Shown: positions 1 to 64,000 of the stretch, piece by piece
How positions within the stretch are numbered: the first letter of the stretch is position 1
How the letters are laid out: every line of letters begins with the position of its first letter
Origin: Spirochaetia bacterium
GTDB taxonomy: Bacteria; Spirochaetota; Spirochaetia; DSM-2461
DNA: 64,000 nucleotides
NCBI GenBank assembly: GCA_963668315.1
Contig: OY764216.1
Location: forward strand, 3,392,001 to 3,456,000
Reading direction: 5' to 3'
Program-made: the position numbers and the translations under genes
The notes under the pieces: generated by a model
Databases searched by the model: none
Told to the model about the DNA's origin: nothing
What the model saw: only the letters and a program-made list of their open reading frames with translations

Positions 1-2667
1 TGCGGGGCTTCCGGCGACGTCTTTGACCTGGTGATGAAGCTCAAGGGAATGGATTTCAAGGAGGCTCTGGCCTATCTGAAAGTGCCCCTGGCGGCTTATG
101 TTGAGACTCCGTCTCCCGTAAGGGTGACGGATGTCCAGCAACCGGCGGAGACGTTACCGGAACCGGAAGAGCCCGCTCCGGGCGCTAGTGTTGAGAGTGT
201 CTTAGACACTACCTTAGGTAGTTCGGTTCTGGAAAAAGCAAACCTGGATGACCTGGTGTCTTATTACGAGAAGAACCTGGCCGGGAATACCAAGGCCCAG
301 AACTACCTGAAAACCCGGGGCCTCCTGGACTGGGATCTCTTGAAAAGGTTCCGTATCGGTTTCTCCGATGGGAGCCTCAAGGGCCGTCTCTCCGAAGCCC
401 AGTACTCCGAGTTCAGGGATAGGGGGATCTTCCAGCCGAAGGGACAGGAGACCTTTGTCAGCTATATCGTTTTCCCTTTGCTGGACGAGCAGGACCGGCC
501 GGTCAGTCTCTACGGCCGGAAGATCGTGGACCGAAGCTCCCTACCGGCCCACCGCTACCTTAAGGGACCGCATAGCGGCCTTCTCAACGGGAAAGCCTTT
601 GGTGTTTATAAAGATCGAATGATCCTCTCTGAGAGCGTCATTGACGCCCTTTCTCTGATGGCATTAGGCTTTCAGAACGTCTGTCCCGTCTACGGCACCA
701 ACGGGGTCACCGGTGACCATTTTCGGATGATAGAAGAGAACCGGACGAAAGAGATTATCATAGCCTTCGATAACGACGAGGCGGGACGGAAGGCCTCCGA
801 AGAGCTGGCCGGTCGTCTTCTTTCGCTGGATACTTCCGTGAGAGTCGTTTCTCCTCCTGAAACTGTCAGTGATTGGAACGAGGCCCTTCTGGCCTCGTCC
901 CTGAAACAGGAGATAGAAGCCCTCATAGAAGCGGCCCCCTTGAGGAAACCGGAGAGCCTGGAATACCGCTCCGGGGTTCAGGTGGAAGAACGGGAGGGAA
1001 AATACTTCTTTACCGTCGGTTCTATTCTCTACCGGCTGATCGGTGTGAAAGAGGGTTTCGTTTCCTCTCTGAAGGTGAACATCCGGGCCGAGAAGGACGG
1101 GGAGAAGCACATAGACAACGTGGATCTCTTCTCCGCCCGGAGCCGGAGCAGCTTCGCCTATGCCCTGAGCCGCATCTTCGAGGTGGAGGCCGCCCGGGTG
1201 GAACGGGATCTGATCTCCCTTCTGGAATGGCTGGAAAGGGATCGGGACCGGAAACTCTCCGATCCCATTTCCATTATTGTCATAAGCCAGTCAGCCGTCG
1301 GTAAGAGCTACCTTATCGACACGGTCAAGAAGCTGATCCCTCCGGAGGATGTCCTTTCCATGACGAGCCTTTCCGACCAGGCCTTGAACTACCTTCCCGA
1401 GGAAGCCCTGCTTCACAAGTTCCTGATCATGGGAGAGGCGGTTCACTCCGATGCCGTGGATCACCAGATGAGGGAGATGCTTTCCGCCCAGGAGCTGAGC
1501 CGTCTGGTTACCACCAAGGACGAGAAGACCGGCAAGATGACAAGCCGCTTAGTCCGAAAGAAGGCCGTCGTTTCCGCCGTGATGAGTTCGGCCACCGGGG
1601 ATATCAACCCGGAGAACGCTTCCCGGTGCTTTGTTATCTCCACCGATGAGACGGAAGAGCAGACCCGGGCCATTCACCGGGAGCAGAGACGGAAATACTC
1701 GCTCGCGAGAATTCGGGAAAAACAGGAGGCTCTTCCTTCCATTGTGAAAGCCCACCACGCCGCCCAGAGGCTCCTGAAGGATGTGGTCATCATTAACCCC
1801 TTCGCCGACTATCTGGACTTCCCCGCCAGCCTCATGCGCTCCCGCCGGGACCATGAGCGTTTTATTGATTTGATCGCCTCGGTCTGCTATCTCAGGCAAT
1901 ACCAGAAACCTGAGCAGAAGGGGGGACTTAGTCCCCTTATTGAATGTGATCTTGAAGATTATAAGGTGGCCTATGACATCATGGTAAAGATCCTTCCTTC
2001 CACTTTATCGAACTTCCCCAAGAGCGCCCAGCTCCTGTATGAGACGATCCGGAGGATACTGAAGGAGAAGGCCGACCAGGAGAGCCTTCCTATTTCTGAG
2101 GTGTCGGTGACGCAACGGGAGATCCGGGAGCGGGAGGGACTGGAACACAACTTCGTGAAGCGGAACATCCGCCTTCTGGTGGAGTATGAATATTTGAACC
2201 AGAAAGGCGGCCAGAGCCGGGGCGGTAAGGCTTTTTACCGGATAAATCAGGACGGGCCGTTGTCCCTTTTTGATCTGTCGTCTATTCCCAAACCGGAAGA
2301 AGTGAAAGAACTTGTCAAAAGTGGGTCACGCCCTTTGACCCACTTTTATTTAAAGCGTGTAAAGGAGTTAGGAGAAAGTGGGTCAGGTTATGGAGAAAGG
2401 TATACCGAGAGAAAAGGTTTTCAGGGAGTTTTTGGTAGAGGAAAAGGTCCGGGGACGGACGGAGCAGAGCCTTTCCGGGGTACGCTCCCGGGTTCCCCTG
2501 TTCTTCCATTATCTGGAAGAGGAGAGAAGGGGAAATATCCTCACCGTAGGGATCAGGGAGGCCGCCGGTTACCAGGGCTGGCTTCTGAAAAGGAAGACTC
2601 AGGAGGGGAAGATTTATTCCGTCCGGACGGTGAACTCCTACTTTACCGCCGCCGGTTCCTTCTATGA
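1..2667 (+). CDS. CHC2 zinc-finger/Toprim DNA primase fused to a P-loop helicase-like domain (mobile-element type); 5' end lies outside the window; the tail past ~2390 overlaps the next gene and is doubtful
   Basis: Frame is open from base 1 (CGASGDVFDLV, end of a CHC2 finger); DnaG-like YLKTRGL...IGFSDG; Toprim ESVIDALS and AFDNDEAG, DWNE; Walker-A-like SQSAVGKS. Confidence 0.85.
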   Translation, partial: CGASGDVFDLVMKLKGMDFKEALAYLKVPLAAYVETPSPVRVTDVQQPAETLPEPEEPAPGASVESVLDTTLGSSVLEKANLDDLVSYYEKNLAGNTKAQNYLKTRGLLDWDLLKRFRIGFSDGSLKGRLSEAQYSEFRDRGIFQPKGQETFVSYIVFPLLDEQDRPVSLYGRKIVDRSSLPAHRYLKGPHSGLLNGKAFGVYKDRMILSESVIDALSLMALGFQNVCPVYGTNGVTGDHFRMIEENRTKEIIIAFDNDEAGRKASEELAGRLLSLDTSVRVVSPPETVSDWNEALLASSLKQEIEALIEAAPLRKPESLEYRSGVQVEEREGKYFFTVGSILYRLIGVKEGFVSSLKVNIRAEKDGEKHIDNVDLFSARSRSSFAYALSRIFEVEAARVERDLISLLEWLERDRDRKLSDPISIIVISQSAVGKSYLIDTVKKLIPPEDVLSMTSLSDQALNYLPEEALLHKFLIMGEAVHSDAVDHQMREMLSAQELSRLVTTKDEKTGKMTSRLVRKKAVVSAVMSSATGDINPENASRCFVISTDETEEQTRAIHREQRRKYSLARIREKQEALPSIVKAHHAAQRLLKDVVIINPFADYLDFPASLMRSRRDHERFIDLIASVCYLRQYQKPEQKGGLSPLIECDLEDYKVAYDIMVKILPSTLSNFPKSAQLLYETIRRILKEKADQESLPISEVSVTQREIREREGLEHNFVKRNIRLLVEYEYLNQKGGQSRGGKAFYRINQDGPLSLFDLSSIPKPEEVKELVKSGSRPLTHFYLKRVKELGESGSGYGERYTERKGFQGVFGRGKGPGTDGAEPFRGTLPGSPVLPLSGRGEKGKYPHRRDQGGRRLPGLASEKEDSGGEDLFRPDGELLLYRRRFLL
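2317..2385. repeat. AAAGTGGGTCA repeats: a perfect 12-bp inverted pair plus a third direct copy
   Basis: aaaagtgggtca 2317-2328 / tgacccactttt 2336-2347; aaagtgggtca 2375-2385. Confidence 0.85.
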
Positions 2668-3352
2668 ATACCTGAAACGAAAGAGCCTGGTTCCCGGGAA
2701 TCCCTTCCGATCCGTCCGCCAGGCCCGGGCCGATAAAACCCTTCCCCGGGATCTTCTCTCCGAGGAGGAAACGGACAGGCTCCTGGCCGCCCTCTTCACC
2801 TGGGAGGAGACCCGGGATATCCGCATCCCTTTGAGAAACTACAAGGTCCACCTCATGGCGGAGCTGATGTACTCCACCGGTCTCCGTATCGCCGAGCTGG
2901 CCGCCCTCAAGCCGGAGGACATCGACTTGAACGCTTCCCTTGTCCGGGTCTGGGAAGGGAAGGGGAGAAAGGACCGGATCTGCTACCTGAACGAGTATAC
3001 CCGTGAGATCCTAAGGATCTATTTGGAAGAGATGAGGCCGCTTCTCTCCGCCGGATGGAATGAAGGAAAGGAGACCCTCTTCTTCTCCTCCCGGGACCGC
3101 CTGGGTTCCGTAGCCAACAACCTCTTCAAAGACACTTGTAAGAAAAACACACTTAGTGTGCAGACCTGTCATGGCTTTCGTCATCTGATGGGATACCATC
3201 TTCTCCGATCCGGTTGTCCCCTTAGGTTCATTCAGCAGTTCCTCGGGCACTCCCGACTCCATACGACGGAGATCTATACCAAGGTGGATCAGGAGGAACT
3301 CAAGAACGTCATAGACCACTGTCATCCCCGACAGAGGAAAGCGGAGTTATGA
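2390..3352 (+). CDS. XerC/XerD-like tyrosine recombinase 1
   Basis: TGLRIAEL (R), GKGRKDR (K), HGFRH, LGHSRLHTTEIY; ATG 2390 is the likely start. Confidence 0.93.
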   Translation: MEKGIPREKVFREFLVEEKVRGRTEQSLSGVRSRVPLFFHYLEEERRGNILTVGIREAAGYQGWLLKRKTQEGKIYSVRTVNSYFTAAGSFYEYLKRKSLVPGNPFRSVRQARADKTLPRDLLSEEETDRLLAALFTWEETRDIRIPLRNYKVHLMAELMYSTGLRIAELAALKPEDIDLNASLVRVWEGKGRKDRICYLNEYTREILRIYLEEMRPLLSAGWNEGKETLFFSSRDRLGSVANNLFKDTCKKNTLSVQTCHGFRHLMGYHLLRSGCPLRFIQQFLGHSRLHTTEIYTKVDQEELKNVIDHCHPRQRKAEL

Positions 3353-4305
3353 TCTTCACGAGAGACCGGGCGGTCAATGTGATGAGGGAGTACATGAGAG
3401 AATCGGGCTATGCGGAGAGGACCGTCACGGGACGGGTTTACACTCTTCGCCGGTTCTTCGATTACCTGGGACCGGTAGATGTACGGGAAGTGAGCCGGGA
3501 AGATATCCACGGCTTTCTTCTGAGCCTGTCCGATACGGAATTGAAGCGTCACTCCAAGCAATTGATTCATAGCGCCATACGTCTCTTTTTCAAGGCTCTC
3601 TACGTGAAGGAGGTGATCCTGATTAACCCGGCGGAGGACTCCTTCTCCTTTCTGCCGGAGAGGGGGGAAACCAAGGTCATCTTTTCCGAGTCGGAGCTGG
3701 CCGGGTTTCTGGATAATATCGATATCAACAAACCCCTGGGACTCCGGGACAGGACTCTCTTTGAACTCCTCTATGCCACGGGGATGCGTTCCGGAGAGGC
3801 GGCCCGGCTCAGGGGGGAGGACATCAACGAAAAATCACGGACTATTCTGATCAGGCATACCAAGACCCGGCGGGACCGGGTGGTACCCGTTACGGAAACG
3901 GCCATGGCGTTTATTAAGATGTACCGGGGAAGGAGAAAAGGCGGCCCCGTCTTTCTGGGAACCGCCGGGCCGTTGCAGGGACCGGCCATGAATAACCGTT
4001 TCAAGGATCATCTGGCCGATCAGGGGATCTACCGGAAGGGACTGACCATTCATTCGCTGAGGCACTCGGCGGCGGTTCATCTTCTGCAGAACGGGGCGGA
4101 CATCCGGTATGTTCAGGAGCTTCTGGGTCATGATTCCTTGGAGAGTACGGTCATCTATACCCACCAGCTGCAGGAGGAACTCAAGCGGATCTATCGTACT
4201 CATCATCCCCGGGAGAACCGGTTTTTCAAGGAGGTGGATGAGGAGTACCGGCGGAAGATAGAGGAGCTGAAGGCTATGATTCTCTCGAAAGAAAAGAGCT
4301 GGTAA
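3349..4305 (+). CDS. XerC/XerD-like tyrosine recombinase 2
   Basis: TGMRSGEA, TKTRRDR, HSLRH, LGHDSLESTVIY; ATGA overlap with recombinase 1. Confidence 0.93.
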   Translation: MIFTRDRAVNVMREYMRESGYAERTVTGRVYTLRRFFDYLGPVDVREVSREDIHGFLLSLSDTELKRHSKQLIHSAIRLFFKALYVKEVILINPAEDSFSFLPERGETKVIFSESELAGFLDNIDINKPLGLRDRTLFELLYATGMRSGEAARLRGEDINEKSRTILIRHTKTRRDRVVPVTETAMAFIKMYRGRRKGGPVFLGTAGPLQGPAMNNRFKDHLADQGIYRKGLTIHSLRHSAAVHLLQNGADIRYVQELLGHDSLESTVIYTHQLQEELKRIYRTHHPRENRFFKEVDEEYRRKIEELKAMILSKEKSW

Positions 4306-4340
4306 TACCCTTGTTTCTGGGGTATGATTGTTTACGTATT

Positions 4341-5240
4341 ATGACGGTAACCGAAAGTAAGCCTTCAGATTTTTTACCTCACGTTTTCGGGGAGGGTCTC
4401 CCGGATTTTGAAGGTTCATCTTACTTCAATGCTCGGTGGTATGATGCGGATACGGGGCGGTTTATTACAGAGGATCCGGTTAGGGACGGCCTATTGTGGT
4501 ATGCCTATGCTAACAATAACCCCATGAAGTTCACCGATCCGACGGGGATGAGGCTCTCTGATCCGACTGAGGGATTGGATGAACATGACTTAGGTGTTGA
4601 TACGAATCCAAGTGCGGATGATTCTGGTTCGGGGTCGAGTTCAAATAATGATGAAGAGATATCTGAAGAGGAAAAAATATATAATCAGAACCAACCAAGG
4701 GAAAATGGTTTGGAAGAACTTCTAAACTATGATAGATTTGGCCCTGATCCTGATTCCTTGAATTACAATGATTTTGGACTTGATCCTAATCAATTGGATA
4801 AGATTCAAGAGGAAGTAGATGCTCATCTTGGATCAGCTGGTGGATTATATGGGAATAAAAATATGTGTGATGATTGGGCAAAGGATAGACTTGATAATGC
4901 AGGAGTTGATACTTCTGATTTGTTCGCAGGTGATCCTAATGGTACCAAAGTTGCTCAGGATATTGAAAATGCCCAAGAAAAAGGATTAGGAAGTTCTTTA
5001 CCAAAAGAAGGTTGGAGCCTTGTTTTTATGGGTAAATCGAAAGCTGGACTTGACGAACATGCTGGCCTTCTTAAAATGAATAGTGATGGATCAGGGACTT
5101 TTTATGATTCCTCTAGTACAAATGCTAATCAACTACCAGAAGGGCATAATTTTGATAATTTTGAAGATAAGTTCTCAAAAAGAGGTGGTGATAAATATGG
5201 TCACTATGAAACTCAAATATTTATTCCAGTTAAACCTTAG
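4341..5240 (+). CDS. Orphan Rhs C-terminal toxin module: 27-aa leader, Rhs core end, putative Cys/His (NlpC/P60- or CHAP-like) domain
   Basis: YFNARWYDADTGRFITEDP...NNPMKFTDPTG; tip has NMCDDWA...DEHAGLL...FYDSSS; AT-rich after DPTG. Confidence 0.85.
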   Translation: MTVTESKPSDFLPHVFGEGLPDFEGSSYFNARWYDADTGRFITEDPVRDGLLWYAYANNNPMKFTDPTGMRLSDPTEGLDEHDLGVDTNPSADDSGSGSSSNNDEEISEEEKIYNQNQPRENGLEELLNYDRFGPDPDSLNYNDFGLDPNQLDKIQEEVDAHLGSAGGLYGNKNMCDDWAKDRLDNAGVDTSDLFAGDPNGTKVAQDIENAQEKGLGSSLPKEGWSLVFMGKSKAGLDEHAGLLKMNSDGSGTFYDSSSTNANQLPEGHNFDNFEDKFSKRGGDKYGHYETQIFIPVKP

Positions 5241-5245
5241 TAAAA

Positions 5246-6334
5246 ATGGGGGTCAGTTTGAAAAATAAAATATTAGTTTCATTACTTTTAGCAATAGCCC
5301 TTTCAGCTTGTTATTCTCAGGGGTTGATTTCCTTTTCGTATAACGGGAAAATCGGATATTTAAATGAGACATTGAACGTTATATTATCTCCTCAATATGA
5401 TTCTGGTTCAAATTTTTCAGATGGTTATGCTGTTGTTGAATTAGATGAGAAATCTTATGTGATTGATGTACATGGAAATATCTTATATTCGACAAATTCA
5501 AATAATATGCACTATCTCGGAGATTCATTATTTACCATGCAAGGTAATCATTTTTCTAATTTCGATGGATTATATCAAATTGTCAATATTGATTCAAAGA
5601 GAATCATAGCTGAAAGATTAGCAGAAGTGGATTGGGAAAGAGCTAGGGATAGTAGTGCAATATCTGTTTTATATTATGATAGTGATATCGGAATTTATTA
5701 TATCAATAGTGAGGGGGAGCCTCTTTTTGAAAATACTCCTATCTATGGAGGTTATTCATTTCAGGAAGGATACGCAGTCGTTATGGTTGATGATTGGCTT
5801 TCTGCAATTATGGATAATAATGGGAATCTCGTTGCTCAAGATTTCATGAGACTTGGTAGGTTCTTTTCTGAAGGATTATGTCCAGCTATGACAAAAGAAG
5901 GAAAGACTGGCTATGTGAATACTAATGGCCAATTTGTTTTTGAGATACCTTTAGATACTTCAGATTTAAACATGAGAAAAAGTACTCCTTTTGAAAATGG
6001 TCGAGCAATTATCAATTGTCTTGAAGATGAAGATTATTGGATTGTCATTGATAATAATGGAAATTATCAGTCTAGTGAAATTAGAGCTGATGATTGTTAT
6101 GGTTTTAACGAAGGAATGGCACTACTTCATAAATATTCTTATACTAATGATGAGCACACTTATGGTTATGTAAACTCACAAGGAGAGATTATATATGATT
6201 ATCAATTTTCCAAAGCCGATGATTTCTACAATGGTTATGCTCGGGTTATTATACAAGGTAGGGATGCGATTATAGATAAAGTCGGGAATATATATTATTC
6301 AAGTGATTTGATGAAAAATAACCCTAATCCATAA
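5246..6334 (+). CDS. WG-repeat lipoprotein, probable immunity protein
   Basis: Lipobox LSAC; repeated FSDGYAVV / FSEGLCPA / GYVN..G WG-repeat units; directly downstream of the toxin tip. Confidence 0.8.
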   Translation: MGVSLKNKILVSLLLAIALSACYSQGLISFSYNGKIGYLNETLNVILSPQYDSGSNFSDGYAVVELDEKSYVIDVHGNILYSTNSNNMHYLGDSLFTMQGNHFSNFDGLYQIVNIDSKRIIAERLAEVDWERARDSSAISVLYYDSDIGIYYINSEGEPLFENTPIYGGYSFQEGYAVVMVDDWLSAIMDNNGNLVAQDFMRLGRFFSEGLCPAMTKEGKTGYVNTNGQFVFEIPLDTSDLNMRKSTPFENGRAIINCLEDEDYWIVIDNNGNYQSSEIRADDCYGFNEGMALLHKYSYTNDEHTYGYVNSQGEIIYDYQFSKADDFYNGYARVIIQGRDAIIDKVGNIYYSSDLMKNNPNP

Positions 6335-6370
6335 TATGCATTGATTAAAACTATCTGATATGGAATATCG

Positions 6371-6526
6371 CACCCCGGCGGCGGCTCCCCTCCGGTTCAC
6401 CCGTCTGCTTTGCAGACAGACCGCCTTTGTTCCGATAAGGCGCCTTATCGGAACAAAGCCTTGAACCGTCGCTCCGCACGCCAAAGGTAGACAGAAGCAG
6501 AGCCTCTGTCTACCGCCGGGGTAATT
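6371..6526. repeat. Structured GC-rich repeat, copy 1 (shorter variant)
   Basis: Near-identical to 39029 and 40502 over most of its length; 34-bp perfect palindrome at 6425-6458; outer stem ccccggcgg/ccgccgggg; ends GGGTAATT. Confidence 0.92.
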
Positions 6527-6616
6527 ACAACGCATGATTTACTGAAATATTCCCCTGACGAGTACAGATTAAGGTATAATATTCCTTAGAAGAATAGGAA
6601 TACAGTAGGATTAGCG

Positions 6617-6811
6617 ATGCAAGAATACAAAGGCTATAAAACACAGATGCACTATGATCCAGATGACAAAGTTTTTTTCGGGAAGATAGAAGGTATTCAA
6701 AGTAGTATAACGTTCCATTCTGAAGATCAGGAAGGTTTTGAAAAAGAATTTCATGTTGCGGTTGATCACTTTCTTGAAGTCGCTAGAGCTAATGATTTAT
6801 CCTTTCTTTAG
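6617..6811 (+). CDS. HicB-family antitoxin-like protein, N-terminal domain only, no hicA seen
   Basis: EYKGY...YDPDDKVFFGKIEGI...ITFH...EFHVAVDHFL resembles the HicB N-terminus. Confidence 0.7.
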   Translation: MQEYKGYKTQMHYDPDDKVFFGKIEGIQSSITFHSEDQEGFEKEFHVAVDHFLEVARANDLSFL

Positions 6812-7105
6812 TATTGTTTCCGCTATAAATGTGATCACGTAAAACTTAGCTTTTTTTGTTGATTTGACTTTTCCTACAGATAAGAATGACCCCTAATTTT
6901 CCACAGTATTGCAGTTTCCTAAAATGGTAATTTCCCAGAAGACAGAGATTCTCACTTCTTATTAGATGGGACAGATTGGCTCAGTTTTGCCAGGTATTCA
7001 ATGGGAGATTTTTAACCTACTTTAGAAAGCAAGATAAAGAGTGTAGTATGATGAGCCCTCGTGTCAAACCACTTCTTCAAAATTAATAAGTGGAATCCTC
7101 CGATA

Positions 7106-7939
7106 TCAAGCTGCCTGATCCTTCCCAATCTGGAAGGACTCATAAACATCATCAGGAGTTAAATAACCAAGCCCCTGATGAAATCTTTTCCCGTTGTAGA
7201 AGCGAAAGTATTTCTGTATCCCTTTCTTCAACTCCCGGACATTCTCATCGGATCGGAGATAGATATCCTCGTATTTTAAACTACGCCAAAGACGTTCCAC
7301 ATAGATGTTGTCACGCCAGCTTCCCTGACCATCAATACTGATTCTGACTCCCGCTTCCTGGAGCGGTTTCAAAAAAGCATATGAAGTAAATTGACACCCC
7401 TGATCCGTATTAAAGATCGCCGGCGTTCCATATTTATCCATAGCTTCCTTTACGGCGGCGATACAGAACTCAGAATCCAAAGTAGTAGAGATCTTCCAGG
7501 TTAATACCTTACGGCTCCAGACGTCCATTATGGCTACAAGGTAGGCAAATCCCTTATCCATTTTAAGATAGGTGATATCAGTGGCCCAAACCTGATTGGG
7601 ATAGCGGATTCTTTTTCCCTTTAAAAGATAAGGATAGATGGGATTCTGCTTATTGGGGATAGAGGTAAATTTTCTGGGAGAAATAGCCCGTAAGCCTAAT
7701 TCTCTCATAAGACGGCGAACTCGCTTTCTGCTTGTATTATAGCCTTCTGAATTCAATTCCTCAGCCATTTTTCGATAACCATAGAATGGGATCTGAATGA
7801 AAAGTTCTTTAAGGCGAATCTTCTCTTCTATATCTTTCCGATCTTCCGGTTTAGGATCATAGTAATAAGCCGTCCTGCTGACATTGAGAATTTTACATTG
7901 CTTCCGGACAGACAATTTCCTATGATCCGGCTCTATCAT
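7106..7939 (-). CDS. IS3-family transposase OrfB (DDE)
   Basis: WATDITY, FNTDQGCQFTS, DNIYVERLWRSLKYE. Confidence 0.93.
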   Translation of the reverse strand: MIEPDHRKLSVRKQCKILNVSRTAYYYDPKPEDRKDIEEKIRLKELFIQIPFYGYRKMAEELNSEGYNTSRKRVRRLMRELGLRAISPRKFTSIPNKQNPIYPYLLKGKRIRYPNQVWATDITYLKMDKGFAYLVAIMDVWSRKVLTWKISTTLDSEFCIAAVKEAMDKYGTPAIFNTDQGCQFTSYAFLKPLQEAGVRISIDGQGSWRDNIYVERLWRSLKYEDIYLRSDENVRELKKGIQKYFRFYNGKRFHQGLGYLTPDDVYESFQIGKDQAA

Positions 7940-8238
7940 TTGTAATCCTTGCCGTACAGTTGCTTGTACTTTTTTTTTAGAAACTCATTCTCATAATTGG
8001 CTTCGCCTAGCTGTTTGAAAAGTTCCTGCTCTTTTTTCTTGAGAGTTTCCAATTCCTGATCCTTTTTGTTCTTCCGGATAAAAAGGGAACTGGCATTTCC
8101 CATAAGCTGCTTTTTCCACATGCTGATCTGGTTGGGATGAACCTCATATTCTTCCGCCAGCTCTTGAAGAGTCTTTTCTTCTTTGATTGCTTCCAGGGCA
8201 ACCTTCGCTTTAAACTCTTCATCGAATTTTCTTTTCAT
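7936..8238 (-). CDS. IS3-family transposase OrfA (HTH)
   Basis: RKFDEEFKAKVALEA...LAEEYEVHPNQISMWKK. Confidence 0.93.
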   Translation of the reverse strand: MKRKFDEEFKAKVALEAIKEEKTLQELAEEYEVHPNQISMWKKQLMGNASSLFIRKNKKDQELETLKKKEQELFKQLGEANYENEFLKKKYKQLYGKDYK

Positions 8239-9247
8239 TGATCGTCTCCCTTTTTCATATTATCATGAATCGGGAAATCCAACTTAATATTTAAAGGACT
8301 GGCTTACCCTGTGGGCTCATCATACATGGATTTACAATTATCATTGAAAATTGTCAGCTTCGGCAATCTTTACTAGAATGGAAAAAGTGTAAGAGAGGTC
8401 TTTATCTATTTGCAGGGGAAGTCTAGATTGCATACAGTGCTTATACAATAAAGATGTCGATTATGGTGTCTTATAGTGAACGTATAAGAAAAATTCCCTT
8501 CTCAACGATTTTTTCAACCTTCTTGTTGTCTTTTCGCATGCAAGATGGCTAACACAGGTATTGTAGATTCCTGAATTGTATAGATGATCTGATACGGGAA
8601 TTGTCTAATCAGAATTTTCCTATAATGTTTATGGACAATTGGAAACATGGGGGATTCCTCTTAATCATTAAAAATCCGTTATCAAGACAATTAAGAAATT
8701 CCCGGTCCAGATATAGCGCTTTGATTCTATACATTGAAGTGTTTCACGGATCTCATTCTGGGCTTATGACCAATTCATATTTTATTAAAGGGCTTAATTC
8801 TATTCAAGTGCAGATCATAAAGAATCCCATGATAAAACCGTTTTAGGATTATGTTTATAGTGTTCTTACCTTTGCTCAAGATACCTAATCTGAATATCAG
8901 TCAGATTTTAAGTCCCATTGGACACTGCTATCGGAACCTATATATTTTCTATGATAATTTTTTTTACTTCAACTGGTCAGGACGACCAATGGTATATAAT
9001 ACGATGCCAAACTTAAGCCAGTAGCCAGGGAGGACTGAAGGCAATCCGGAGGCCTTTGTATAAAACCGAATTATGTGTGGGACAGGCGTAGGGCAATTAT
9101 CTGTCAGCGGGTGATTGGGGAAACTTGTGAGGCCGTTGGACCAAAATCGTCCTGTCGTCCGGTCAGGATAACGGGGTTGTTACTTTGAGACCTTAGTTTG
9201 CTCCCCCGGTTTCTCATAAACCGGGGAGCGAATCAAAAAGCAAACAT

Positions 9248-10246
9248 CTACTCCAATCGGCCCCAATTCTCCCCATCAAAGAAAATAGCATACTCCCAAT
9301 TCTTCTCACCCCTCGAAACAGTAAGCTTCCAGAAACTCGTCTGAGTCCCCAGATACTCCAGAACTCGCAGTTGTTTCTCTGTCGGGGCAATGATCGATTT
9401 CAGCTCGCCGGGAGTGATCTCCCGTGATGCCCGGGCATCCAGGATATTCTGTGCCTTAAGAAGGCTATTGTTTATGGGATCTTCCTTGTAAGGATAAGAG
9501 AGAAGGCACTTGAGCAGGAAAGGATCTATGTAATGAACGTTCATCTGGGGCATGGCGGTAATAACAGGGATGACATCCTTCTCTCCCATGCCCAGGAGCG
9601 GGGGAAGCTCTTCCCTGTCCCATAATTTGAACTCCTTTAAACCCTGCTGGATTTTATCATGGAAGATCTGTGCGCCTCCCTCGCCATGGCGGATTGTATA
9701 AATCTCGACAAGAGATTCTTCATAGGTGACATTCACATTGGCCAGACTATGCAGGGTAAAGAAACGGGTCAGATTCTCTTCGCCGAAGGTCTCCGTCCAG
9801 ACGGCTAGATTCGTTGTGAATCCTTCTTCTCTCCTCCGTGCCTGAATGCTGTCGGGATGCTCCCCGGAGATAATGAGACGGCTCAGATCGGTTTCTTCGA
9901 AGAGCTTTGTTCTCATCCAGTTGATGTTCAGACGGCTGGAGATATCTTTCAATTTAAGGGTGTATGGTGAGTGATCGGCGTTGATGAAATCCCATACAGG
10001 ATCTTCCTGTGAATGGGACTCCGGAGTCGTATCTTCCTCTAAAGCATCGATGGTCTGCTCTACAAGAAGGTCCCTCTCCCGTTCCCCGTTGATTTGTGTC
10101 GTCAGATTCTCGGTTCTTAATAGGGAGGTTTTGGCGATAAGTGATACGGCTAGAAAGAGACTACTAATAATCAGAATGACGACGAGAACGGTAACAGAAC
10201 TGTTGCCCCGATCCTCTTTGATGATCCTCCTGAGCATATCTCTCAT
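9248..10246 (-). CDS. GspK-like minor pseudopilin
   Basis: Basic leader DRG followed by a hydrophobic helix; DISSRLNIN and NVN motifs typical of GspK; last gene of the gsp cluster. Confidence 0.65.
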   Translation of the reverse strand: MRDMLRRIIKEDRGNSSVTVLVVILIISSLFLAVSLIAKTSLLRTENLTTQINGERERDLLVEQTIDALEEDTTPESHSQEDPVWDFINADHSPYTLKLKDISSRLNINWMRTKLFEETDLSRLIISGEHPDSIQARRREEGFTTNLAVWTETFGEENLTRFFTLHSLANVNVTYEESLVEIYTIRHGEGGAQIFHDKIQQGLKEFKLWDREELPPLLGMGEKDVIPVITAMPQMNVHYIDPFLLKCLLSYPYKEDPINNSLLKAQNILDARASREITPGELKSIIAPTEKQLRVLEYLGTQTSFWKLTVSRGEKNWEYAIFFDGENWGRLE

Positions 10247-10752
10247 GAATCCCCCTCCCTGCCGATCACCGATGAACCGAGGGGAAAAAGCAACTGCCTC
10301 TCATCAAGGATGAGGGTGAAGAAGTAACGTCCATCCTTTCTGCTGCTAATCCATTCCGCACGTGTCTTACCGGGTGAGGGTATCGTTACAAGAAGCTCTT
10401 CGTTCAGGAAGAACGAAATCATTTCTTCTTCAAATCCGATTACCAAATGATCCTCTTCCATACCCTTATACCAGGGGAAATCCCAGGTGTTTCCCTTCTG
10501 CTCCGGCTCATACTCCGGAAGCCACCAGGGAGGCCGGACATCACCTAGAAAGCGGCGGAACGCATCGGCGGCCATGAGTTCCCTGTTATGCTCCGTGAAG
10601 GCTGTCAGATCCTGCTTCATGCCGGGGATGAGGGACGTACTCAGACGGAACAGGGAGATCATCAGGAGGGAGAGGAGAATTAGACTGACAATGGTTTCGA
10701 CAAAGGTGACACCCCTTTCGTCAGTCAGTTTTTTCCAGAATCTGTTCTTCAT
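10243..10752 (-). CDS. Minor pseudopilin (GspJ-like)
   Basis: Prepilin motif ERG|VTFVETIVSLILL with E at +5. Confidence 0.7.
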   Translation of the reverse strand: MKNRFWKKLTDERGVTFVETIVSLILLSLLMISLFRLSTSLIPGMKQDLTAFTEHNRELMAADAFRRFLGDVRPPWWLPEYEPEQKGNTWDFPWYKGMEEDHLVIGFEEEMISFFLNEELLVTIPSPGKTRAEWISSRKDGRYFFTLILDERQLLFPLGSSVIGREGDS

Positions 10753-10921
10753 AGTCGGTCCAGGCCTGGTGATAGGCGGTCATTGTTTTTACCCGGGCAT
10801 TTTTCAGGGTCGTACCAGCGGAAAAGAGAGTTATAGCTGTAAGGGAAATGATCGTCAATGCTACGAGCAAATCCACATAGAGATAGCCCTGATCACCAGC
10901 TAGTAATGTCCTCAGCTTCAC
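10721..10921 (-). CDS. Small minor pseudopilin (GspH/I-like), probable GTG start at 10921
   Basis: DQG|YLYVDLLVALTIISL; GGAGGAG upstream of the GTG; the longer ORF start overlaps gspG. Confidence 0.55.
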   Translation of the reverse strand: MKLRTLLAGDQGYLYVDLLVALTIISLTAITLFSAGTTLKNARVKTMTAYHQAWTDYEEQILEKTD

Positions 10922-11369
10922 CTTCTCCTCCTTCCAGGCCATCCGATCCATAGGAAATAATTCCAAAGGGCTGACCTGAGGGACCGGGAACCTGATAGAG
11001 GTAGTCCTTGCCCCAGGGATCCTGAGTGATCTTCCGGGTGATGTAAGGGCCATTCCAACCGGCGGGCTGGGGATCGGAGCTGGGTTTTTCAGAAAGTGCC
11101 TGCAGCCCCTGCTGTTCTGTGGGGTAGGACCCGCAGTCCAGAAAGTACGTGGTCAGGGCCAGGGAGGCATTCTCAATTTCCGTTTGTGCCTTAACCCGTT
11201 TCGCCTTGCCTACCTGTTTGAACGCGGTGAGGCCGACCATCGCCGTCAGCATAAGGGCTATAGCTATGACAATAAGGGTTTCCACGAAGGTCCACCCCCG
11301 GTCATCCTTCAACTTCCTGTAGATTTTCTTCAACAGGGGTTTCATATTCTTAATACGTTTATTCTTCAT
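10893..11369 (-). CDS. gspG: Type II secretion major pseudopilin
   Basis: DRG|WTFVETLIV; YPTEQQGLQAL, WNGPY, DPWGKDYLY, SYGSDG...DITSW. Confidence 0.92.
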   Translation of the reverse strand: MKNKRIKNMKPLLKKIYRKLKDDRGWTFVETLIVIAIALMLTAMVGLTAFKQVGKAKRVKAQTEIENASLALTTYFLDCGSYPTEQQGLQALSEKPSSDPQPAGWNGPYITRKITQDPWGKDYLYQVPGPSGQPFGIISYGSDGLEGGEGEAEDITSW

Positions 11370-12090
11370 TGGTCTTCCGTCCTTTTTCTATCTGGTCTGC
11401 CAGCAGAGCTATCCGTTCCTTAATATCATCGGAAGGTCTTTGGGCCATAATCTTTCCTAAAACGATATAAGCTTCATCCCGTTTATTCCTGTCATATTGG
11501 AGAAGATCCGCATAGAAGAGGAGAACCTCCCCCGGCATCGTCTCTCCGTTTCCTGTTTTCAGGATTTCCTCCGCCTCTTCCGATTCGCCCTGCTTCCAGA
11601 GAATAATCGCTCTGAGAAAGAGCCTCTCCCAATCCTCTTCCCCAATGCTGAACGCCCTGTCCAGGTAGGAAAGAGCCTTCTCCCACTCCCCCTTATCCAT
11701 GGACTTTCGGCTCAGACGGACAAGCTGGTCCTCCGAAAAGAGACGGCCGTACAGGGCCTGCCCCTCGTTGTCATAGGGGAAATCAAAGCTTACCGTCTCA
11801 TAGCCTTCTTTGGACAGGGTCACCTCATACTGCTCGAAGGGCAGATCCGGAAAGATCGCTTTGCCCGTAACATCGGTCTTGGCTCTGTATTCCTTCCCTT
11901 GGGAATTGGTCATTTCCACCATAACCGAAGAGCAGGCCCTGTTCTCACCATTAAAAACCTTGGCCATCAGGGAAAAGGAGTCAAGTTTCTGCCTTCTGAG
12001 AAGCATACCGTCCGTACGGCAGGACATGAGAAATAATGTCAGGAAGAGGGACATGATAAGTCCCGTTCGTTTCATTCCGTATTGATTCAT
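11359..12090 (-). CDS. Lipoprotein with carboxypeptidase-regulatory-like beta domain and TPR-like helices
   Basis: Lipobox FLMSC; TDVTGKAIFPDL...YEVTLSKEGYE; C-terminal TPR-like pattern. Confidence 0.65.
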   Translation of the reverse strand: MNQYGMKRTGLIMSLFLTLFLMSCRTDGMLLRRQKLDSFSLMAKVFNGENRACSSVMVEMTNSQGKEYRAKTDVTGKAIFPDLPFEQYEVTLSKEGYETVSFDFPYDNEGQALYGRLFSEDQLVRLSRKSMDKGEWEKALSYLDRAFSIGEEDWERLFLRAIILWKQGESEEAEEILKTGNGETMPGEVLLFYADLLQYDRNKRDEAYIVLGKIMAQRPSDDIKERIALLADQIEKGRKTNEE

Positions 12091-12974
12091 GGGTTAACCT
12101 CATATAATCTGTTGTTATTTTCCAAAAGGTAGATCCGGTCTGTCTTCTCTTTCAGTTTCCATTCCGATTGATTCGGGTTCTCCAGGGAAAGGGAGAAGAC
12201 CCGTCCGTTTCGATTATCCTTGAAATAGAGGAGTTTGTCTTTACCGTCGGGGGACACCTTTCCCACAAAGCTGATGGACGACCGATCTACTGTAGGCTCA
12301 GGTATCATTATCGGTGCTGGTTCAGGACTCACAACTGTACTCTTCACGGCAACAGTTTTTAAGGGGAAGATGCGGGAAAGTAGATTTACGGGGATATTCC
12401 TATTAAGAGAAAGGGGAGGGGATATTTCATCACTATCGGAATATGCGTTTTCAAGAAAATCCTTCCACTCCTCTTGGAACTCCTTTGGAAGGGAGAGGGG
12501 GGTGATCCTGAGTGAGATTCTCGCCGGCGGATTTTGAATATCCAGGGAGAAGGAATCGATTCTCATATATCCCTTCTCCTGATCCTGAAGAAAGGTGAGA
12601 ATCTGATAGGGTTCACCTTCCAGATGGAATTCGATGGAATGGTTATCGCCCGATGTGATCTCCTGGTAGCGAGACACCTTCAATCCCAATGCTTCAAAGC
12701 GTTCCTTTATCTCCTGACCGAAGGGATAAAGGAGGATTTGCTGATTCTGACTTTGATAGAGGCGCATGGCTTCCATGCGGTCCTGGTCATCCTCTGCTAT
12801 GGCGCTCGACTGCTGTTCCTGTAAGCGTTCAACCTGACTGCGGCTCAAACGGATCTTCTCAAGGAGATCCTCCCTTTTGCCGGCCCAGAGATCATGGATG
12901 GCCATGAGGAGGAAGATGAAGGTGAGAAGGCCTAAAATGGACAGGAGAATCTTTCGTTCCCTCGTCATTTCCAC
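12087..12974 (-). CDS. GspM/PilO-like inner-membrane platform protein
   Basis: MTRERKILL, then a TM helix and coiled coil; position in the gsp operon. Confidence 0.5.
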   Translation of the reverse strand: MEMTRERKILLSILGLLTFIFLLMAIHDLWAGKREDLLEKIRLSRSQVERLQEQQSSAIAEDDQDRMEAMRLYQSQNQQILLYPFGQEIKERFEALGLKVSRYQEITSGDNHSIEFHLEGEPYQILTFLQDQEKGYMRIDSFSLDIQNPPARISLRITPLSLPKEFQEEWKDFLENAYSDSDEISPPLSLNRNIPVNLLSRIFPLKTVAVKSTVVSPEPAPIMIPEPTVDRSSISFVGKVSPDGKDKLLYFKDNRNGRVFSLSLENPNQSEWKLKEKTDRIYLLENNNRLYEVNP

Positions 12975-13957
12975 CTTCCCGACAGATTAAAGAGCTCCAG
13001 ACTCTCCTGCTCCCGGCTCTGGTACAGTGTTATCCGTTCAATCTCGGGTACTGTACGCAGTTTCTCCAGAATGTTCAGGGGATCCTTTCCCCGGGCTTGA
13101 ATCTGGAAGTCCTGCCCTTGAAAGGAGAGGTTCAGGATTGTCGCCTTACCGGAAAAATAGGGGTAGAGAATCTCCAAGCGTCCATACAGGTCGGATGGAC
13201 TGTTTTCCTCCAGTATCTTCCGGATCTCTTTCCAGGGGATGTTGCCATCCTGGCCGATTCTTTGACTGAGAAGCTCTGAACGGACGTTTTTCCACTCCTC
13301 GTACTGATTAAGAAGTTCCCTGCTCTCCTGCCATTGGAAAAAGAAAGAGGCGAGCGGGATGAGGGGAAGGAGTGCCAGAAGAAGTTTCAAACGGCCTTTT
13401 TTGTTCTCCTTTCTCGCAAAGAGGGAGGGGAGGTTCGTCTCAAGTTCGAACAGCCGGGGGCGGGCCGATTCTCCCAGAAACTCCTTGACGAGAATGGGCA
13501 TGTCCGACTCTTCTGCCAAATGGATTCCATGATCCAGTCTGCTTCCATTACAGAAAAACAAATCGTATCCCGATCCGGCACTGAACTGATAGACTTCTTT
13601 TCCTTCTCCCAGGGGAAGGGAGAGGGCGGGGGAGAGCAAGATCGCATCCTTACCCCAGTCCCGGCGGATCCTTTCTATAATCTCTCTCTTGATGAGAAAG
13701 ACGTAGGTCGCCTGGCCCAAATGCCGACTGTTCCATTCCCACTCTTCCAGGGAATCGGGGAAATGGGTGGGCAGGGTCCTTTGTATCAATAGGTCCCGAT
13801 CCTCCTTCTTCAACGGGGGGATATCCAGAGAAATGACGGGGCAGATGTTCTGGTTCAGGCAGACTTGACTTTTATGGGAAGAGTTCGGCTTGATTTCCAC
13901 TCCTTCCCTGTTCACGTACCGGGGCTCTCCGGCGTTGAGAGAGGCATAGACCGTCAT
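12965..13957 (-). CDS. GspL/PilN-like inner-membrane platform protein
   Basis: Cytoplasmic N-domain, central TM helix, PilN-like C-domain; follows gspF. Confidence 0.5.
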   Translation of the reverse strand: MTVYASLNAGEPRYVNREGVEIKPNSSHKSQVCLNQNICPVISLDIPPLKKEDRDLLIQRTLPTHFPDSLEEWEWNSRHLGQATYVFLIKREIIERIRRDWGKDAILLSPALSLPLGEGKEVYQFSAGSGYDLFFCNGSRLDHGIHLAEESDMPILVKEFLGESARPRLFELETNLPSLFARKENKKGRLKLLLALLPLIPLASFFFQWQESRELLNQYEEWKNVRSELLSQRIGQDGNIPWKEIRKILEENSPSDLYGRLEILYPYFSGKATILNLSFQGQDFQIQARGKDPLNILEKLRTVPEIERITLYQSREQESLELFNLSGRWK

Positions 13958-15144
13958 GCCATCCCTCCATACATGGTCAATAAGGGGAGTATGATATTCA
14001 ATATGATCGTAAGGAGTATAACACCCAGGAGGATAATGACGGCCGGTTCCACCAATGTCAGTATGTTGTTGAGGATCTTCTGCATCTCCATTTGATAATA
14101 ATCCTTAAGCTGCTTGAATACCTTATCCACAGTACCGATTCGTTCACCCAGGCCGATCCATTGGCTTAGTTCAGAAGGAAATGCGGTCTCCTCCGCTAGA
14201 AGAGCAGAGAGGGCATCACCCTTGAGCAAGCGGGATTGGAGCGTTAAGAGACGCTCCCGCAGATAACTGTTCTCAAGAACATCGGCTGACTGGAGAAGAC
14301 TGTCTTCCAGAGTAACGCCGCATCCTGTCAGTATGGAAAGGGCAAAGGAAAGGGAGAGCATATCCCGGGTGAGGAAAAATTTCCTTACCAGGGGAATCAT
14401 CAGAATCAAACGGTCCGTCAGGAGTCGGAAGGTGGTATATTTTCTTTTGAGGAAGCCAAGGACAACCGATCCGAGGGGAATCAGAACGATCAATCCACCA
14501 AACAGGGCGATAAGGATTCTGGCGGATGTCATGGCCCTGTTCAGGTTTTGCTCCGAGGTTCCTCCCGCCATTTGTGTCAGGTTTTCCATCTGGGGGAGAA
14601 AGAAGAAGAGGAGCGCCGTTACGCCGATAAAAACCATGGATAGAACCAGGGCAGGGTAGATCAGGGCTCCGGTCACCCTATCCTTCAGTTCCTTTCTCTC
14701 TTTGAGCCATTGGGCGAGGGGCGTGAGGATTCTATCCAGCTGTCCCAGCCGTTGTCCGACCCGGATCATTCCCAGATAAAGGGGAGGGAAGAGATTCTCC
14801 TGGGAGGCAATCGCCTGGGCAAAGGAATCGCCCCTTTGGAGCTGTCGATTGAGCTGCTCCACGAGTAGGGCCGTTTTCCCTTTGGTGAATAACTTCTGGG
14901 CCACTTCGAAGGCTTCCTTGAGACTGAGTCCGGACTGAATCATCATTCCCAGGGATTGGGTCAGCTCCAGAATGGCCTTCTGATGACCGCCCCTTAACCG
15001 TTTCCCGCTCTTCTCTTCCTCCCAATCCAGAAGATAATATCCCTGATCCTTAATCCGCGCTTCCATTTCATCCTGGGAATCGGCCTGGATTTTCTTTTTG
15101 AGGATTTTTCCCTGACTATCGGAGAGACGGCACTGAAATATCAC
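13954..15144 (-). CDS. gspF: Type II secretion inner-membrane protein F
   Basis: Two T2SSF domains: QSGLSL, GDSFAQA, FPPLYLGMIRVG, ALIYP, GERIG, LVEP. Confidence 0.92.
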   Translation of the reverse strand: MIFQCRLSDSQGKILKKKIQADSQDEMEARIKDQGYYLLDWEEEKSGKRLRGGHQKAILELTQSLGMMIQSGLSLKEAFEVAQKLFTKGKTALLVEQLNRQLQRGDSFAQAIASQENLFPPLYLGMIRVGQRLGQLDRILTPLAQWLKERKELKDRVTGALIYPALVLSMVFIGVTALLFFFLPQMENLTQMAGGTSEQNLNRAMTSARILIALFGGLIVLIPLGSVVLGFLKRKYTTFRLLTDRLILMIPLVRKFFLTRDMLSLSFALSILTGCGVTLEDSLLQSADVLENSYLRERLLTLQSRLLKGDALSALLAEETAFPSELSQWIGLGERIGTVDKVFKQLKDYYQMEMQKILNNILTLVEPAVIILLGVILLTIILNIILPLLTMYGGMA

Positions 15145-16601
15145 AGATAAACGGCTCCCTCTATTTCCTTAAGAGTTGTCTCTCCGGTCGCGGCATATTG
15201 CAGCCCTTGAATGATCAGGGAGGTGAAATCTTCTTTATCAAGATAGTCTCTCAGGTCCGAGACCGAGCCGCCTTTGCTTATCATCTCTTCCAGGGAGGGA
15301 TCGGAGATAATGATCTCCCCCACGGCCATACGGCCTTGATAGCCGGTCTGAGAACATTCCGGGCAACCCTGCGGTTCAAAGAGGGCAGTGGGAACGGCTA
15401 GGCCATAGGCTTTGAAAATCCCCTGCTCCGCCGGAAGAAGGGAGCGCCGGTTCCGGCAGGAGGGACAAAGCCGTCTGACGAGGCGTTGAGCCAAAGCCCC
15501 TTTCAGTACCGATGCGAGCAGATAGGGTTCCACTCCCATATCGATGAGACGGGGGATAACGGAAACCGCATCGTTCGTATGGAGTGTGGAAAGGACCAGG
15601 TGCCCGGTCAATGCTGCCCTCACGGCCAGCTCCGCCGTCTCCCCATCCCGGATCTCTCCCACCATGATGATATTCGGGTCCTGCCTTAACACGCGGCGGA
15701 GGAGAGTTCCAAAGGTTAAGCCGATATCGCTGTTCGTCTGAATCTGGTCGATTCCGTCTATAACGAATTCGATAGGGTCTTCAATGGTGATGATCTTCTT
15801 CTCATCGGAAGCCATCTCCCGCAGAAGACCATTCAGGGTCGTTGTCTTTCCGCTACCTGTGGGCCCGGTCACCAGGATGAGGCCGTGGGGATTCTTAATC
15901 AGCTTTCTCAATGAATCCAGCTGACCCTTTTCGAATCCCAGGTCTTCCAGGGTATTCCGGTTATCCCTTCTGTTCAGCAATCTGAGAACAATGCTCTCGC
16001 CCTCCCGGGCTATGGGCACAATCGACACCCGGAGATCGACCGTCTCTTCTCCCGTTTCCACGGATATTCTACCGTCCTGAGGAAGACGCCGTTCCATAAT
16101 ATTCAGATTGGCCATGATCTTGATACGGGAGGTGAGGGCGTTGAAATGTTCCCGGGGGATGGACCGTACCTTGGTCAGTACCCCGTCTATGCGGAACCGT
16201 ACCGAAACTTCCCGGCTGAAGGCTTCGATATGAATATCCGAAGCCTTCCTGTTCAGAGCTTCCAGGATGAGGGAGTTGACCAGGTTGATCATGGGAGCGT
16301 CCCCCTCCAGCTTCTCTATATCCAGGGAGTCCAGTCTTTCGGAAGAAGCGGAACTGTCCTTTACGGAGTATTTGTCGGCCAAATAGATGGAGAGCTCCCT
16401 CTTGTCAATGAGGACGAAGGCGAGCTTCTTATCGGGGAGATGGTTCTTCAGACGCGTTTTGAGGAGTTGGCTGTCAGCCGTTATTCCCAGAGTATAATCG
16501 ACCCCCTCAGCTTTGAGAAGGAGAGCTCCCTGCTGCTTAATATATTCGGGGGAAAACTGCTCCTTCTCGGGAAGGGGCAGCCATGATTTGAGGGAGGTCA
16601 T
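15141..16601 (-). CDS. gspE: Type II secretion ATPase E
   Basis: ASDIHIE, RRLPQDGR, GPTGSGKTTT, LRQDPNIIMVGEIRD, LSTLHTND, CxxC...CxxC. Confidence 0.95.
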   Translation of the reverse strand: MTSLKSWLPLPEKEQFSPEYIKQQGALLLKAEGVDYTLGITADSQLLKTRLKNHLPDKKLAFVLIDKRELSIYLADKYSVKDSSASSERLDSLDIEKLEGDAPMINLVNSLILEALNRKASDIHIEAFSREVSVRFRIDGVLTKVRSIPREHFNALTSRIKIMANLNIMERRLPQDGRISVETGEETVDLRVSIVPIAREGESIVLRLLNRRDNRNTLEDLGFEKGQLDSLRKLIKNPHGLILVTGPTGSGKTTTLNGLLREMASDEKKIITIEDPIEFVIDGIDQIQTNSDIGLTFGTLLRRVLRQDPNIIMVGEIRDGETAELAVRAALTGHLVLSTLHTNDAVSVIPRLIDMGVEPYLLASVLKGALAQRLVRRLCPSCRNRRSLLPAEQGIFKAYGLAVPTALFEPQGCPECSQTGYQGRMAVGEIIISDPSLEEMISKGGSVSDLRDYLDKEDFTSLIIQGLQYAATGETTLKEIEGAVYL

Positions 16602-18754
16602 TAGAGATCTCTCCGGCAGTAACGATAGTATGTATCGGAATATACCCTATCATGATTATCTAGAATATCCTCCTCCTTGTAGGGGATGAGAGTAATTATG
16701 AACTCCGTATTCTTCATGGTCTCGTTACGATTCTGAAAGAGATAACCCAGAAGGGGAATATCTCCCAGAATGGGTACCTCGTTTACAACTTCCATCGTTT
16801 CCCGCTGCTTGAGGCCGCTCAGTATAACCGGCTCTCCTGACTGACTGCGGATATGGGTTGTGACCACCTTTTCCGTCGTCGCCGGGACACTGGTATCGCT
16901 GTCGTCGCTAGAGGAGTTAGTCTCGCTAGAAATGGTTGTAGTCACTTCCATGGTAATCATTCCATCCCCGGAGACGGTACCTGTGATTTCTACTATAAGA
17001 CCGGAGGTGATTTCTGTATAACCGGTAACTTCCGTTTCCCCCGTATCGGAGTCAATGGTAGTTGTGGCGATGCGGGAGGTATTGGTATTCTGGAAGCTGA
17101 TTTCCTCTCCGGAAAGACCATGCAGGGTGGTATCGGCCAGAACCCGGGATTGGTTATTGGTCAATTCAAGGCTTAAACCGGCGGCGAATTGGTAACCGAA
17201 TTGGGAGACCACATCGAAATTCAATGAGGCCAGGCCTGCCAGCGCTCCCGTAAAGCCGGTACTGCTGTCATCAGAAGCAGATGAAGCTGTCAGGCTGCTA
17301 TCCAGATTCAACCCTTGATTCTCTTCTATCTGAAGAACCAGCACTTCGTAGCGAAGCTGAGGCATGGGCTTGTCCATGAGAAGGAGCTGCTCTTCGAATC
17401 TCTCCTTCTCTCCCCGAGTCCCCTGGAAAAAGAGAAGCGCCGGATCCTGGGTCTGTTTGATTTGATCTTTTTCCACATTGGGAGGGAGCAGATCCTGCAG
17501 TTCCTCCCATGTTAGATAGTGAAGCTGGATAGGAAAAACAGGAAGCACCGAATCTACCAGTGGGAGATAGGAAGCCAGTTCGCCATGTTTGCTCTCATTC
17601 AAGGAAGCCAGGAAACTTCGTTCCCCTATGGGGATCATGTTGATACCCATCATCTCCGGTCCCAATCTTTTAGTCAACTCATCCAGGGTAATGAATTGGA
17701 GATCGTAGCGTTTATAGGATTTTCCTTCTGACGGTTCATCCAGCTGTCTGATGAAGTCCTCCAAGGGGGCTATATCATCTAGGGTGCCGTTGAGAATAAC
17801 CGTATTTCTCTCTGAACTAATCTTCATGGCTCCCGAATTATTCAGGCTGGAGGGGATGAGGCTGGTCAATTTGTCCACATCAAGATTTTCCAATTCGATC
17901 TCTTCGGTGAGGAAATACCGTTTAAGAATATTCTGCCTGTCCAGATCGAAGATGTAATATACACCGCCCGCCTCCTGATAGGAGGCATTACCCTGTTCCA
18001 GAAGAAGATTCAGCATCTCTTCAAAGGAACGTCCCTTATGCCGGAATTGTTCGATGACATTATCATTGCGTCCCAGGAAAGAATACTCTATTCCTTCCGC
18101 ATCTAACAGATTCGTCAGTGCTTCCCGGAAACGGATTTGCTGGAAATCGGCCTCATAGCTCCGACCGTCCCGAGTAAAGAGCTCTCCCCCTCTGCTACTA
18201 CGTGATCCCCCCGATGAACTAACAGTCGCTTCCTTCCTCAAATAGAAATACCTATCACCCGATTCCAGATAGAACTGGTGATAGGGTTTTATAAGAATCT
18301 CTAGCAATTCCCCGATTGTGCCATTCTGATAATTAACGGAGATGGCATCCCGGGGGAGGGCGTCGTGCAGAATGGTTATCCCCAGATCACGGGATAATCG
18401 CTGAATGAGAAGTTGGAAGTCAACCTGTTCCGCCTGGCAGCTCACCGTACCATTGTCAAGATTGGTTTTAATTTTGCTAACGTAATAAACGCCCTTCTCA
18501 TATCGGTAATAAATCCCGTAATGGCTAAGAAATTGATCAAGAGCCGTATCAAGATCCATATCGGTAAAGTAGTAAGAGGCATAGCCGTCTACGGTCTCAT
18601 CCGAGATAATGGAGCGACCGGAAGTCTGGGCAAGAACCAAAAGAATATCACGGACTGGGCTATCATTGAATTCCATTTCGCTGATGTTTTGTGAAAAAAT
18701 ATTTATTTTAAATAGAAGAATTACTGTAAAAAGTAAAGCTAATTTACGGTACAA
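16601..18754 (-). CDS. gspD: Secretin (GspD-like)
   Basis: Signal peptide; N0-like domain; C-terminal secretin signature GEPVILSGL...VPILGDIPLLGYLF. Confidence 0.88.
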   Translation of the reverse strand: MYRKLALLFTVILLFKINIFSQNISEMEFNDSPVRDILLVLAQTSGRSIISDETVDGYASYYFTDMDLDTALDQFLSHYGIYYRYEKGVYYVSKIKTNLDNGTVSCQAEQVDFQLLIQRLSRDLGITILHDALPRDAISVNYQNGTIGELLEILIKPYHQFYLESGDRYFYLRKEATVSSSGGSRSSRGGELFTRDGRSYEADFQQIRFREALTNLLDAEGIEYSFLGRNDNVIEQFRHKGRSFEEMLNLLLEQGNASYQEAGGVYYIFDLDRQNILKRYFLTEEIELENLDVDKLTSLIPSSLNNSGAMKISSERNTVILNGTLDDIAPLEDFIRQLDEPSEGKSYKRYDLQFITLDELTKRLGPEMMGINMIPIGERSFLASLNESKHGELASYLPLVDSVLPVFPIQLHYLTWEELQDLLPPNVEKDQIKQTQDPALLFFQGTRGEKERFEEQLLLMDKPMPQLRYEVLVLQIEENQGLNLDSSLTASSASDDSSTGFTGALAGLASLNFDVVSQFGYQFAAGLSLELTNNQSRVLADTTLHGLSGEEISFQNTNTSRIATTTIDSDTGETEVTGYTEITSGLIVEITGTVSGDGMITMEVTTTISSETNSSSDDSDTSVPATTEKVVTTHIRSQSGEPVILSGLKQRETMEVVNEVPILGDIPLLGYLFQNRNETMKNTEFIITLIPYKEEDILDNHDRVYSDTYYRYCRRDL

Positions 18755-19196
18755 AGAGACCCTCCGTTTTTAACCATAACGCTAATATAGCACCAAATGA
18801 GAGAAATGGGGCAAAGGGAATAGGCGTTTTTCTGGTCCATTTGTTTTTTTTAAAAAATATGAGCGCGAGGACTAATCCGGAGAGGGAAGCAATGAGTAGG
18901 GAAATGAACCAGTAATAGAGTCCCAGCGTGCCAGAGGTGATGAGGGTGAATTTGGCATCGCCCATACCAATTTTACCTTTTGTGATAAGAGATAATAAAA
19001 TCATGATGATTAACGCAATAATAGAAGGTAATATGGAAATATTTAATCTGCTGTTATTTATGGAAATATTAAGTGTTAGTAAGATGAAAAAGCCAAAAAA
19101 AGTGAGGCTATTCGGTATCTTGAATTTTGATATATCAAAATATGAAGCCAGAAAAAGGAGAAGAAACCATGAAATATAAAAAACGAGTTTTATCAT
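18744..19196 (-). CDS. Prepilin peptidase (A24), short form
   Basis: FDISKFKIPN, GMGDAK, IPFAPFL. Confidence 0.88.
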   Translation of the reverse strand: MIKLVFYISWFLLLFLASYFDISKFKIPNSLTFFGFFILLTLNISINNSRLNISILPSIIALIIMILLSLITKGKIGMGDAKFTLITSGTLGLYYWFISLLIASLSGLVLALIFFKKNKWTRKTPIPFAPFLSFGAILALWLKTEGLFVP

Positions 19197-19612
19197 ATTG
19201 TTCTATTCTTAACTTGGGATAGAATTGTCAAGATACATTATTAATATATTAGTGAGATTGTAAGATCAATATCAAAAACATAAATCTTCAGGTAATCAGA
19301 AAATTTTTTTCCGATTTGACCATTTTGTGAAAATTATGTGTTGAAAAAAATGAATAATGCGATATTTTAACGGGAAAATACAATAAATAGTTATATATAT
19401 GTCAATTGTGCAGATACTCAGAGTTTATTGATTTTATTGTATGAAATTATTCGTAGAATTGTTATTTATTAATGATAGATGTGGATGGATAATACTGTGT
19501 GATCATAATAAAGAAATTAAGAATTTATAGATGATTTTTGATGATCCTATTTCAATTGTTTAAGTGATTGTACATTAACAATACAGTTGTATAAATACCA
19601 TGAGGGGTGTTA

Positions 19613-22600
19613 ATGAAAAACAAAAAAATTTTATGTATTCTTTTTTTTCAAATGATTATTCATTATTTGTTTGCAGAATATGATGTCAGCAATAATTTCT
19701 GCAATGTTAGGGATGTTTCATATTCTCCTTCCATTACCGTTTCAAGTGATAAGATTATTCGTGAGCAATTCTTCCTTAGATGGCTGAAGCCAAAGAGTAA
19801 TACAACGTATAATAATTATTGCTATATGATTTTTCTTGATAGTGATAAAGATGGGGAATTCAATGGGAATAAACAAATATTTAATTGGACAGGTATAGGT
19901 AGTAGCTCTGCTTATGATGTTGATATAGATATTAGTATACTTGACAGTGGTGGTAATGATAGAATTATTTATTTTGAGGAAAATATAGGAAACAATGGAT
20001 ATTATGAGACTAGTGTTGATGGTTTTTATAAAGCAAGAAATGCATATAATAGTTCTGGAATCTTTGAAAAAGAAATTGATCTTTCAAGCTTTGAAGGCTT
20101 AACTTCTGGTGATACTATTGGAGTGATTGTTGCTGCTGCACAAGGTAATGCCTTTAAGCAATCATCTGGAATAATACAACCAACAAGTTGTTCTTTATTT
20201 TATTACAGGACGTCATTAATATTAGATAAAAGTGTATTGAATCCATCATTGATTATATCTCAATATAATGATGATGCCCTGAATCATCTTTATGCTAATA
20301 TTATTGATGATAATAGTATTCTATATTACTCTTCTCAGGCTCTAGAAGAAGATAAAAAGATTTTTTTTCATGAATTTACTGATTCTCCATCTGGCTTGAA
20401 TTCCTTAATTATCAATGGTGATGAGGATATACTATATTCAGAAGTTGGTAATTTACTTTTTTCATTTCCATTTTCAGGGGAAATAAATAATACGTATCAA
20501 TTTATGGATAATATCGCAAATTATTCTGATCTTGTAAATGTAAGAACAATAAACGATGATATCAAACCATATCTATTGGATGAACAAGCAACAATTTCAT
20601 ACATTGATATACGTAATCTTGATAAATTTAGTTATATTTTTTCACAGAATATAACAGATGCTCAGAAACTAGGTGGACTATATGGTAGTGGTTTGTATCA
20701 GTACTCTGAGGAAATATCAGTTTCTGTAAATGATACTGAAACGATAACAAATTATAATAATCAATATGAAGATGATGTTCCAATCACAAATAACCAAAAT
20801 GAAGAAGGGAATACAATAATTATTTCAAATCCTTATAATCCTATAAGTCCTTCTGGGGTATATATATTAACTGATTCATTTGAAAAAAGATTTGATAATT
20901 TTTTATATGATATTAAGTATCTCTGGAAGGTCTCTTTCATTGATAATTTATTTAATGTCGCAGACAACCTAATAGATATCGTTTTTGGACGAACTAGACC
21001 ACCAAAGATAGGTTCCGGGGATTCGGATGAAGATCCCATTGTAATAGATGGTAATACGGTAATAGCTAAAGTACAGCTTGGTAAGCAATATGATGATGAT
21101 GATATCGGAATAGAATCTATTCATTTTTCTTATGGTGATATTAGTTATGGTAAAGAAATATTAATGTCAGATATTATTGAAATAGAACCAGACGATAATG
21201 GTTTTACTGTAACAGCTACAGTCGAATTTTCTATTCCTCCAGAAATCGCCCTACAAAAGGGGATAGACTTTTCCGTATACGGAGAGTACAAAAACTCAAA
21301 TGATTCAGATCCGGTACTGTACCATTATATGCGACCGAATACAGAACTTGCTCCCGATTCGAATGATATTGCTCTAACTGTTATGAACAGCCAGGGCATT
21401 GCCTACCCATCATTATCTATGAACGACTCCACAGGTTATTCGGAGAACTCTTATATTTTCTTTTATGTCCCCGAATCTGTAGATGCTCAGCAAAACGGAT
21501 ATACCATTGATCTTTTTCCCTCTACAGATATTGAAGATGACGTACTTACTCTTGTATTAACCGCAGCAGAGGATAATTCGCTAGCAGAGTCTATTGATAT
21601 TGTGTCAGGTCATGTTCTGTTCAGTAGTAATTATCCTCTGAGTAATATTGGGGTGAAAGAATCCTATCAAGTCTCCGATCGTCAGGGTAATCTGATTGAT
21701 CAGAATATTTTAAAAACGTTTTCCGTTCAGTTGGAATCGGATGATTCCCTTATTCTTGATGGGGGAGAGCTGAATACTGAAATACTCTATGATATGAATG
21801 GGGATGGGAAAAACTACCTCTTTTGGGAGTACCACTTCCCGGATGTTGTCACGGATAAGAGTGGAATCCAATCGATAATAGTTGATTGCGATTACACAAA
21901 CGATGAATCCTTTGAAAAAACATTTAGTTTTAGGGGTACTGATGATTTTAATGGTGCTGTTTTCAATGGCTCTTTTCTTCTTGATGAACTAGAGGAAGGG
22001 ACAGATCTAAATGTTGATCTTAGACTCAGTATAAACGATTGGGCAGGAAATAACGTTACCATATCACCTTCAGTTTACTATGATTATAAGAATCCCATAG
22101 TTTTGGAGAGCTCCCGTTCAGAAGATGACGGGACAGGATCAGTTCTGGGGCTTGCTAATCGGGATACGGATGAGAATGATCTCTATTTCAGTTCCTATGA
22201 TAACACCGGAAAAGAGATACGAATCAAACTTGATTGCAGCGATTTTACAGGTAATGAAATCTGTACAATCACACCATCCATGGTCTCTTTCGGCTATGCT
22301 ATAGGAACAATGGAAAACGGTACAGCCGGAACCTTTATTGATACGGATCCAGAGAGTATGGGAACCGATGGTGAGGCCTTCGTAACCATTACCTATACAG
22401 GAGAGGATACCATCCCATCCAATGAGAGATTACGCTTTACCCTGTCCTATGAGGACAGGGCCGGTAATGTCAGTGTTCAGGACTATTTCGTTTATACCCC
22501 CTGCTTTCTAGATATGAATTTTACCGATTATGTTCACCTATCGGAAGATCAGTACGATGCGATATTGGGCCATAACTTCAAATTTGAGAAACTGACCGAT

Positions 22601-25600
22601 ACCGTGGATTTTGAGATTTCTCGCTATACCGAGGTAGGCGGAAGAGAACTTGGTGCGAGTTCCCTGAGTTTTGGTGATGATAAGTTCGATTATGGCTATT
22701 ACCTTGATCCCCATAATGTTCCCCACGAGTATGGCCAGTACTTGATGCTGGGGAAGAACGGCTCCGGCTACTGCTATGATAACAGCGGGGCTAATCCCGG
22801 ATTGAAAGAGACTTTTGAGGGAAAGAATAATATCCCCGTCCTCACGAGAGGCGATTCTCTTGTTAATGGCGTATTCGCTGACGATTCCTATATTCTGGGT
22901 CCTGAGAGTACCTGGAACTATGTCGTTACCGATCCCGATGAGGAGGATGAGTATGTCATAAAAGCCTTTCTCTCTCCCTCCGGGCAGGAGCCGACTGAGG
23001 ATGACCTGATAACTCTGGATGAATATGGGAGCCTGCTTGACGGGGGAAATATTGATCTTTCATCACTCCTGACAGATGATGAAACACTGTCTTCCCAGAA
23101 GAACTATGTCATCAATGGTCAAGAATATACCCTCTATCTTCTTGCGGAAGACAGCTGGACAAGCAGGGTTGATGGGGAACCCCAGTCCCGAGATTTCTGC
23201 ATTGCCGATGAAGGGGCGGAGACTTTCAATTTCACCTATGACAATGAGAGCCCCTCTCTGGTTTATCAATATGAAAAGAATTCCGGATACTCCTATATTT
23301 ATGGTGACATCAATCTTTCCGTTACAGATAATGCTGCGGGCCTTCAGGATATCAGCCTCGACGACCAAACCAGCGATAGCCTGGAAGGGTTCATTAGCCT
23401 GGAAACCCTATCCGATTCGGAATACAGTCACCGGATCTCCGATATCCCCGATAGTACAGAACTAAACACGGTTTATCTGGAACTGATAGATAATGTGGGT
23501 AATAGCAATAGGGTTTCTATCGGCCCCTTTGCCAAGGACAGTCTCGCTCCTGTTCTTGATTCCGTCGGGATCAAGGAACTGACACCCCTTGGTTCCACCT
23601 ATTACCTCAATGATTTAGAAGTCCCTGTTTCCCTAACCTGGTCCGATGGGACATCGGGGGGGGAGGATGTGGAGTATCGTTTTTACCAAGAAGGTGAGAA
23701 CGTATTCACGGGAAAGACTTCCGTGGGGAGTTCAAGCAAGTCGGAACCCGCCTGGGATCTTTTCTGCTCTTTGAGCGGATATTCCTTTAATAACGATATC
23801 TATGAGTTGCGGGTTCGCCTTTTTGATAAGGCTGGGAACGGTTCGGAGTGGATGAGTGTTTTATCCTCTCTCGTCTTTGATACGACAAGTCCCGTCATCA
23901 GGATAACCGGTCTTTCCGGTGGCAGCCTGTATGGGGGGGCTTATTATCTCAATCGTGATAATGATGTTACCCTAAGTACATCCCTTACCGAAGTGAATCC
24001 TGCTTCCGAAGATCCTGATTACCGGATTCAGAATGAAGAGGTCACATTAACAGGAAATAACCTCGCCGATCTTTTGGACGAGAGCAGTGTTTCCGACGGA
24101 GAAGAATACGAGCTTTCCGTGGGGATAGCTGACCTGGCGGGGAACTTCGGCTGGAGTGAACCGGTTACTCTTCGTATAGATGAGACCGCTCCTGCTATGG
24201 CCTCAGACAGTCTTGTCTATGGTGGTAATGCCACGTCATTCTACTCGGGAGGACAATTCCGTTTCAGTTTGGAAAATGTAGATGACGATCTGGCAGGTTT
24301 CTTCGTAACCATAGGGCAGGAAGAAGACGGAACATTCCAGCCTTCCCTCAGTGAGTTGATCACGGGTCACTTGTCCGATGGTTCCGTTGCGTTCAGTTAT
24401 ATACCGGGTAGTGTCTACAATATCAACATTCCCGATGTGGAGAGCGGTAATTATACCATTCAAGTTTACGGCGTTGATCATACTGGTAACGTAGGGGCTA
24501 TGACGGAAATGGACACTCATCTTCCCATAGATAACAGCCAGGGACGGGTGATTGTCAAAGACAGCAGTATCTATACCAACAACTCCCATGCTCTTAGTGC
24601 CTATTGGGAATACAAGGAAGGGGAGGATTCTGTCGTTGACGAAGAGGATTCCATAAACGGCTACTACTACCGTATCTACAGTGTAGCGGAGAATCAGCCC
24701 GTTACCGCATGGAACTATACCTCTGAAGGCTCCGCCGATTATCTCTTTGAGAATGCCCTGACCAATGGGGATACCTATTTCTTCGAGGTGTATGCCGTTT
24801 TTGATAGCGGCCATCTCACTTATACTGGATACAGCAGCGGGGCGATTGTAGACCTTGTCGCTCCCGACGTGCAGGCTCTATCCCTCCCAGAGTATTCAAC
24901 CCTTTCCGGACTTTCCTTGAGCTGGAGCGCCTCCGATAGTGAGACGTTTATCGAAAGCGTGGAAGCGATGGTGGAAATCTACGATTACGACGATGAGGGA
25001 AACCTTCTTTTTGATACGGAAGAGATCGACGGTAATGAAATCAAAACGGCCAGAAAGATTGTTTCCGGTCCCTACATGCTGGGTAACGGCGAGACGGGAG
25101 AGGATGTGGCTGTCTTTTCTGCGGAAGAAGCGGCTGCCTTTGACCTCCCCGATGGGGAGAGTCTCTTTGTGGTTCTCCGCATAACGGATCGTGCGGGGAA
25201 TGTGAAGGAAACTTCGGCCGGTGTATGTATCAAAGATGACAGCGCTCCCCCCTCTCCCGTTGTAATTGATCTAGGGGATTACGTGAATCCTCTCTATAAC
25301 TCTCTTGCCTTTGACTGGACCCATAGTCCGATAGATGGGGATAGCGGTTTTAAGGAGTATACCTACCAGATTCTGGCCGACGGGACGTCCCCGGGGGATG
25401 AATGGATTCCTATTGACGGAAACAGTCTCACCCTCACCAAGGGTGAGGGAGATGACATCATCTATACCCTTTCCGATGGGAGCGAGTTGACTCTGGATAA
25501 TGGTTCCCATGTCAGAATGGCTCTGCGGGTAACGAACCGGGCGGGCCTTTCCACGGTCGGCTACAGCAACGGCATTATCCTGGATACCTCAAAACCAGAA

Positions 25601-28144
25601 ATCCCCATAGTTAAGCTGGGAATAGTGGATGAAGGTGACTTTGTCTCCCTGAATTACCTCCTCGATGAAGATCTCAACCTGTCCTTTTCCTCTCTGGATC
25701 TTGAATCGGACATCAGCGAATATGCCTATGAGCCGGTATTCTATGAGGAAGGCCAGTGGAAATCCCTGGGTGATGAAGTACGGGTTTACAAGGCTGATGG
25801 GGAAATTATCGCCGAAACTGTCCCGGAGACTTTAGATGATTACGAAGTGCTTTACTACAAAGTGTCGGCTTATAACAACACCGGTGATGCTTCTACCATG
25901 CCCGGTTATTCCAACGGAGCGGCAAATTACAACGATGTCCCCGTCATTACCGATGCGGTGGGCCAGGCTTCAGACGGAACGATTATGGTCACGTGGAATG
26001 TGGAAAATGATATTCCCCTGGAAGCGGTGTATCTCGAACTCGAACCCCTTTTCGGATCAAGCTATACCGTTTCTGAGATGACGGTCTCCGGTTCTCTCCG
26101 GACCTATTGTTTCACCGATGTACCCGATGGCTTCTACAGGGCTAGATTAACCTGCAAGGCCGTTTATGGTACCGTCTCCGATACGGAAGTTGTCAGCAAC
26201 GCCATCGTGGTAGATTCGGACGCTCCCCTTGTCTCCGCATTCCAATATGACGCCTATGTCTATGATACATTGAATTATTCCTTTGCCATGGCAGACTCCC
26301 TTTCCGGAATTGCCGGGTATCGATACCGCGTCGGTACGGTGGGACAACCCGATCTGCTGACCCAGGGATGGGTTGTTAAGAATACGAGTGCTGCCGTCAT
26401 TTCGGGAAGTATCTCTATAGAGGATGAGTTATCCGGAGGCATTGATTCACTCAATCCCGCCGACGGCGTTCTCCTCTCCGTTCAGGCGGTGGACCGATGC
26501 GGGAACTGGTCGGATATCAGCTATAGCAATCCCATTATCATTGACAGGACAGCCCCGGCTACCCCGACCGTATCCATGAATAGAGTTGTAGAGGTGGATC
26601 AGGAATTGACTGGGGCCGATCTGGAAAGCTATACCCGTGATAATGATTATATTGTCAGTTCCACGGAGATTGGGAACCTGATCATCAACAGCCTCGATGG
26701 GGAGAGCGGTCTGAAGAGCTATCGCTGGGCAGTCCGGGCAACCGATGATACTTCCGATCTGACATGGTCCGATTTTATACTCCTGGATGGGGATAGCATC
26801 GAAAGCAGTACCATAGAAGCCTCCCTGGATACGGAAGGAATCCTGTTAATGGAAGACAACCTGACCTACCGGACCTATATCGAAACCAGGAATCAAGTGG
26901 GACTTGTCTCTGAATGGGGAGTCTCCGGTGATTTCCTCGCCGATTTCACGGCCCCTCTCTTTGAGATAGACGGTGAGAATTCCGGCGTCGGTTATGTGAA
27001 TGGTAAGGTTATTGTAAATGGAACCGACAGTGTTACTCTTACCGATGTGGTAGAGGAAAGCGATATCCTGATTATGGATTATTCCTGGGATAATGCGGAT
27101 GGGGAAGTGGTGAGTGAAGGGACTGCCTATTACTTCGGACGGGAGAACTTTTCTGCCATAACCGTTCCTTTCGAACTTCCGGAAGGGAGTGATAATGGTA
27201 ATTACGAGTTGACTGTGACTTTGAAGGACTCCGGCGGTTTCGCAACGACGAAAACACAATCCCTCCGCTATAATGCAGCCCCTGTGGTAACCGTATCGGA
27301 ACTGAGCACCAATCCGAAGCGACCCCTGGCCTGGGATGTCTGGAGCTCCGTTTACGATGCGGACGGTGTGACCGAAGTCAGTCTGGAGGTTCTGGATTAT
27401 CAGGGCGAGATTGTCGATCAGAGTGAAATCTCAGCGGGCCTGGACTATACGATTGAACTGGGGCATCCCGATTCAACGCCCCTGGCTCAACACTCCGTTT
27501 ATACCTTGGCCGTGACAGCAACCGATGGTTTCGGTCAGACCTCTACTAATGAGGTTACTCTGAATATCTACAATACTTCGGAAGGTCTGCTTTACACCAA
27601 TGAATACTGGTCCGATGGGCATTGGCTGACCGGTTTGGTTACGATCCCCGAAGGTTTGGGCCTGACAGTCGCCGATGGTGCGAGCATAAAGATGAATCTT
27701 ACCGATGAAGATGATGCCCCGGGACTACTGGTTGAGGAAGGCGCTACTCTATCCCATGAAGGAAGCGCTACCTATGAGTGGGGGAGCGAACAGAGTTCCT
27801 ACTGGCAGGGTATTTTCATGAAGGGAGAGGGTGATCTGAATGGAATTACCATTAGTGGGGCTTCTAGGGGAATCATACTGGATTCTGAATCGGTTATATC
27901 CCTTCAGAATATTAACTTCGACGGAAACCTGATAGGTCTTCACCTATTGGGTTACAGCCCGGAAATCCAGGATTGTACTTTCACGAACAACGTCTACTAC
28001 GGCGTGAAGGAAGAAGGGGATTGTACACCCTCGCTCTCTGGAAATACCTTCAGCGAGAACGGATATGACTATTACGATTCGGAGGAAACCGTAATGGATG
28101 GTGACCAGGCGGAAGGCATGAGTGCCGCAGGAAATGGGAACTAG
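19613..28144 (+). CDS. Giant acidic secreted protein (~2843 aa) with many Ig-like/FN3-like repeats and a C-terminal right-handed beta-helix
   Basis: Sec signal MKNKKILCILFF...LFA; recurring D.AGN and D..AP Ig-repeat motifs; DxDxDG-like motifs; PbH1-like end (PEIQDCTFTNNVYYGV, PSLSGNTFSEN). Confidence 0.8.
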   Translation: MKNKKILCILFFQMIIHYLFAEYDVSNNFCNVRDVSYSPSITVSSDKIIREQFFLRWLKPKSNTTYNNYCYMIFLDSDKDGEFNGNKQIFNWTGIGSSSAYDVDIDISILDSGGNDRIIYFEENIGNNGYYETSVDGFYKARNAYNSSGIFEKEIDLSSFEGLTSGDTIGVIVAAAQGNAFKQSSGIIQPTSCSLFYYRTSLILDKSVLNPSLIISQYNDDALNHLYANIIDDNSILYYSSQALEEDKKIFFHEFTDSPSGLNSLIINGDEDILYSEVGNLLFSFPFSGEINNTYQFMDNIANYSDLVNVRTINDDIKPYLLDEQATISYIDIRNLDKFSYIFSQNITDAQKLGGLYGSGLYQYSEEISVSVNDTETITNYNNQYEDDVPITNNQNEEGNTIIISNPYNPISPSGVYILTDSFEKRFDNFLYDIKYLWKVSFIDNLFNVADNLIDIVFGRTRPPKIGSGDSDEDPIVIDGNTVIAKVQLGKQYDDDDIGIESIHFSYGDISYGKEILMSDIIEIEPDDNGFTVTATVEFSIPPEIALQKGIDFSVYGEYKNSNDSDPVLYHYMRPNTELAPDSNDIALTVMNSQGIAYPSLSMNDSTGYSENSYIFFYVPESVDAQQNGYTIDLFPSTDIEDDVLTLVLTAAEDNSLAESIDIVSGHVLFSSNYPLSNIGVKESYQVSDRQGNLIDQNILKTFSVQLESDDSLILDGGELNTEILYDMNGDGKNYLFWEYHFPDVVTDKSGIQSIIVDCDYTNDESFEKTFSFRGTDDFNGAVFNGSFLLDELEEGTDLNVDLRLSINDWAGNNVTISPSVYYDYKNPIVLESSRSEDDGTGSVLGLANRDTDENDLYFSSYDNTGKEIRIKLDCSDFTGNEICTITPSMVSFGYAIGTMENGTAGTFIDTDPESMGTDGEAFVTITYTGEDTIPSNERLRFTLSYEDRAGNVSVQDYFVYTPCFLDMNFTDYVHLSEDQYDAILGHNFKFEKLTDTVDFEISRYTEVGGRELGASSLSFGDDKFDYGYYLDPHNVPHEYGQYLMLGKNGSGYCYDNSGANPGLKETFEGKNNIPVLTRGDSLVNGVFADDSYILGPESTWNYVVTDPDEEDEYVIKAFLSPSGQEPTEDDLITLDEYGSLLDGGNIDLSSLLTDDETLSSQKNYVINGQEYTLYLLAEDSWTSRVDGEPQSRDFCIADEGAETFNFTYDNESPSLVYQYEKNSGYSYIYGDINLSVTDNAAGLQDISLDDQTSDSLEGFISLETLSDSEYSHRISDIPDSTELNTVYLELIDNVGNSNRVSIGPFAKDSLAPVLDSVGIKELTPLGSTYYLNDLEVPVSLTWSDGTSGGEDVEYRFYQEGENVFTGKTSVGSSSKSEPAWDLFCSLSGYSFNNDIYELRVRLFDKAGNGSEWMSVLSSLVFDTTSPVIRITGLSGGSLYGGAYYLNRDNDVTLSTSLTEVNPASEDPDYRIQNEEVTLTGNNLADLLDESSVSDGEEYELSVGIADLAGNFGWSEPVTLRIDETAPAMASDSLVYGGNATSFYSGGQFRFSLENVDDDLAGFFVTIGQEEDGTFQPSLSELITGHLSDGSVAFSYIPGSVYNINIPDVESGNYTIQVYGVDHTGNVGAMTEMDTHLPIDNSQGRVIVKDSSIYTNNSHALSAYWEYKEGEDSVVDEEDSINGYYYRIYSVAENQPVTAWNYTSEGSADYLFENALTNGDTYFFEVYAVFDSGHLTYTGYSSGAIVDLVAPDVQALSLPEYSTLSGLSLSWSASDSETFIESVEAMVEIYDYDDEGNLLFDTEEIDGNEIKTARKIVSGPYMLGNGETGEDVAVFSAEEAAAFDLPDGESLFVVLRITDRAGNVKETSAGVCIKDDSAPPSPVVIDLGDYVNPLYNSLAFDWTHSPIDGDSGFKEYTYQILADGTSPGDEWIPIDGNSLTLTKGEGDDIIYTLSDGSELTLDNGSHVRMALRVTNRAGLSTVGYSNGIILDTSKPEIPIVKLGIVDEGDFVSLNYLLDEDLNLSFSSLDLESDISEYAYEPVFYEEGQWKSLGDEVRVYKADGEIIAETVPETLDDYEVLYYKVSAYNNTGDASTMPGYSNGAANYNDVPVITDAVGQASDGTIMVTWNVENDIPLEAVYLELEPLFGSSYTVSEMTVSGSLRTYCFTDVPDGFYRARLTCKAVYGTVSDTEVVSNAIVVDSDAPLVSAFQYDAYVYDTLNYSFAMADSLSGIAGYRYRVGTVGQPDLLTQGWVVKNTSAAVISGSISIEDELSGGIDSLNPADGVLLSVQAVDRCGNWSDISYSNPIIIDRTAPATPTVSMNRVVEVDQELTGADLESYTRDNDYIVSSTEIGNLIINSLDGESGLKSYRWAVRATDDTSDLTWSDFILLDGDSIESSTIEASLDTEGILLMEDNLTYRTYIETRNQVGLVSEWGVSGDFLADFTAPLFEIDGENSGVGYVNGKVIVNGTDSVTLTDVVEESDILIMDYSWDNADGEVVSEGTAYYFGRENFSAITVPFELPEGSDNGNYELTVTLKDSGGFATTKTQSLRYNAAPVVTVSELSTNPKRPLAWDVWSSVYDADGVTEVSLEVLDYQGEIVDQSEISAGLDYTIELGHPDSTPLAQHSVYTLAVTATDGFGQTSTNEVTLNIYNTSEGLLYTNEYWSDGHWLTGLVTIPEGLGLTVADGASIKMNLTDEDDAPGLLVEEGATLSHEGSATYEWGSEQSSYWQGIFMKGEGDLNGITISGASRGIILDSESVISLQNINFDGNLIGLHLLGYSPEIQDCTFTNNVYYGVKEEGDCTPSLSGNTFSENGYDYYDSEETVMDGDQAEGMSAAGNGN

Positions 28145-28149
28145 GAGTA

Positions 28150-31100
28150 ATGAAGATGAAACTTTTAAATAAAACACTTTTAAGCCTGACGATGATTTTC
28201 ACCTTGTCTTCCCTCGTCTGGGGACAGTCAAGCAATCAGAATGAAATAGATAGGATTAATGAATCGGGGATTCTGGGAGACGCCCGGTTGGAAAGCATGA
28301 GCTTTTCCAATAATTATGGAAATCTGACTCCCCCCGAACTGATGCTGGATCAGGATGTGAGTACTTCGTATGGATTAACCGAAACGGCGGGATCTGCCTG
28401 GGTCCGGTTGGATTTTCAGGATCCTGTGTATCTGTATGGCCTAACCTACGAGGGCCTCGTTCCCGAGGGCGGCATGATCTTTCTCCAGACCGAGATAGAT
28501 GATCGGATCGTGACCCTGCCTTCGGGCTATGTGAACGGCAGCAGAAGTAACGGTTTGATTGATGTAAGCCTGGAAAGGATGGTTAGTGATAACCTGATCC
28601 TCCGAATCGAAGGGGAGGACCTTTCTGCTTTTCGTCTGGATGAGATTGAATTGATAAGCGAAGCTTCCGACAGTATCCTCCAGAAGAAAGAGCTCGTGCC
28701 CGAGGATCAGAGCTATAACCGGTTCTCTTTGAATAACGATAACCTGCTTGTGGACGGGCAGATCGGAACCGTTTGGAATAATACAAACAGGGGCATGAAG
28801 AATCAGGTCTACTGGATGTTCCGTCGTGTTTTGCAGGAAGGGTATCATGATTTTGAAAAGTGGAGAGTAAAGGATGACCTCATCCTGAATGTGATTACCC
28901 CCGGAGAGATGGAATTCCTGAAGATCTTCTTTACCGAGGAAGCCCAGGGAACATTAACCCTTTCAGTTCACTCCGATGATAATTGGGTCGACGCGGTGGA
29001 GATGCATCTTGAACGGGAAAGGGGATGGCAGAAGGTTGATCTTTCCCTTTTGGGAGAGATCGACCAGATAAGATTCTCTATGGAAGATCCCCGGCAGCGT
29101 TGGAAGCCCGGAGTCTATGGCGGCATTGGGGAAGTGGAGCTCTGGGCTAAGGATAAACCTGATCAGAACCGTATTATAGATCTTTTGAATCCGGACAGTC
29201 TTGTAAACAGCAAGGGCCTTGTTTTTGATATCCCCGATCTGCGGGAAGAGAATCATTGGCTTGAAATTGCGGAATCCGGTTCCAGTGAGACCCTTCCTTC
29301 TATCTATCTGAATAGTCTTGAATTGGGAGAGGGGATCCGATTTGAGTCTAATGGCATGACTTACTGGGAGGTCCCCGTTCCCTATTATATTCTGACGGAT
29401 ACGGCTAATACATTAAGGGTCGATTCTACCGATGACAGGGACGTTATTTCTCTTCAAATTTCCACTCGGAAGGGTAATCCGAATGACTTCAGCGATCCTC
29501 ACCTCAACGACGGTCGGCTTCTGAGCGGCCGTGATTATTCCGAGACTCCCCTGGAGGAGTCTTTCAATTCCGGTGAAATGGATATTGAAGAGTTTCGTCT
29601 TTATCACGGTGAGAATGGTTCGGAAAATGTCTACGTTGAGGATGGTGGAATCCGAACTTCTTTGATCGCTCATGATAGTAACTCGTACCGGGATATCTAT
29701 ACCGTTGAGGGAAAGGCGGATCTCTTAGGGATGGGATTCCCGGGGGATCTTTATGAGATGGAAATCGCCGGTTCTCAGAATGAAATCCTGACTCCCCAAA
29801 TAAAACTGATCTACCCCGAACCGGGAGTAGAACTTCCCCAAAGTTCCACCCACCATCAGAAGGTCATAGGTATCACCGACTATCCGGAAGGACGCATTAC
29901 GGTTAACGGCGTGAGAGCCCAGGTAAGTGGTAACTACTTCTGGGTTGAAATGCGGGATTTGAGGATTAATCAGCCCGGCGAGTATGATATAACCGCAGAA
30001 GTGCGGCATCGCAATGGAAATACCGGAAGCGATGTCGCTCCCATTTTGGTTGAAGATGAAAGTATTTCCCTTCTGCTGGATCAGAATGACGATCTCTACT
30101 ACACCCGGGAAGGTTCATTTACCTTCTCAGGTAATGTCCGGGGTGGATATATTGATCTCGTTGCTAACGGGGAAACTATTGAAGTATCCCGAAGGGACGG
30201 TTTTACTAAGACATTTGCTCTGGATGAGGGCCTGAACTATTTTACCTTCCAGCTGATGGCCCGGGACGGAGAAACGATTCTGAAAAGGGAAGTCAGACAG
30301 GTCTTCTTTCAGGCTAGCACGGGAGGGCTTAAGGTAACATCCCCCGTCAGTGGTGGTTATACAAACCAGGAAAACATTACCGTCTCCGGTTCCGTAATTC
30401 CCTGGGGATTGACCTCTGTCTTTGTCAACGGTACAGAGGCTACCATTGATGGTCAGACTTTCAATTGCGTCTGTCCTCTTTCCGAAGGGGAGAATATTCT
30501 GACCGTTTCGGCTAGTTATGATACGGGGGATGTCTTTGATGTACAGATAACCGTATACAGGGATAGTACCAGCCCGGTTATTATTTCAGTAGAACCGGCG
30601 GATGGTACGATTTCCGGGGATTCATCGATCATCGTCTCCGGTTATGTGCAGGAAGACAATGCCTTTACTCTCTTTATCAACGGAACTGTTATTGAAACGG
30701 TGGGAGCCTCTTTCCGCACCTTGACGCCTCTTGCGTCGGAGGGAAACAATTCCATTCAGATCACCGCCAGGGATCGTGCTGGCAACGAGGCTGTCTATCC
30801 GATCTTTCAGATCTTCCGGGATACTACAGGGCCTGTTCCTTTTACGGTCAGTTCCAATGTCAGTGGTTGGACGAACAATAATAGACCTATCATAAGCTAC
30901 TCTACTAGTGATGAGGGTATCGGTCTGAGTCACTACGAAGTCTCCATAAACGGCCATGCTTTCTACCCCCAGGAGAGTCCTTACCAGGTTCCCTATCTGC
31001 CTGATTCAACGGATGATGAAGCGGTCCCTGTCATCGTCCGTGCCTATGATCTCTTAGGGAACTATACGGACAGTGAGATAGACTTTTACATAGATACGGT

Positions 31101-34100
31101 AGCTGCCGATGTGCCTTCAGATTTTAGAGCGATACCGGGCAAAGATGATCTAGAACTAAAATGGATTGAAACGGATGATGATGTTTGTTCCTATATATTG
31201 CAGATAGATAATGAAGAGGTCAACGTTTCGAGTGAGATGGGGGTAGAAGATGAAGAGAATAGTATAGTTCTCTTTTCCTATCGGATTGAAGATCTTGAGG
31301 TGGGGGATGTTCTTTCTTGCCAGCTTTTATCAGTAGATAGAGCTGGAAACCTCAGTGAGTCGGTTGATACCACAGGTCTAGTAGGATTATCTATTGTATC
31401 TTTGGTAGAGGATGAACCATTGATCGTTGAGTATGATGATGTTAATCTTTTTATTTCACCGGATACTTTGCCTGATGAGGTTACGGAAGTTATTGTTCAG
31501 GAATTAGAGAGTGAGCCGTTTAAAGAGAGCGCTGTAAATCCAATTCTCTCTCCTGTTTATAGTTTTACCGCATTAACAGCTGATGAAATCAAAAATCACA
31601 TTGTTTTTGATGATTTGTATGTTGGAACTATGGAATATAATGAGAAACTTATTCCTGAGGGCTTTCCTGAATACAATCTTGCCGTGTATTATTTCGATAC
31701 TAATTGGTCTAAATGGGTTAAGGTGGATAGATCTGCGGTTGACGTAGATCACAATATGATTGTTTTTTCCTCGGATCATTTTACCGAATTTTCCGTACAA
31801 GCCACAACCATGGAGGATATTACTCCTCAGGAATTAGCTGATGTTAGCTTTCCTCAGTTTTCAAATAAAATAGCCCATACTCCTGTTACTGTATCACCTC
31901 AGGGAGGTAGTGTTTCTACGTCTATGACAGAGTTAGTACTTCCTGGAAAGAATGGATTGGATCTTGATATCCGAAGGATCTACGATAGTGCTACTGCAAG
32001 AGGTGATGCTGCAGGACTAAATATGTATGCTAGTGTCTCTCTAAGTGATATCATTACTGGTAGTGCTTCTGATTTGATTAAACAGATTGGTTTAAATGTT
32101 CTTTCTGGTACTGTTTCTGCTATTGAGGGTTCAATTGAGAAATATTTTCAAAATAACGGAGACTACTCATATTCTCTTGGTCAGGGATGGAGATTGAACT
32201 TCCCTTATTTGAAAACAAATAATGGGGGTGTGATGGTTAGAACCCCCAAAGGAAGTTTTTATAATATTACTAGTATGGATGTCGACTGGGATCAGTCGGT
32301 TTCCATTGGTGCAGCGAGAACATTAACACTAGAGAATCATGAAGGTGAAGATTTCACTCTAAAAGTATCTCAAATTAGAGCAGATGTTAGTGTATCTTCC
32401 TTAAAAGATTCTGTCTCAAATTTAAAAAATGCATTAACGGAAGTTATAGGTTCAGATACCGATTTCGCGAATGGATTAACCAATTATTTAAATCTAGCTA
32501 AAAGTATTGAGAATTTAATTCCCTCTTGGATTACTGTAGGTGCTTCGTTATATACAAAGGAAGGAAATATCTACAATTTTGATATTCTTGGCCGACTTAG
32601 TTCAATCACGAATGCTACAGGAGATGTTATTGAATTTTCATATGATGATTCTCTCCTCCTTGATTATATTATAGATACTTATGGACGAAAGGTAAGATTT
32701 GAATATCAGTGGGTAAATGGTGTATCTGTATCAGTTCCTCAAGTTTCGAGGATTTGGGTTGAGGACGATGATAGAGAGATAAATTATACTTATCAGGAAG
32801 ATAGATCCGATTGTATGGGACAGCAGCTTACTTCAGCTTTTAAACTCTCTCTACCCTTATTGGATACAGCGACGGATGTGGAAGGGAGAACGTATGATTA
32901 TGATTATGATGATAAGTTTCTTCTTGCATCAAATATTGGGGCGAAAATTAATGGTATAGGATTGGTCTTGGATATTCTGAGTTATTGGACTGGTGGATTA
33001 ACGAGCCGAATAAACTCTGCGTTAGGAATTAGTGGCTTAACCGTTTACGGAGGGGTACAGTTTGAGTGGATATTTCCTATTGAACGGGTTGAAGGTTCAG
33101 GTATCGGTGTGACGAAGCTTGATACAGATGTGACAACCTTGAGCTATTTTGCTTATGATTATTGTGATTATATTTTAGGTTACATCCCGACAGGGATGTC
33201 TTTTGAATTGGCTTCTCAGGAAAGACCGTGCTATTCCAGTCTTAATCGCTATGTAGATGGCAACCTTGTCTTTAATGAGAGTTATTCATATAACTTTACT
33301 TACGGAGGATATAAGCAATTCTATAATAGTAAAACCGTTGTTACAAATGATTATTTACGTACAGAATACAGTTATTCCAAGAAGACTTTGACTCGTGAAC
33401 GCTGTCTTGATTTTTCTGATGTTCTAGCTGGAGGCATATTCCAGGATAGCCATGAGATTAGAGATGTTGTCTCCTTAAATACAGGTATTACTCGCTATAA
33501 TCTGGTTGGCGGCTCTCAATATCTGGATACGAAAAAGATGTCATATAACAATGGACTCCGTCTGACCTATGAGAAGACAGCACAAGCCGTTGATATGTAT
33601 AGGGAAGTAAACTATTCCTATGATGGCTGGGGTAACCAGGTTAAAATAACGACGACTGAACAGGCTGGAGAGATTACATCCTCCCAGATCATTTCCAATC
33701 AGTTTCAGGATAATGGGATTTCTGGTTACACGAATCCCTTTGGATCCCTTACTCTGAATAGTCCTCACATCCATGATAGGCTTCGGGGAACAGTCGTCTC
33801 TGAAACCGTATCCGGGGGAATCCTCGATGAGCCAAGAACGCTTGATAACAAAGTGAGCTGGTATGATTATAACGAATACGGGCAGCGAACTGAGGAAAGA
33901 ACTCTCATAGATGATGCCGACGGAGAAATCTGGAAAACTCAAAAGTATGAGTATTACCCGGTGGACGGAAGTTTTGAATCGGGACAGCTGAAAGCTTCTA
34001 TCGCCATGGACGGGGAGGATGAACTTCTTAGAACGGATGTGGAGTATACCTTTGATAGCGGTAGCTATACTCAGAAGAGGACTTCCCGAGATATCATTCA

Positions 34101-37100
34101 ACATAATGACTCATCGGGAACAGATAGGGTCCAGTGGACGGTGTATGATCTTCCTACAGGAAATCCGATCCTTCAGCATGACGCCCTGGGATATGAAACG
34201 GAGTATGAGTACGACAACCTGGATCGGGTGACAAAAACGGTTAAACCGGATGATAATGATCTTTCAGGCGGTTCCCGCGACGATAATCCGGTTACTCTTG
34301 TTCATTACGATGATATCAATCTGACGACCACAGTTACCGATCCACTGGGTGCGAAAACGGTCTATTCCTACAACAATTTGGGGCAGCTTGTTACTATCGA
34401 AAAGGAGAACCGCTATCCCGCTTCGGAGACTATCACAACCGGACTTGAATATGACGGTCTGGGAAATATATCCGCAGTAATCGATCCCAGAAATAATAGA
34501 ACCCAGTATGGTTATGATGGGATCAAACGACTGATATCTGAAACCTATTACGATGGGGAAGATACGGGCTCTAACAATTATCAAAAGACCTATTCCTACA
34601 ATAACTCGTTAAACCGGAGAACCGTTACGAACGAAGAGGGTGTCATCACCTACGAATATCTGGATATGAGAGGGAATGTTGTTAAGAAAGTCGAGTTGGA
34701 CGCGAACAAATGGACTTACAGAACGAATCAAGCAGTATATACTCTTGCCAACCAGCCTCTGAAAACGGAAGCACCCCTGAACCTCGTGAATGAGTATTAC
34801 TACAATGCGGCTGGACAGCTCCAGGATGAATTAGAGCCCGAGATGACGGGTTTTGATGGGAATGATGATTTTACCGGTCGTTACTGGCACCATCTTGATT
34901 ATAACAATCAGAATCAGCTTGCTGAAGAACGTGTTCTTGCCGCTGAAGGCTCTTCAGGATTGCCGACTTCGATGCCTACTGACTTCCTGGCGGATAAAAC
35001 GTTTGAATATAACGGGGCGGGAGAACTGATAAGTGAGAACTACTACTACCATGACGGGGATGGTGTTCTAAATGCACAGACCGTAAAACATATCTACGAC
35101 GAAAAGGGTAGGGAGCTAGAGACTATTGACGGCAATGGTATCAGCACATTCAAAGAATATACTGCCCGTGATCAGGTGTCAGCGGAGATAGATGCTCTGG
35201 AAAGCCGAACCACCTATCTCTATGATGATAAGGATCGTGTCCTGTCCATGACGGGACCGAGGGGGAATTCGGGGAACTACCCGGCTCTGGATTTCACCAT
35301 TGCGTACGATTATGATGATCTGAACCGGCTGATAAAGGGATATCTACCCAGACGTGCCGATCAGAGCAGCAAACCTGAAGTCACTCTTAATTATGATAAG
35401 AGGGGTAATCTTCTGAACCGGAGCGAACCGGATGGGGGAGTCACGTCCTATGAGTATAACTTCAGGAACTGGCCGACCACAGAAACAAAGAGCGGAATAG
35501 ATGGGGAAGGGAATAGCCTGGAGTATGAAACTTCCTATTCCTATGACCGAGTGGGAAATCGGGAGACCATGACCAATGCCATGGGAACCTGGACCAGCAC
35601 CTATGATGCTTTTAATCGATTGACTCAAACAACGGATCCCACAGGGGCTGCCACTACCCTTAAGTACGATAAGCTGGATCGACAGATAAAAACTACCGAC
35701 GGCAATGGGAACAGCACAAGCTTTGTGTATGACCTTTATGGCAACCTGACCTCTCAAATCGATGCAGCCGGTTATACGACAGTCTATGAATTTGATCTTC
35801 TGGGTAATCGGACCAAACTGACCGATCCCCGGAACAATTCCTGGGTAACATCCTATGATGAACTGTCTCGGGTTAATAAGGAGATAAACAGCCGTGGCGG
35901 TCAGGCCCTCTATTCTTATGATGAGGGGGGACGTTTGCTTCAGCTTATCGATCCCAATGGGACGACTATCGATTATCTCTACTATGATACGGGGCTCCCT
36001 CGAAGAGTGGCTTATACGAATGGCAGTCAAACGCAGGTCGAATCCTATACCTACGATGAAGCGGGAGCTGTTAAGACGGCGACCCTGGATGGAGTTGTGA
36101 AGGAGTATAATCTTGTTGACGGTTCCTATCAGCCTGATCCGATGGGGCTTATTACCGGCCAGAGCGTCAGCTTCGACGGAAAATCCTATACCACCGATTA
36201 TAACTATGATGTCATGAACCGTCTGAGTGACATCGGATATGCCGGAGGACTTACTATCAGCCAAAGTTGGAATAATCTAGGACAATTGGAGGGAATCACC
36301 AATTTCGCTTTCGGGTTTACCTATAATAATGTGGGATACCTGGAGAGTTATGAGCAGAATAACGGAGTTTCCGTCAGCTATGACTTCACGGATAATGGGC
36401 TTCTAGCTTCTCTGGATTATCGCAAGGCAAACAGTATGGAATCTCTTCTGGGCTATGCCTATTCCTATGATGATGCGGGAAATATGACTGCCAGGAATGG
36501 GGATGCCTACGGTTATGATGTGAAGAATCAGATGATAACAGCCAGTATCGTAGGCGATAGTCTAGCTACAGAAGAATCGGTCGATTACGCGAAGGCATTA
36601 CATGTGAGCGAGGATATCCTGGGACAGGAGAAGGCTGTTCTGGTAGGGGATACGGTTGTTCTTGATGTAACCGCTTCCTCCCTTGTTATTGACTACACCT
36701 ACCCGAAGAGGATATCCAAGGTTATTATCACTCCGGATGAGGTGGACCATAGAATTACTCCCTCTACCCTCGCCGTATTTACCTCCATGTATAACAACGA
36801 AGGGTACTACGATGAAGTGGTTGATCCGGAAATCACCATTGATGAAGCAACAGGAGTGATAACCGTGGAGTTCGCCGGAGGCCAATATGCCCGGTATATG
36901 AAGCTGCACTGCCACTTTAATGAATTGAATGAAGATGGTTCCAGCAACACCGGTTCTGCCAGCTTTAGGATCTCCGGTTCCGATGCAGTGGAAGCTTATG
37001 CCATCGTGGGGGGACGAAATGAGTTCTACATCTACGATGGGAAAGGAAACCGTATCTCGAAGAGTATCATGTCAACTGATATTGAGAGTAGTCAGTACGA

Positions 37101-38568
37101 GTACTATTCCGATTCGGATCTTTTATTGAATAACGGTTATGGTAAGTATTATTACGCCTATGATGCCAATGGAAACCTTACGGAGAAAGGTACGGAGGCA
37201 ACGGTTAAAGGTGACGAAGTAGATATTACCGATCCCGATGAGTTGACCGGCACGGCCGATGGGGATTATGCTTATTTCCGTTATACCTACGATTTGAAGA
37301 ACAGACTGGTCCAAGTTGATAAGTCTGTCGAGGGTGTGGTCATCCCCGTTGCCTCTTACACTTATGACGTGGATGGCTATCGTGTCTCAAAAACCGATCG
37401 TGATGAGAGTGTTATAGATTATGTTTTTGATCTGAACGGAAAGATCCTGGAAGAGATTTCAGCTGATGGCTCTTTACAGTATGTTTTCATCAAGGAACGG
37501 CATCTGGCTAGGATAGAGGGGGACAGCACATTGTTCTATGGAACGGATCATGTGAATTCAACAGTACTCATGACTGATGAGAATGGTGAGATCGTTTGGT
37601 CCGGTGATGTTTCGCCCTTTGGAGATTATTCGGTGATCGATTCCGATGCTTATGAGGAAATCGGACTGAAGTATAGCGGAAAGGATCTGGATGAGGATAC
37701 GGGGCTGATGTACTTCAATGCACGGTGGTATGATGCGGATACGGGGCGGTTTATCACAGAGGATCCTGTGAGGGATGGCCTAAATTGGTATTCATACGTT
37801 TCGAATAACCCGATGAAGTTCATTGATCCGACGGGGTTAATGACTGATGAACATAGAGAAGAATATGCTGATTTAGAGTCAAATGGTGCATCACAAGAAG
37901 AATTACAGACTGCACGTGAAAGATTTGAACAACAGGAACGTGAACACATTGATGATCTAACATCAATCTATAAAAGTAATTCAACTACGGAAACGGGTAA
38001 GGATGTTCTTAAAAAGACTATTCTTGAATATATGGGATTCTATAATAGGGATATTGTTCCTGACTCCGTAGAGGATTATGGTGGAACTAAAGTAACTGGT
38101 GATTTTGATGCTATTGAAGGTTATGAGAATATTGAGAGTCCGCATCCTGGCCTAGACTTTGTAGGAGGAGTTGGAGTCGCAACTCCTTTCTATACTGTAT
38201 TTGATAAAGCAACAACAAATCAAGATTCAAAGCCCTTCGTCTTATCAGTTCCTGGCACTGATATTCGTATGAGGATTAAGCATGGTGATGAAACAGATGT
38301 AATGAACTTAATGAAAGGTGTTCATAAGGGTGGATTAAATTCATTTACACCTTCACAGATGATTATTCCATTTCCCAAAAATAATAATGGTAGTTCTAGC
38401 ACTAATCCTCATTTTCATTTGGAGATGACTGCAAATAGAGGCTCTTCTGATGATCCCAGACGATTTATCAATCCTCTTGGGTTGAAAACGGGCAAATCTT
38501 TAGAGTATTTATATAATAAAGGGACGAAAGATAATCCAGAGTGGATGAAGACGAATAGATATTTCTAA
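28150..38568 (+). CDS. Giant Rhs/YD-repeat polymorphic toxin with signal peptide and C-terminal M23-peptidase-like tip
   Basis: Sec signal; discoidin- and Ig-like N-region; YD repeats ~33.6-37.7 kb; core YSGKDLDEDTGLMYFNARWYD...NNPMKFIDPTGL; tip HPGLDF...IKHGD...NPHFHLE...FINP (HxxxD/HxH). Confidence 0.92.
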   Translation: MKMKLLNKTLLSLTMIFTLSSLVWGQSSNQNEIDRINESGILGDARLESMSFSNNYGNLTPPELMLDQDVSTSYGLTETAGSAWVRLDFQDPVYLYGLTYEGLVPEGGMIFLQTEIDDRIVTLPSGYVNGSRSNGLIDVSLERMVSDNLILRIEGEDLSAFRLDEIELISEASDSILQKKELVPEDQSYNRFSLNNDNLLVDGQIGTVWNNTNRGMKNQVYWMFRRVLQEGYHDFEKWRVKDDLILNVITPGEMEFLKIFFTEEAQGTLTLSVHSDDNWVDAVEMHLERERGWQKVDLSLLGEIDQIRFSMEDPRQRWKPGVYGGIGEVELWAKDKPDQNRIIDLLNPDSLVNSKGLVFDIPDLREENHWLEIAESGSSETLPSIYLNSLELGEGIRFESNGMTYWEVPVPYYILTDTANTLRVDSTDDRDVISLQISTRKGNPNDFSDPHLNDGRLLSGRDYSETPLEESFNSGEMDIEEFRLYHGENGSENVYVEDGGIRTSLIAHDSNSYRDIYTVEGKADLLGMGFPGDLYEMEIAGSQNEILTPQIKLIYPEPGVELPQSSTHHQKVIGITDYPEGRITVNGVRAQVSGNYFWVEMRDLRINQPGEYDITAEVRHRNGNTGSDVAPILVEDESISLLLDQNDDLYYTREGSFTFSGNVRGGYIDLVANGETIEVSRRDGFTKTFALDEGLNYFTFQLMARDGETILKREVRQVFFQASTGGLKVTSPVSGGYTNQENITVSGSVIPWGLTSVFVNGTEATIDGQTFNCVCPLSEGENILTVSASYDTGDVFDVQITVYRDSTSPVIISVEPADGTISGDSSIIVSGYVQEDNAFTLFINGTVIETVGASFRTLTPLASEGNNSIQITARDRAGNEAVYPIFQIFRDTTGPVPFTVSSNVSGWTNNNRPIISYSTSDEGIGLSHYEVSINGHAFYPQESPYQVPYLPDSTDDEAVPVIVRAYDLLGNYTDSEIDFYIDTVAADVPSDFRAIPGKDDLELKWIETDDDVCSYILQIDNEEVNVSSEMGVEDEENSIVLFSYRIEDLEVGDVLSCQLLSVDRAGNLSESVDTTGLVGLSIVSLVEDEPLIVEYDDVNLFISPDTLPDEVTEVIVQELESEPFKESAVNPILSPVYSFTALTADEIKNHIVFDDLYVGTMEYNEKLIPEGFPEYNLAVYYFDTNWSKWVKVDRSAVDVDHNMIVFSSDHFTEFSVQATTMEDITPQELADVSFPQFSNKIAHTPVTVSPQGGSVSTSMTELVLPGKNGLDLDIRRIYDSATARGDAAGLNMYASVSLSDIITGSASDLIKQIGLNVLSGTVSAIEGSIEKYFQNNGDYSYSLGQGWRLNFPYLKTNNGGVMVRTPKGSFYNITSMDVDWDQSVSIGAARTLTLENHEGEDFTLKVSQIRADVSVSSLKDSVSNLKNALTEVIGSDTDFANGLTNYLNLAKSIENLIPSWITVGASLYTKEGNIYNFDILGRLSSITNATGDVIEFSYDDSLLLDYIIDTYGRKVRFEYQWVNGVSVSVPQVSRIWVEDDDREINYTYQEDRSDCMGQQLTSAFKLSLPLLDTATDVEGRTYDYDYDDKFLLASNIGAKINGIGLVLDILSYWTGGLTSRINSALGISGLTVYGGVQFEWIFPIERVEGSGIGVTKLDTDVTTLSYFAYDYCDYILGYIPTGMSFELASQERPCYSSLNRYVDGNLVFNESYSYNFTYGGYKQFYNSKTVVTNDYLRTEYSYSKKTLTRERCLDFSDVLAGGIFQDSHEIRDVVSLNTGITRYNLVGGSQYLDTKKMSYNNGLRLTYEKTAQAVDMYREVNYSYDGWGNQVKITTTEQAGEITSSQIISNQFQDNGISGYTNPFGSLTLNSPHIHDRLRGTVVSETVSGGILDEPRTLDNKVSWYDYNEYGQRTEERTLIDDADGEIWKTQKYEYYPVDGSFESGQLKASIAMDGEDELLRTDVEYTFDSGSYTQKRTSRDIIQHNDSSGTDRVQWTVYDLPTGNPILQHDALGYETEYEYDNLDRVTKTVKPDDNDLSGGSRDDNPVTLVHYDDINLTTTVTDPLGAKTVYSYNNLGQLVTIEKENRYPASETITTGLEYDGLGNISAVIDPRNNRTQYGYDGIKRLISETYYDGEDTGSNNYQKTYSYNNSLNRRTVTNEEGVITYEYLDMRGNVVKKVELDANKWTYRTNQAVYTLANQPLKTEAPLNLVNEYYYNAAGQLQDELEPEMTGFDGNDDFTGRYWHHLDYNNQNQLAEERVLAAEGSSGLPTSMPTDFLADKTFEYNGAGELISENYYYHDGDGVLNAQTVKHIYDEKGRELETIDGNGISTFKEYTARDQVSAEIDALESRTTYLYDDKDRVLSMTGPRGNSGNYPALDFTIAYDYDDLNRLIKGYLPRRADQSSKPEVTLNYDKRGNLLNRSEPDGGVTSYEYNFRNWPTTETKSGIDGEGNSLEYETSYSYDRVGNRETMTNAMGTWTSTYDAFNRLTQTTDPTGAATTLKYDKLDRQIKTTDGNGNSTSFVYDLYGNLTSQIDAAGYTTVYEFDLLGNRTKLTDPRNNSWVTSYDELSRVNKEINSRGGQALYSYDEGGRLLQLIDPNGTTIDYLYYDTGLPRRVAYTNGSQTQVESYTYDEAGAVKTATLDGVVKEYNLVDGSYQPDPMGLITGQSVSFDGKSYTTDYNYDVMNRLSDIGYAGGLTISQSWNNLGQLEGITNFAFGFTYNNVGYLESYEQNNGVSVSYDFTDNGLLASLDYRKANSMESLLGYAYSYDDAGNMTARNGDAYGYDVKNQMITASIVGDSLATEESVDYAKALHVSEDILGQEKAVLVGDTVVLDVTASSLVIDYTYPKRISKVIITPDEVDHRITPSTLAVFTSMYNNEGYYDEVVDPEITIDEATGVITVEFAGGQYARYMKLHCHFNELNEDGSSNTGSASFRISGSDAVEAYAIVGGRNEFYIYDGKGNRISKSIMSTDIESSQYEYYSDSDLLLNNGYGKYYYAYDANGNLTEKGTEATVKGDEVDITDPDELTGTADGDYAYFRYTYDLKNRLVQVDKSVEGVVIPVASYTYDVDGYRVSKTDRDESVIDYVFDLNGKILEEISADGSLQYVFIKERHLARIEGDSTLFYGTDHVNSTVLMTDENGEIVWSGDVSPFGDYSVIDSDAYEEIGLKYSGKDLDEDTGLMYFNARWYDADTGRFITEDPVRDGLNWYSYVSNNPMKFIDPTGLMTDEHREEYADLESNGASQEELQTARERFEQQEREHIDDLTSIYKSNSTTETGKDVLKKTILEYMGFYNRDIVPDSVEDYGGTKVTGDFDAIEGYENIESPHPGLDFVGGVGVATPFYTVFDKATTNQDSKPFVLSVPGTDIRMRIKHGDETDVMNLMKGVHKGGLNSFTPSQMIIPFPKNNNGSSSTNPHFHLEMTANRGSSDDPRRFINPLGLKTGKSLEYLYNKGTKDNPEWMKTNRYF

Positions 38569-38577
38569 GGGTAGAAT

Positions 38578-38988
38578 ATGAGAAATAAATTTATATTATT
38601 ATTGTTTCTGATAACTTTCAGTATTATTTATAGTGAAACTCCTAATTACGAGGGCACATGGGCAAGTAATTCTCAATTGAGTACTACTATTCAAAGTACC
38701 TTTTTATCGATTACAAAGTTTTCAGAAAATCAATATTTAGTAACTTCTGTAAGTAATCGTATGGATATACTTACTTATATTGGTGGAGGTTATGTTAACG
38801 AAAATGGTTATTTAGTTGTTTCAACAGATCAAGGAGATACTTGGATTTTTTCAGAAGTATTCAGTTCTCGATATGATGAAGTCATTTCTATATCTGATGC
38901 AAATATGAATGAAGGATATGAAGATTATTATAGGTTACATGATAAATTCAAAACGTGGCCATTTGATAACCTGACCGTTGAGAAATAA
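38578..38988 (+). CDS. Signal-peptide protein, probable immunity protein for the M23 tip
   Basis: MRNKFILLLFLITFSIIYS signal; starts after a 9-bp gap behind the toxin stop; AT-rich like the tip. Confidence 0.7.
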   Translation: MRNKFILLLFLITFSIIYSETPNYEGTWASNSQLSTTIQSTFLSITKFSENQYLVTSVSNRMDILTYIGGGYVNENGYLVVSTDQGDTWIFSEVFSSRYDEVISISDANMNEGYEDYYRLHDKFKTWPFDNLTVEK

Positions 38989-38992
38989 TTAA

Positions 38993-39020
38993 ATTTACCA
39001 TAAGGAGTCTTATGTTAACA
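38993..39020. other. dif-like site (11-6-11)
   Basis: ATTTACCATAA-GGAGTC-TTATGTTAACA; arms are 10/11 and 9/11 matches to the canonical XerD arm TTATGTTAAAT. Confidence 0.55.
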
Positions 39021-39028
39021 AATTATGT

Positions 39029-39300
39029 CCACGCCCCCGGCGGCGGCTCCCCTCCGGTTCACCCGTCTGCTTCGCAGACAGACCGCCTTTGTTCCGATTA
39101 GGCGCCTTATCGGAACACGGGCCTGGTCACAAACCTACGGTTTGTTGCTCGGCCATGCATCCTGCTTGAACCGTCGCTCCCCACGCCAAAGGTCAACTGA
39201 AACAAAGCGTGCCTGTTTCAGGCGGGTAATTGATTCAGGTGAAGTGCAATTTTGCACTGCTGGTCATCCCTCCTGTTTTGGTATATGATGTTTACTGATC
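39029..39300. repeat. Structured repeat, copy 2, plus putative promoter segment
   Basis: Near-identical to 40502-40774; palindrome at 39090-39117 with one mismatch; gtgcaattttgcac at 39244-39257. Confidence 0.93.
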
Positions 39301-40080
39301 ATGGTATTATTGGAGAGTAAGCCTTCTGAATTTTTGCCTCACTTTTCCGGGGAGGGTCTCCCGGAATTTGAAGGTTCATCTTACTTCAATGCACGGTGGT
39401 ATGATGCGGATACGGGAAGGTTTATCACAGAAGATCCGATTCGGTCAGGGTTTTTATGGTATACTTACTGTTCGAATAATCCGGTTAAATACGTAGATCC
39501 AACTGGGTTGATTGATATTGAAGCTGCAGATTTACAAGATAGAACATCTGGCCGTGATGTAGTACGTGGTGAATATCAGAAAATATATTTTGATGAAGTG
39601 ACTCAATCAATCAGAGCTGAGTATAAAGATCCATTTGAAGGTAATCTTTGAAAGACTTTTGAAAGAGGCTTAACCGGGGAGGGGGAATATGGTTCTTCTA
39701 GCACTTCCATGGGGGTTGAGTTAGAAGCTGCAATGTCTCTTGATGATATGGATTTTTATTTATCCGGTGAAGCAGAGATTGCTGATATAGAACTTGGGGA
39801 ATTGAAACCAGAGAATCCTATTGTTTTAACTTCGAATATTGATGCTTGGGGGGCGGAAGGAAAACTTGGTTTTGATGGCTTACTTCCTCAAGCAGATTTG
39901 GCATTTTATGTTGTACGCGGTAGCTTAACTATATCAGCAAGAGTTATTGATCAGTCACGTCTTGATATTACAGCTGGTATAGGTATCGCTGCAGGATTAG
40001 GATTTAAAACTAATGAAGTCGGATTTACAGCTCATATTTTACCCATTACGATAAGTGCTTCCATTGAGGATAACGAATAA
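39301..40080 (+). pseudogene. Orphan Rhs tip module interrupted by one in-frame TGA (39649-39651)
   Basis: ORFs 39301 and 39709 share a frame and the 19 codons between them are open; leader + YFNARWYD...DPTGL; Gly-rich C-terminus. Confidence 0.82.
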
Positions 40081-40382
40081 TGAAAATGAAGTTATATCTA
40101 TATGTTTTGAGTTTTTTATTTCTTGCTAATACTTTTTTTGCAGCATTCTATAGCCAATCTGTTATTTCACAAAATGGCGGTAGTGCTGATATGGGAAAAA
40201 TTGAGGATAATCGTTATTATCTATGGCTTGATGGCAATTTTTCTGAATGCCCTGGAACTGTTTGGTACAAAGTAGAGAAAGTCGAATCATATGCAATGAT
40301 AAGTGGTTATTTAGGACAGGCTAGTTTATTATTTTTGGCAATATCGATAGGAATCTATTTCGTAAAGAAAAGAAAACGATAA
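40080..40382 (+). CDS. Small membrane protein, probable immunity protein
   Basis: Hydrophobic segments at both ends; start overlaps the tip stop codon. Confidence 0.65.
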   Translation: MKMKLYLYVLSFLFLANTFFAAFYSQSVISQNGGSADMGKIEDNRYYLWLDGNFSECPGTVWYKVEKVESYAMISGYLGQASLLFLAISIGIYFVKKRKR

Positions 40383-40501
40383 GGTTTTAGCGAATTATTC
40401 ACTCAGGGAATTTGTTCGTTTTCACCAAGCCCCCATTCGCTGCGCGAAAGGGGCCTCCCCGCTGTCGGTCCAACCGAGCCCTCCCTGCCCGAACGGATCA
40501 C

Positions 40502-40774
40502 CCACGCCCCCGGCGGCGGCTCCCCTCCGGTTCACTCGTCTGCTGGCGCAGACAGATCGCCTTTGTTCCGATAAGGCGCCTTATCGGAACACGGGCCTGG
40601 TCACAAACCTGCGGTTTGTTGTTCGGCCATGCATCCTGCTTGAACCATCGCTCCGCACGCCAAAGGTCAACAGAAACAAAGCGTGCCTGTTTCAGGCGGG
40701 TAATTGATTCAGGTGAAGTGCAATTTTGCACTGCTGGTCATCCCTCCTGTTTTGGTATATGATGTTTACTGATC
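40502..40774. repeat. Structured repeat, copy 3, plus putative promoter segment
   Basis: Perfect palindrome tgttccgataa-ggcgcc-ttatcggaaca at 40564-40591; gtgcaattttgcac at 40718-40731. Confidence 0.93.
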
Positions 40775-41617
40775 ATGGTATTATTGGAGAGTAAGCCTTC
40801 AGAATTTTTGCCTCACTTTTCTGGGGAGGGTCTTCCGGAATTTGAAGGTTCATCTTACTTCAATGCACGGTGGTATGATGCGGATACGGGGAGATTTATC
40901 ACAGAGGATCCGATTCGGGATGGGTTATTGTGGTATGCCTATTGCAACAATAACCCCATGAAGTTTACCGATCCGACGGGGATGATAGCGACTCATGGTT
41001 CTACTAAAGATGATGAAGAAGAGACTAAAAAGGCTGATGAGGAGAAAGAGAAAAAGCCTAGTGGTAGTGGAAAAAAGAAAGATGGCGCTGAAGAAAAATC
41101 TGAAGAAGAGAATATTTATGATAGAGAACAAGAATTAAGAGAATTAAAAGAAGAAAATGATAAGTATTTAACTAAATTACAGAACTATGAGCACTTTGGT
41201 CTTGATCCTGACTCTTTAAAAGAAGTTCCAGTTCCTCAAACTCCGTTTGATGAAAATGACGAACATTGTGATATAAATTCATGGAATCAAGCAAAAGATC
41301 AGGGGCTAGATCCAACTCCTCCAGGTGGAACTGCTTGGAATGGAAATGATTTAACTGTTGATGAAATCTCAAAATTATATCCAAATAAAACAGATGCACC
41401 ATTAGAAGGGACAAAAGGTTTTGGATTTATTGATAATGATGGCAATAAGGTTACAAAAGAACATATGATGTTTTATGATAATACTGATTCTGATCCAAAT
41501 ACATATAATGCTTATGATAGTAATGGAATTGATGATCAAACAAAAAAGACATGGTCAATGAATGGTGAAACTGTACGCAATGGATCATTTTATGCAATTA
41601 CTGAAGAATGGTGGTAG
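40775..41617 (+). CDS. Orphan Rhs tip module with putative Cys/His domain, related to 4341-5240
   Basis: Leader peptide identical to that at 39301; HCDINSW...KEHMMFYD...YDSNG; linker NYEHFGLDPDSL resembles NYDRFGPDPDSL. Confidence 0.85.
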   Translation: MVLLESKPSEFLPHFSGEGLPEFEGSSYFNARWYDADTGRFITEDPIRDGLLWYAYCNNNPMKFTDPTGMIATHGSTKDDEEETKKADEEKEKKPSGSGKKKDGAEEKSEEENIYDREQELRELKEENDKYLTKLQNYEHFGLDPDSLKEVPVPQTPFDENDEHCDINSWNQAKDQGLDPTPPGGTAWNGNDLTVDEISKLYPNKTDAPLEGTKGFGFIDNDGNKVTKEHMMFYDNTDSDPNTYNAYDSNGIDDQTKKTWSMNGETVRNGSFYAITEEWW

Positions 41618-41630
41618 GGTTAATGAAAAA

Positions 41631-42931
41631 GATAGTGTACAATAGTGTCTGTAAATTAGAAATAAAGGGGGCTTGAAAAAGTTAGCCAATCAGTCTTCGA
41701 TTAGTTCGACCAAAAACAAAAGAAGGCATCATGACTAACGAGGATTACTATACCGTTTTCGATCAAATGATTGAAGAGCTCCAGGCAGATAATCGAGAAG
41801 GATTAACAAAGGTCATAAGTTCAATAATGAATTTATCTATGCGGTTAGAGCAAGAGAAGGCAATCCAAGCCAGTCATTATGAACGGAATGACGATCGCAT
41901 TGGCCATAGAAACGGGTACAAAAGCAGGAAGATTCGAACTCGTGTAGGTGAGATCCCTATCGAGATTCCGCAGGTCCGTGGGATGGAATTCTATCCTGGC
42001 AGCATTGAAAAAGGGTGCCGCAGCGAAAGGGCGTTGAAAATGGCAATAGCTCAGATGTATATCCAGGGGGTATCAACTCGCAGAGTAACCAAAATTGTAG
42101 AACAGCTCTGCGGCTTCGAAGTTTCCCAATCCCAGGTTTCTGAAGCAACCGCACTGCTGGATGAAGAGATTTCTAAGTGGCGGAATCGCCCTCTGGGAGC
42201 TTTTCGCTATCTCATTGTGGATGCGACCTATGAAAAAGCTCGTGTGGATAGAGCTGTCGTTTCGGCAGCCGTTCTAATTGCTTATGGAGTTGATAATAAG
42301 GGAATGAGAAGGGTTCTTGGGATTTCAACAGAACTCAGCGAGGCTGATGTTCATTGGAGAAAGTTCCTCGCTGGATTGGTTGACCGAGGTTTACATGGAG
42401 TCAGAATGATAACTTCAGATGCCCATAGTGGTCTAAAATCTGCAATAGAGGCTGTTTTTCCTACGGTTCCCTGGCATCGCTGTCAGTTTCATCTCCAGCA
42501 GAATGCTTCTCATCACGTTCCCAAGAAGAGCATGGAGAAGGAGGTAGCAGAAGACATCAGAACTATTTTTAACGCACCCAATGGAGAAGAAGCGAAACGC
42601 TTTCTTTCAATGGCTGTTAAAAAATATGAGGAAACGGCGCCCGATCTGAGTAGCTGGATGGATGAGAATATCCCCGAGTCCCTTACCGTCTTCTCAATGC
42701 CAAAGGCTCATTGGCGACGGCTAAGAACTTCAAATTTGGCAGAGCGGCAGATGAAAGAAATAAAGAGGCGAACAAGGGTAGCCATGATATTTCCAAATAG
42801 GAAGTCCGTTGATCGTCTGATCGCGGCTCTGTTAATGGAAATAGATGAGCAGTGGTTTACAGGTAAAAGATATTTGAATATGGAGACTGATTAACTTTTT
42901 CTAATTTTACAGACAAAAGGGTTGCTTTATC
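41631..42931 (+). mobile_element. IS256-family element with 8-bp target duplication ATGAAAAA
   Basis: Imperfect IRs GATAGTGTAC...TGTCTGTAAA / GATAAAGCAA...TGTCTGTAAA; DR at 41623-41630 and 42932-42939. Confidence 0.93.
41731..42894 (+). CDS. IS256-family transposase
   Basis: HRNGYK, QGVSTRRV, VDATYEK, TSDAHSGL, RCQFH, RTSNLAER. Confidence 0.95.
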   Translation: MTNEDYYTVFDQMIEELQADNREGLTKVISSIMNLSMRLEQEKAIQASHYERNDDRIGHRNGYKSRKIRTRVGEIPIEIPQVRGMEFYPGSIEKGCRSERALKMAIAQMYIQGVSTRRVTKIVEQLCGFEVSQSQVSEATALLDEEISKWRNRPLGAFRYLIVDATYEKARVDRAVVSAAVLIAYGVDNKGMRRVLGISTELSEADVHWRKFLAGLVDRGLHGVRMITSDAHSGLKSAIEAVFPTVPWHRCQFHLQQNASHHVPKKSMEKEVAEDIRTIFNAPNGEEAKRFLSMAVKKYEETAPDLSSWMDENIPESLTVFSMPKAHWRRLRTSNLAERQMKEIKRRTRVAMIFPNRKSVDRLIAALLMEIDEQWFTGKRYLNMETD

Positions 42932-43567
42932 ATGAAAAAGATAAGTATTTTGTTATTGTTATGTCTTGGTTCCGTAGTTTTTTCGGAGGATGTTGTTCTA
43001 GAATATTATTTAGATGATGGAACTATTCAATATCGAACTGTTGACTCTAGTATTGAAGAGTTAAGAATCAATAAGGGGAAAACAACAAAAGTTCTTGGGC
43101 TTGAAAAGTTGATAAATTTAAAAACTCTTGTCATCGATCGAGCATATCGTATGAGTGACTACTCATTTATAGAAGAAGCTAAAAATCTCGAAGTATTAGT
43201 GCTTCGTTTTATGGAAATAGATAATTATGATTTTATTAGCCCTTTACATGAATTGAAAGCTTTAATAATCCAGTCTTCACAAATTAAAAACTATAAACTT
43301 AATCTATCAAATAATAGAGAATTGTCTTATTTAGAGATTACAAATTCTAAATTACAAAAAATGGTGGAGATTGAAAACTTCCCTTGTCATTTAGGTAAGA
43401 TAAACTTTGCATATAATTTAATATCAGATGTTACTTCCTATGAGGGACACAATTGTGATATTTTTCTTATTGGAAATCCGATTCCTGAGGAGAATTTTGA
43501 TAGTAATATCATTCTTGAAACATTTTATGATTTAATTCCAATAGAGTATCAAAGGTTTATTCAATGA
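42932..43567 (+). CDS. Signal-peptide leucine-rich-repeat protein, probable immunity protein for tip 40775
   Basis: MKKISILLLLCLGSVVFS; LRR units LEKLINLKTLVI, NLEVLVLRF, LKALIIQSS, LSYLEITNS. Confidence 0.78.
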   Translation: MKKISILLLLCLGSVVFSEDVVLEYYLDDGTIQYRTVDSSIEELRINKGKTTKVLGLEKLINLKTLVIDRAYRMSDYSFIEEAKNLEVLVLRFMEIDNYDFISPLHELKALIIQSSQIKNYKLNLSNNRELSYLEITNSKLQKMVEIENFPCHLGKINFAYNLISDVTSYEGHNCDIFLIGNPIPEENFDSNIILETFYDLIPIEYQRFIQ

Positions 43568-43578
43568 ACACAAAATTA

Positions 43579-43605
43579 CCGTCCTGTTCGTGGGGCGGCT
43601 TTTTC
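43579..43605 (+). terminator. Probable intrinsic terminator closing the Rhs array
   Basis: cgtcct-gttcgt-ggggcg stem (G-U pairs) followed by a T-run. Confidence 0.5.
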
Positions 43606-43648
43606 TTTATCCCAGCCTCGGGAGTGGTGCCGGGGCTGGGGATTAACT

Positions 43649-43960
43649 TCATTCTGCTTTCCTATACTGCTCAGAAACCTGCGCATTCTCCGGGAGCAAG
43701 TCGAAGAGGTTTCTTTCCTGAATCAGGTCCCAGGGGATATCATCATGTTTATCCCAGTTTTCCTGTGCGGTAATCATCTGCAGGTTTCTGAGGCGCCAAG
43801 CCTTTGTCAGATTGGGATCATCTTCCCCGGTCAGCTGATACAAGCACAGTGGAATGATATGATCGATATGAATGATCTTCCCATCTTCAAGCCAAGCTTC
43901 GTAAGGCTTATCATCCACAAAATAGTTGTGAAAATCCTTGGCATTCCACCCTAAGACCAA
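43649..43960 (-). pseudogene. 5'-truncated HNH-like endonuclease fragment
   Basis: HIDHIIP...WRLRNLQMITAQENWDK; the first ~19 codons of the tracked ORF lie inside the adjacent IS. Confidence 0.6.
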
Positions 43961-45308
43961 GATAGTGTCCAGACATGTTCGCAACTTTCCTTTCAAGAAG
44001 CCATCAAAATTCCCCATCAGGCAGCCTGACCTAATTTAATTCTTTGTTCATCTATCGATTTTTCACTGATATACCGTTTTCCCGAAGCCCAGTCTTCTGA
44101 GTATTCAATCAGGTAACAACAGACTAGTCTAAGGTAGGAGTCAATACTGGGAAAGATTCCCACAACACGAGATCGTCTACGGATTTCCCGATTCAATCGT
44201 TCCAGTTGATTGGTAGAAGCAGTTTTCCGGCTGTCTATTTCTGAGAATTCATAATACTGAAGAGAGTCTTCTAATCCGTCTTCAAGACAAGTCATGGACT
44301 TCGGAAATTGTTCTTCAAATTCCTCTATAATTCGGTATGCATATTCACGGGCCGATTGGGAGTTCGGTTGATTCCAAATCTGCTTAATTCTGCCGGCAAC
44401 AGCTTCTTTATCCCTGGCAGGAAGATGGGACAGGATGTTCCTCATAAAATGGATTTTACAGCGTTGCCAGGAGCAACCGATGAGTTCCTTTCTTATGGCG
44501 GCTTGAAGTCCCAGATGGGCATCAGAGACACAGAGCCAGGCATTTTTAAATCCTCTTGCTTTAAGAGACCTGAACAGTTCGGTATAAGTGCTTTCTGATT
44601 CTTCCTGCATTGGTTCAACAGCAAGGATTTCTTTGAATCCTTGTGAATTAACACCAGATACAACCATCACAGCCATATTTCTCACTCTTCCGTTATACCG
44701 GATCTTTTCATAGAGGGCATCAACCCAGATGACAGGATATTCTGAATCAAGAGATCGATAGCGGAATTCATCTACCTGTTCATCAAGTCCCTTATTGATT
44801 TCAGAGACCTGGCTGGCTGAAATATTTTCAATGCCCAGACTCATAGCCAATTTCTCAATCTTTCTGGTTGAAACACCGTTGATAAATGCTTCCTGGACAA
44901 CCTGAATCAGAGCTTGCTCGGATCTCTTCTTTTCTGTTACAAAGAAGGGAATATATCCGCCTTTTCTGAGCTTGGGGACAAGGAGATACAGTGTTCCAAG
45001 ACGAGTATCAAATCGGCGTGGTCGATATCCAGAAAAATGGGTGGATCTTCCCGTAGAATGAGACCCCTTTTGAGCTCCTACTTTATTCGCCGCTTCTATT
45101 TCCATAAGCTTTTCCAGTAGCCATTTCAATAAGCTGAAAATGGGATCCGGTTCCGAAATGAATTGGAGTAGCATTTTTTCCAGATTACCATTATCATTTT
45201 CCTTAGCCATCGTTTTCTTCCTCCATGGTTTTAGTTGTGCATTACCATTCTGGAGAATTCGATGGCTTCTTTCAATAATTAAAATTGCGAACTTGATTGT
45301 ACGCTATC
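43961..45308 (-). mobile_element. Second type of IS256-family element, no target duplication
   Basis: IRs GATAGTGTCCAGACATGTTCGCAA / GATAGCGTACAATCAAGTTCGCAA; flanks aagaccaa and taggaaat differ. Confidence 0.88.
44017..45210 (-). CDS. IS256-family transposase
   Basis: NGVSTRKI, WVDALYEK, VSDAHLGL, WQRCKIHF, STNQLERLNREIRRR. Confidence 0.95.
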   Translation of the reverse strand: MAKENDNGNLEKMLLQFISEPDPIFSLLKWLLEKLMEIEAANKVGAQKGSHSTGRSTHFSGYRPRRFDTRLGTLYLLVPKLRKGGYIPFFVTEKKRSEQALIQVVQEAFINGVSTRKIEKLAMSLGIENISASQVSEINKGLDEQVDEFRYRSLDSEYPVIWVDALYEKIRYNGRVRNMAVMVVSGVNSQGFKEILAVEPMQEESESTYTELFRSLKARGFKNAWLCVSDAHLGLQAAIRKELIGCSWQRCKIHFMRNILSHLPARDKEAVAGRIKQIWNQPNSQSAREYAYRIIEEFEEQFPKSMTCLEDGLEDSLQYYEFSEIDSRKTASTNQLERLNREIRRRSRVVGIFPSIDSYLRLVCCYLIEYSEDWASGKRYISEKSIDEQRIKLGQAA

Positions 45309-45469
45309 TAGGAAATTCGTCTGATATTTCCGAGGCTGATCTTATAGAGGTGCAATTTTGCACCTCTGGTTATCCGGGAAGTAATTCATTGATGAGACGG
45401 AGGATACCCAAATCAGAGAAGTCATAGAGTGATCTATTAGAAATTACATTATGAAATCTCAGTGAGAGG

Positions 45470-45498
45470 GTGACTTTAACGTTTTGATGTAATATAAT
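45470..45498 (+). promoter_or_regulatory. Sigma70-like promoter
   Basis: GTGACT-17 bp-TATAAT. Confidence 0.5.
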
Positions 45499-45541
45499 GA
45501 ATTAATTCATACCTGCCATACGCTTATGGAGTATGGTGGTT

Positions 45542-45572
45542 AAGCCCGGGATTATTATTCCGGGCTTTTTTT
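45542..45572 (+). terminator. Intrinsic terminator
   Basis: aagcccggga...tccgggctt stem followed by a T-run. Confidence 0.75.
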
Positions 45573-45805
45573 ATTCATAGAAAAAATGGTAGTTGAAAAA
45601 TAACTTTCTCCCTAAGTTGATGACAGGATGATATTCTTATCATTTGGAATCCTATGAGGTCTTTGTAACCCGGGTACTGTGAATCAGCAAAGGCTGGTTT
45701 AGAAACTGGGATAATCTGATTACGCTATTCGATAACCCTGACGAAATCAGGAAGATCATCTATACAGTCTAAATCAAAAACACGTGCTTGCATATGCTGA
45801 TTTCT

Positions 45806-45902
45806 ATACAACGTCGATTTCTGCGGTTTGCCGTAATAGGCGGATTTCTTGTGAAAACAAGAAATGTGACATAGGCAAATCCGTAGCAAATCCTTGTTGT
45901 AT
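45806..45902 (-). other. attC site (distal end of the array)
   Basis: ttctatacaac...gttgtatagaa terminal IR with inner pairing (ggtttgcc/ggcaaatcc, atttcttg/caagaaat). Confidence 0.75.
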
Positions 45903-45961
45903 AGAATCTATTATAGCGTAATTGTTGTTCTTTTTTTTTAAATAATTCTTTTTGATTTAAA

Positions 45962-46007
45962 TTTGGCGAAGCCCGGAGCGTAGTGGAGCATATAAACGCT
46001 GTTAGCT
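45962..46007 (-). other. Truncated attC site (R''/L'' half only)
   Basis: atttggcgaagcccggagcg...ctgttagct resembles the same half of the other sites; GTTAGC complements GCTAAC at 48240. Confidence 0.6.
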
Positions 46008-46151
46008 GAAGTTTTGTTTTCGGATTTTCTGATAGAAGATAATACTATACAGGGATGTATAGTATTTCCTCATTTTTTTATTGTTTTTGTAATATATCCA
46101 GACTATGATGAGTTATTCCTTGCATATCTTCTCGTTCACACGTGAAAAAAT

Positions 46152-47451
46152 GATAGAGCAACCCCTTTGTCTGTAAAATCAAAAAAGTTAATCAGTCTCC
46201 ATATTTAAATACCGCTTACCTGTGAACCATTGTTCATCTATTTCCATTAACAGAGCGGAAACCAATCTATCGACAGATTCCTTATTTGGAAATATCATAG
46301 CCACCTTCGTTCTTCTTTTAATTTCCCTCATCTGACGTTCTGCCAGATTTGAAGTCCTTAACCTTCTCCAATGTGACTTTGGCATTTTAAAGATCGTGAG
46401 CGCTTCAGGAACATTCTGATCCATCCAACTGCTTAGTTCTGGCGCAGTTTTCTCATACTTCTTCACCGCCATAGAAAGAAAACGGTTAGCCTCCTCTCCA
46501 TTGGGAGCGTTAAAAATGGTTCTTATATCCTCCGCGACCTCTTTATCCATACTTTTCTTTGGCACATGATGTCCCGCATTCTGTTGCAGATGGAACTGGC
46601 ACCGCTGCCAGGGAACTGTTGGAAAAACCGATTCTATTGCTGATCTCAGGCCGCTATGAGCATCGGAAGTTATCATCTTCACGCCATGGAGCCCCCGATC
46701 TACCAGACCGGAAAGAAAACCTCTCCAGTGTACATCGGCCTCACTGAGTTCTGTAGAAATACCCAATACTCGTCTCATCCCATTATTATCAACACCATAG
46801 GCAATTAGAACGGCTGCAGAAACAACAGTTCTATTCACTCGAGCCTTCTCATAAGTGGCGTCAACGACAAGATAAGGAAAAGCTCCCAGAGGACGATTAC
46901 GCCATTTGGTGATCTCTTCATCAAGGAGAGCTGCCGCTTCTGAAACCTGCGATTGGGAAACTTCGAAGCCGCAGAGCTGTTCTACTATTTTGGTCACTCT
47001 GCGAGTTGATACGCCTTGGATGTACATCTGAGCTATGGCCATTTTCAGGGCTCTTTCGCTGCGGCACCCCTTTTCAATGCTGCCAGGATAGAATTCCATC
47101 CCACGGACCTGTGGGATCTCGATGGGAATTTCGCCGACTCGAGTCCGGATCTTTCTGCTCTTGTACCCATTCCTATGCCCAATACGATCATCGTTCCGTT
47201 CATAATGACTGGCTTGAATTGCCTTCTCCTGCTCTAACCGCATAGATAAATTCATTATTGAACTTATGACTTTTGTTAATCCTTCTCTATTCTCTGCCTG
47301 GAGGTCTTCAATCATTTGATCGAAAACGCTATAGTAATCCTCGTTAGTCATGATGCCTTCTTTTGTTTTTCGTCGAACTAATCGAAGACTGATTGGCTAA
47401 CTTTTTCAAGCCCCCTTTATTTCTAATTTACAGACACTATTGTACACTATC
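46152..47451 (-). mobile_element. IS256-family element, diverged isoform of 41631-42931; 8-bp DR GAAAAAAT
   Basis: Same ends as the first copy; DR at 46144-46151 and 47452-47459. Confidence 0.93.
46188..47351 (-). CDS. IS256-family transposase
   Basis: 387 aa, closely similar to 41731-42894. Confidence 0.95.
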   Translation of the reverse strand: MTNEDYYSVFDQMIEDLQAENREGLTKVISSIMNLSMRLEQEKAIQASHYERNDDRIGHRNGYKSRKIRTRVGEIPIEIPQVRGMEFYPGSIEKGCRSERALKMAIAQMYIQGVSTRRVTKIVEQLCGFEVSQSQVSEAAALLDEEITKWRNRPLGAFPYLVVDATYEKARVNRTVVSAAVLIAYGVDNNGMRRVLGISTELSEADVHWRGFLSGLVDRGLHGVKMITSDAHSGLRSAIESVFPTVPWQRCQFHLQQNAGHHVPKKSMDKEVAEDIRTIFNAPNGEEANRFLSMAVKKYEKTAPELSSWMDQNVPEALTIFKMPKSHWRRLRTSNLAERQMREIKRRTKVAMIFPNKESVDRLVSALLMEIDEQWFTGKRYLNMETD

Positions 47452-48238
47452 GAAAAAATGGTATTTCATATAAATCTCAAATTCTTTGTCACTCATATTA
47501 TTCACGGTTTCTCTAAGATGATTTGTAAAACCATCTGTAGCTACATAGTTTAATCTTTTTACATTAAATTTGTTATTTAGGCTGTCTATATCTTCCTTTC
47601 TATGAAGTTCAAATAGATCTATCGGTTCTGACCGGGGCTTAAATTCCTCCGTATCTACCATCTCTTTTTCAATAAGATCCACAATATTTTTCTTTACAAA
47701 CCCATAATTTAAAATAGTTGCATCCGACATACAGTATGCTATTAGAATATAGCCTTTTGGTTTTGTTACCCTTATTGCTTCTGAAAGAGCTTTGAGTTTA
47801 TGCTCTTCTGTATAAAGATGGTACATAGGGCCAAATAACAACGTAATATCATAGAAATTATCTTCCAGAAAACTCAAATCTAGAGCGTTTCCTTTTTGCA
47901 CTGTAATATTCTTATGCTTTTCTATTTTTAATTTAAATATGTCAATATTTTTCTGTATCAGCTCTACGGCATCAACCTGATGACACTTATCAGCTAAAGC
48001 CAGGCTGTAAATACCTGTTCCAGCCCCAATATCCAAAATCTTCATATCCTGCGTAAGATATTTTTGAATATATTTCATAGTGGTTAAAAATTCGACTGAA
48101 CCATATTTTGAAAGGAGCCTTCCATCCTCATCAATATTATTATAGTATTTCTCAAGATGTTGAATTTCCATGTTACTCCTTCTTTTTTCTGACCACGGAT
48201 GGCCAGAAAACCGATAACGAAGCCGAAAACAAAAATTT

Positions 48239-48393
48239 TGCTAACGTTTCAGGCTTTTATGAAGTTACCAGGGACCCCCGCAGGGGTTGATAAAGCCTTG
48301 GGAAATTGTATCACAATTTTCCGAGGATTTGTCACTGGTAATTTGCCGAAGGCCAAGGAGCGAAGCGACGCAGCATTAAAAGCCTTGTTAGAT
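48239..48393 (-). other. attC site
   Basis: gctaacgtttc...ttgttagatgc; family-conserved inner ccccgcaggggttgataaa...tttgtca. Confidence 0.85.
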
Positions 48394-48456
48394 GCTGTTA
48401 TTGGCGGATAGACTGAAATGCGCGTCTAAATACATGGATGTATTTAGACGCCGGGT

Positions 48457-48839
48457 TCAAAGGAAGCGAAGTCCATACTGAATCGTATCCTGAATCATAA
48501 ATACCGTATTTATTGCATACATTCCAATGATGAATATTCCAACAAAGTACTTTAACCATTTTTTACTTGCATCGCTACAAGATTGATAGAATTTAATAGC
48601 TTGATAGGATGGATAAATCAAAACAATGTAAACGATGATGAATATGATCATTTTTTCTTTTTCCAATAGAAAATAATTACAAATATAAGACCTGAAAAAA
48701 AACTGTATAACCAAATATAAAAAGAAAATTTTAAGGCTTCATTTTTTGATAGTTGGGAAATAAATCGTAATAAAAAATAAGGAAATATAAAACAAAAAAT
48801 GTTTATGATTACTAATTTAAGTATTGATAGAAATTTCAT
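48457..48839 (-). CDS. Cassette membrane protein(s): two small ORFs with ATGA overlap at 48648-48651, or one frameshifted gene
   Basis: Two hydrophobic ORFs between attC sites; A-runs at the junction; GGAG upstream of 48839. Confidence 0.5.
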
Positions 48840-48923
48840 GTTCTTTTATCTCCAAATAAGTAGTATTCGTCTTGTGAGCCATGGATGGCGAGCCCTTTTT
48901 ATCTATAAATTGCCAATAATTGC

Positions 48924-49062
48924 ATCTAACGTTTCGCAAATATACGAAGTTGCCTGGTACCCCGCAGGGGTTGATAAATACAGGCAAAAGTATACCATAC
49001 TTTTCTCGGAGTTTTTCAAAGAAGCAATTTGGGTGAAGCGAAGCGGAACCAGCTATTCGCTG
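48924..49062 (-). other. attC site interrupted by IS110 (remainder at 50661-50668)
   Basis: Matches the other attCs up to ...ttcgctg and resumes as ttatatgc after the IS. Confidence 0.85.
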
Positions 49063-50660
49063 ATAATCATAAGGACCCCTAGTGGTTATGTTAAAATTTC
49101 CAACAACCTTAACCAAAGGAGCCCTTATGAAATTTTATACCCAACAACACAACTTTTACTGCGGAATCGATCTCCACACGAAAAAGATGTATATCTGCAT
49201 TATGAACCAGGATGGCGAAATCGTCTATCATAAAAACATGATCGCTGATCCGGTTCACCTTCAACAAGCGATCGCCCCCTTTCTTAATGATATCGTCATC
49301 TGTGTCGAGTGTATTTTCACATGGTACTGGATTGCCGATTACTGCCAGCTAAACAGTATTCCCTTTGTCCTTGGCCACGCCCTCTACATGAAGGCTATAA
49401 GCGGAGGAAAAACCAAGAACGATAAAATCGATTCCCAGAAGATAGCGGCATTGCTAAAAGGTGGCCTGATCCCTCAAGCCTATGTCTACCCACAGAAAAC
49501 CAGAGCTATTCGAGACCTCTTCAGACGGCGAATATATCTTGTTCGCAGGAGATCAGATCTTCTTTCTCATATCCAGAATACCAATACCCAATACAATTTC
49601 GATACCATAAAGAAGGGGATCAATTCTCTTACGATTGCTTCGAAGACTGAATTACTCGAACGGTTTGATGATCCGGCGGTCAAAATGAATATGGAAGTCG
49701 ACATAGCCGTCGTTGATGCGTTAACCGAACAGATCCGGAAGATAGAATCTCGTGTTTTGAAGGCAGCAAATCATTCTGATCCTCTAGCATTTTCTTTGTT
49801 GAAATCTATTCCCGGGATAGGTGATGTGCTTGCCCTGACTATTCTCTATGAAATTGAAGACATTAACCGTTTTCCTCGTGTACAGAACTTCGTTTCCTAT
49901 TGCCGCGTAGTCAAGTGTCAGAGGGAATCGGGAGGAAAGCAGTATGCATCCAAAAATACCAAAATCGGCAATGCTAATCTCAAGTGGGCTTTCTCCGAAG
50001 CGGCCGTCATGTTCATCCGCTATTGCCCGGAGATAAAATCATATCATCAGAGATTAGTGCAAAAGTTTGGAAACGGGAAAGCCTATTCCATCATGGCCCA
50101 TAAATTAGCCAGAGCTGTATATTATGTTCTCAAAAGGAGGAAAGCCTTTGATATAGACCGTTTTTGTTCATAACAGGTGGAGCAGATAAGCCTAACGTAT
50201 AACTATAATCATAAAAAGATAATGACCGTAAATACGGCTTTTTATAGCATGACTATCATTCGTATTTATCATTTGAAAGAAGAATTATGCGTTCGCTGAT
50301 TGGATATCTGCTTCGACCTGTTTTAAATAACCAGGATTGAGAAAGTCTGGAAGAATTCTGCACCAGCCTGATCACGAAAATAACTGGATTCCCCAAGAAA
50401 TCCGTTTTCATTGATTATGACAGGATTGGGTACGGATGTATTTCTATAATGCCGTAAAATTACGGAGTTAAAGTGTCTATGTGTGTTTGGAGCAGATCTT
50501 TTCTGCAGCCCGTTTGAGAAACAAGACAGAATGCTTCATTCTTTATCGGTCCGGTTCATCTTCATATAAAAATGTTCTACCTAGATAGAACAGGGGAAAA
50601 TTTGTCCTTGACAGATGGGGTCCTAATATGTGTCCTTGACAGATGGGGTCCTAATATGTG
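49063..50660 (+). mobile_element. IS110-family (IS1111-like) element in the attC core
   Basis: Subterminal IR aggacccc/ggggtcct; ~430-bp non-coding region downstream of the transposase; TG at both junctions. Confidence 0.85.
49127..50173 (+). CDS. IS110-family transposase/recombinase
   Basis: GIDLH, VECIF, KNDKIDS (DEDD), SIPGIG, ESGG, GNANLKWAFSEAA; AAGGAG before ATG 49127. Confidence 0.93.
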   Translation: MKFYTQQHNFYCGIDLHTKKMYICIMNQDGEIVYHKNMIADPVHLQQAIAPFLNDIVICVECIFTWYWIADYCQLNSIPFVLGHALYMKAISGGKTKNDKIDSQKIAALLKGGLIPQAYVYPQKTRAIRDLFRRRIYLVRRRSDLLSHIQNTNTQYNFDTIKKGINSLTIASKTELLERFDDPAVKMNMEVDIAVVDALTEQIRKIESRVLKAANHSDPLAFSLLKSIPGIGDVLALTILYEIEDINRFPRVQNFVSYCRVVKCQRESGGKQYASKNTKIGNANLKWAFSEAAVMFIRYCPEIKSYHQRLVQKFGNGKAYSIMAHKLARAVYYVLKRRKAFDIDRFCS

Positions 50661-50701
50661 TTATATGCAGTTTGAAAAAAGGAGTGGTTTCGGAAAATGC
50701 A

Positions 50702-51058
50702 TCAAGGCCAATCTAATTGACTTTCTGGAATACCAATAGACTTACCGTAATTAACCGCATTTTGTTTTTGAAGAATATCTCCCGTTTGATAATCAAATAC
50801 CTTTTGGGGAAAAATGATTATAGTGTTTGTTTGATCCCGAACATCAACGTACCAGAAATCTTTTAAATTAGCCTGTATTTCAGAAATTATTTCTAGAAAA
50901 GAATCTTTGGGATTATCAAAAGAAATAGCAGTCCAGATTGCAGGCTGTTGAGGATCATTATTTCCAACATTCCAAGTTTCTTTTTTTTTAATATTTAATT
51001 TACTTACAAGAGAATCCGATTTCAGACTTTCAAGAATAATAGTGCCCTTGTATGTCAT
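50702..51058 (-). CDS. Cassette hypothetical protein
   Basis: AGGAGG RBS; fills the space between two attCs. Confidence 0.75.
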   Translation of the reverse strand: MTYKGTIILESLKSDSLVSKLNIKKKETWNVGNNDPQQPAIWTAISFDNPKDSFLEIISEIQANLKDFWYVDVRDQTNTIIIFPQKVFDYQTGDILQKQNAVNYGKSIGIPESQLDWP

Positions 51059-51082
51059 ACAATCCTCCTTTTTTCAAATTGC

Positions 51083-51233
51083 ATATAACGTTTCAGAAAT
51101 ATACGAAGTTGCCTGGTACCCCATAAGGGTTGATAAATACCTGTTCAATTATATCATAATTGAGCGGGTATTTGTCAAAGGCAATTTGCCGAAGGCCAAG
51201 GGCGAAGCCCGCTGTGTATATTTCTTGTTAGAA
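51083..51233 (-). other. attC site
   Basis: gcatataacgtttc...cttgttagaagc. Confidence 0.87.
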
Positions 51234-51295
51234 GCTTTTTTAGATGGAGTGAGAAGATGTTTTTCAAATACATGGAAGTATTTGAAAATATTTGC

Positions 51296-51565
51296 CTATT
51301 TGCCCCAGAACTTATCATTCATGAAAACAATAAACTTTTCAATTTTTCTGTTTATTCGCCTAGTCTTAAGAATATTATTTACAGTGTTATTAAGAGCTCC
51401 TGCTGATATCGCAAAAAGGACAATAATTACACTTGCTGGAGTACGATCAATATCCAAAATGAAAATGATAGTAACTAGTAGTAGGCAAACTGGTATTGAA
51501 AGCATAGCTGTTATTATTCGGGATCGCCTTATATATTCACGATTATCTGAATTATTCATTTCCAT
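51296..51565 (-). CDS. Cassette small two-TM protein
   Basis: Two hydrophobic segments; lies between attCs. Confidence 0.65.
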   Translation of the reverse strand: MEMNNSDNREYIRRSRIITAMLSIPVCLLLVTIIFILDIDRTPASVIIVLFAISAGALNNTVNNILKTRRINRKIEKFIVFMNDKFWGK

Positions 51566-51636
51566 TCCTTATATGCTTAAAAAAACGAGCCATGGATGGC
51601 GAGTCCGTACTCATATAATTGTTTATCTAAAATTGC

Positions 51637-51780
51637 TTCTAACGTTTCGCAAATATGCGAAGTCGCCTGGTACCCCGAAGGGGTTGATAAATACAGGGAA
51701 AAGTATATCATACTTTTTTCTGGATTTGTCAAAGGCAATTTGGGTGAAGCGAAGCGTAACCGCATCATTTGCTGTTATAT
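51637..51780 (-). other. attC site
   Basis: gcttctaacgtttcgcaaatatgcg...cgcatcatttgctgttatat. Confidence 0.87.
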
Positions 51781-51833
51781 AAAGTACCAGATCCTCACCG
51801 TGAAGAGTTTTAATAAATACATGGATGTATTGA

Positions 51834-52256
51834 TTAAACATAATTCTGAAAAACGATGATATATACATTTATTACAAAATAGATAATTCCAGCGAGCATT
51901 AAAATCGATGCAACATGGGTGCTTTTAATGAATTTACTGGGAAATGACCAACTGCGAAGTTTAACAATAAGTTCTTTATACATTGCGATAAAAAATCCCA
52001 AAAATGCTGGTCCATAAATTGCGATTGTACGACCTGTCACGGTTTTACCGTAAGTGGATGTTGTTGCTTCAATTAACCCTCCAAGAGCGAATAGGACAAG
52101 AACATAATATCTTCCTTTCTTCAATTGATTTGTAAAAGTTGTCTTGAACTGCTCATCTAACTCATAATAACTCTTTCGAATAAGAAAAATGCTAATAAAT
52201 ATTTGTAAAATAAGAACTGATGTAGCAAATAACATTTCAATAACCCTATGAGCCAT
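51834..52256 (-). CDS. Cassette membrane protein (start may be 52235)
   Basis: About four hydrophobic segments; lies between attCs. Confidence 0.65.
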   Translation of the reverse strand: MAHRVIEMLFATSVLILQIFISIFLIRKSYYELDEQFKTTFTNQLKKGRYYVLVLFALGGLIEATTSTYGKTVTGRTIAIYGPAFLGFFIAMYKELIVKLRSWSFPSKFIKSTHVASILMLAGIIYFVINVYIIVFQNYV

Positions 52257-52302
52257 GGATGGCGATCTTATACGGATTCAATTTTCTTTGATCTGGTATT
52301 TT

Positions 52303-52446
52303 ATATAACGTTTCGCAAATATGCGAAGTTGCCTGGTACCCCGAAGGGGTTGATAAATGGCTGTTCAATTATATCATAATTGAACGGGTATTTGTCAAAG
52401 GCAATTTGGGTGTAGCGAAGCGGAACCGCATCATTTGCTGTTATAA
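52303..52446 (-). other. attC site
   Basis: ttatataacgtttcgcaaatatgcg...cgcatcatttgctgttataa. Confidence 0.87.
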
Positions 52447-52504
52447 ACAGTAAAGCAAGCGGGTCTCCATCCCCAAAATTTCTTGTACACGGATGTATAA
52501 GAAA

Positions 52505-53227
52505 TTATTCCTTCTTTGCTAGAATCTCTATGTTCATATTTCTGCTGGATGACTTTTTAACCTTCATTCCATTTTTCTCCAACAAACTTAGAGATTTTTC
52601 AAATGAGAGCCTGTACTTTTTACTCTGACCCTTTTCTGTTATCCATTTCCCATCAACGATTTTATTTATTAAATCAACTGTATAGAGATATTCTTTTTCA
52701 TAAATTAACCCAATATTTTTGATAAATGAATCTGTTGCTTTTGATGTTTTGAATCGCTCAATAAACGGTAACTCAACGGAGAAATCTCGAAATTTAAGTA
52801 AAAATTGGCCTTCAGCGTTCAACATTTCTGAAATGAGAGAGAACAGTCTATCAATTTCAGATTCGCCATTTAGGTAAAGGATCGTATCACCAGTGCATAA
52901 GATGAAATCCATCTCCTTAAAAGATAATTTCTCTATTTGACGAATATCTATTGTATGGATTTTAATATGATTATTGCGCAATAGATCTTGGTGAAATATA
53001 TCCCTACAAAAATCAACCGCATGAATTTCAGAAAAGCCAAGATTTGATAAAGCTATTGAGTAAGCTCCAGGACCACAACCTATATCAATTGCTGAATTCG
53101 TATTTAAAAAATTGACACCATCTAAATCTTTCTTCGCTTTTTCGATCCTATCAGAAAAAACTTCGCCAATTTCAGAGTAATTTTGGATATAGATATCAGA
53201 AAAATAAGCCAAATTATTTATTTGCAT
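52505..53227 (-). CDS. Cassette class I SAM methyltransferase
   Basis: AIDIGCGPG, HAVDF, DFILCTGDTILYL. Confidence 0.85.
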   Translation of the reverse strand: MQINNLAYFSDIYIQNYSEIGEVFSDRIEKAKKDLDGVNFLNTNSAIDIGCGPGAYSIALSNLGFSEIHAVDFCRDIFHQDLLRNNHIKIHTIDIRQIEKLSFKEMDFILCTGDTILYLNGESEIDRLFSLISEMLNAEGQFLLKFRDFSVELPFIERFKTSKATDSFIKNIGLIYEKEYLYTVDLINKIVDGKWITEKGQSKKYRLSFEKSLSLLEKNGMKVKKSSSRNMNIEILAKKE

Positions 53228-53284
53228 ATTATCCTTTTTGGTCCAGGACGGACCAAAAACATGATCCGAAGCTGCTTGATTTAT

Positions 53285-53310
53285 TGTTTATAACTCATAT
53301 TATATGAAAT
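53285..53310 (-). other. Putative attI site
   Basis: Minus strand ATTTCATATAATATGAG|TTATAAACA; the core complements R'' of cassette 1 (52440-52449) but no attC body adjoins it. Confidence 0.55.
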
Positions 53311-53476
53311 TCGTTATAATATCGAATAAGTGAATTTATATAAACTATCATAAACCCCTATTGAATATTCGTAAACCAGAATAAAAACGCTTTATTTATT
53401 ATCAGTATCGTAATGTCATAACTTCGTTCTGTATGGGTGAGAGGGACTATTTCAAAGATGCTTTTTCATCAACGGA

Positions 53477-53710
53477 CTATTTCAGATATTTTAGAATTAT
53501 ACCTTTCTTGGCACAGAATAGATAATCTCCATTCCAACTTACAATTGATTCCTTACATTTAAAGCATTTCTCTTTCTCAGGATCGGAAAACTTGATAAGG
53601 TTTTTGAATTTGTCGAGCTCATCTTTCCAGAGTCTTGTATTTTCATCAGATGATCTCATTTTTAGATCAAGTACACAATCGTCGTCGCACTCCTTGAATT
53701 TATCTTTCAT
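53477..53710 (-). CDS. Small Cys-containing hypothetical protein
   Basis: GAGG RBS; CxxC...C near the C-terminus. Confidence 0.5.
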   Translation of the reverse strand: MKDKFKECDDDCVLDLKMRSSDENTRLWKDELDKFKNLIKFSDPEKEKCFKCKESIVSWNGDYLFCAKKGIILKYLK

Positions 53711-53901
53711 GGAAGTACCTCTATTTTTAAATCATATTTAAGTATTATACCATTAGTTTATTTATAAACACGAAGTCTTGACAATGTTCACACGAAACAC
53801 ACAAAAGAAAATTAAGTTGTTGACTTAACATATGTATAGGTGTAGAGAGGATAAGTCCTGCCGGTTAAGGCATCCATTATTTGGATGAAAGGAGCGATCC
53901 T

Positions 53902-54045
53902 ATGCAGAAATCCAATGCAGAAGGACAGCTAGGACAGGAAGAGAGCGAATCCCTTACCCCTGCCACCGGGTACACGGCGCAGGAGTTGGACCGGGCGATA
54001 CGCATTGCGCTACCTGCCATCATGAAATTACTTCATCAGAGGTGA
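53902..54045 (+). CDS. 47-aa hypothetical protein (not in the ORF track)
   Basis: AAGGAG RBS, ATG 53902 to TGA 54045; TTGACT upstream at 53820. Confidence 0.4.
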   Translation: MQKSNAEGQLGQEESESLTPATGYTAQELDRAIRIALPAIMKLLHQR

Positions 54046-54330
54046 GTTGAGGTCACCCAAGATATCATATCCGAGATGTAAATAGTGAAAGAGTAGCGAT
54101 TGCTCTATATGATTCTACAGAAAAAGATCCTCACTTTTCCTCATTAGCTGATTGAAGTTCTAATCTTGATGAATCATTCGGCGGAGATGAAGATTACGAA
54201 GACGATGAATATGATTGGGAAGATGATGACGATTAGGACTAATAATAAGCTCTGGAAATCCGAATTTTAGGACTAGACCCCGAAAATAAAGGGGTCAATA
54301 AAGGCATCATTACCGAAAACGGGACTGAAT

Positions 54331-54360
54331 AAAAAAAAGCACCTTCCGAAGAAAGTGCTC
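54331..54360 (-). terminator. Intrinsic terminator with cUUCGg loop
   Basis: Minus strand agcactttc-ttcg-gaaggtgct followed by a T-run. Confidence 0.8.
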
Positions 54361-54389
54361 TATATATAATCCCCGTAGGGTTTATGCGT

Positions 54390-54448
54390 TGCGGTAGAGA
54401 AGACTTGAACTTCCACGGTCTTGCGACCACTAGCCCCTCAAGCTAACG
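54390..54448 (-). pseudogene. 3' fragment of tRNA-Leu(GAG), att-like remnant
   Basis: Anticodon arm TTAGC-TTGAGGG-GCTAG, long variable arm GGTC-GCAA-GACC, T-arm GTTCAAGTC, acceptor 3' strand; D-arm and 5' strand absent. Confidence 0.85.
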
Positions 54449-54463
54449 GTAGCTGATTTATAT

Positions 54464-55093
54464 TTAAATAAAATTTTCAACCCTACGTCTAATCTTTCTG
54501 GCTTGATTGTCATTATCTACCCAAAATACAACTGCTCTTCGACCAGCCGCAGTTTGTTCCCTTGCATCTTTCAAATTAATACCTTTGATTTTCTCTTCCC
54601 CTATGAATAAACTGGCATCCGATACCCTTATCTTATCTGTCATTGAGTTGGCAGTATAAACATTTATATCAGAGTTCCTTCTTTCTATATAAGCCTTCAA
54701 TTCACGTACAGAAAGCTCTTTAAAACGGCCCCAGAACATAGGATCGTTCTCAACTAAGTTTCTATCAATTAATCTAATCTTAGACATACATTTCGAGAGT
54801 TTTAATTTATTTTGACGGAACTCCGTCTGAAACTCCCAATACTTCAGGCCAATCTCAGAAAGATGAATTGCTTTTTGGTATGAAAGGTTCGTTCTTTCTA
54901 AACGAATGTATTCTTTAAAATTTGAAGCTACATCATAAAATAAACCATCTCTTTTAATTCGACCTAAAGATACAGCTAAAAGGGCCATACTGATTTTGAT
55001 ATCATTCTCAATCATTCTCATTACAGATTCGATTCCAGCTAAAGTCACTGATTCTTTAAAGGGATAATCAATTTCAAATTCTTCGGTTTTCAT
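54464..55093 (-). CDS. Hypothetical protein coupled to the integrase
   Basis: 209-aa ORF, ATGA overlap with the integrase stop. Confidence 0.7.
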   Translation of the reverse strand: MKTEEFEIDYPFKESVTLAGIESVMRMIENDIKISMALLAVSLGRIKRDGLFYDVASNFKEYIRLERTNLSYQKAIHLSEIGLKYWEFQTEFRQNKLKLSKCMSKIRLIDRNLVENDPMFWGRFKELSVRELKAYIERRNSDINVYTANSMTDKIRVSDASLFIGEEKIKGINLKDAREQTAAGRRAVVFWVDNDNQARKIRRRVENFI

Positions 55094-56469
55094 ATGGCGC
55101 CCTCCATTGTAAAGGGGATAATATTTCCAAATACATTTGAGACAGCTTCTTTCGCTTTTTCAAAGTCCTGTTCGGCAGCATGATCGGCATAATGAGCCAG
55201 CATTTCAGGTGTGGCATGTCCAGTTAAGTCAGCTGCTCTTTGGTCCAGTACATCAACCATGTGTTTTGCAAAATAATGCCGCCAGGAGTGGAAGTTGATA
55301 TTCATCGACTTCCTATTCGATTCTCCTATTCCGATCGATTCTAGGGCCTTTTTTAGAGCACGGTACATAAGTTTACCATCATGGGGCTTTGCTGGATCGT
55401 TTATATGGTAAAAGATGAAACTATTTGGCTCATAATTATGAGGAGTTGTTTTTGCGTAATTAAGTAGGGTAGTGGCAAGTGACGGATTTATGGCTACAGA
55501 CCGGATCTCATTTGTCTTAGTTGATTTTAAATGATCAAAAGATGACCAGGAGTGTTTAACCTGAATACGATCAGGAAGAATATCTTTGACCCTAAGTGCG
55601 CAAATCTCGCCTCTTCTTAGGCCTGTCTGCATTGCTGTATAATTCCCTAATTTATTTGCCGGATTAATACCCCAATATCCCTGTAAGAAGAGTCTTTTAG
55701 CCTCTTCATCAGACAATATACCACGTTTCTTAGCTTTGCCTGAAAAGAAGGAGATACCCATAGCAGGATTTTCTGGAATTATCTTTTCTAGTGCTGCCCA
55801 TTTTAGAGCTACAGTACCGGCTTTTAAAATATTGTTTCTTGAAGATGTGGACAACAATTCATCAAATGATATTAATTCACCGTTGATTCTTTTTTTCCGT
55901 TTCTCCTTGGAAAGCCATATAGAAAAGTCCTTAATTTCTTTTCGGGTGATGTCAAATAACAACTTATCATTGAAATATGGTTCCCAGTAATTTTTAATGT
56001 AACTCGTATTATTCTGGCAGTGGTTTTGACTTATGCTTTTCCCGTGGGCTTTTCTCTCTTCTACATACGGACTAGTTTTAAAATCCCAAAATTTGAACAT
56101 GAAATCAATAAATGTATCTTGATTTTCACCCTTTAATTTTGCATTTTCAATAAAGCCTCTTTCTTTGAGTATATTAAGGATCTTTGGGATATCACTACTC
56201 GTAAGAGGAGCCGTTCTTAATTCATGACAGATACTTTCAATATTAAAGAAGTCTTTGCTATCACGTTTTACTCTTTTTTGTCCCTCTGGTATGGTACCAT
56301 GAAACCAGCCATGAGCAATGAAACGTGCTTCATCCAAATCGGTTTGGCCGGTACTCTTAGAATTCGTCCATTCACCTGTAGTTGGATTCTTTAATCGGGC
56401 GTAGTAGTACTTTCCACGCTTAAACACAAAAAAACCGGACATATTCATCCTCCCTTTGTGACAGTTCAT
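55090..56469 (-). CDS. Phage/island-type tyrosine integrase
   Basis: Arm-binding-like N-terminus (KRGKYYYARL); TGLRRGEI, LKSTKT, FHSWRH, LTGH...HY; adjacent to a tRNA 3' end. Confidence 0.9.
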   Translation of the reverse strand: MNCHKGRMNMSGFFVFKRGKYYYARLKNPTTGEWTNSKSTGQTDLDEARFIAHGWFHGTIPEGQKRVKRDSKDFFNIESICHELRTAPLTSSDIPKILNILKERGFIENAKLKGENQDTFIDFMFKFWDFKTSPYVEERKAHGKSISQNHCQNNTSYIKNYWEPYFNDKLLFDITRKEIKDFSIWLSKEKRKKRINGELISFDELLSTSSRNNILKAGTVALKWAALEKIIPENPAMGISFFSGKAKKRGILSDEEAKRLFLQGYWGINPANKLGNYTAMQTGLRRGEICALRVKDILPDRIQVKHSWSSFDHLKSTKTNEIRSVAINPSLATTLLNYAKTTPHNYEPNSFIFYHINDPAKPHDGKLMYRALKKALESIGIGESNRKSMNINFHSWRHYFAKHMVDVLDQRAADLTGHATPEMLAHYADHAAEQDFEKAKEAVSNVFGNIIPFTMEGAI

Positions 56470-56528
56470 GTCACACTTCAGAAATGATAAACACTCCGGT
56501 TTTCCGGTCGCATCTATATGATACTATA

Positions 56529-56553
56529 TAAATACTTAAATAATAAGTATTTA
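56529..56553. repeat. 10-bp inverted repeat beside the tRNA 3' end
   Basis: taaatactta-aataa-taagtattta. Confidence 0.7.
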
Positions 56554-56562
56554 CTAATGTAG

Positions 56563-56636
56563 TCGGGCTGGCCGGATTTGAACCGGCGACCCCTTGTCCC
56601 CCAGACAAGTACGCTAAACCCCTGCGCTACAGCCCG
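56563..56636 (-). tRNA. tRNA-Pro(GGG)
   Basis: Acceptor CGGGCTG/CAGCCCG, anticodon arm CTTGT-CTGGGGG-ACAAG, T-loop GGTTCAAATCC; CCA not encoded. Confidence 0.95.
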
Positions 56637-56736
56637 TTGTTTCTTAGCAACGAGCAGTAATATACCTTGGATCAAAACTATTGTCAACAGTTCTCGAAGG
56701 AAAAATTATTCAATTTTTAATGCCCTTATTAATTCC

Positions 56737-58803
56737 TTATCCCTGCGAAATTAATTCAATATCGAAGGGAGGAGAACGGTGAAAAAGTTCCCTCAGTGAC
56801 GCGTTTTCTTCGCTTAATAAACCGGGATCCCCTATAAGAATGCTCTCCGCTTTGTCACGGGCCCAGAGCAGAAGATCCCTGTCCCGGGTGAGGTCGGCAA
56901 TGGAGAGTTTCATAAATCCCGATTGGCGGCAGCCGGCGATATCTCCCATGCCCCTCAGCTTGAGATCTTCTTCGGCTATCATAAAACCGTCTCCATGTTC
57001 TTTCATTATCATCATGCGCTGCTTTCCCTCGTCGGTCAGTCCTTCATCAAAGACAAGAAAACAGTAGGATTGATGCTCTCCTCTTCCCACGCGGCCTCTG
57101 AGCTGATGGAGAGCGGACAATCCGAAACGTTCCGCCTGTTCCACCACCATGACCGTGGCATTGGGGACGTCCACGCCCACTTCCACCACGCTTGTGGCGA
57201 CCAGAATATTGACTTCTCCTCTGCTGAAGGCCGCCATGGAAGCTCGTTTCTCCTCTTCCCCTATACGGGAATGAATCAGGGCGCAGCGGTAGGAGGGGAA
57301 GGCTTTCTCGTCGATAAAACGGAACATGGACTCCGCGTCTTTTAACGTGAGCTTATCCGACTGTTCGATCAGGGGATAGACAAAATAGGCCTGCCGCCCT
57401 TTGGCCAGTTCGCCATGGACAAAGTCATAAACCTTGAATTCATTTCCTTTCTTCGCCAGATGGGTAATAATCGGCTTACGGCCCCGGGGCATGGTTTTAA
57501 TGGAACTGATATCCAGATCACCGAAGGCGGTCAGCGAAAGAGTCCGGGGAATGGGCGTTGCCGTCATCAGGAGAAGGTCCGGTTTATTTCCCTTTTCCGC
57601 AAGGGATAATCTCTGCTTCACGCCGAATCGATGCTGTTCGTCCACAATTACCAGGCGCAGTTCCTTAAAGAGCACGTCTTCAGTAAAAAGGGCATGGGTT
57701 CCCAGGATAAGATCTATCCGCCCCTCATGCAGTTCCTTAAGAAGGAGCTGCCGTTCTTCCGTTCCTATCTGCCCGGAGAGGAACGCCAGGCGCACGCCAA
57801 GAGGTTCGAGGAGCTTGGCGGCATTTTCTCCGTGCTGCCGGGCCAGAAGCTCTGTGGGGGCCATCATCGCCACCTGGCCGCCTGATTCGATAACGGGCAG
57901 GGCCGTTATGAAGGCCACCAGGGTTTTCCCCGACCCGACTTCCCCCTGAACCAGCCGGTTCATGATTCTGCCGCCGTCCATATCCTCTATGATCTGTTCA
58001 ACCGCTTTGCCCTGGTCATCGGTCAGGGCAAAGGGAAGGGATGAAACAAATTTGTCCATCAGCGTACGGGGAAGGGGGGGGCGGGTCTGTTTCCCCGCCC
58101 GGTGGACCTGGGCGTTCCTTCCTATGGTCAGCTGCAGATGAAGCAGTTCTTCCCGTATGAGAGCTTCCCGGGCTTTGTCAACTTCTGCCAAATGGCGAGG
58201 CAGATGAATCTGCCTGAGCGCCTGGCTCTTTTCGGGAAGATTATACTCTTTAAGAAGAGAGGGTGGGAGTTCCGAATCTATGTTGAGGGCCCAGTCATTC
58301 AAGGCCTGCCGAATCGCTTTACGCAGCGTCTTCTGCTGGAGGCTGCCTGACAGGGGATAGACGGGAAGGACCATGCCGAAGTCAGAGGGATGATCGGATA
58401 CTTCCTCAAAATCAAAAGCTCCGGTTTGAAGCTCTCCGTATTTATAGAGAAAGCTGCCGGAAAGAAAGATTTCCGTTCCGACGGCGAGGCGGCGCTCCAG
58501 AAAGTTGCGGCCGAAGCAGAGAAGTGATGCCGTAGCGGTGCCATCTTCCACGAGAACCTTAAGGGCTCTTTTTCTCCCATGGCCTATCCAGTCATGCGCC
58601 ACGACGGTGGCTCTGGTGTTGACCGCCTCCCCCTCGCTCGCCATGGAAAGCGGTCGGGGGGTCATCCGGTCATCGTAACGTACGGGATAATGGGTCAGCA
58701 GATTTCCTATGGAATGAATTCCCAGGTGAGCGAGGTCGGAAGCCGCTGTCTTTCCTATTCCGTTGAGGCGGGATACGTTTTGCTTCAGCTCAGACAAAAA
58801 CAC
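56737..58803 (-). CDS. recG: ATP-dependent DNA helicase RecG
   Basis: QGEVGSGKT, APTELLARQH, DEQHRFGV, TATPIPRTL, LHQLRGRVGR. Confidence 0.96.
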   Translation of the reverse strand: MFLSELKQNVSRLNGIGKTAASDLAHLGIHSIGNLLTHYPVRYDDRMTPRPLSMASEGEAVNTRATVVAHDWIGHGRKRALKVLVEDGTATASLLCFGRNFLERRLAVGTEIFLSGSFLYKYGELQTGAFDFEEVSDHPSDFGMVLPVYPLSGSLQQKTLRKAIRQALNDWALNIDSELPPSLLKEYNLPEKSQALRQIHLPRHLAEVDKAREALIREELLHLQLTIGRNAQVHRAGKQTRPPLPRTLMDKFVSSLPFALTDDQGKAVEQIIEDMDGGRIMNRLVQGEVGSGKTLVAFITALPVIESGGQVAMMAPTELLARQHGENAAKLLEPLGVRLAFLSGQIGTEERQLLLKELHEGRIDLILGTHALFTEDVLFKELRLVIVDEQHRFGVKQRLSLAEKGNKPDLLLMTATPIPRTLSLTAFGDLDISSIKTMPRGRKPIITHLAKKGNEFKVYDFVHGELAKGRQAYFVYPLIEQSDKLTLKDAESMFRFIDEKAFPSYRCALIHSRIGEEEKRASMAAFSRGEVNILVATSVVEVGVDVPNATVMVVEQAERFGLSALHQLRGRVGRGEHQSYCFLVFDEGLTDEGKQRMMIMKEHGDGFMIAEEDLKLRGMGDIAGCRQSGFMKLSIADLTRDRDLLLWARDKAESILIGDPGLLSEENASLRELFHRSPPFDIELISQG

Positions 58804-58817
58804 CGTCTATACCACTT

Positions 58818-59396
58818 CTATAGGCGGTAAAGAAAATTCACAAGCCAGGTAAATCCGATTTGAAGGCCGACCCGCAACACGAGAAGGGAGACCAGGGAAA
58901 CGATGATACCCTGGGTCATGTGATAGGTCTGTTTTCCGAAAAGGGACATGACCCGGTCGGTGATTCTATAGAGAAGATTATTCAGTCCGCCCAGCATGAT
59001 ATTGCGTCCCATAAGGTTCGCCACAAGGAAGACTATGAGCATAATAATAATGATATTCATGAAGAACGCGGCAAATCCCCAGATATCCCTGATCAGATAG
59101 GCCAGAATCATTCCGATGGTAACGGCCTGTCCGATGGCGAGGTGGGAGGTGATGTTAATGGCCAGGCCCAGAAGAATAAACGCCAGGACGGGTGAAAAAT
59201 CCAGCATCCCGAATCTAAGCCATTCGATGCCGCGGAATTTATCCAGGTAGGGATCGACTAGGGAGCCCAGCAGTCTTTTGGGGTAATCGAGAGAAGGGTG
59301 ATGAAACCATGTCAGCAATATCCGAATAAACAGCAGCAGGGAATAAAAAGAGAGAAGGCCCGATATAACCCTCATGGTTGTCTGAAATATGTTCAT
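58818..59396 (-). CDS. YggT-family membrane protein
   Basis: IRILLTWF...LVDPYL...LDFSPVLA; AAGGAG before ATG 59396. Confidence 0.85.
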   Translation of the reverse strand: MNIFQTTMRVISGLLSFYSLLLFIRILLTWFHHPSLDYPKRLLGSLVDPYLDKFRGIEWLRFGMLDFSPVLAFILLGLAINITSHLAIGQAVTIGMILAYLIRDIWGFAAFFMNIIIIMLIVFLVANLMGRNIMLGGLNNLLYRITDRVMSLFGKQTYHMTQGIIVSLVSLLVLRVGLQIGFTWLVNFLYRL

Positions 59397-59449
59397 GTGT
59401 GCTCCTTGGAGTATACTTCTTTTAAGATAATAAAAAACATCCTTCCGGT

Positions 59450-62400
59450 CTATTCTTTCCACACGGAAGTTACCAGCGGATGATTCTGGTAACGCTCGAG
59501 GGCATCGGGACCACTGGAAACGGCGAACTGGGGAGACGCCCGGACAATGGTCGGTTTGTCCCTGTGGCTAAGATGGAAAAAGACGGAACAGTTCCCCGGA
59601 TGGGCCGTCAGAAAAGAGGCGAAATCGATAAGGTCATCATCCTCAAGGTTTTCCGGCTCCATTTCCAGATGGATCTCCCGTACCGACTGTTCTTTCAGCT
59701 CTTCGGGGGAAATGAGCCTTTCCACTTTCAAAGACGGGGCGTCGCGGCGGAAATCCACCTTGCCGGCAAATCCGATGACGGCATCCGGGCCCAGCAGATG
59801 GCCGAACTCTTCAAACTGACGTCCGAACATGGCAAATTCCACCTGACCCTCGAAATCTTCCAGGGTGCCGAAGGCCATTCTCTTACCCGTTTTGGAAAGG
59901 AGGACTTTATAATCCTTGATCATTCCCAGAATCGTGTACTCCTTGTTCGCCATGGCCCTCTCGGGATTTTTCAGATCCAGGGTTGTGGCTTTCTCCCAGA
60001 TTTTTCTGTATTCATCCAGGGGATGGCCGGAGAAATAGAACCCCAGGTTCTCCTTTTCCAGCCTCAGAACCTCTTTCTTGGGCATCGGTTCGAGTATTTC
60101 GAATTCAATATCCGGATTGATCTCTTCGTCGCATTCCCCGAAAAGGGAGGACTGCCCGTATTTTACCAGATCTTTCCTCTTCGAGATGATCTCCATGATC
60201 CTTTCCATATTATGGAGAAGGGTGGAGCGGTTATGCTCGTCTATCCTGTCAAAAAGTCCCGACTGGATGGAGACCTCCACCACCTTTTTATTGACGCTCC
60301 CCGTTTCCATTCTCTCCAGAAAATCAATGAAGGACGAAAAGGGGCCGTGGGCGTCCCGCTCTCTCATGATGGCATCGACGGCGGCGCTTCCCATCCCCTT
60401 TATACCGACAAGGCCGTAATAGATCTTTCCGTCGTTCACGGTGAAATATTTTTCCGAGATATTCATGTCGGGAGGCATGATTTCCAGGTCCATGTCGCCG
60501 CAGTGGTCCATGTAAAGTTTGAACGCGTCGGGGCTGCTGATTTCGTTGGTCAGGTTGGCCGCCATGAATTCGGCGGGAAAATTGGCTTTGCAGTAGGCGG
60601 TCTTGTAAGCCACCACCGAATAGGCCGCCGCATGGGACTTGTTGAAACCGTAGCCGGCGAAGGGTTCGAGCATTTCGAAAATATAGGTGGCGTGTTTCTC
60701 GTCTTTGCCCTTTTCCTTGGCTCCGGCGACGAACTCCACCTTCATCTTCTCCATGTCCTTGACCTTTTTCTTACCCATGGCCCTTCGGAGAATATCGGCC
60801 TTACCCAGGCTGAAGCCGCCTATTATCTGGGCGACCTTCATAACCTGTTCCTGATAGACGATAACGCCGTAGGTCGGTTTGAGCAGCTCCTCCAGGTCGG
60901 GATCGGGGTATTTGATGGAGGCGGGATTCTTCTTGCCCTCGATGTACTGGGGTATGAACTGCATGGGGCCCGGGCGGTAGAGGGCGTTCAAGGCGATCAT
61001 GTCTTCAATACACTCCGGTTTGGCGTCGCGCAGAATTTTCTGCATACCGGCACTTTCAAACTGGAAAATGGCCGTACTGTCCCCCCGGGAGAGCATATCG
61101 AAGGTTTTCTTGTCGTCATCGGGAACGTCGTCTACGCGGAAACCGGGTATGGTCTTCTGAATGAGCTTTTCCGTATTTTTCAGAACGTCCAGAGTCTTGA
61201 GCCCCAGAAAGTCCATTTTCACAAGACCGCAGGGCTCGATGATGTCCATGGTGTATTCGCTGGTGATTTCCCCCGATTTCTGGTCCTTGTAGAGGGGAAC
61301 GAAATCGGTAAGCATCGATTTGCCGATAACCTTGCCGCAGGCATGGGTCGAGATATTCCGGTTCATGCCTTCGAGGATGGCGGCGGTTTCAAAAAGTTCC
61401 CTGTATACGCCGCCCCTGTCGTAGAAAACCTTGAGCTCGGGGACGTTTTCGAGGAAGTATTCCACCTTGCTCTTTTTCCAGTCCTTGGGCGGTTTATCCT
61501 CGGGAACGACCTTGGTAATGGCATTCGATTCATTGAAGTCGATATCCAGTACGCGGGCCACGTCCTTGAGTACGGCCTTGGTTTTCAGTGTACCGAAGGT
61601 GCAAATGCCGCCGACCTGGTCATAGCCGTATTTCCTGGTGACGTAGTCAACCACGTCGCCCCGTCTTTCATTGCAGAAGTCCACGTCGAAGTCGGGCATG
61701 GAGACACGCTCGGGATTAAGGAACCGCTCGAAAAGCAGGTCATAAAGAAGCGGGTCGATATCGGTTATGCCCAGGGCATAGGCGACGATGGACCCGGCTC
61801 CCGAACCGCGTCCCGGTCCAACGGGAATATCGTTCTTTTTAGCCCAGTCGATGAAATCCCAGACGATAAGAAAATAGCCGGGGAAACCCATCTGCTCGAT
61901 GGTGGCCAGTTCGAATTCGGCCCGGTCTTTAATATCTTCGGTTACTTCATTGTATCTCTTTTCAAGCCCCTGGAATACCAGATGCTTCAGGTAGACCATG
62001 GGATCGCCGAACTCTTCGGGAATATAGTAATCGGGTAGTATGGGGCCGGGCTGGGGAATGGTCAGGTCGCATTTCTCCGCCAGTTTGACCGTATTATCCA
62101 GAGCTTCGGGACACTGGGGAAAAAGGGCGCGCATCTCCTCTTCCGTCTTGAAGTAGAGCTCCTTGCTCAGGGTCATGCGGTTGGTCTCATTCTTTTTTCT
62201 CTGCGTACCGATGCACAGAAGAATGTCGTGGGCGTTGGCATGTTCCTTCTTGTAGAAGTGAATGTCATTCGTCGCGATCAGCGGAATATTCAGCTCCCGG
62301 GACAAACGGATAAGGCCTTCGTTGGCGATATCTTCCTGGGGCAGATTGTGGTCCATCACTTCCAGGTAGAAATTCCCTTCTCCGAACAGATCGCGGTAGT

Positions 62401-62890
62401 ATAGGGCCTTATCCCGTGCCTTATTATAATCGCCCTGTATCAGATTGTGGGCGACTTCGCCGGCGATACAGGCGCTGGAAGCGATCAGCCCTTCGTGATG
62501 CTGCTCCAGAAGCTCATCATCAATCCGCGGTTTGTAATAAAAACCTTCCGTATATCCCCGGGACGCCAGAACCATAAGGTTTTTGTAGCCCGTATCATTC
62601 TTGCAGTAGAGGCAGAGATGATAGTACTGCCGGCCTTTGGCATCCGTGTTTTTCGCCTTGATGTGCCGGGAGCCCGACGCCACATAGGCTTCCATCCCGA
62701 TAACGGGGTTTATGCCGGCTTTATGGCAGGCCTGTTCGAAGCGCAGTGCTCCGAAGAGGTTGCCGTGGTCGGTCAGCCCCAGGTGTTTCATGCCCTGTTC
62801 CTGGGCTTCTTTTACATACCAGTCTATTTTGACCGCTCCGTCGAGGAGCGAGTAATCGGAATGATTATGAAGATGAACGAAATTTCCCAT
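59450..62890 (-). CDS. dnaE: DNA polymerase III alpha subunit
   Basis: FVHLHNHSDYSLLDG, GPGRGSGAGS, MPDFDVDF, KMDFLGL, YGFNKSHAAAY. Confidence 0.97.
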   Translation of the reverse strand: MGNFVHLHNHSDYSLLDGAVKIDWYVKEAQEQGMKHLGLTDHGNLFGALRFEQACHKAGINPVIGMEAYVASGSRHIKAKNTDAKGRQYYHLCLYCKNDTGYKNLMVLASRGYTEGFYYKPRIDDELLEQHHEGLIASSACIAGEVAHNLIQGDYNKARDKALYYRDLFGEGNFYLEVMDHNLPQEDIANEGLIRLSRELNIPLIATNDIHFYKKEHANAHDILLCIGTQRKKNETNRMTLSKELYFKTEEEMRALFPQCPEALDNTVKLAEKCDLTIPQPGPILPDYYIPEEFGDPMVYLKHLVFQGLEKRYNEVTEDIKDRAEFELATIEQMGFPGYFLIVWDFIDWAKKNDIPVGPGRGSGAGSIVAYALGITDIDPLLYDLLFERFLNPERVSMPDFDVDFCNERRGDVVDYVTRKYGYDQVGGICTFGTLKTKAVLKDVARVLDIDFNESNAITKVVPEDKPPKDWKKSKVEYFLENVPELKVFYDRGGVYRELFETAAILEGMNRNISTHACGKVIGKSMLTDFVPLYKDQKSGEITSEYTMDIIEPCGLVKMDFLGLKTLDVLKNTEKLIQKTIPGFRVDDVPDDDKKTFDMLSRGDSTAIFQFESAGMQKILRDAKPECIEDMIALNALYRPGPMQFIPQYIEGKKNPASIKYPDPDLEELLKPTYGVIVYQEQVMKVAQIIGGFSLGKADILRRAMGKKKVKDMEKMKVEFVAGAKEKGKDEKHATYIFEMLEPFAGYGFNKSHAAAYSVVAYKTAYCKANFPAEFMAANLTNEISSPDAFKLYMDHCGDMDLEIMPPDMNISEKYFTVNDGKIYYGLVGIKGMGSAAVDAIMRERDAHGPFSSFIDFLERMETGSVNKKVVEVSIQSGLFDRIDEHNRSTLLHNMERIMEIISKRKDLVKYGQSSLFGECDEEINPDIEFEILEPMPKKEVLRLEKENLGFYFSGHPLDEYRKIWEKATTLDLKNPERAMANKEYTILGMIKDYKVLLSKTGKRMAFGTLEDFEGQVEFAMFGRQFEEFGHLLGPDAVIGFAGKVDFRRDAPSLKVERLISPEELKEQSVREIHLEMEPENLEDDDLIDFASFLTAHPGNCSVFFHLSHRDKPTIVRASPQFAVSSGPDALERYQNHPLVTSVWKE

Positions 62891-62912
62891 CCTGTTTTCC
62901 TCCCAGGAGGTA

Positions 62913-63779
62913 TTATGCCCCGTTTTCACTCCTTTGGTAAAGGAAATTCAGGATACAATTGTAAATTGAGCGGATTAATTTTTCCTGGCCGCCCCAGCCC
63001 AGTTTTTCTGCGGCGCCTTTGGAAATCCCTTCCACTTCCCTTGCCGCATTGCCCACCATTCTGCCCGATACATGGGCTTCCTTTTCCCTGTCCCGGAAGA
63101 GATCTCCCCCCTCAAGGGCGAAGGAAAAGCGGAAGTCCGAGATATAGTTGCGGCTTATATCGGCCGACATAGCCAGGTAAAGGGTCTGTTTTCCCAGGGT
63201 AATCTGACGGATCTGTGCCTGTCCCCATGTGTTGGAGGGAATACGCATTCTTAAAACAACATCCCCCGCTTCGAATTTGATATCCCCCTGCTGGAAAAGC
63301 TGATTGTGGTATACCCAGTGGTTGACCGATGAGATTCCCCGCCATCTGTGAGTCTTGAGCCTGCGAATCTCATAGGACACTTCCATGACGTTGAAAAGCA
63401 GATTGACCGGCGTGGGAATCCGGCCGGAATAGAGAACCCCCGCCGGTGTCGTGAGGCAAAGCTTGGCAGGGTTGTAAACTCTCTTAAGGGTATGGATGAA
63501 AACCGGCGGGAGAAGATGGCCCGCCTTATTGAACAGAGCCGAGAAAGAGACGGCGCTTCCGCAGTCGATGTAGGAGTCGCTCCGGCTGATCCTTTTCAGC
63601 TCCTCCACCTCATCCAGGCTTATCATATCCGATTCAAGCCGATAGGAGGTGCCCGGCGCTTCCGCCGCTTCGGGATACATCCTTCCCGAATAGAAGGGAA
63701 AGGTCCCCTCCGTTCTCAGAAGATTATGGAGTTCCCCCAGGCTGGCGGGATAGAAAATCCTATCTTCTCTCCCTGGCAT
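62913..63779 (-). CDS. Divergent FAD-binding subunit of xanthine/CO dehydrogenase type
   Basis: YPASLGEL...ISLDEVEELKRI...IDCGSAVSFS resembles the FAD_binding_5 N-terminus; follows a 2Fe-2S subunit. Confidence 0.5.
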   Translation of the reverse strand: MPGREDRIFYPASLGELHNLLRTEGTFPFYSGRMYPEAAEAPGTSYRLESDMISLDEVEELKRISRSDSYIDCGSAVSFSALFNKAGHLLPPVFIHTLKRVYNPAKLCLTTPAGVLYSGRIPTPVNLLFNVMEVSYEIRRLKTHRWRGISSVNHWVYHNQLFQQGDIKFEAGDVVLRMRIPSNTWGQAQIRQITLGKQTLYLAMSADISRNYISDFRFSFALEGGDLFRDREKEAHVSGRMVGNAAREVEGISKGAAEKLGWGGQEKLIRSIYNCILNFLYQRSENGA

Positions 63780-64000
63780 AGTGCTCCTCCAGGGCAATCT
63801 GTATGCCCATTTCCAGTGAATCCGGTCCTATGCAGGGACATTTCACGATATTTATCTGTTCCCTTATCTCCTCCGGATCGGGGTTCCGCCCCTGGAGAAT
63901 CAGGGCCCCCAGGGAGAGGACGCGGGCGGGGGCGCAGAAATCGCAGAGCACGACACCGGCCCGTTTGAAACCCTTCTCGATAAGGGGGAAGAGGGGATTC
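63760..64000 (-). CDS. C-terminal part of a (2Fe-2S)-binding subunit (CoxS/XdhC-like), truncated by the window edge
   Basis: CDFCAP...P..EEI...KCPC matches the CGFC...CxC second cluster motif. Confidence 0.6.
   Translation of the reverse strand, partial: NPLFPLIEKGFKRAGVVLCDFCAPARVLSLGALILQGRNPDPEEIREQINIVKCPCIGPDSLEMGIQIALEEHYARERR

Follow-up and report, generated by a model that had tools for sequence, protein, structure and literature searches.

Candidate integrative elements that target the boundary of polymorphic-toxin tips, identified from a spirochaete Rhs locus

Phages and islands with insertion sites inside coding genes supply a new 3′ end in frame, and the R64 shufflon uses a tyrosine recombinase to exchange a C-terminal domain site-specifically. 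How polymorphic toxins gain tips while old pairs are kept downstream has been unsettled since at least 2009; earlier papers invoke homologous or illegitimate recombination and, in the passages of PMC2935791 and PMC5361080 that deal with it, state that integrase involvement is not known. Several described systems share features with the locus presented here. In the displacement model of Jackson et al. 2009, as outlined in the main passages of PMC2935791, a circle of core and tip donates its tip by one crossover and shunts the old tip downstream. Orphan Rhs/CDI modules are tip-immunity pairs found 3′ of a full-length gene that can become fused or be internally expressed, with no dedicated recombinase, leader or engine described in the pertinent sections of PMC3967940 and PMC7043789 or among the passages of PMC3150448 retrieved by term search. 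Integrons, in the sections of PMC5361080 concerned with them, combine a tyrosine recombinase, insertion at a primary site that pushes older units downstream, and re-orderable arrays. The rAID systems of Bacteroidales and XerC/D-linked polyimmunity loci associate a tyrosine recombinase with conflict genes and intergenic repeats (matching passages of PMC12247911 and PMC3482391); rAID arrays are presented in those passages as orphan immunity genes only, with no toxin tips, primase or delivery-protein fusion. No published account of the element family described below was found in the main texts of the freely accessible literature searched (Additional File 1 of PMC3482391 may list such neighbourhoods), and term searches gave no relevant passage in the searchable text of PMC8138268, PMC13183296, PMC6287321, PMC3150448, PMC11278526, PMC9933511, 10.1101/2021.01.28.428661 and 10.64898/2026.01.13.699239.

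We analysed a 64,000-nucleotide stretch of a Spirochaetia genome (the window), the rest of that genome and related loci elsewhere, and propose, with a probability of roughly 85%, a family of integrative elements that would attach to polymorphic-toxin genes at a short conserved sequence directly before the variable tip. Such an element would carry, in order, a core-tip, an immunity gene, a repeat or cargo, an HTH gene, small ORFs, parA, a primase-helicase, one or two tyrosine recombinases and a leader. A single crossover between leader|core of a presumed circle and body|core of the chromosome, within about 8-15 bases in common, would join the incoming tip in frame to the toxin body already present, with the previous tip and its immunity gene ending up behind the leader. 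Through an outward promoter, often accompanied by an in-frame start, the leader would allow continued expression of the displaced immunity gene and perhaps also of the tip. Every site has toxin core as its right half, which means that a body site could in principle recombine with any of the leader sites further downstream, so that arrays might be re-ordered or collapsed in the manner of integron cassettes. Every recombinase lineage would have its own position in the core. Toxin-tip exchange between bacteria would thereby gain a candidate enzyme together with defined sites and a vehicle. The features of the window are as follows.

1-2667, + strand: CHC2-zinc-finger/Toprim primase-helicase of the window module (module 2), starting 225 bp left of base 1
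2378-3352, + strand: tyrosine recombinase Xer1, catalytic R-K-H-R-H-Y intact, below the XerC/XerD cut-offs
3349-4305, + strand: tyrosine recombinase Xer2, catalytic residues intact
4298-4421, + strand: leader, the putative right arm of the element (attP/attR side), with a weak sigma-70-like site and an ATG plus 27 codons in frame with the core
4422-4432, + strand: junction core, Y-F-N-A codons of the Rhs core, with a crossover window deduced from relatives
4422-5240, + strand: orphan core and tip, with no toxin-family match of note
5246-6334, + strand: WG-repeat protein, presumed by position to be the immunity protein
6373-6530, + strand: structured post-immunity repeat, no Rfam match
19607-28144, + strand: Ig-like protein of 2845 aa, upstream of Rhs2
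28150-38568, + strand: full-length Rhs2 of 3472 aa, body junction (attB/attL side) at 37711
37711-39381, + strand: unit A, 1671 bp, with core-tip, presumed immunity gene (38578-38988), repeat (39029-39258) and leader (39259-39381), no recombinase
39382-40855, + strand: unit B, 1474 bp, with core-tip, presumed immunity gene (40080-40382), repeat (40502-40732) and leader (40733-40855), no recombinase
40856-41617, + strand: terminal orphan core and tip; a short stretch after the core is common to it and the tip at 4422
41631-42931, + strand: IS256-family element; its 8-bp target duplication lies at the start codon of the gene that follows
42932-43567, + strand: LRR-like protein, presumed immunity protein of the terminal tip

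The locus has the recognizable traits of an Rhs polymorphic toxin, namely YD repeats, a DPxG-motif core, a variable tip and an adjacent presumed immunity gene. A sequence-only reading of this DNA had placed four starts of the Rhs core motif at 4422, 37711, 39382 and 40856; all four are exact matches, none occurred in 100 shuffles, and the lengths given for units A and B follow from these coordinates. It was also right that the Rhs body gene diverges from the orphan copies precisely 5′ of the motif, and that a structured repeat stands behind three of the four tip-immunity pairs (6373-6455, 39035-39117 and 40508-40591), with strong predicted folding (z -7.8 and -3.1). The terminal pair indeed lacks this 83-bp repeat, and we add that it is followed by a 97-bp block with 88% identity to a block that follows the tip lying before the window module; the IS256 insertion has split this terminal tip from its immunity gene. 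The proposed leader is present before all three orphan cores, but its homology extends over about 125 bp rather than about 80 bp, and it begins at 4298, inside the last xer2 codons. Searches of Pfam gave no match of note for the tips, Rfam returned nothing at E<=0.5 for window positions 1-45000 (one unrelated match in four loci), and structural comparison gave no solved-structure match for the upstream Rhs tip and atlas leads only for the tips, among them a resemblance of the current Rhs2 tip to M23 peptidases that we regard as a lead only. Contigs from the source sample, covering four of the five sequencing runs listed, support the window assembly; they contain no circle and no alternative fusion of the Rhs body, though rare circles would escape them. 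Two joints in these contigs were considered as rearrangements and rejected, since unitigs of the upstream locus have core and repeat blocks in common and, as single-copy unitigs, explain them.

Left of base 1, where the sequence-only reading had advised a look for an upstream tip or Rhs body, we found another full-length Rhs gene and another primase-xer-xer module, whose leader differs and whose junction lies later. That reading had missed both. The other Rhs is likewise preceded by an Ig-like counterpart (2703 aa), and displacement from this upstream Rhs is the best reading of the tip at 4422. Two recombinase lineages are nested in one Rhs locus of the source genome. The genome contains six Rhs cores, two in full-length genes and four orphan, and all four orphan cores begin exactly at a leader.

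Of 22 loci with an Xer2 homologue (two of them G000's own), 20 showed a leader and then an Rhs core behind it, both misses being at contig ends. The repeat is not conserved across the family and, in a congener, stands behind two orphan tips where no xer2 was found. By its position in these sequences, the repeat is the right side of the tip-immunity block and not the element end. Genome G022 carries a 9,157-bp junction-to-junction element at two unrelated sites (99.68% identity over 9,303 aligned bases), with the same left tip and immunity gene, different right tips, and 12 and 14 identical bases at the junctions; at one site, a 40-bp identical stretch deeper in the core was not used for crossover. 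Tandem same-tip copies stand behind a full Rhs in G010 (9,800 bp, 99.93%), Aureibacter (8,169 bp, 99.98%) and Aureispira, and the Aureibacter element and resident cores have about 8 bases, and 49 of 120 positions, in common. In Enterobacter, the junction measures 14 bases and falls on the VENN codons of a CdiA-like gene.

A further comparison comes from E. coli, where a distant homologue carries one recombinase. The filled allele differs from the empty one by an insertion of 16,625 bp and a duplicated 15-bp core that occurs once in the empty allele; it carries a new tip on the Rhs body and the old tip behind the leader, and two element-free genomes have this old tip on the Rhs body itself, in the corresponding locus. 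Within G022's genus we found no clean empty allele of the Rhs-core site, as relatives lack the whole island, core stub included. The circle-integration model, with a donated tip and a displaced old one, is supported at the family level by elements found identical at different sites, by tandem copies, by an empty/filled pair and by very short common cores. Relatives occur in Spirochaetota, Bacteroidota and Pseudomonadota. These comparisons largely support the view that an integrative element is driven by the HTH-parA-primase/helicase-twin-Xer module, with the recombinases presumably catalysing integration and the primase-helicase presumably replicating a circular intermediate.

Host homologous recombination between Rhs cores could instead make and re-insert circles, the primase-Xer module being a passenger once landed near a tip. 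A circle model of this type is published (Jackson et al. 2009, in the passages of PMC2935791 cited above), a fusion of the homologous-recombination type was shown in Salmonella over 522 bp at 95% (PMC3967940, in the section describing it), the window cores are 70-90% alike, and the variable body lengths that it predicts are seen as 15-134 codons of body on some orphan cores of relatives and as a 485-bp body fragment in an E. coli array. We nevertheless judge it very improbable, as junctions in five independent cases have only 8-15 bases in common with longer identical stretches left unused, the junction is fixed per recombinase lineage, and all four orphan cores of the source genome start exactly at the leader. 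Variable core fragments around a long high-identity crossover, the hallmark of such displacement, are not the general pattern, although relatives hold some variable fragments; and our scheme departs from that of 2009, as its main passages present it, in having a fixed junction of 8-15 bases and a circle that brings recombinase and replication genes. RecA-type exchange may apply to units A and B, since the window cores have 35-36 identical bases after the junction and 67-70% identity beyond.

Junction position tracks recombinase phylogeny in these sequences: on the Xer2 tree, junction class required 10 changes against 29.6 when shuffled (0/200 shuffles as low), for a quick tree of 51 rows with 30 dropped (6 identical, 24 unclassified) and weaker matches not entered, labelled by HMM start as a proxy with two classes hand-set and with kin sharing labels. 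The window Xer2 groups loosely with recombinases using the same (YFN) junction. That recombinase lineages would target different short coding motifs in frame is of mechanistic interest. The recombinases score 169-213 bits against XerC/XerD models (cut-offs 330-335) and 98-117 bits against the IntI model TIGR02249 (cut-off 265), and belong neither to a chromosomal XerCD/dif system nor to the IntI-family integrases. With an encoded recombinase, intact catalytic residues and a short end repeat (15 bp in E. coli, 12-14 bp in G022), the elements share these attributes with tyrosine-recombinase integrative elements; conjugation, relaxase and capsid genes are absent among the unit's genes, which sets them apart from ICE/IMEs, prophages and satellites. 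They differ from integrons in that the recombinase travels within the unit, the primary site lies inside coding sequence and yields a protein fusion, and the putative promoter sits on the unit's right end; they differ from rAID arrays in units that carry core-tip and primase.

Outside this locus the genome has other xer-like genes and an IntI above the family cut-off, and this IntI could in principle move tip-immunity blocks at attC-like hairpins in the repeat. By eye, the post-immunity hairpins resemble attC. We give this almost no credence, as the mapped junction lies in the core beside the leader and not in the repeat, which is neither conserved family-wide nor matched in Rfam.

Ten orphan cores start at the junction with a lookalike of about 9 bases upstream and no engine in the stretch examined, and the simple model leaves unexplained how they lost it. 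Among 13 plasmid records inspected, the recombinase was followed by parA and not a tip in three, all Leptospira, and no junction was found in two more. A phylum sample held xer2 in 11 of 401 genomes; of its 16 non-G000 loci, which are not independent of the earlier set because several are the same contigs, six had the core downstream, four an internal-linker motif and six neither within the short flank, two of the latter having a junction further on. No inspected locus had a leader directly followed by plain host DNA, a phage collection gave no match to the element, and viral contigs gave one distant match without the recombinase pair. A circular 11,289-bp record consists of two units, each starting at a leader-type junction, with no toxin body, and a circular 8,758-bp record that contains a body fragment matches a tandem array in E. 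coli chromosomes; such small circular records may be collapsed tandem repeats.

Units A and B had been proposed to be non-autonomous and to rely on the left module. They would be internal-deletion derivatives of a sister element and not of that module itself, with repeat and leader kept and the junction as in module 2, because their common repeat-leader backbone is only about 80% identical to the module's leader (25-26 differences in 125 columns); the window-type leader has three copies in the 5.6-Mb genome. Whether they still move is evenly balanced: we give even odds that the family is real and site-specific while module 2 and the two units are relics that no longer move, one deletion product having been duplicated and the tip of one copy replaced by homologous recombination between core and repeat. 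A and B have one repeat-leader fusion in common (94.6% over 443 bp), the unit B tip has an in-frame stop (39649-39651) that is also present in contigs from the source sample, and the window primase, compared with six homologues, lacks some 60 residues ahead of the Walker A region and continues beyond the usual stop, making it probably defective. Pointing the other way, both Xer pairs of the genome keep all catalytic residues, module 2, unit A and unit B agree in all 23 bases around the junction, the promoter part of the leader is unchanged between A and B with only synonymous differences in the leader ORF (3/3), and recombinase-free leader units arose separately in three other genomes (G010, G030 and G026).

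Family-wide, the leaders bear an outward promoter-like site, as judged from sequence scores: the forward score exceeded the reverse in 25 of 29 non-redundant leaders, with p<=0.05 in 14 of 29, the window leaders reaching only p=0.15. Their open frame spans 32 codons against 15.5, and in-frame start codons occur in 20/29 leaders against 31/58 in other frames. Folding of leader and core as single strands gave weak structures. Dyad symmetry at the three window leader sites is 8 of 11, a value reached by 8.4% of random positions, and leader sites are more symmetric than body sites in three lineages, which is not so in four others.

A different purpose would leave the proposed mechanism intact. The elements may be selfish integrative replicons for which a toxin gene is a safe landing site, the tip serving as gene repair and addiction module and tip diversification being a by-product. 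Identical elements are often in tandem, many type II TA genes are carried as cargo, orphan tips occur at sites without a toxin body, and the leader promoter and start resemble orphan Rhs TA modules in Salmonella (PMC7043789, in the passages on these). We rate this as possible at somewhat worse than even odds, as the carried tips are diverse, unrelated domains and not copies of the resident 3′ end. Phages and islands in coding genes restore an equivalent 3′ end and the shufflon inverts fixed segments in place, whereas here a mobile unit would bring an unrelated domain with its immunity gene. With similar reserve, and short of an even chance, we consider the broadest interpretation, in which cross-phylum elements targeting the toxin-domain boundary (Rhs, CdiA/TpsA and others), together with the mini-units, form an on-demand, integron-like switch with promoter-driven displaced immunity, and A and B would be live substrates of the Xer pair, moved in trans. 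On the main reading, 'xerC' and 'DNA primase' annotations beside Rhs/CDI loci could be re-read as one element family; genes of these types were found at such loci in 56 of 5,426 E. coli genomes.

Judged by sequence comparison alone, the organization of these loci points, with a probability of about 0.85, to a genuine class of integrative elements that swap the tips of polymorphic toxins, one that is widespread and apparently not yet described. In one related genome (G022), a single element occupies two unrelated chromosomal sites; measured between its junctions (the points where leader or Rhs body meets the conserved core), it is 9,157 bp long, and the two copies are 99.68% identical. The left-end tip and its immunity gene are the same at both sites while the right-hand tips differ, indicating that the left tip moves together with the engine (the parA-primase-recombinase block) and that the right tip was resident. 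This agrees with the sequence-only reading, in which an incoming unit donates a new tip to the resident Rhs. Tandem element copies behind a full-length Rhs were found in G010, Aureibacter, and Aureispira, with the body's tip and immunity gene recurring where the second copy begins. For E. coli CREC-2, the tip behind the last leader is the one joined directly to the Rhs body at this locus in JNE151685 and A34; an insertion of 16,625 bp, with the 15-base core duplicated, distinguishes the filled E. coli allele from the empty one. Secondary junction sites directly behind immunity genes (L138 at 12101, L298 at 27131, and L134 at 16086) give two-tip units. Integration at a secondary site of this kind and later excision from the body site would allow the element to capture a resident tip.

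The following features of the window are referred to below.

1 to 4305, forward strand: module 2, primase-xer1-xer2
4422: core motif of the orphan core and tip behind module 2
8974 to 9186: paired hairpin blocks, degenerate and attC-like on visual inspection, shared with post-immunity regions (also at 17030 to 17290 of L002, the stretch carrying the upstream Rhs locus)
9248 to 19196, reverse strand: type II secretion-like cluster (secretin, E, F, G, prepilin peptidase), placed between the two giant Ig-like/Rhs loci, divergent from the second and conceivably linked to Rhs export
37711 to 39381: unit A, core-tip-immunity-repeat-leader
39382 to 40855: unit B, same layout
40856: fourth core motif
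41631 to 47451: three IS256-family copies clustered where the Rhs2 array ends, with many more genome-wide

The four core-motif copies (4422, 37711, 39382, and 40856) lie where the sequence-only reading had placed them, with no match in 100 shuffles, and the orphans diverge from the body gene exactly 5′ of the motif. The repeat indeed follows three of the four tip and immunity pairs and folds well. The leader is shared and adjoins xer2 as proposed, but it measures about 125 bp, counted from the last xer2 codons, rather than about 80 bp; three copies occur in the genome. Inspection to the left of base 1, which the earlier reading had called for, uncovered a further giant Ig-like gene, another full-length Rhs, and a second engine (module 1, parA-primase-xer-xer), whose leader is unrelated to that of module 2 and whose junction lies 64 bases deeper into the core. 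All six Rhs cores of the genome fall within this region, each of the four orphans behind a leader. The locus shows two nested engines and two engine-free units. Catalytic residues are intact in both Xer pairs; the window primase lacks about 60 residues and the usual stop, the unit B tip carries an in-frame stop, and the terminal tip and immunity pair is split by an IS256.

Units A and B have one repeat-leader fusion in common (94.6% identity over 443 bp) and unrelated cargo, and their leader is about 80% identical to that of module 2. The common fusion and this leader identity point to one deletion event in a sister element, whose single product, on sequence comparison, later carried two tips. 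Comparable engine-free leader units are found in G010 and G030, where they retain remnants of the xer2 3′ end; a leader stands behind a repeat-like hairpin in G026, and one of the two units of a Lonsdalea circle lacks a recombinase. Whether units A and B are still mobile is close to an even call. The repeat itself is not an element end, since in G003, whose assembly (90% complete, 370 contigs) yielded no xer2, it is present behind two orphan tips. It is probably the place where cargo is exchanged, given that the G022 backbone switches tips inside the post-immunity region.

Homologous recombination had to be weighed as the source of these arrangements. Identity at the junctions amounts to 12 and 14 bases in G022, where a 40-base identical stretch further on was left unused, about 8 bases in Aureibacter (the two cores otherwise agreeing in 49 of 120 positions), 14 bases in Enterobacter, at the VENN codons, and 15 bases in E. 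coli. Shared lengths of about 8 to 15 bases are in general too short for RecA. To judge from these junctions, the crossover is site-specific rather than homologous. The window's own cores, however, have 35 to 36 bases in common after the junction, and some orphan cores of relatives keep body remnants of variable length, arguing that homologous exchange also acts on these arrays. Junction position varies by lineage (TGKE, YFN, DGxNW, NP, or an internal linker); it follows the Xer2 tree, on which its class changes 10 times against 29.6 with shuffled labels (0 of 200 as low), on a quick tree of 51 rows, 30 others having been dropped, with labels assigned partly by hand and kin rows counted separately though related. 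Module 1 groups with the DGxNW recombinases, and module 2 and units A and B lie at a YFN junction. One recombinase clade (L098, L100, L110, L113, L120, and L124) has its junction in an internal linker hundreds of residues beyond the Rhs core. Ten orphan cores start exactly at the junction behind a mere 9-base (approximately) lookalike of the body site, with no engine within the stretch examined; they include L285, L286, L290 to L293, L052, L059, and L047, at sites without an Rhs body, and two species have different tips at one and the same site. Among the loci examined, none had a leader running into plain host DNA.

The C-terminal half of the primase, whose domain is listed as PF27228, matched 852 proteins at E≤1e-20 (7,999 candidates scored). 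Xer2 matches were present in 10 of 61 related genomes and in 11 of 401 genomes sampled from the phylum, both counts including the window's own. In the related-genome set, a leader and Rhs core follow Xer2 in 20 of 22 loci, the remaining two stopping at contig ends. The gene order HTH (reverse strand), small ORFs, parA, primase, xer, xer is repeated across 44 loci, with a full-length Rhs upstream of the engine where the contig permits; proteobacterial members have a single recombinase. A plasmid collection yielded 37 matching records from Pseudomonadota, Leptospira, and Bacteroidota. Among 13 inspected, seven carry a large gene of Rhs, hemagglutinin, or adhesin type, then a small gene, the engine, and more small genes (junction located in five), two are small circles of units alone, three, all from Leptospira, do not fit the scheme, and one is unannotated. 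Assembly collapse may account for the circular records. The unit was found to hold neither conjugation nor capsid genes, and the phage collection gave no match to the element. In the three Leptospira plasmids (L136, L264, and L133), an HTH-primase-recombinase block stands behind a large M23-type gene and is followed by parA/parB, a variant without visible tip junction. At L140, L141, L156, and L174, long open frames and another gene, without an Rhs core, come after Xer2; other toxin families are possibly the targets there.

The leader, or right arm, has promoter-like features. When rated with an ad hoc sigma-70 score, 25 of 29 non-redundant leaders did better on the forward than on the reverse strand, and 14 of the 29 exceeded shuffles at p≤0.05. 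The window leaders have a weak site (p=0.15), at whose -35 position the homology between module 2 and the units starts. Read in phase with the core, the leader remains open for an average of 32 codons versus 15.5, and between leaders A and B there are three changes in 27 codons, all synonymous, and none in the promoter part. The right arm would thereby keep the displaced immunity gene expressed, and may turn the displaced tip into a toxin-antitoxin pair, by analogy with orphan tips, reported as such pairs for Salmonella (PMC7043789).

Circular tip displacement via homologous recombination was proposed by Jackson et al. (PMC2935791), who knew of no integrase with Rhs. Kirchberger et al. (PMC5361080) likened displacement to integrons but found no evidence of an integrase. 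Recombinases of rAID and polyimmunity loci are described as linked to immunity genes alone. The element is integron-like in its working, but its primary site lies within the toxin gene; its recombinases fail the IntI test. Our literature search, which covered the main text of openly accessible articles, found no published description of the element; the neighborhood is common in enterobacterial annotations, and earlier notice of such loci is possible.

Some minor observations concern the upstream locus. The present tip of the upstream Rhs (L002, 3885 to 3950) and the displaced tip behind module 2 (window, 4548 to 4615) start with similar residues, and their cores are identical at 111 of 124 positions, which a simple nested-insertion history does not predict. 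Between the upstream immunity gene and the 5′-truncated parA of module 1 lie a 350-aa Replicase-family gene and an IS481-ExeA pair (L002, 6074 to 9633). Elsewhere, the window genome encodes an integron integrase at C1:3134160.

Follow-up and report, generated by a model that had tools for sequence, protein, structure and literature searches.

A repeat behind Rhs toxin cassettes of a spirochaete apparently carries dif-like XerC and XerD arms on two separate hairpins and may be a single-stranded substrate of host Xer recombinases

The window, by which we mean the whole 64,000-nucleotide stretch of DNA analysed, contains three full copies of a structured repeat, and every copy of this repeat begins a few dozen bases 3' of an Rhs toxin/immunity pair. 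Copy 1 closes a unit consisting of a repressor, a small ORF, ParA, a CHC2/Toprim primase-NTPase, two tyrosine recombinases, an Rhs tip and an immunity gene; a second, divergent unit lies directly upstream of this one. The primase, fused to a P-loop NTPase (1–2667; its start lies 224 nt before the window), has an in-frame deletion of roughly 60 aa immediately ahead of the Walker A region relative to seven aligned relatives, and given this deletion the unit may be non-replicating. Element tyrosine recombinases 1 (2378–3352) and 2 (3349–4305) have both kept their catalytic residues, the first scoring below the XerC/XerD cut-offs, and are followed by an Rhs core-end/toxin tip (4311–5240) and a WG-repeat putative immunity gene (5246–6334), directly upstream of copy 1. 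A full-length Rhs gene (3472 aa) with its putative immunity gene (28150–38988) precedes copy 2, an orphan Rhs-tip cassette with two small ORFs (39301–40382) lies between copies 2 and 3, with a period of 1474 bp, and a second orphan Rhs tip (40775–41617) is found downstream of copy 3. All genes given here with coordinates are on the plus strand.

Several other features of the window and of related units were recorded. A conserved leader of ~100 bp is present 5' of three Rhs tips (4311–4422, 39289–39382 and 40763–40856), and not of the full-length Rhs genes; it is a candidate target of the element's own recombinases, and a GCGTCGGG-containing motif occupies the same position in proteobacterial units. 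The 3472-aa Rhs shares the region 9248–38568 with a type II secretion-like cluster and a 2845-aa Ig-repeat protein, and similar-looking secretion genes flank the unit in genome G016 (locus L362), a possible route of Rhs delivery. Four to five long hairpin repeats between small minus-strand genes (48240–52452) resemble an attC cassette array. The mobile elements comprise two IS256-family copies in inverted orientation with a third one in the middle, an IS3-type element and an IS110 (41631–47451, 7106–8238, 49082–50173 and 55090–56636), and an integrase beside a tRNA within this set of intervals probably marks the right end of the island. Several relatives have a perfect GC-centred palindrome of 20–32 bp between the primase and first recombinase genes, a possible operator or origin (L059:1806, L060:12682, L076:11556, L077:3781, L078:11529, L092:1227 and L104:12785).

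Copy 1 is the most intact (6373–6521, plus strand). It starts 39 nt past the end of the immunity gene and is predicted to fold into an outer stem (6373–6381/6513–6521) around a small accessory hairpin (6403–6417), a XerC-arm hairpin (6428–6455) and a XerD-arm hairpin (6486–6514), the last of which has a 7-nt loop and stacks on the outer stem. The preliminary description of this DNA, made from the sequence, had reported such nested stems, including ggttca/tgaacc, around a 28-mer palindrome at three positions, and both observations held: the palindrome is exact at 6428–6455 and 40564–40591 and has one mismatch at 39090–39117, with no match of any kind in 100 shuffles. In copy 1 it is perfect over 6425–6458, with the self-complementary spacer GGCGCC. 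Copies 2 (39035–39230) and 3 (40508–40704), also on the plus strand, have an additional hairpin (39124–39144 and 40598–40618, respectively), and their outer 3' stem and last hairpin, the XerD hairpin starting at 39191 (8/11) and 40665 (9/11), are degenerate. The copy 2 counterpart of the accessory hairpin has a minus-strand loop, C(GAA)G. In 8 of 37 family genomes (L005–L029), the additional hairpin shared by copies 2 and 3 (window 39124–39158) was also seen as a 45-nt insert within REP-like palindromes that are unrelated. The fold of 6371–6526 is branched and far more stable than those of shuffled sequences, with similar scores for DNA (z = −8.7) and RNA (z = −9.1).

The 5.6-Mb genome contains three full and two partial copies of the repeat, all five within 56 kb, the partial copies preceding the window by 3 kb and 15 kb; one sub-hairpin has short matches at three further places. 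This genome-wide count, with neither many dispersed copies nor an adjacent RAYT, disposes of a scattered REP or MITE, which the preliminary description had named as the observation that would tell against it: the repeat belongs to Rhs/Xer loci. No Y1 transposase was detected among the 40 window proteins scanned. The palindrome is absent from one local copy and from one of the two copies in genome G014; one local copy and two G014 copies have after them a long hairpin of the TTATG type, unlike the type of their host. Modules of the repeat have been lost or exchanged between copies.

The chromosomal dif of the host was located at C1:3620516–3620543, an intergenic position 2 kb from the switch of KOPS-type octamers (3,618,383), the GC skew peaking at 3.589 Mb. 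Its sequence is ACTTCTGATAA-TATTTA-TTCTGTCTACC. With a matrix built from six published difs the true dif ranked only 17th; it was picked by position and then confirmed by conservation, the pattern having exactly one match in each of 25 of the 38 family genomes and none in the control. The left arm resembles published XerC arms, and the right (XerD) arm has TTCTG in place of the TTATG carried by the published difs in the supplement of Kono 2011 (PMC3025954). Two candidates with higher matrix scores were rejected. One, at C1:3749582, appears to be coding and has no counterpart in relatives; the other, an asymmetric dif-like 28-mer of the TTATG type (38993–39020, plus strand) just past the immunity gene and before copy 2, is unlike the host dif, and its exact pattern is absent from the 37 other family genomes. 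In this genome only, the host dif is followed after 10 nt by a hairpin whose ends resemble the D arm. For seven of the other genomes considered (G001, G443, G737, G1042, G1044, G1045 and G1048), the host dif was not found.

Compared with this dif, the repeat appears to carry the host XerC and XerD arms as two separate inverted repeats. The palindrome consists of two inverted XerC arms (8/11 to the host dif, 9/11 to a family variant). In the hairpin at 6486–6514, overlooked in the preliminary description, the left arm reproduces the XerD arm of the host dif exactly in reverse complement (11/11) and the right arm matches at 10/11. The host XerD-arm 11-mer occurs exactly six times in 5.6 Mb, in dif, in two repeat copies and in three other places; a permissive test of arm pairing across the genome, with a threshold of 8/11 for each arm, gave 2 matches against 1.5 expected, which is not significant alone. 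In genomes G016 and G575, the left arm of the C hairpin equals the C arm of the host dif at every position seen. The arms are thus of the Xer type, as first proposed, whereas the symmetric double-stranded 11-6-11 site proposed with them is not supported: the palindrome corresponds to the XerC half only, and the XerD half forms a hairpin of its own, at a distance of 30 nt. Nor does the repeat have the properties of a chromosomal dif. Both palindrome arms are of the XerC type, rather than a C arm and a D arm across an overlap of 6–8 bp; there are three copies, 188–222 kb from C1:3620516, rather than a single copy at the terminus; and the spacers differ (GGCGCC in the repeat, TATTTA in dif).

These arms bear on the possibility that the repeat is a structured RNA, a terminator or a single-strand origin, its likeness to dif being incidental. 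The strong RNA fold, the intergenic position just past a stop codon and the adjoining primase are in keeping with such a function, but chance would hardly produce an exact 11-mer match to the unusual XerD arm of the host, the sites are found in both orientations, and no terminator-like site was found at copy 1. Rfam covariance models matched only a tRNA in the window, and nothing at E≤1 in 11 homologous loci. We regard this explanation as very improbable.

Several features indicate which form of the DNA is likely to be recognized. In the homologues, the spacers of the C hairpins are 6–9 nt long, their right arms are often imperfect, and the loops of the D hairpins vary from 5 to 9 nt. This variation in spacer and loop length, together with the imperfect right arms, would not be accommodated by a duplex 11-6-11 site. 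Covariation was detected for 12 of the 25 consensus pairs in 21 aligned sites, the outer stem included. C(GNA)G triloops are very stable in DNA, and they were counted 55 times on the bottom strand and 13 times on the top strand of 40 distinct loci (controls: 4 and 7); by locus, 23 were bottom-biased and 3 top-biased, with 14 ties. Variable loop lengths, covarying stems and strand-biased GNA triloops of the DNA type point to folded single-stranded DNA, the alternative in the preliminary description that fits best. The palindrome might instead act as double-stranded DNA, either as a symmetric XerC/XerC site usable in either orientation or as a protelomerase-like target yielding hairpin ends. In copy 1 and G014, the palindrome is perfect over 34 bp and its central 6 bp are self-complementary; six-base symmetric spacers are also present in L062, L101 and three sites of G001. 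Spacers of 7–9 nt and imperfect right arms in other homologues argue against a duplex target, which would also leave the D hairpin, the covarying outer stem and the strand bias of the GNA loops unexplained; we consider it highly unlikely.

A scan of metagenomes for the palindrome core identified at least 118 loci, some of them near-duplicates. Among the matches listed, a partner D hairpin (CATAA..TATG, within 200 nt) accompanied the palindrome in 38 of 77 loci with a self-complementary spacer and in none of 41 control loci with a non-symmetric spacer. A same-family Xer gene was present in 10 of these 77 loci (one weak match in the 41 controls), a primase in four and an Rhs motif in six (0/41 for both), again among the matches listed. 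A spacer reading GACTGTC ruled out the idea that spacers are always GC-only. Thirteen lone palindromes in an AT context were set aside as a separate REP-like class. Lone same-core palindromes in AT-rich intergenic DNA, probably a separate REP family, were seen at L119, L121, L135, L140, L141, L148, L158, L182 and L212, and one lone same-core palindrome lies within a Y1-transposase remnant. An exact 24-mer scan of the metagenomes gave no match, and none of 14 matches to the core in viral contigs had an extended palindrome; relatives of the element were not found in viral contigs either. The core pattern was found in 5 of 401 genomes of the class, two of these appearing to be chance matches.

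Since the metagenome search had a fixed C core, a reverse search was anchored on the D hairpin alone. The TTCTG D hairpin was detected in 11 of 331 genomes of the class (control, 1). Six of 11 sites outside the genome under study had a C-arm hairpin within 250 nt; two others were interrupted by a contig end or an IS, and three resembled chance matches. Of 12 spirochaete sites for which the regions were fetched, six directly followed an Rhs/immunity pair and six had no Rhs gene in the available contig. The sites occur in both orientations relative to genes, which lends some support to the earlier suggestion of use in either orientation, in that sites face both ways relative to their cargo. The split layout is, from these comparisons, apparently shared with other spirochaetes and with about 40 of the metagenome loci listed, beside primase-Xer-Rhs units. 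One locus (L062), in a MAG labelled Christensenellaceae, has a spirochaete-type unit and a TTCTG site, indicating misbinning or recent transfer; its recombinases group with spirochaete ones, and no dif was found for this MAG.

A primase search identified 56 loci in GTDB genomes, mostly Spirochaetota. A nested form of the mimic, with two inverted dif-like sites, was present as 32 sites in 18 of these loci (reversed control, 0; two calls appear weak), and in 13 of the 21 loci of at least 14 kb. No nested site was found in this genome or in the other 38 primase loci, many of which are short, and no dif mimic was seen by eye in four related proteobacterial/Leptospira loci. Oceanispirochaeta units carry attC as well as dif mimics, so that a replacement of one by the other, considered initially, was wrong. 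The spacer of the nested sites pairs on both the C side (64/72) and the D side (58/72), which rules out pairing on the XerC side only. Catalysis by XerC alone is therefore not implied for these sites, which, to judge from their pairing, may use both enzymes. A form of the unit with a single Xer (NCBIfam NF002331) was found in 31 plasmid records, behind CdiA/FHA/Rhs-type genes, and also occurs in tandem arrays and as circles of 8.8 kb and 11.3 kb. Two circular PLSDB records (L245 and L246; NZ_CP055112 and NZ_CP072857) consist of one or two units of primase, Xer, toxin tip and immunity gene, and each record carries a nested dif mimic; they may be excised forms or collapsed tandem arrays.

The preliminary description had assigned the repeat to the element's own Xer pair, and this assignment is weakened by four observations. 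First, the D arm matches the host dif, the lineage-specific change included: wherever the host dif was found, D arm and dif agreed in type, both being TTCTG in some hosts and TTATG in others. Second, the type of D arm switches within the tree of element recombinases, with five changes on a quick tree of 68 sequences with one doubtful label (L077), at least four being forced by well-supported branches. Third, the same D hairpin follows two local units, the recombinases of which lie in different clades and are at most 38% identical. Fourth, of 10 genomes with the site, four yielded the tandem Xer pair; it was not found in the other six, which are 81–96% complete. The genome also encodes a host xerC/xerD-like pair at 2.54 Mb (C1:2544275 and C1:2546889). 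The D arm thus appears to follow the host lineage rather than the element recombinases, host and element lineages being partly confounded, and the host Xer proteins probably bind the repeat.

Alternatively, the element's recombinases, alone or with host XerD, may bind the site and circularise or integrate the unit; in a mixed-synapse variant, the element Xer would occupy the C hairpin and host XerD the D hairpin. Both window recombinases have the catalytic residues, NCBIfam classes their single-Xer relatives as XerC-like, and the C arm here fits dif less well (8/11) than the D arm (11/11). Furthermore, in 10 of the metagenome loci listed, the site lies directly downstream of, and on the same strand as, a same-family Xer gene, an arrangement that equally favours the element enzyme. 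The missing pair in six genomes, the identity of the C arms with those of the host in G016 and G575, and the common D hairpin after units with Xers of different clades count against this alternative, which we consider doubtful.

Our preferred reading, to which we assign a probability of about one half, is that the repeat is a folded single-stranded DNA substrate of host XerCD, and that two copies recombine and release the cassette between them. One strand would be exposed as single-stranded DNA during replication, probably through the primase-NTPase of the unit. XerC would bind the hairpin of the palindrome and XerD the other one, where its role would be structural only. XerC would cut after ATAA in two copies and the strands would be swapped, the self-complementary spacer providing the bases that pair after the swap. 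As this spacer is self-complementary, with its 3' half acting as the template in the loop-capped C half-site, two copies could accept each other's strands, and because a loop closes each half-site, a single exchange is proposed to complete the reaction. The products would be a single-stranded DNA circle with one intact site and one site left behind. The chromosomal dif would be spared because the GC spacer GGCGCC cannot pair with the AT spacer TATTTA, and this mismatch fits the location of the repeat copies 188–222 kb from dif. The element's own recombinase pair would act elsewhere, for example on the conserved leader before each orphan tip.

No junction at the centre of the palindrome was found among the local copies, the partial copies breaking elsewhere, or in contigs from four sequencing runs (at most two samples), which cannot reveal rare circles. 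Some copies are probably dead, since there is no natural junction among the local copies and two homologous copies lack the palindrome. It is conceivable, although unlikely in our view, that XerCD binds the repeat without moving cassettes, the repeat being the remnant of an attachment site, an anchor or decoy without catalysis, or a very small element that depends on XerCD and inserts after immunity genes. The loss and exchange of modules between copies would agree with this, as would sites that face both ways and the lack of an Rhs gene in the available contig for 6 of 12 spirochaete sites. Covariation and the conservation of the arms across phyla argue instead for current selection, and the low copy number, in one island only in this genome, is also unfavourable to it.

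The substrate proposed here, with cassette release by host XerCD, was compared with known systems. The pdif modules are 28-bp duplex C/D sites of the dif type that flank cargo at a distance from the terminus and have spacers different from that of dif. The repeat shares with them dif-like arms away from the terminus, beside cargo, and a spacer unlike dif, but has no duplex C/D site in its native sequence. Like integron attC, it is a folded single-stranded site after cargo genes, one per cassette, with variable inner hairpins and strand-biased loops; it differs from attC in having dif arms, not R/L boxes. There are no R''/R' boxes at the base of one hairpin in a fixed orientation, the fold being branched and closed by a GC stem and the sites facing both ways, and the adjacent recombinases score 98 and 117 against an integron-integrase cut-off of 265.

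XerC-only exchange on a folded single-stranded site is established for CTX (PMC4246890), where XerC cuts between arm and spacer and the exchanged strand must pair beside the cut. The CTXphi papers (PMC4246890 and PMC6744903) describe attP(+) as folded single-stranded DNA that rebuilds XerC and XerD arms for the host Xer proteins, and the repeat resembles it in this respect; relatives of the element also carry the nested form with two inverted sites. As in CTX-class IMEX, the arms mimic the host XerC and XerD sites (C, 8/11; D, 11/11 and 10/11). Unlike attP(+), the arms are two separate loop-closed hairpins, so that the window copies are split, in place of a single C-spacer-D duplex folded from two inverted dif-like sites, and the spacer mismatches dif. 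The copies lie 188–222 kb from dif, the cargo consists of Rhs toxin tips, and the unit encodes its own primase and two tyrosine recombinase genes, which, with the distance and the spacer, does not correspond to integration at the host dif without an integrase of its own.

Repeated intergenic motifs with a XerD-family gene are described for rAID-1 (bioRxiv 10.1101/471110), and polyimmunity loci adjoin XerC/D genes (PMC3482391). The rAID-1 class is set at 44% or more identity to the B. fragilis recombinase, with an array of immunity genes only downstream; the cargo here includes toxin tips. The locus is similar in having a Xer-family gene beside conflict-gene arrays with repeated intergenic sequences, and differs in its toxin-tip and immunity pairs and in the presence of a primase-NTPase, ParA and a repressor; the available main-text descriptions of those systems, from which we set the locus apart, include no dif mimic or hairpin. 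The accessible portions of PMC7764402 and PMC5737381, consulted with the IMEX paper (PMC12715192), contained nothing on this motif. No description of a split dif or of primase-Xer-toxin units was found in full-text searches of the literature available without subscription. The repeat is real, conserved and apparently undescribed, probably a single-stranded site that exploits host Xer proteins and is tied to polymorphic-toxin cassettes; it would work like CTX attP or attC and yet belongs to neither.

For this spirochaete family, the analysis also identifies the dif, whose XerD arm is unusual, and links it with a primase-Xer-toxin unit present from spirochaetes to enterobacteria. If dif is indeed divided between two hairpins, tyrosine recombinases would have a substrate of novel geometry, intermediate between CTX attP and attC. 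Tentatively, and as less probable than not, we propose a widespread integron-like system. In it, orphan polymorphic-toxin cassettes and primase-Xer units that replicate would rely on the housekeeping XerCD by way of a “split dif” of two loop-capped half-sites, a single XerC strand swap between two hairpins sufficing for recombination, with no Holliday junction to resolve and with dif left untouched. The origin and movement of orphan toxin/immunity cassettes in Rhs/CDI loci are usually put down to unspecified recombination (PMC3482391). A host-XerCD site at the cassette borders makes the question of cassette movement directly testable, and the integron-like system, if true, would give orphan Rhs/CdiA tips a dedicated route of formation and movement.
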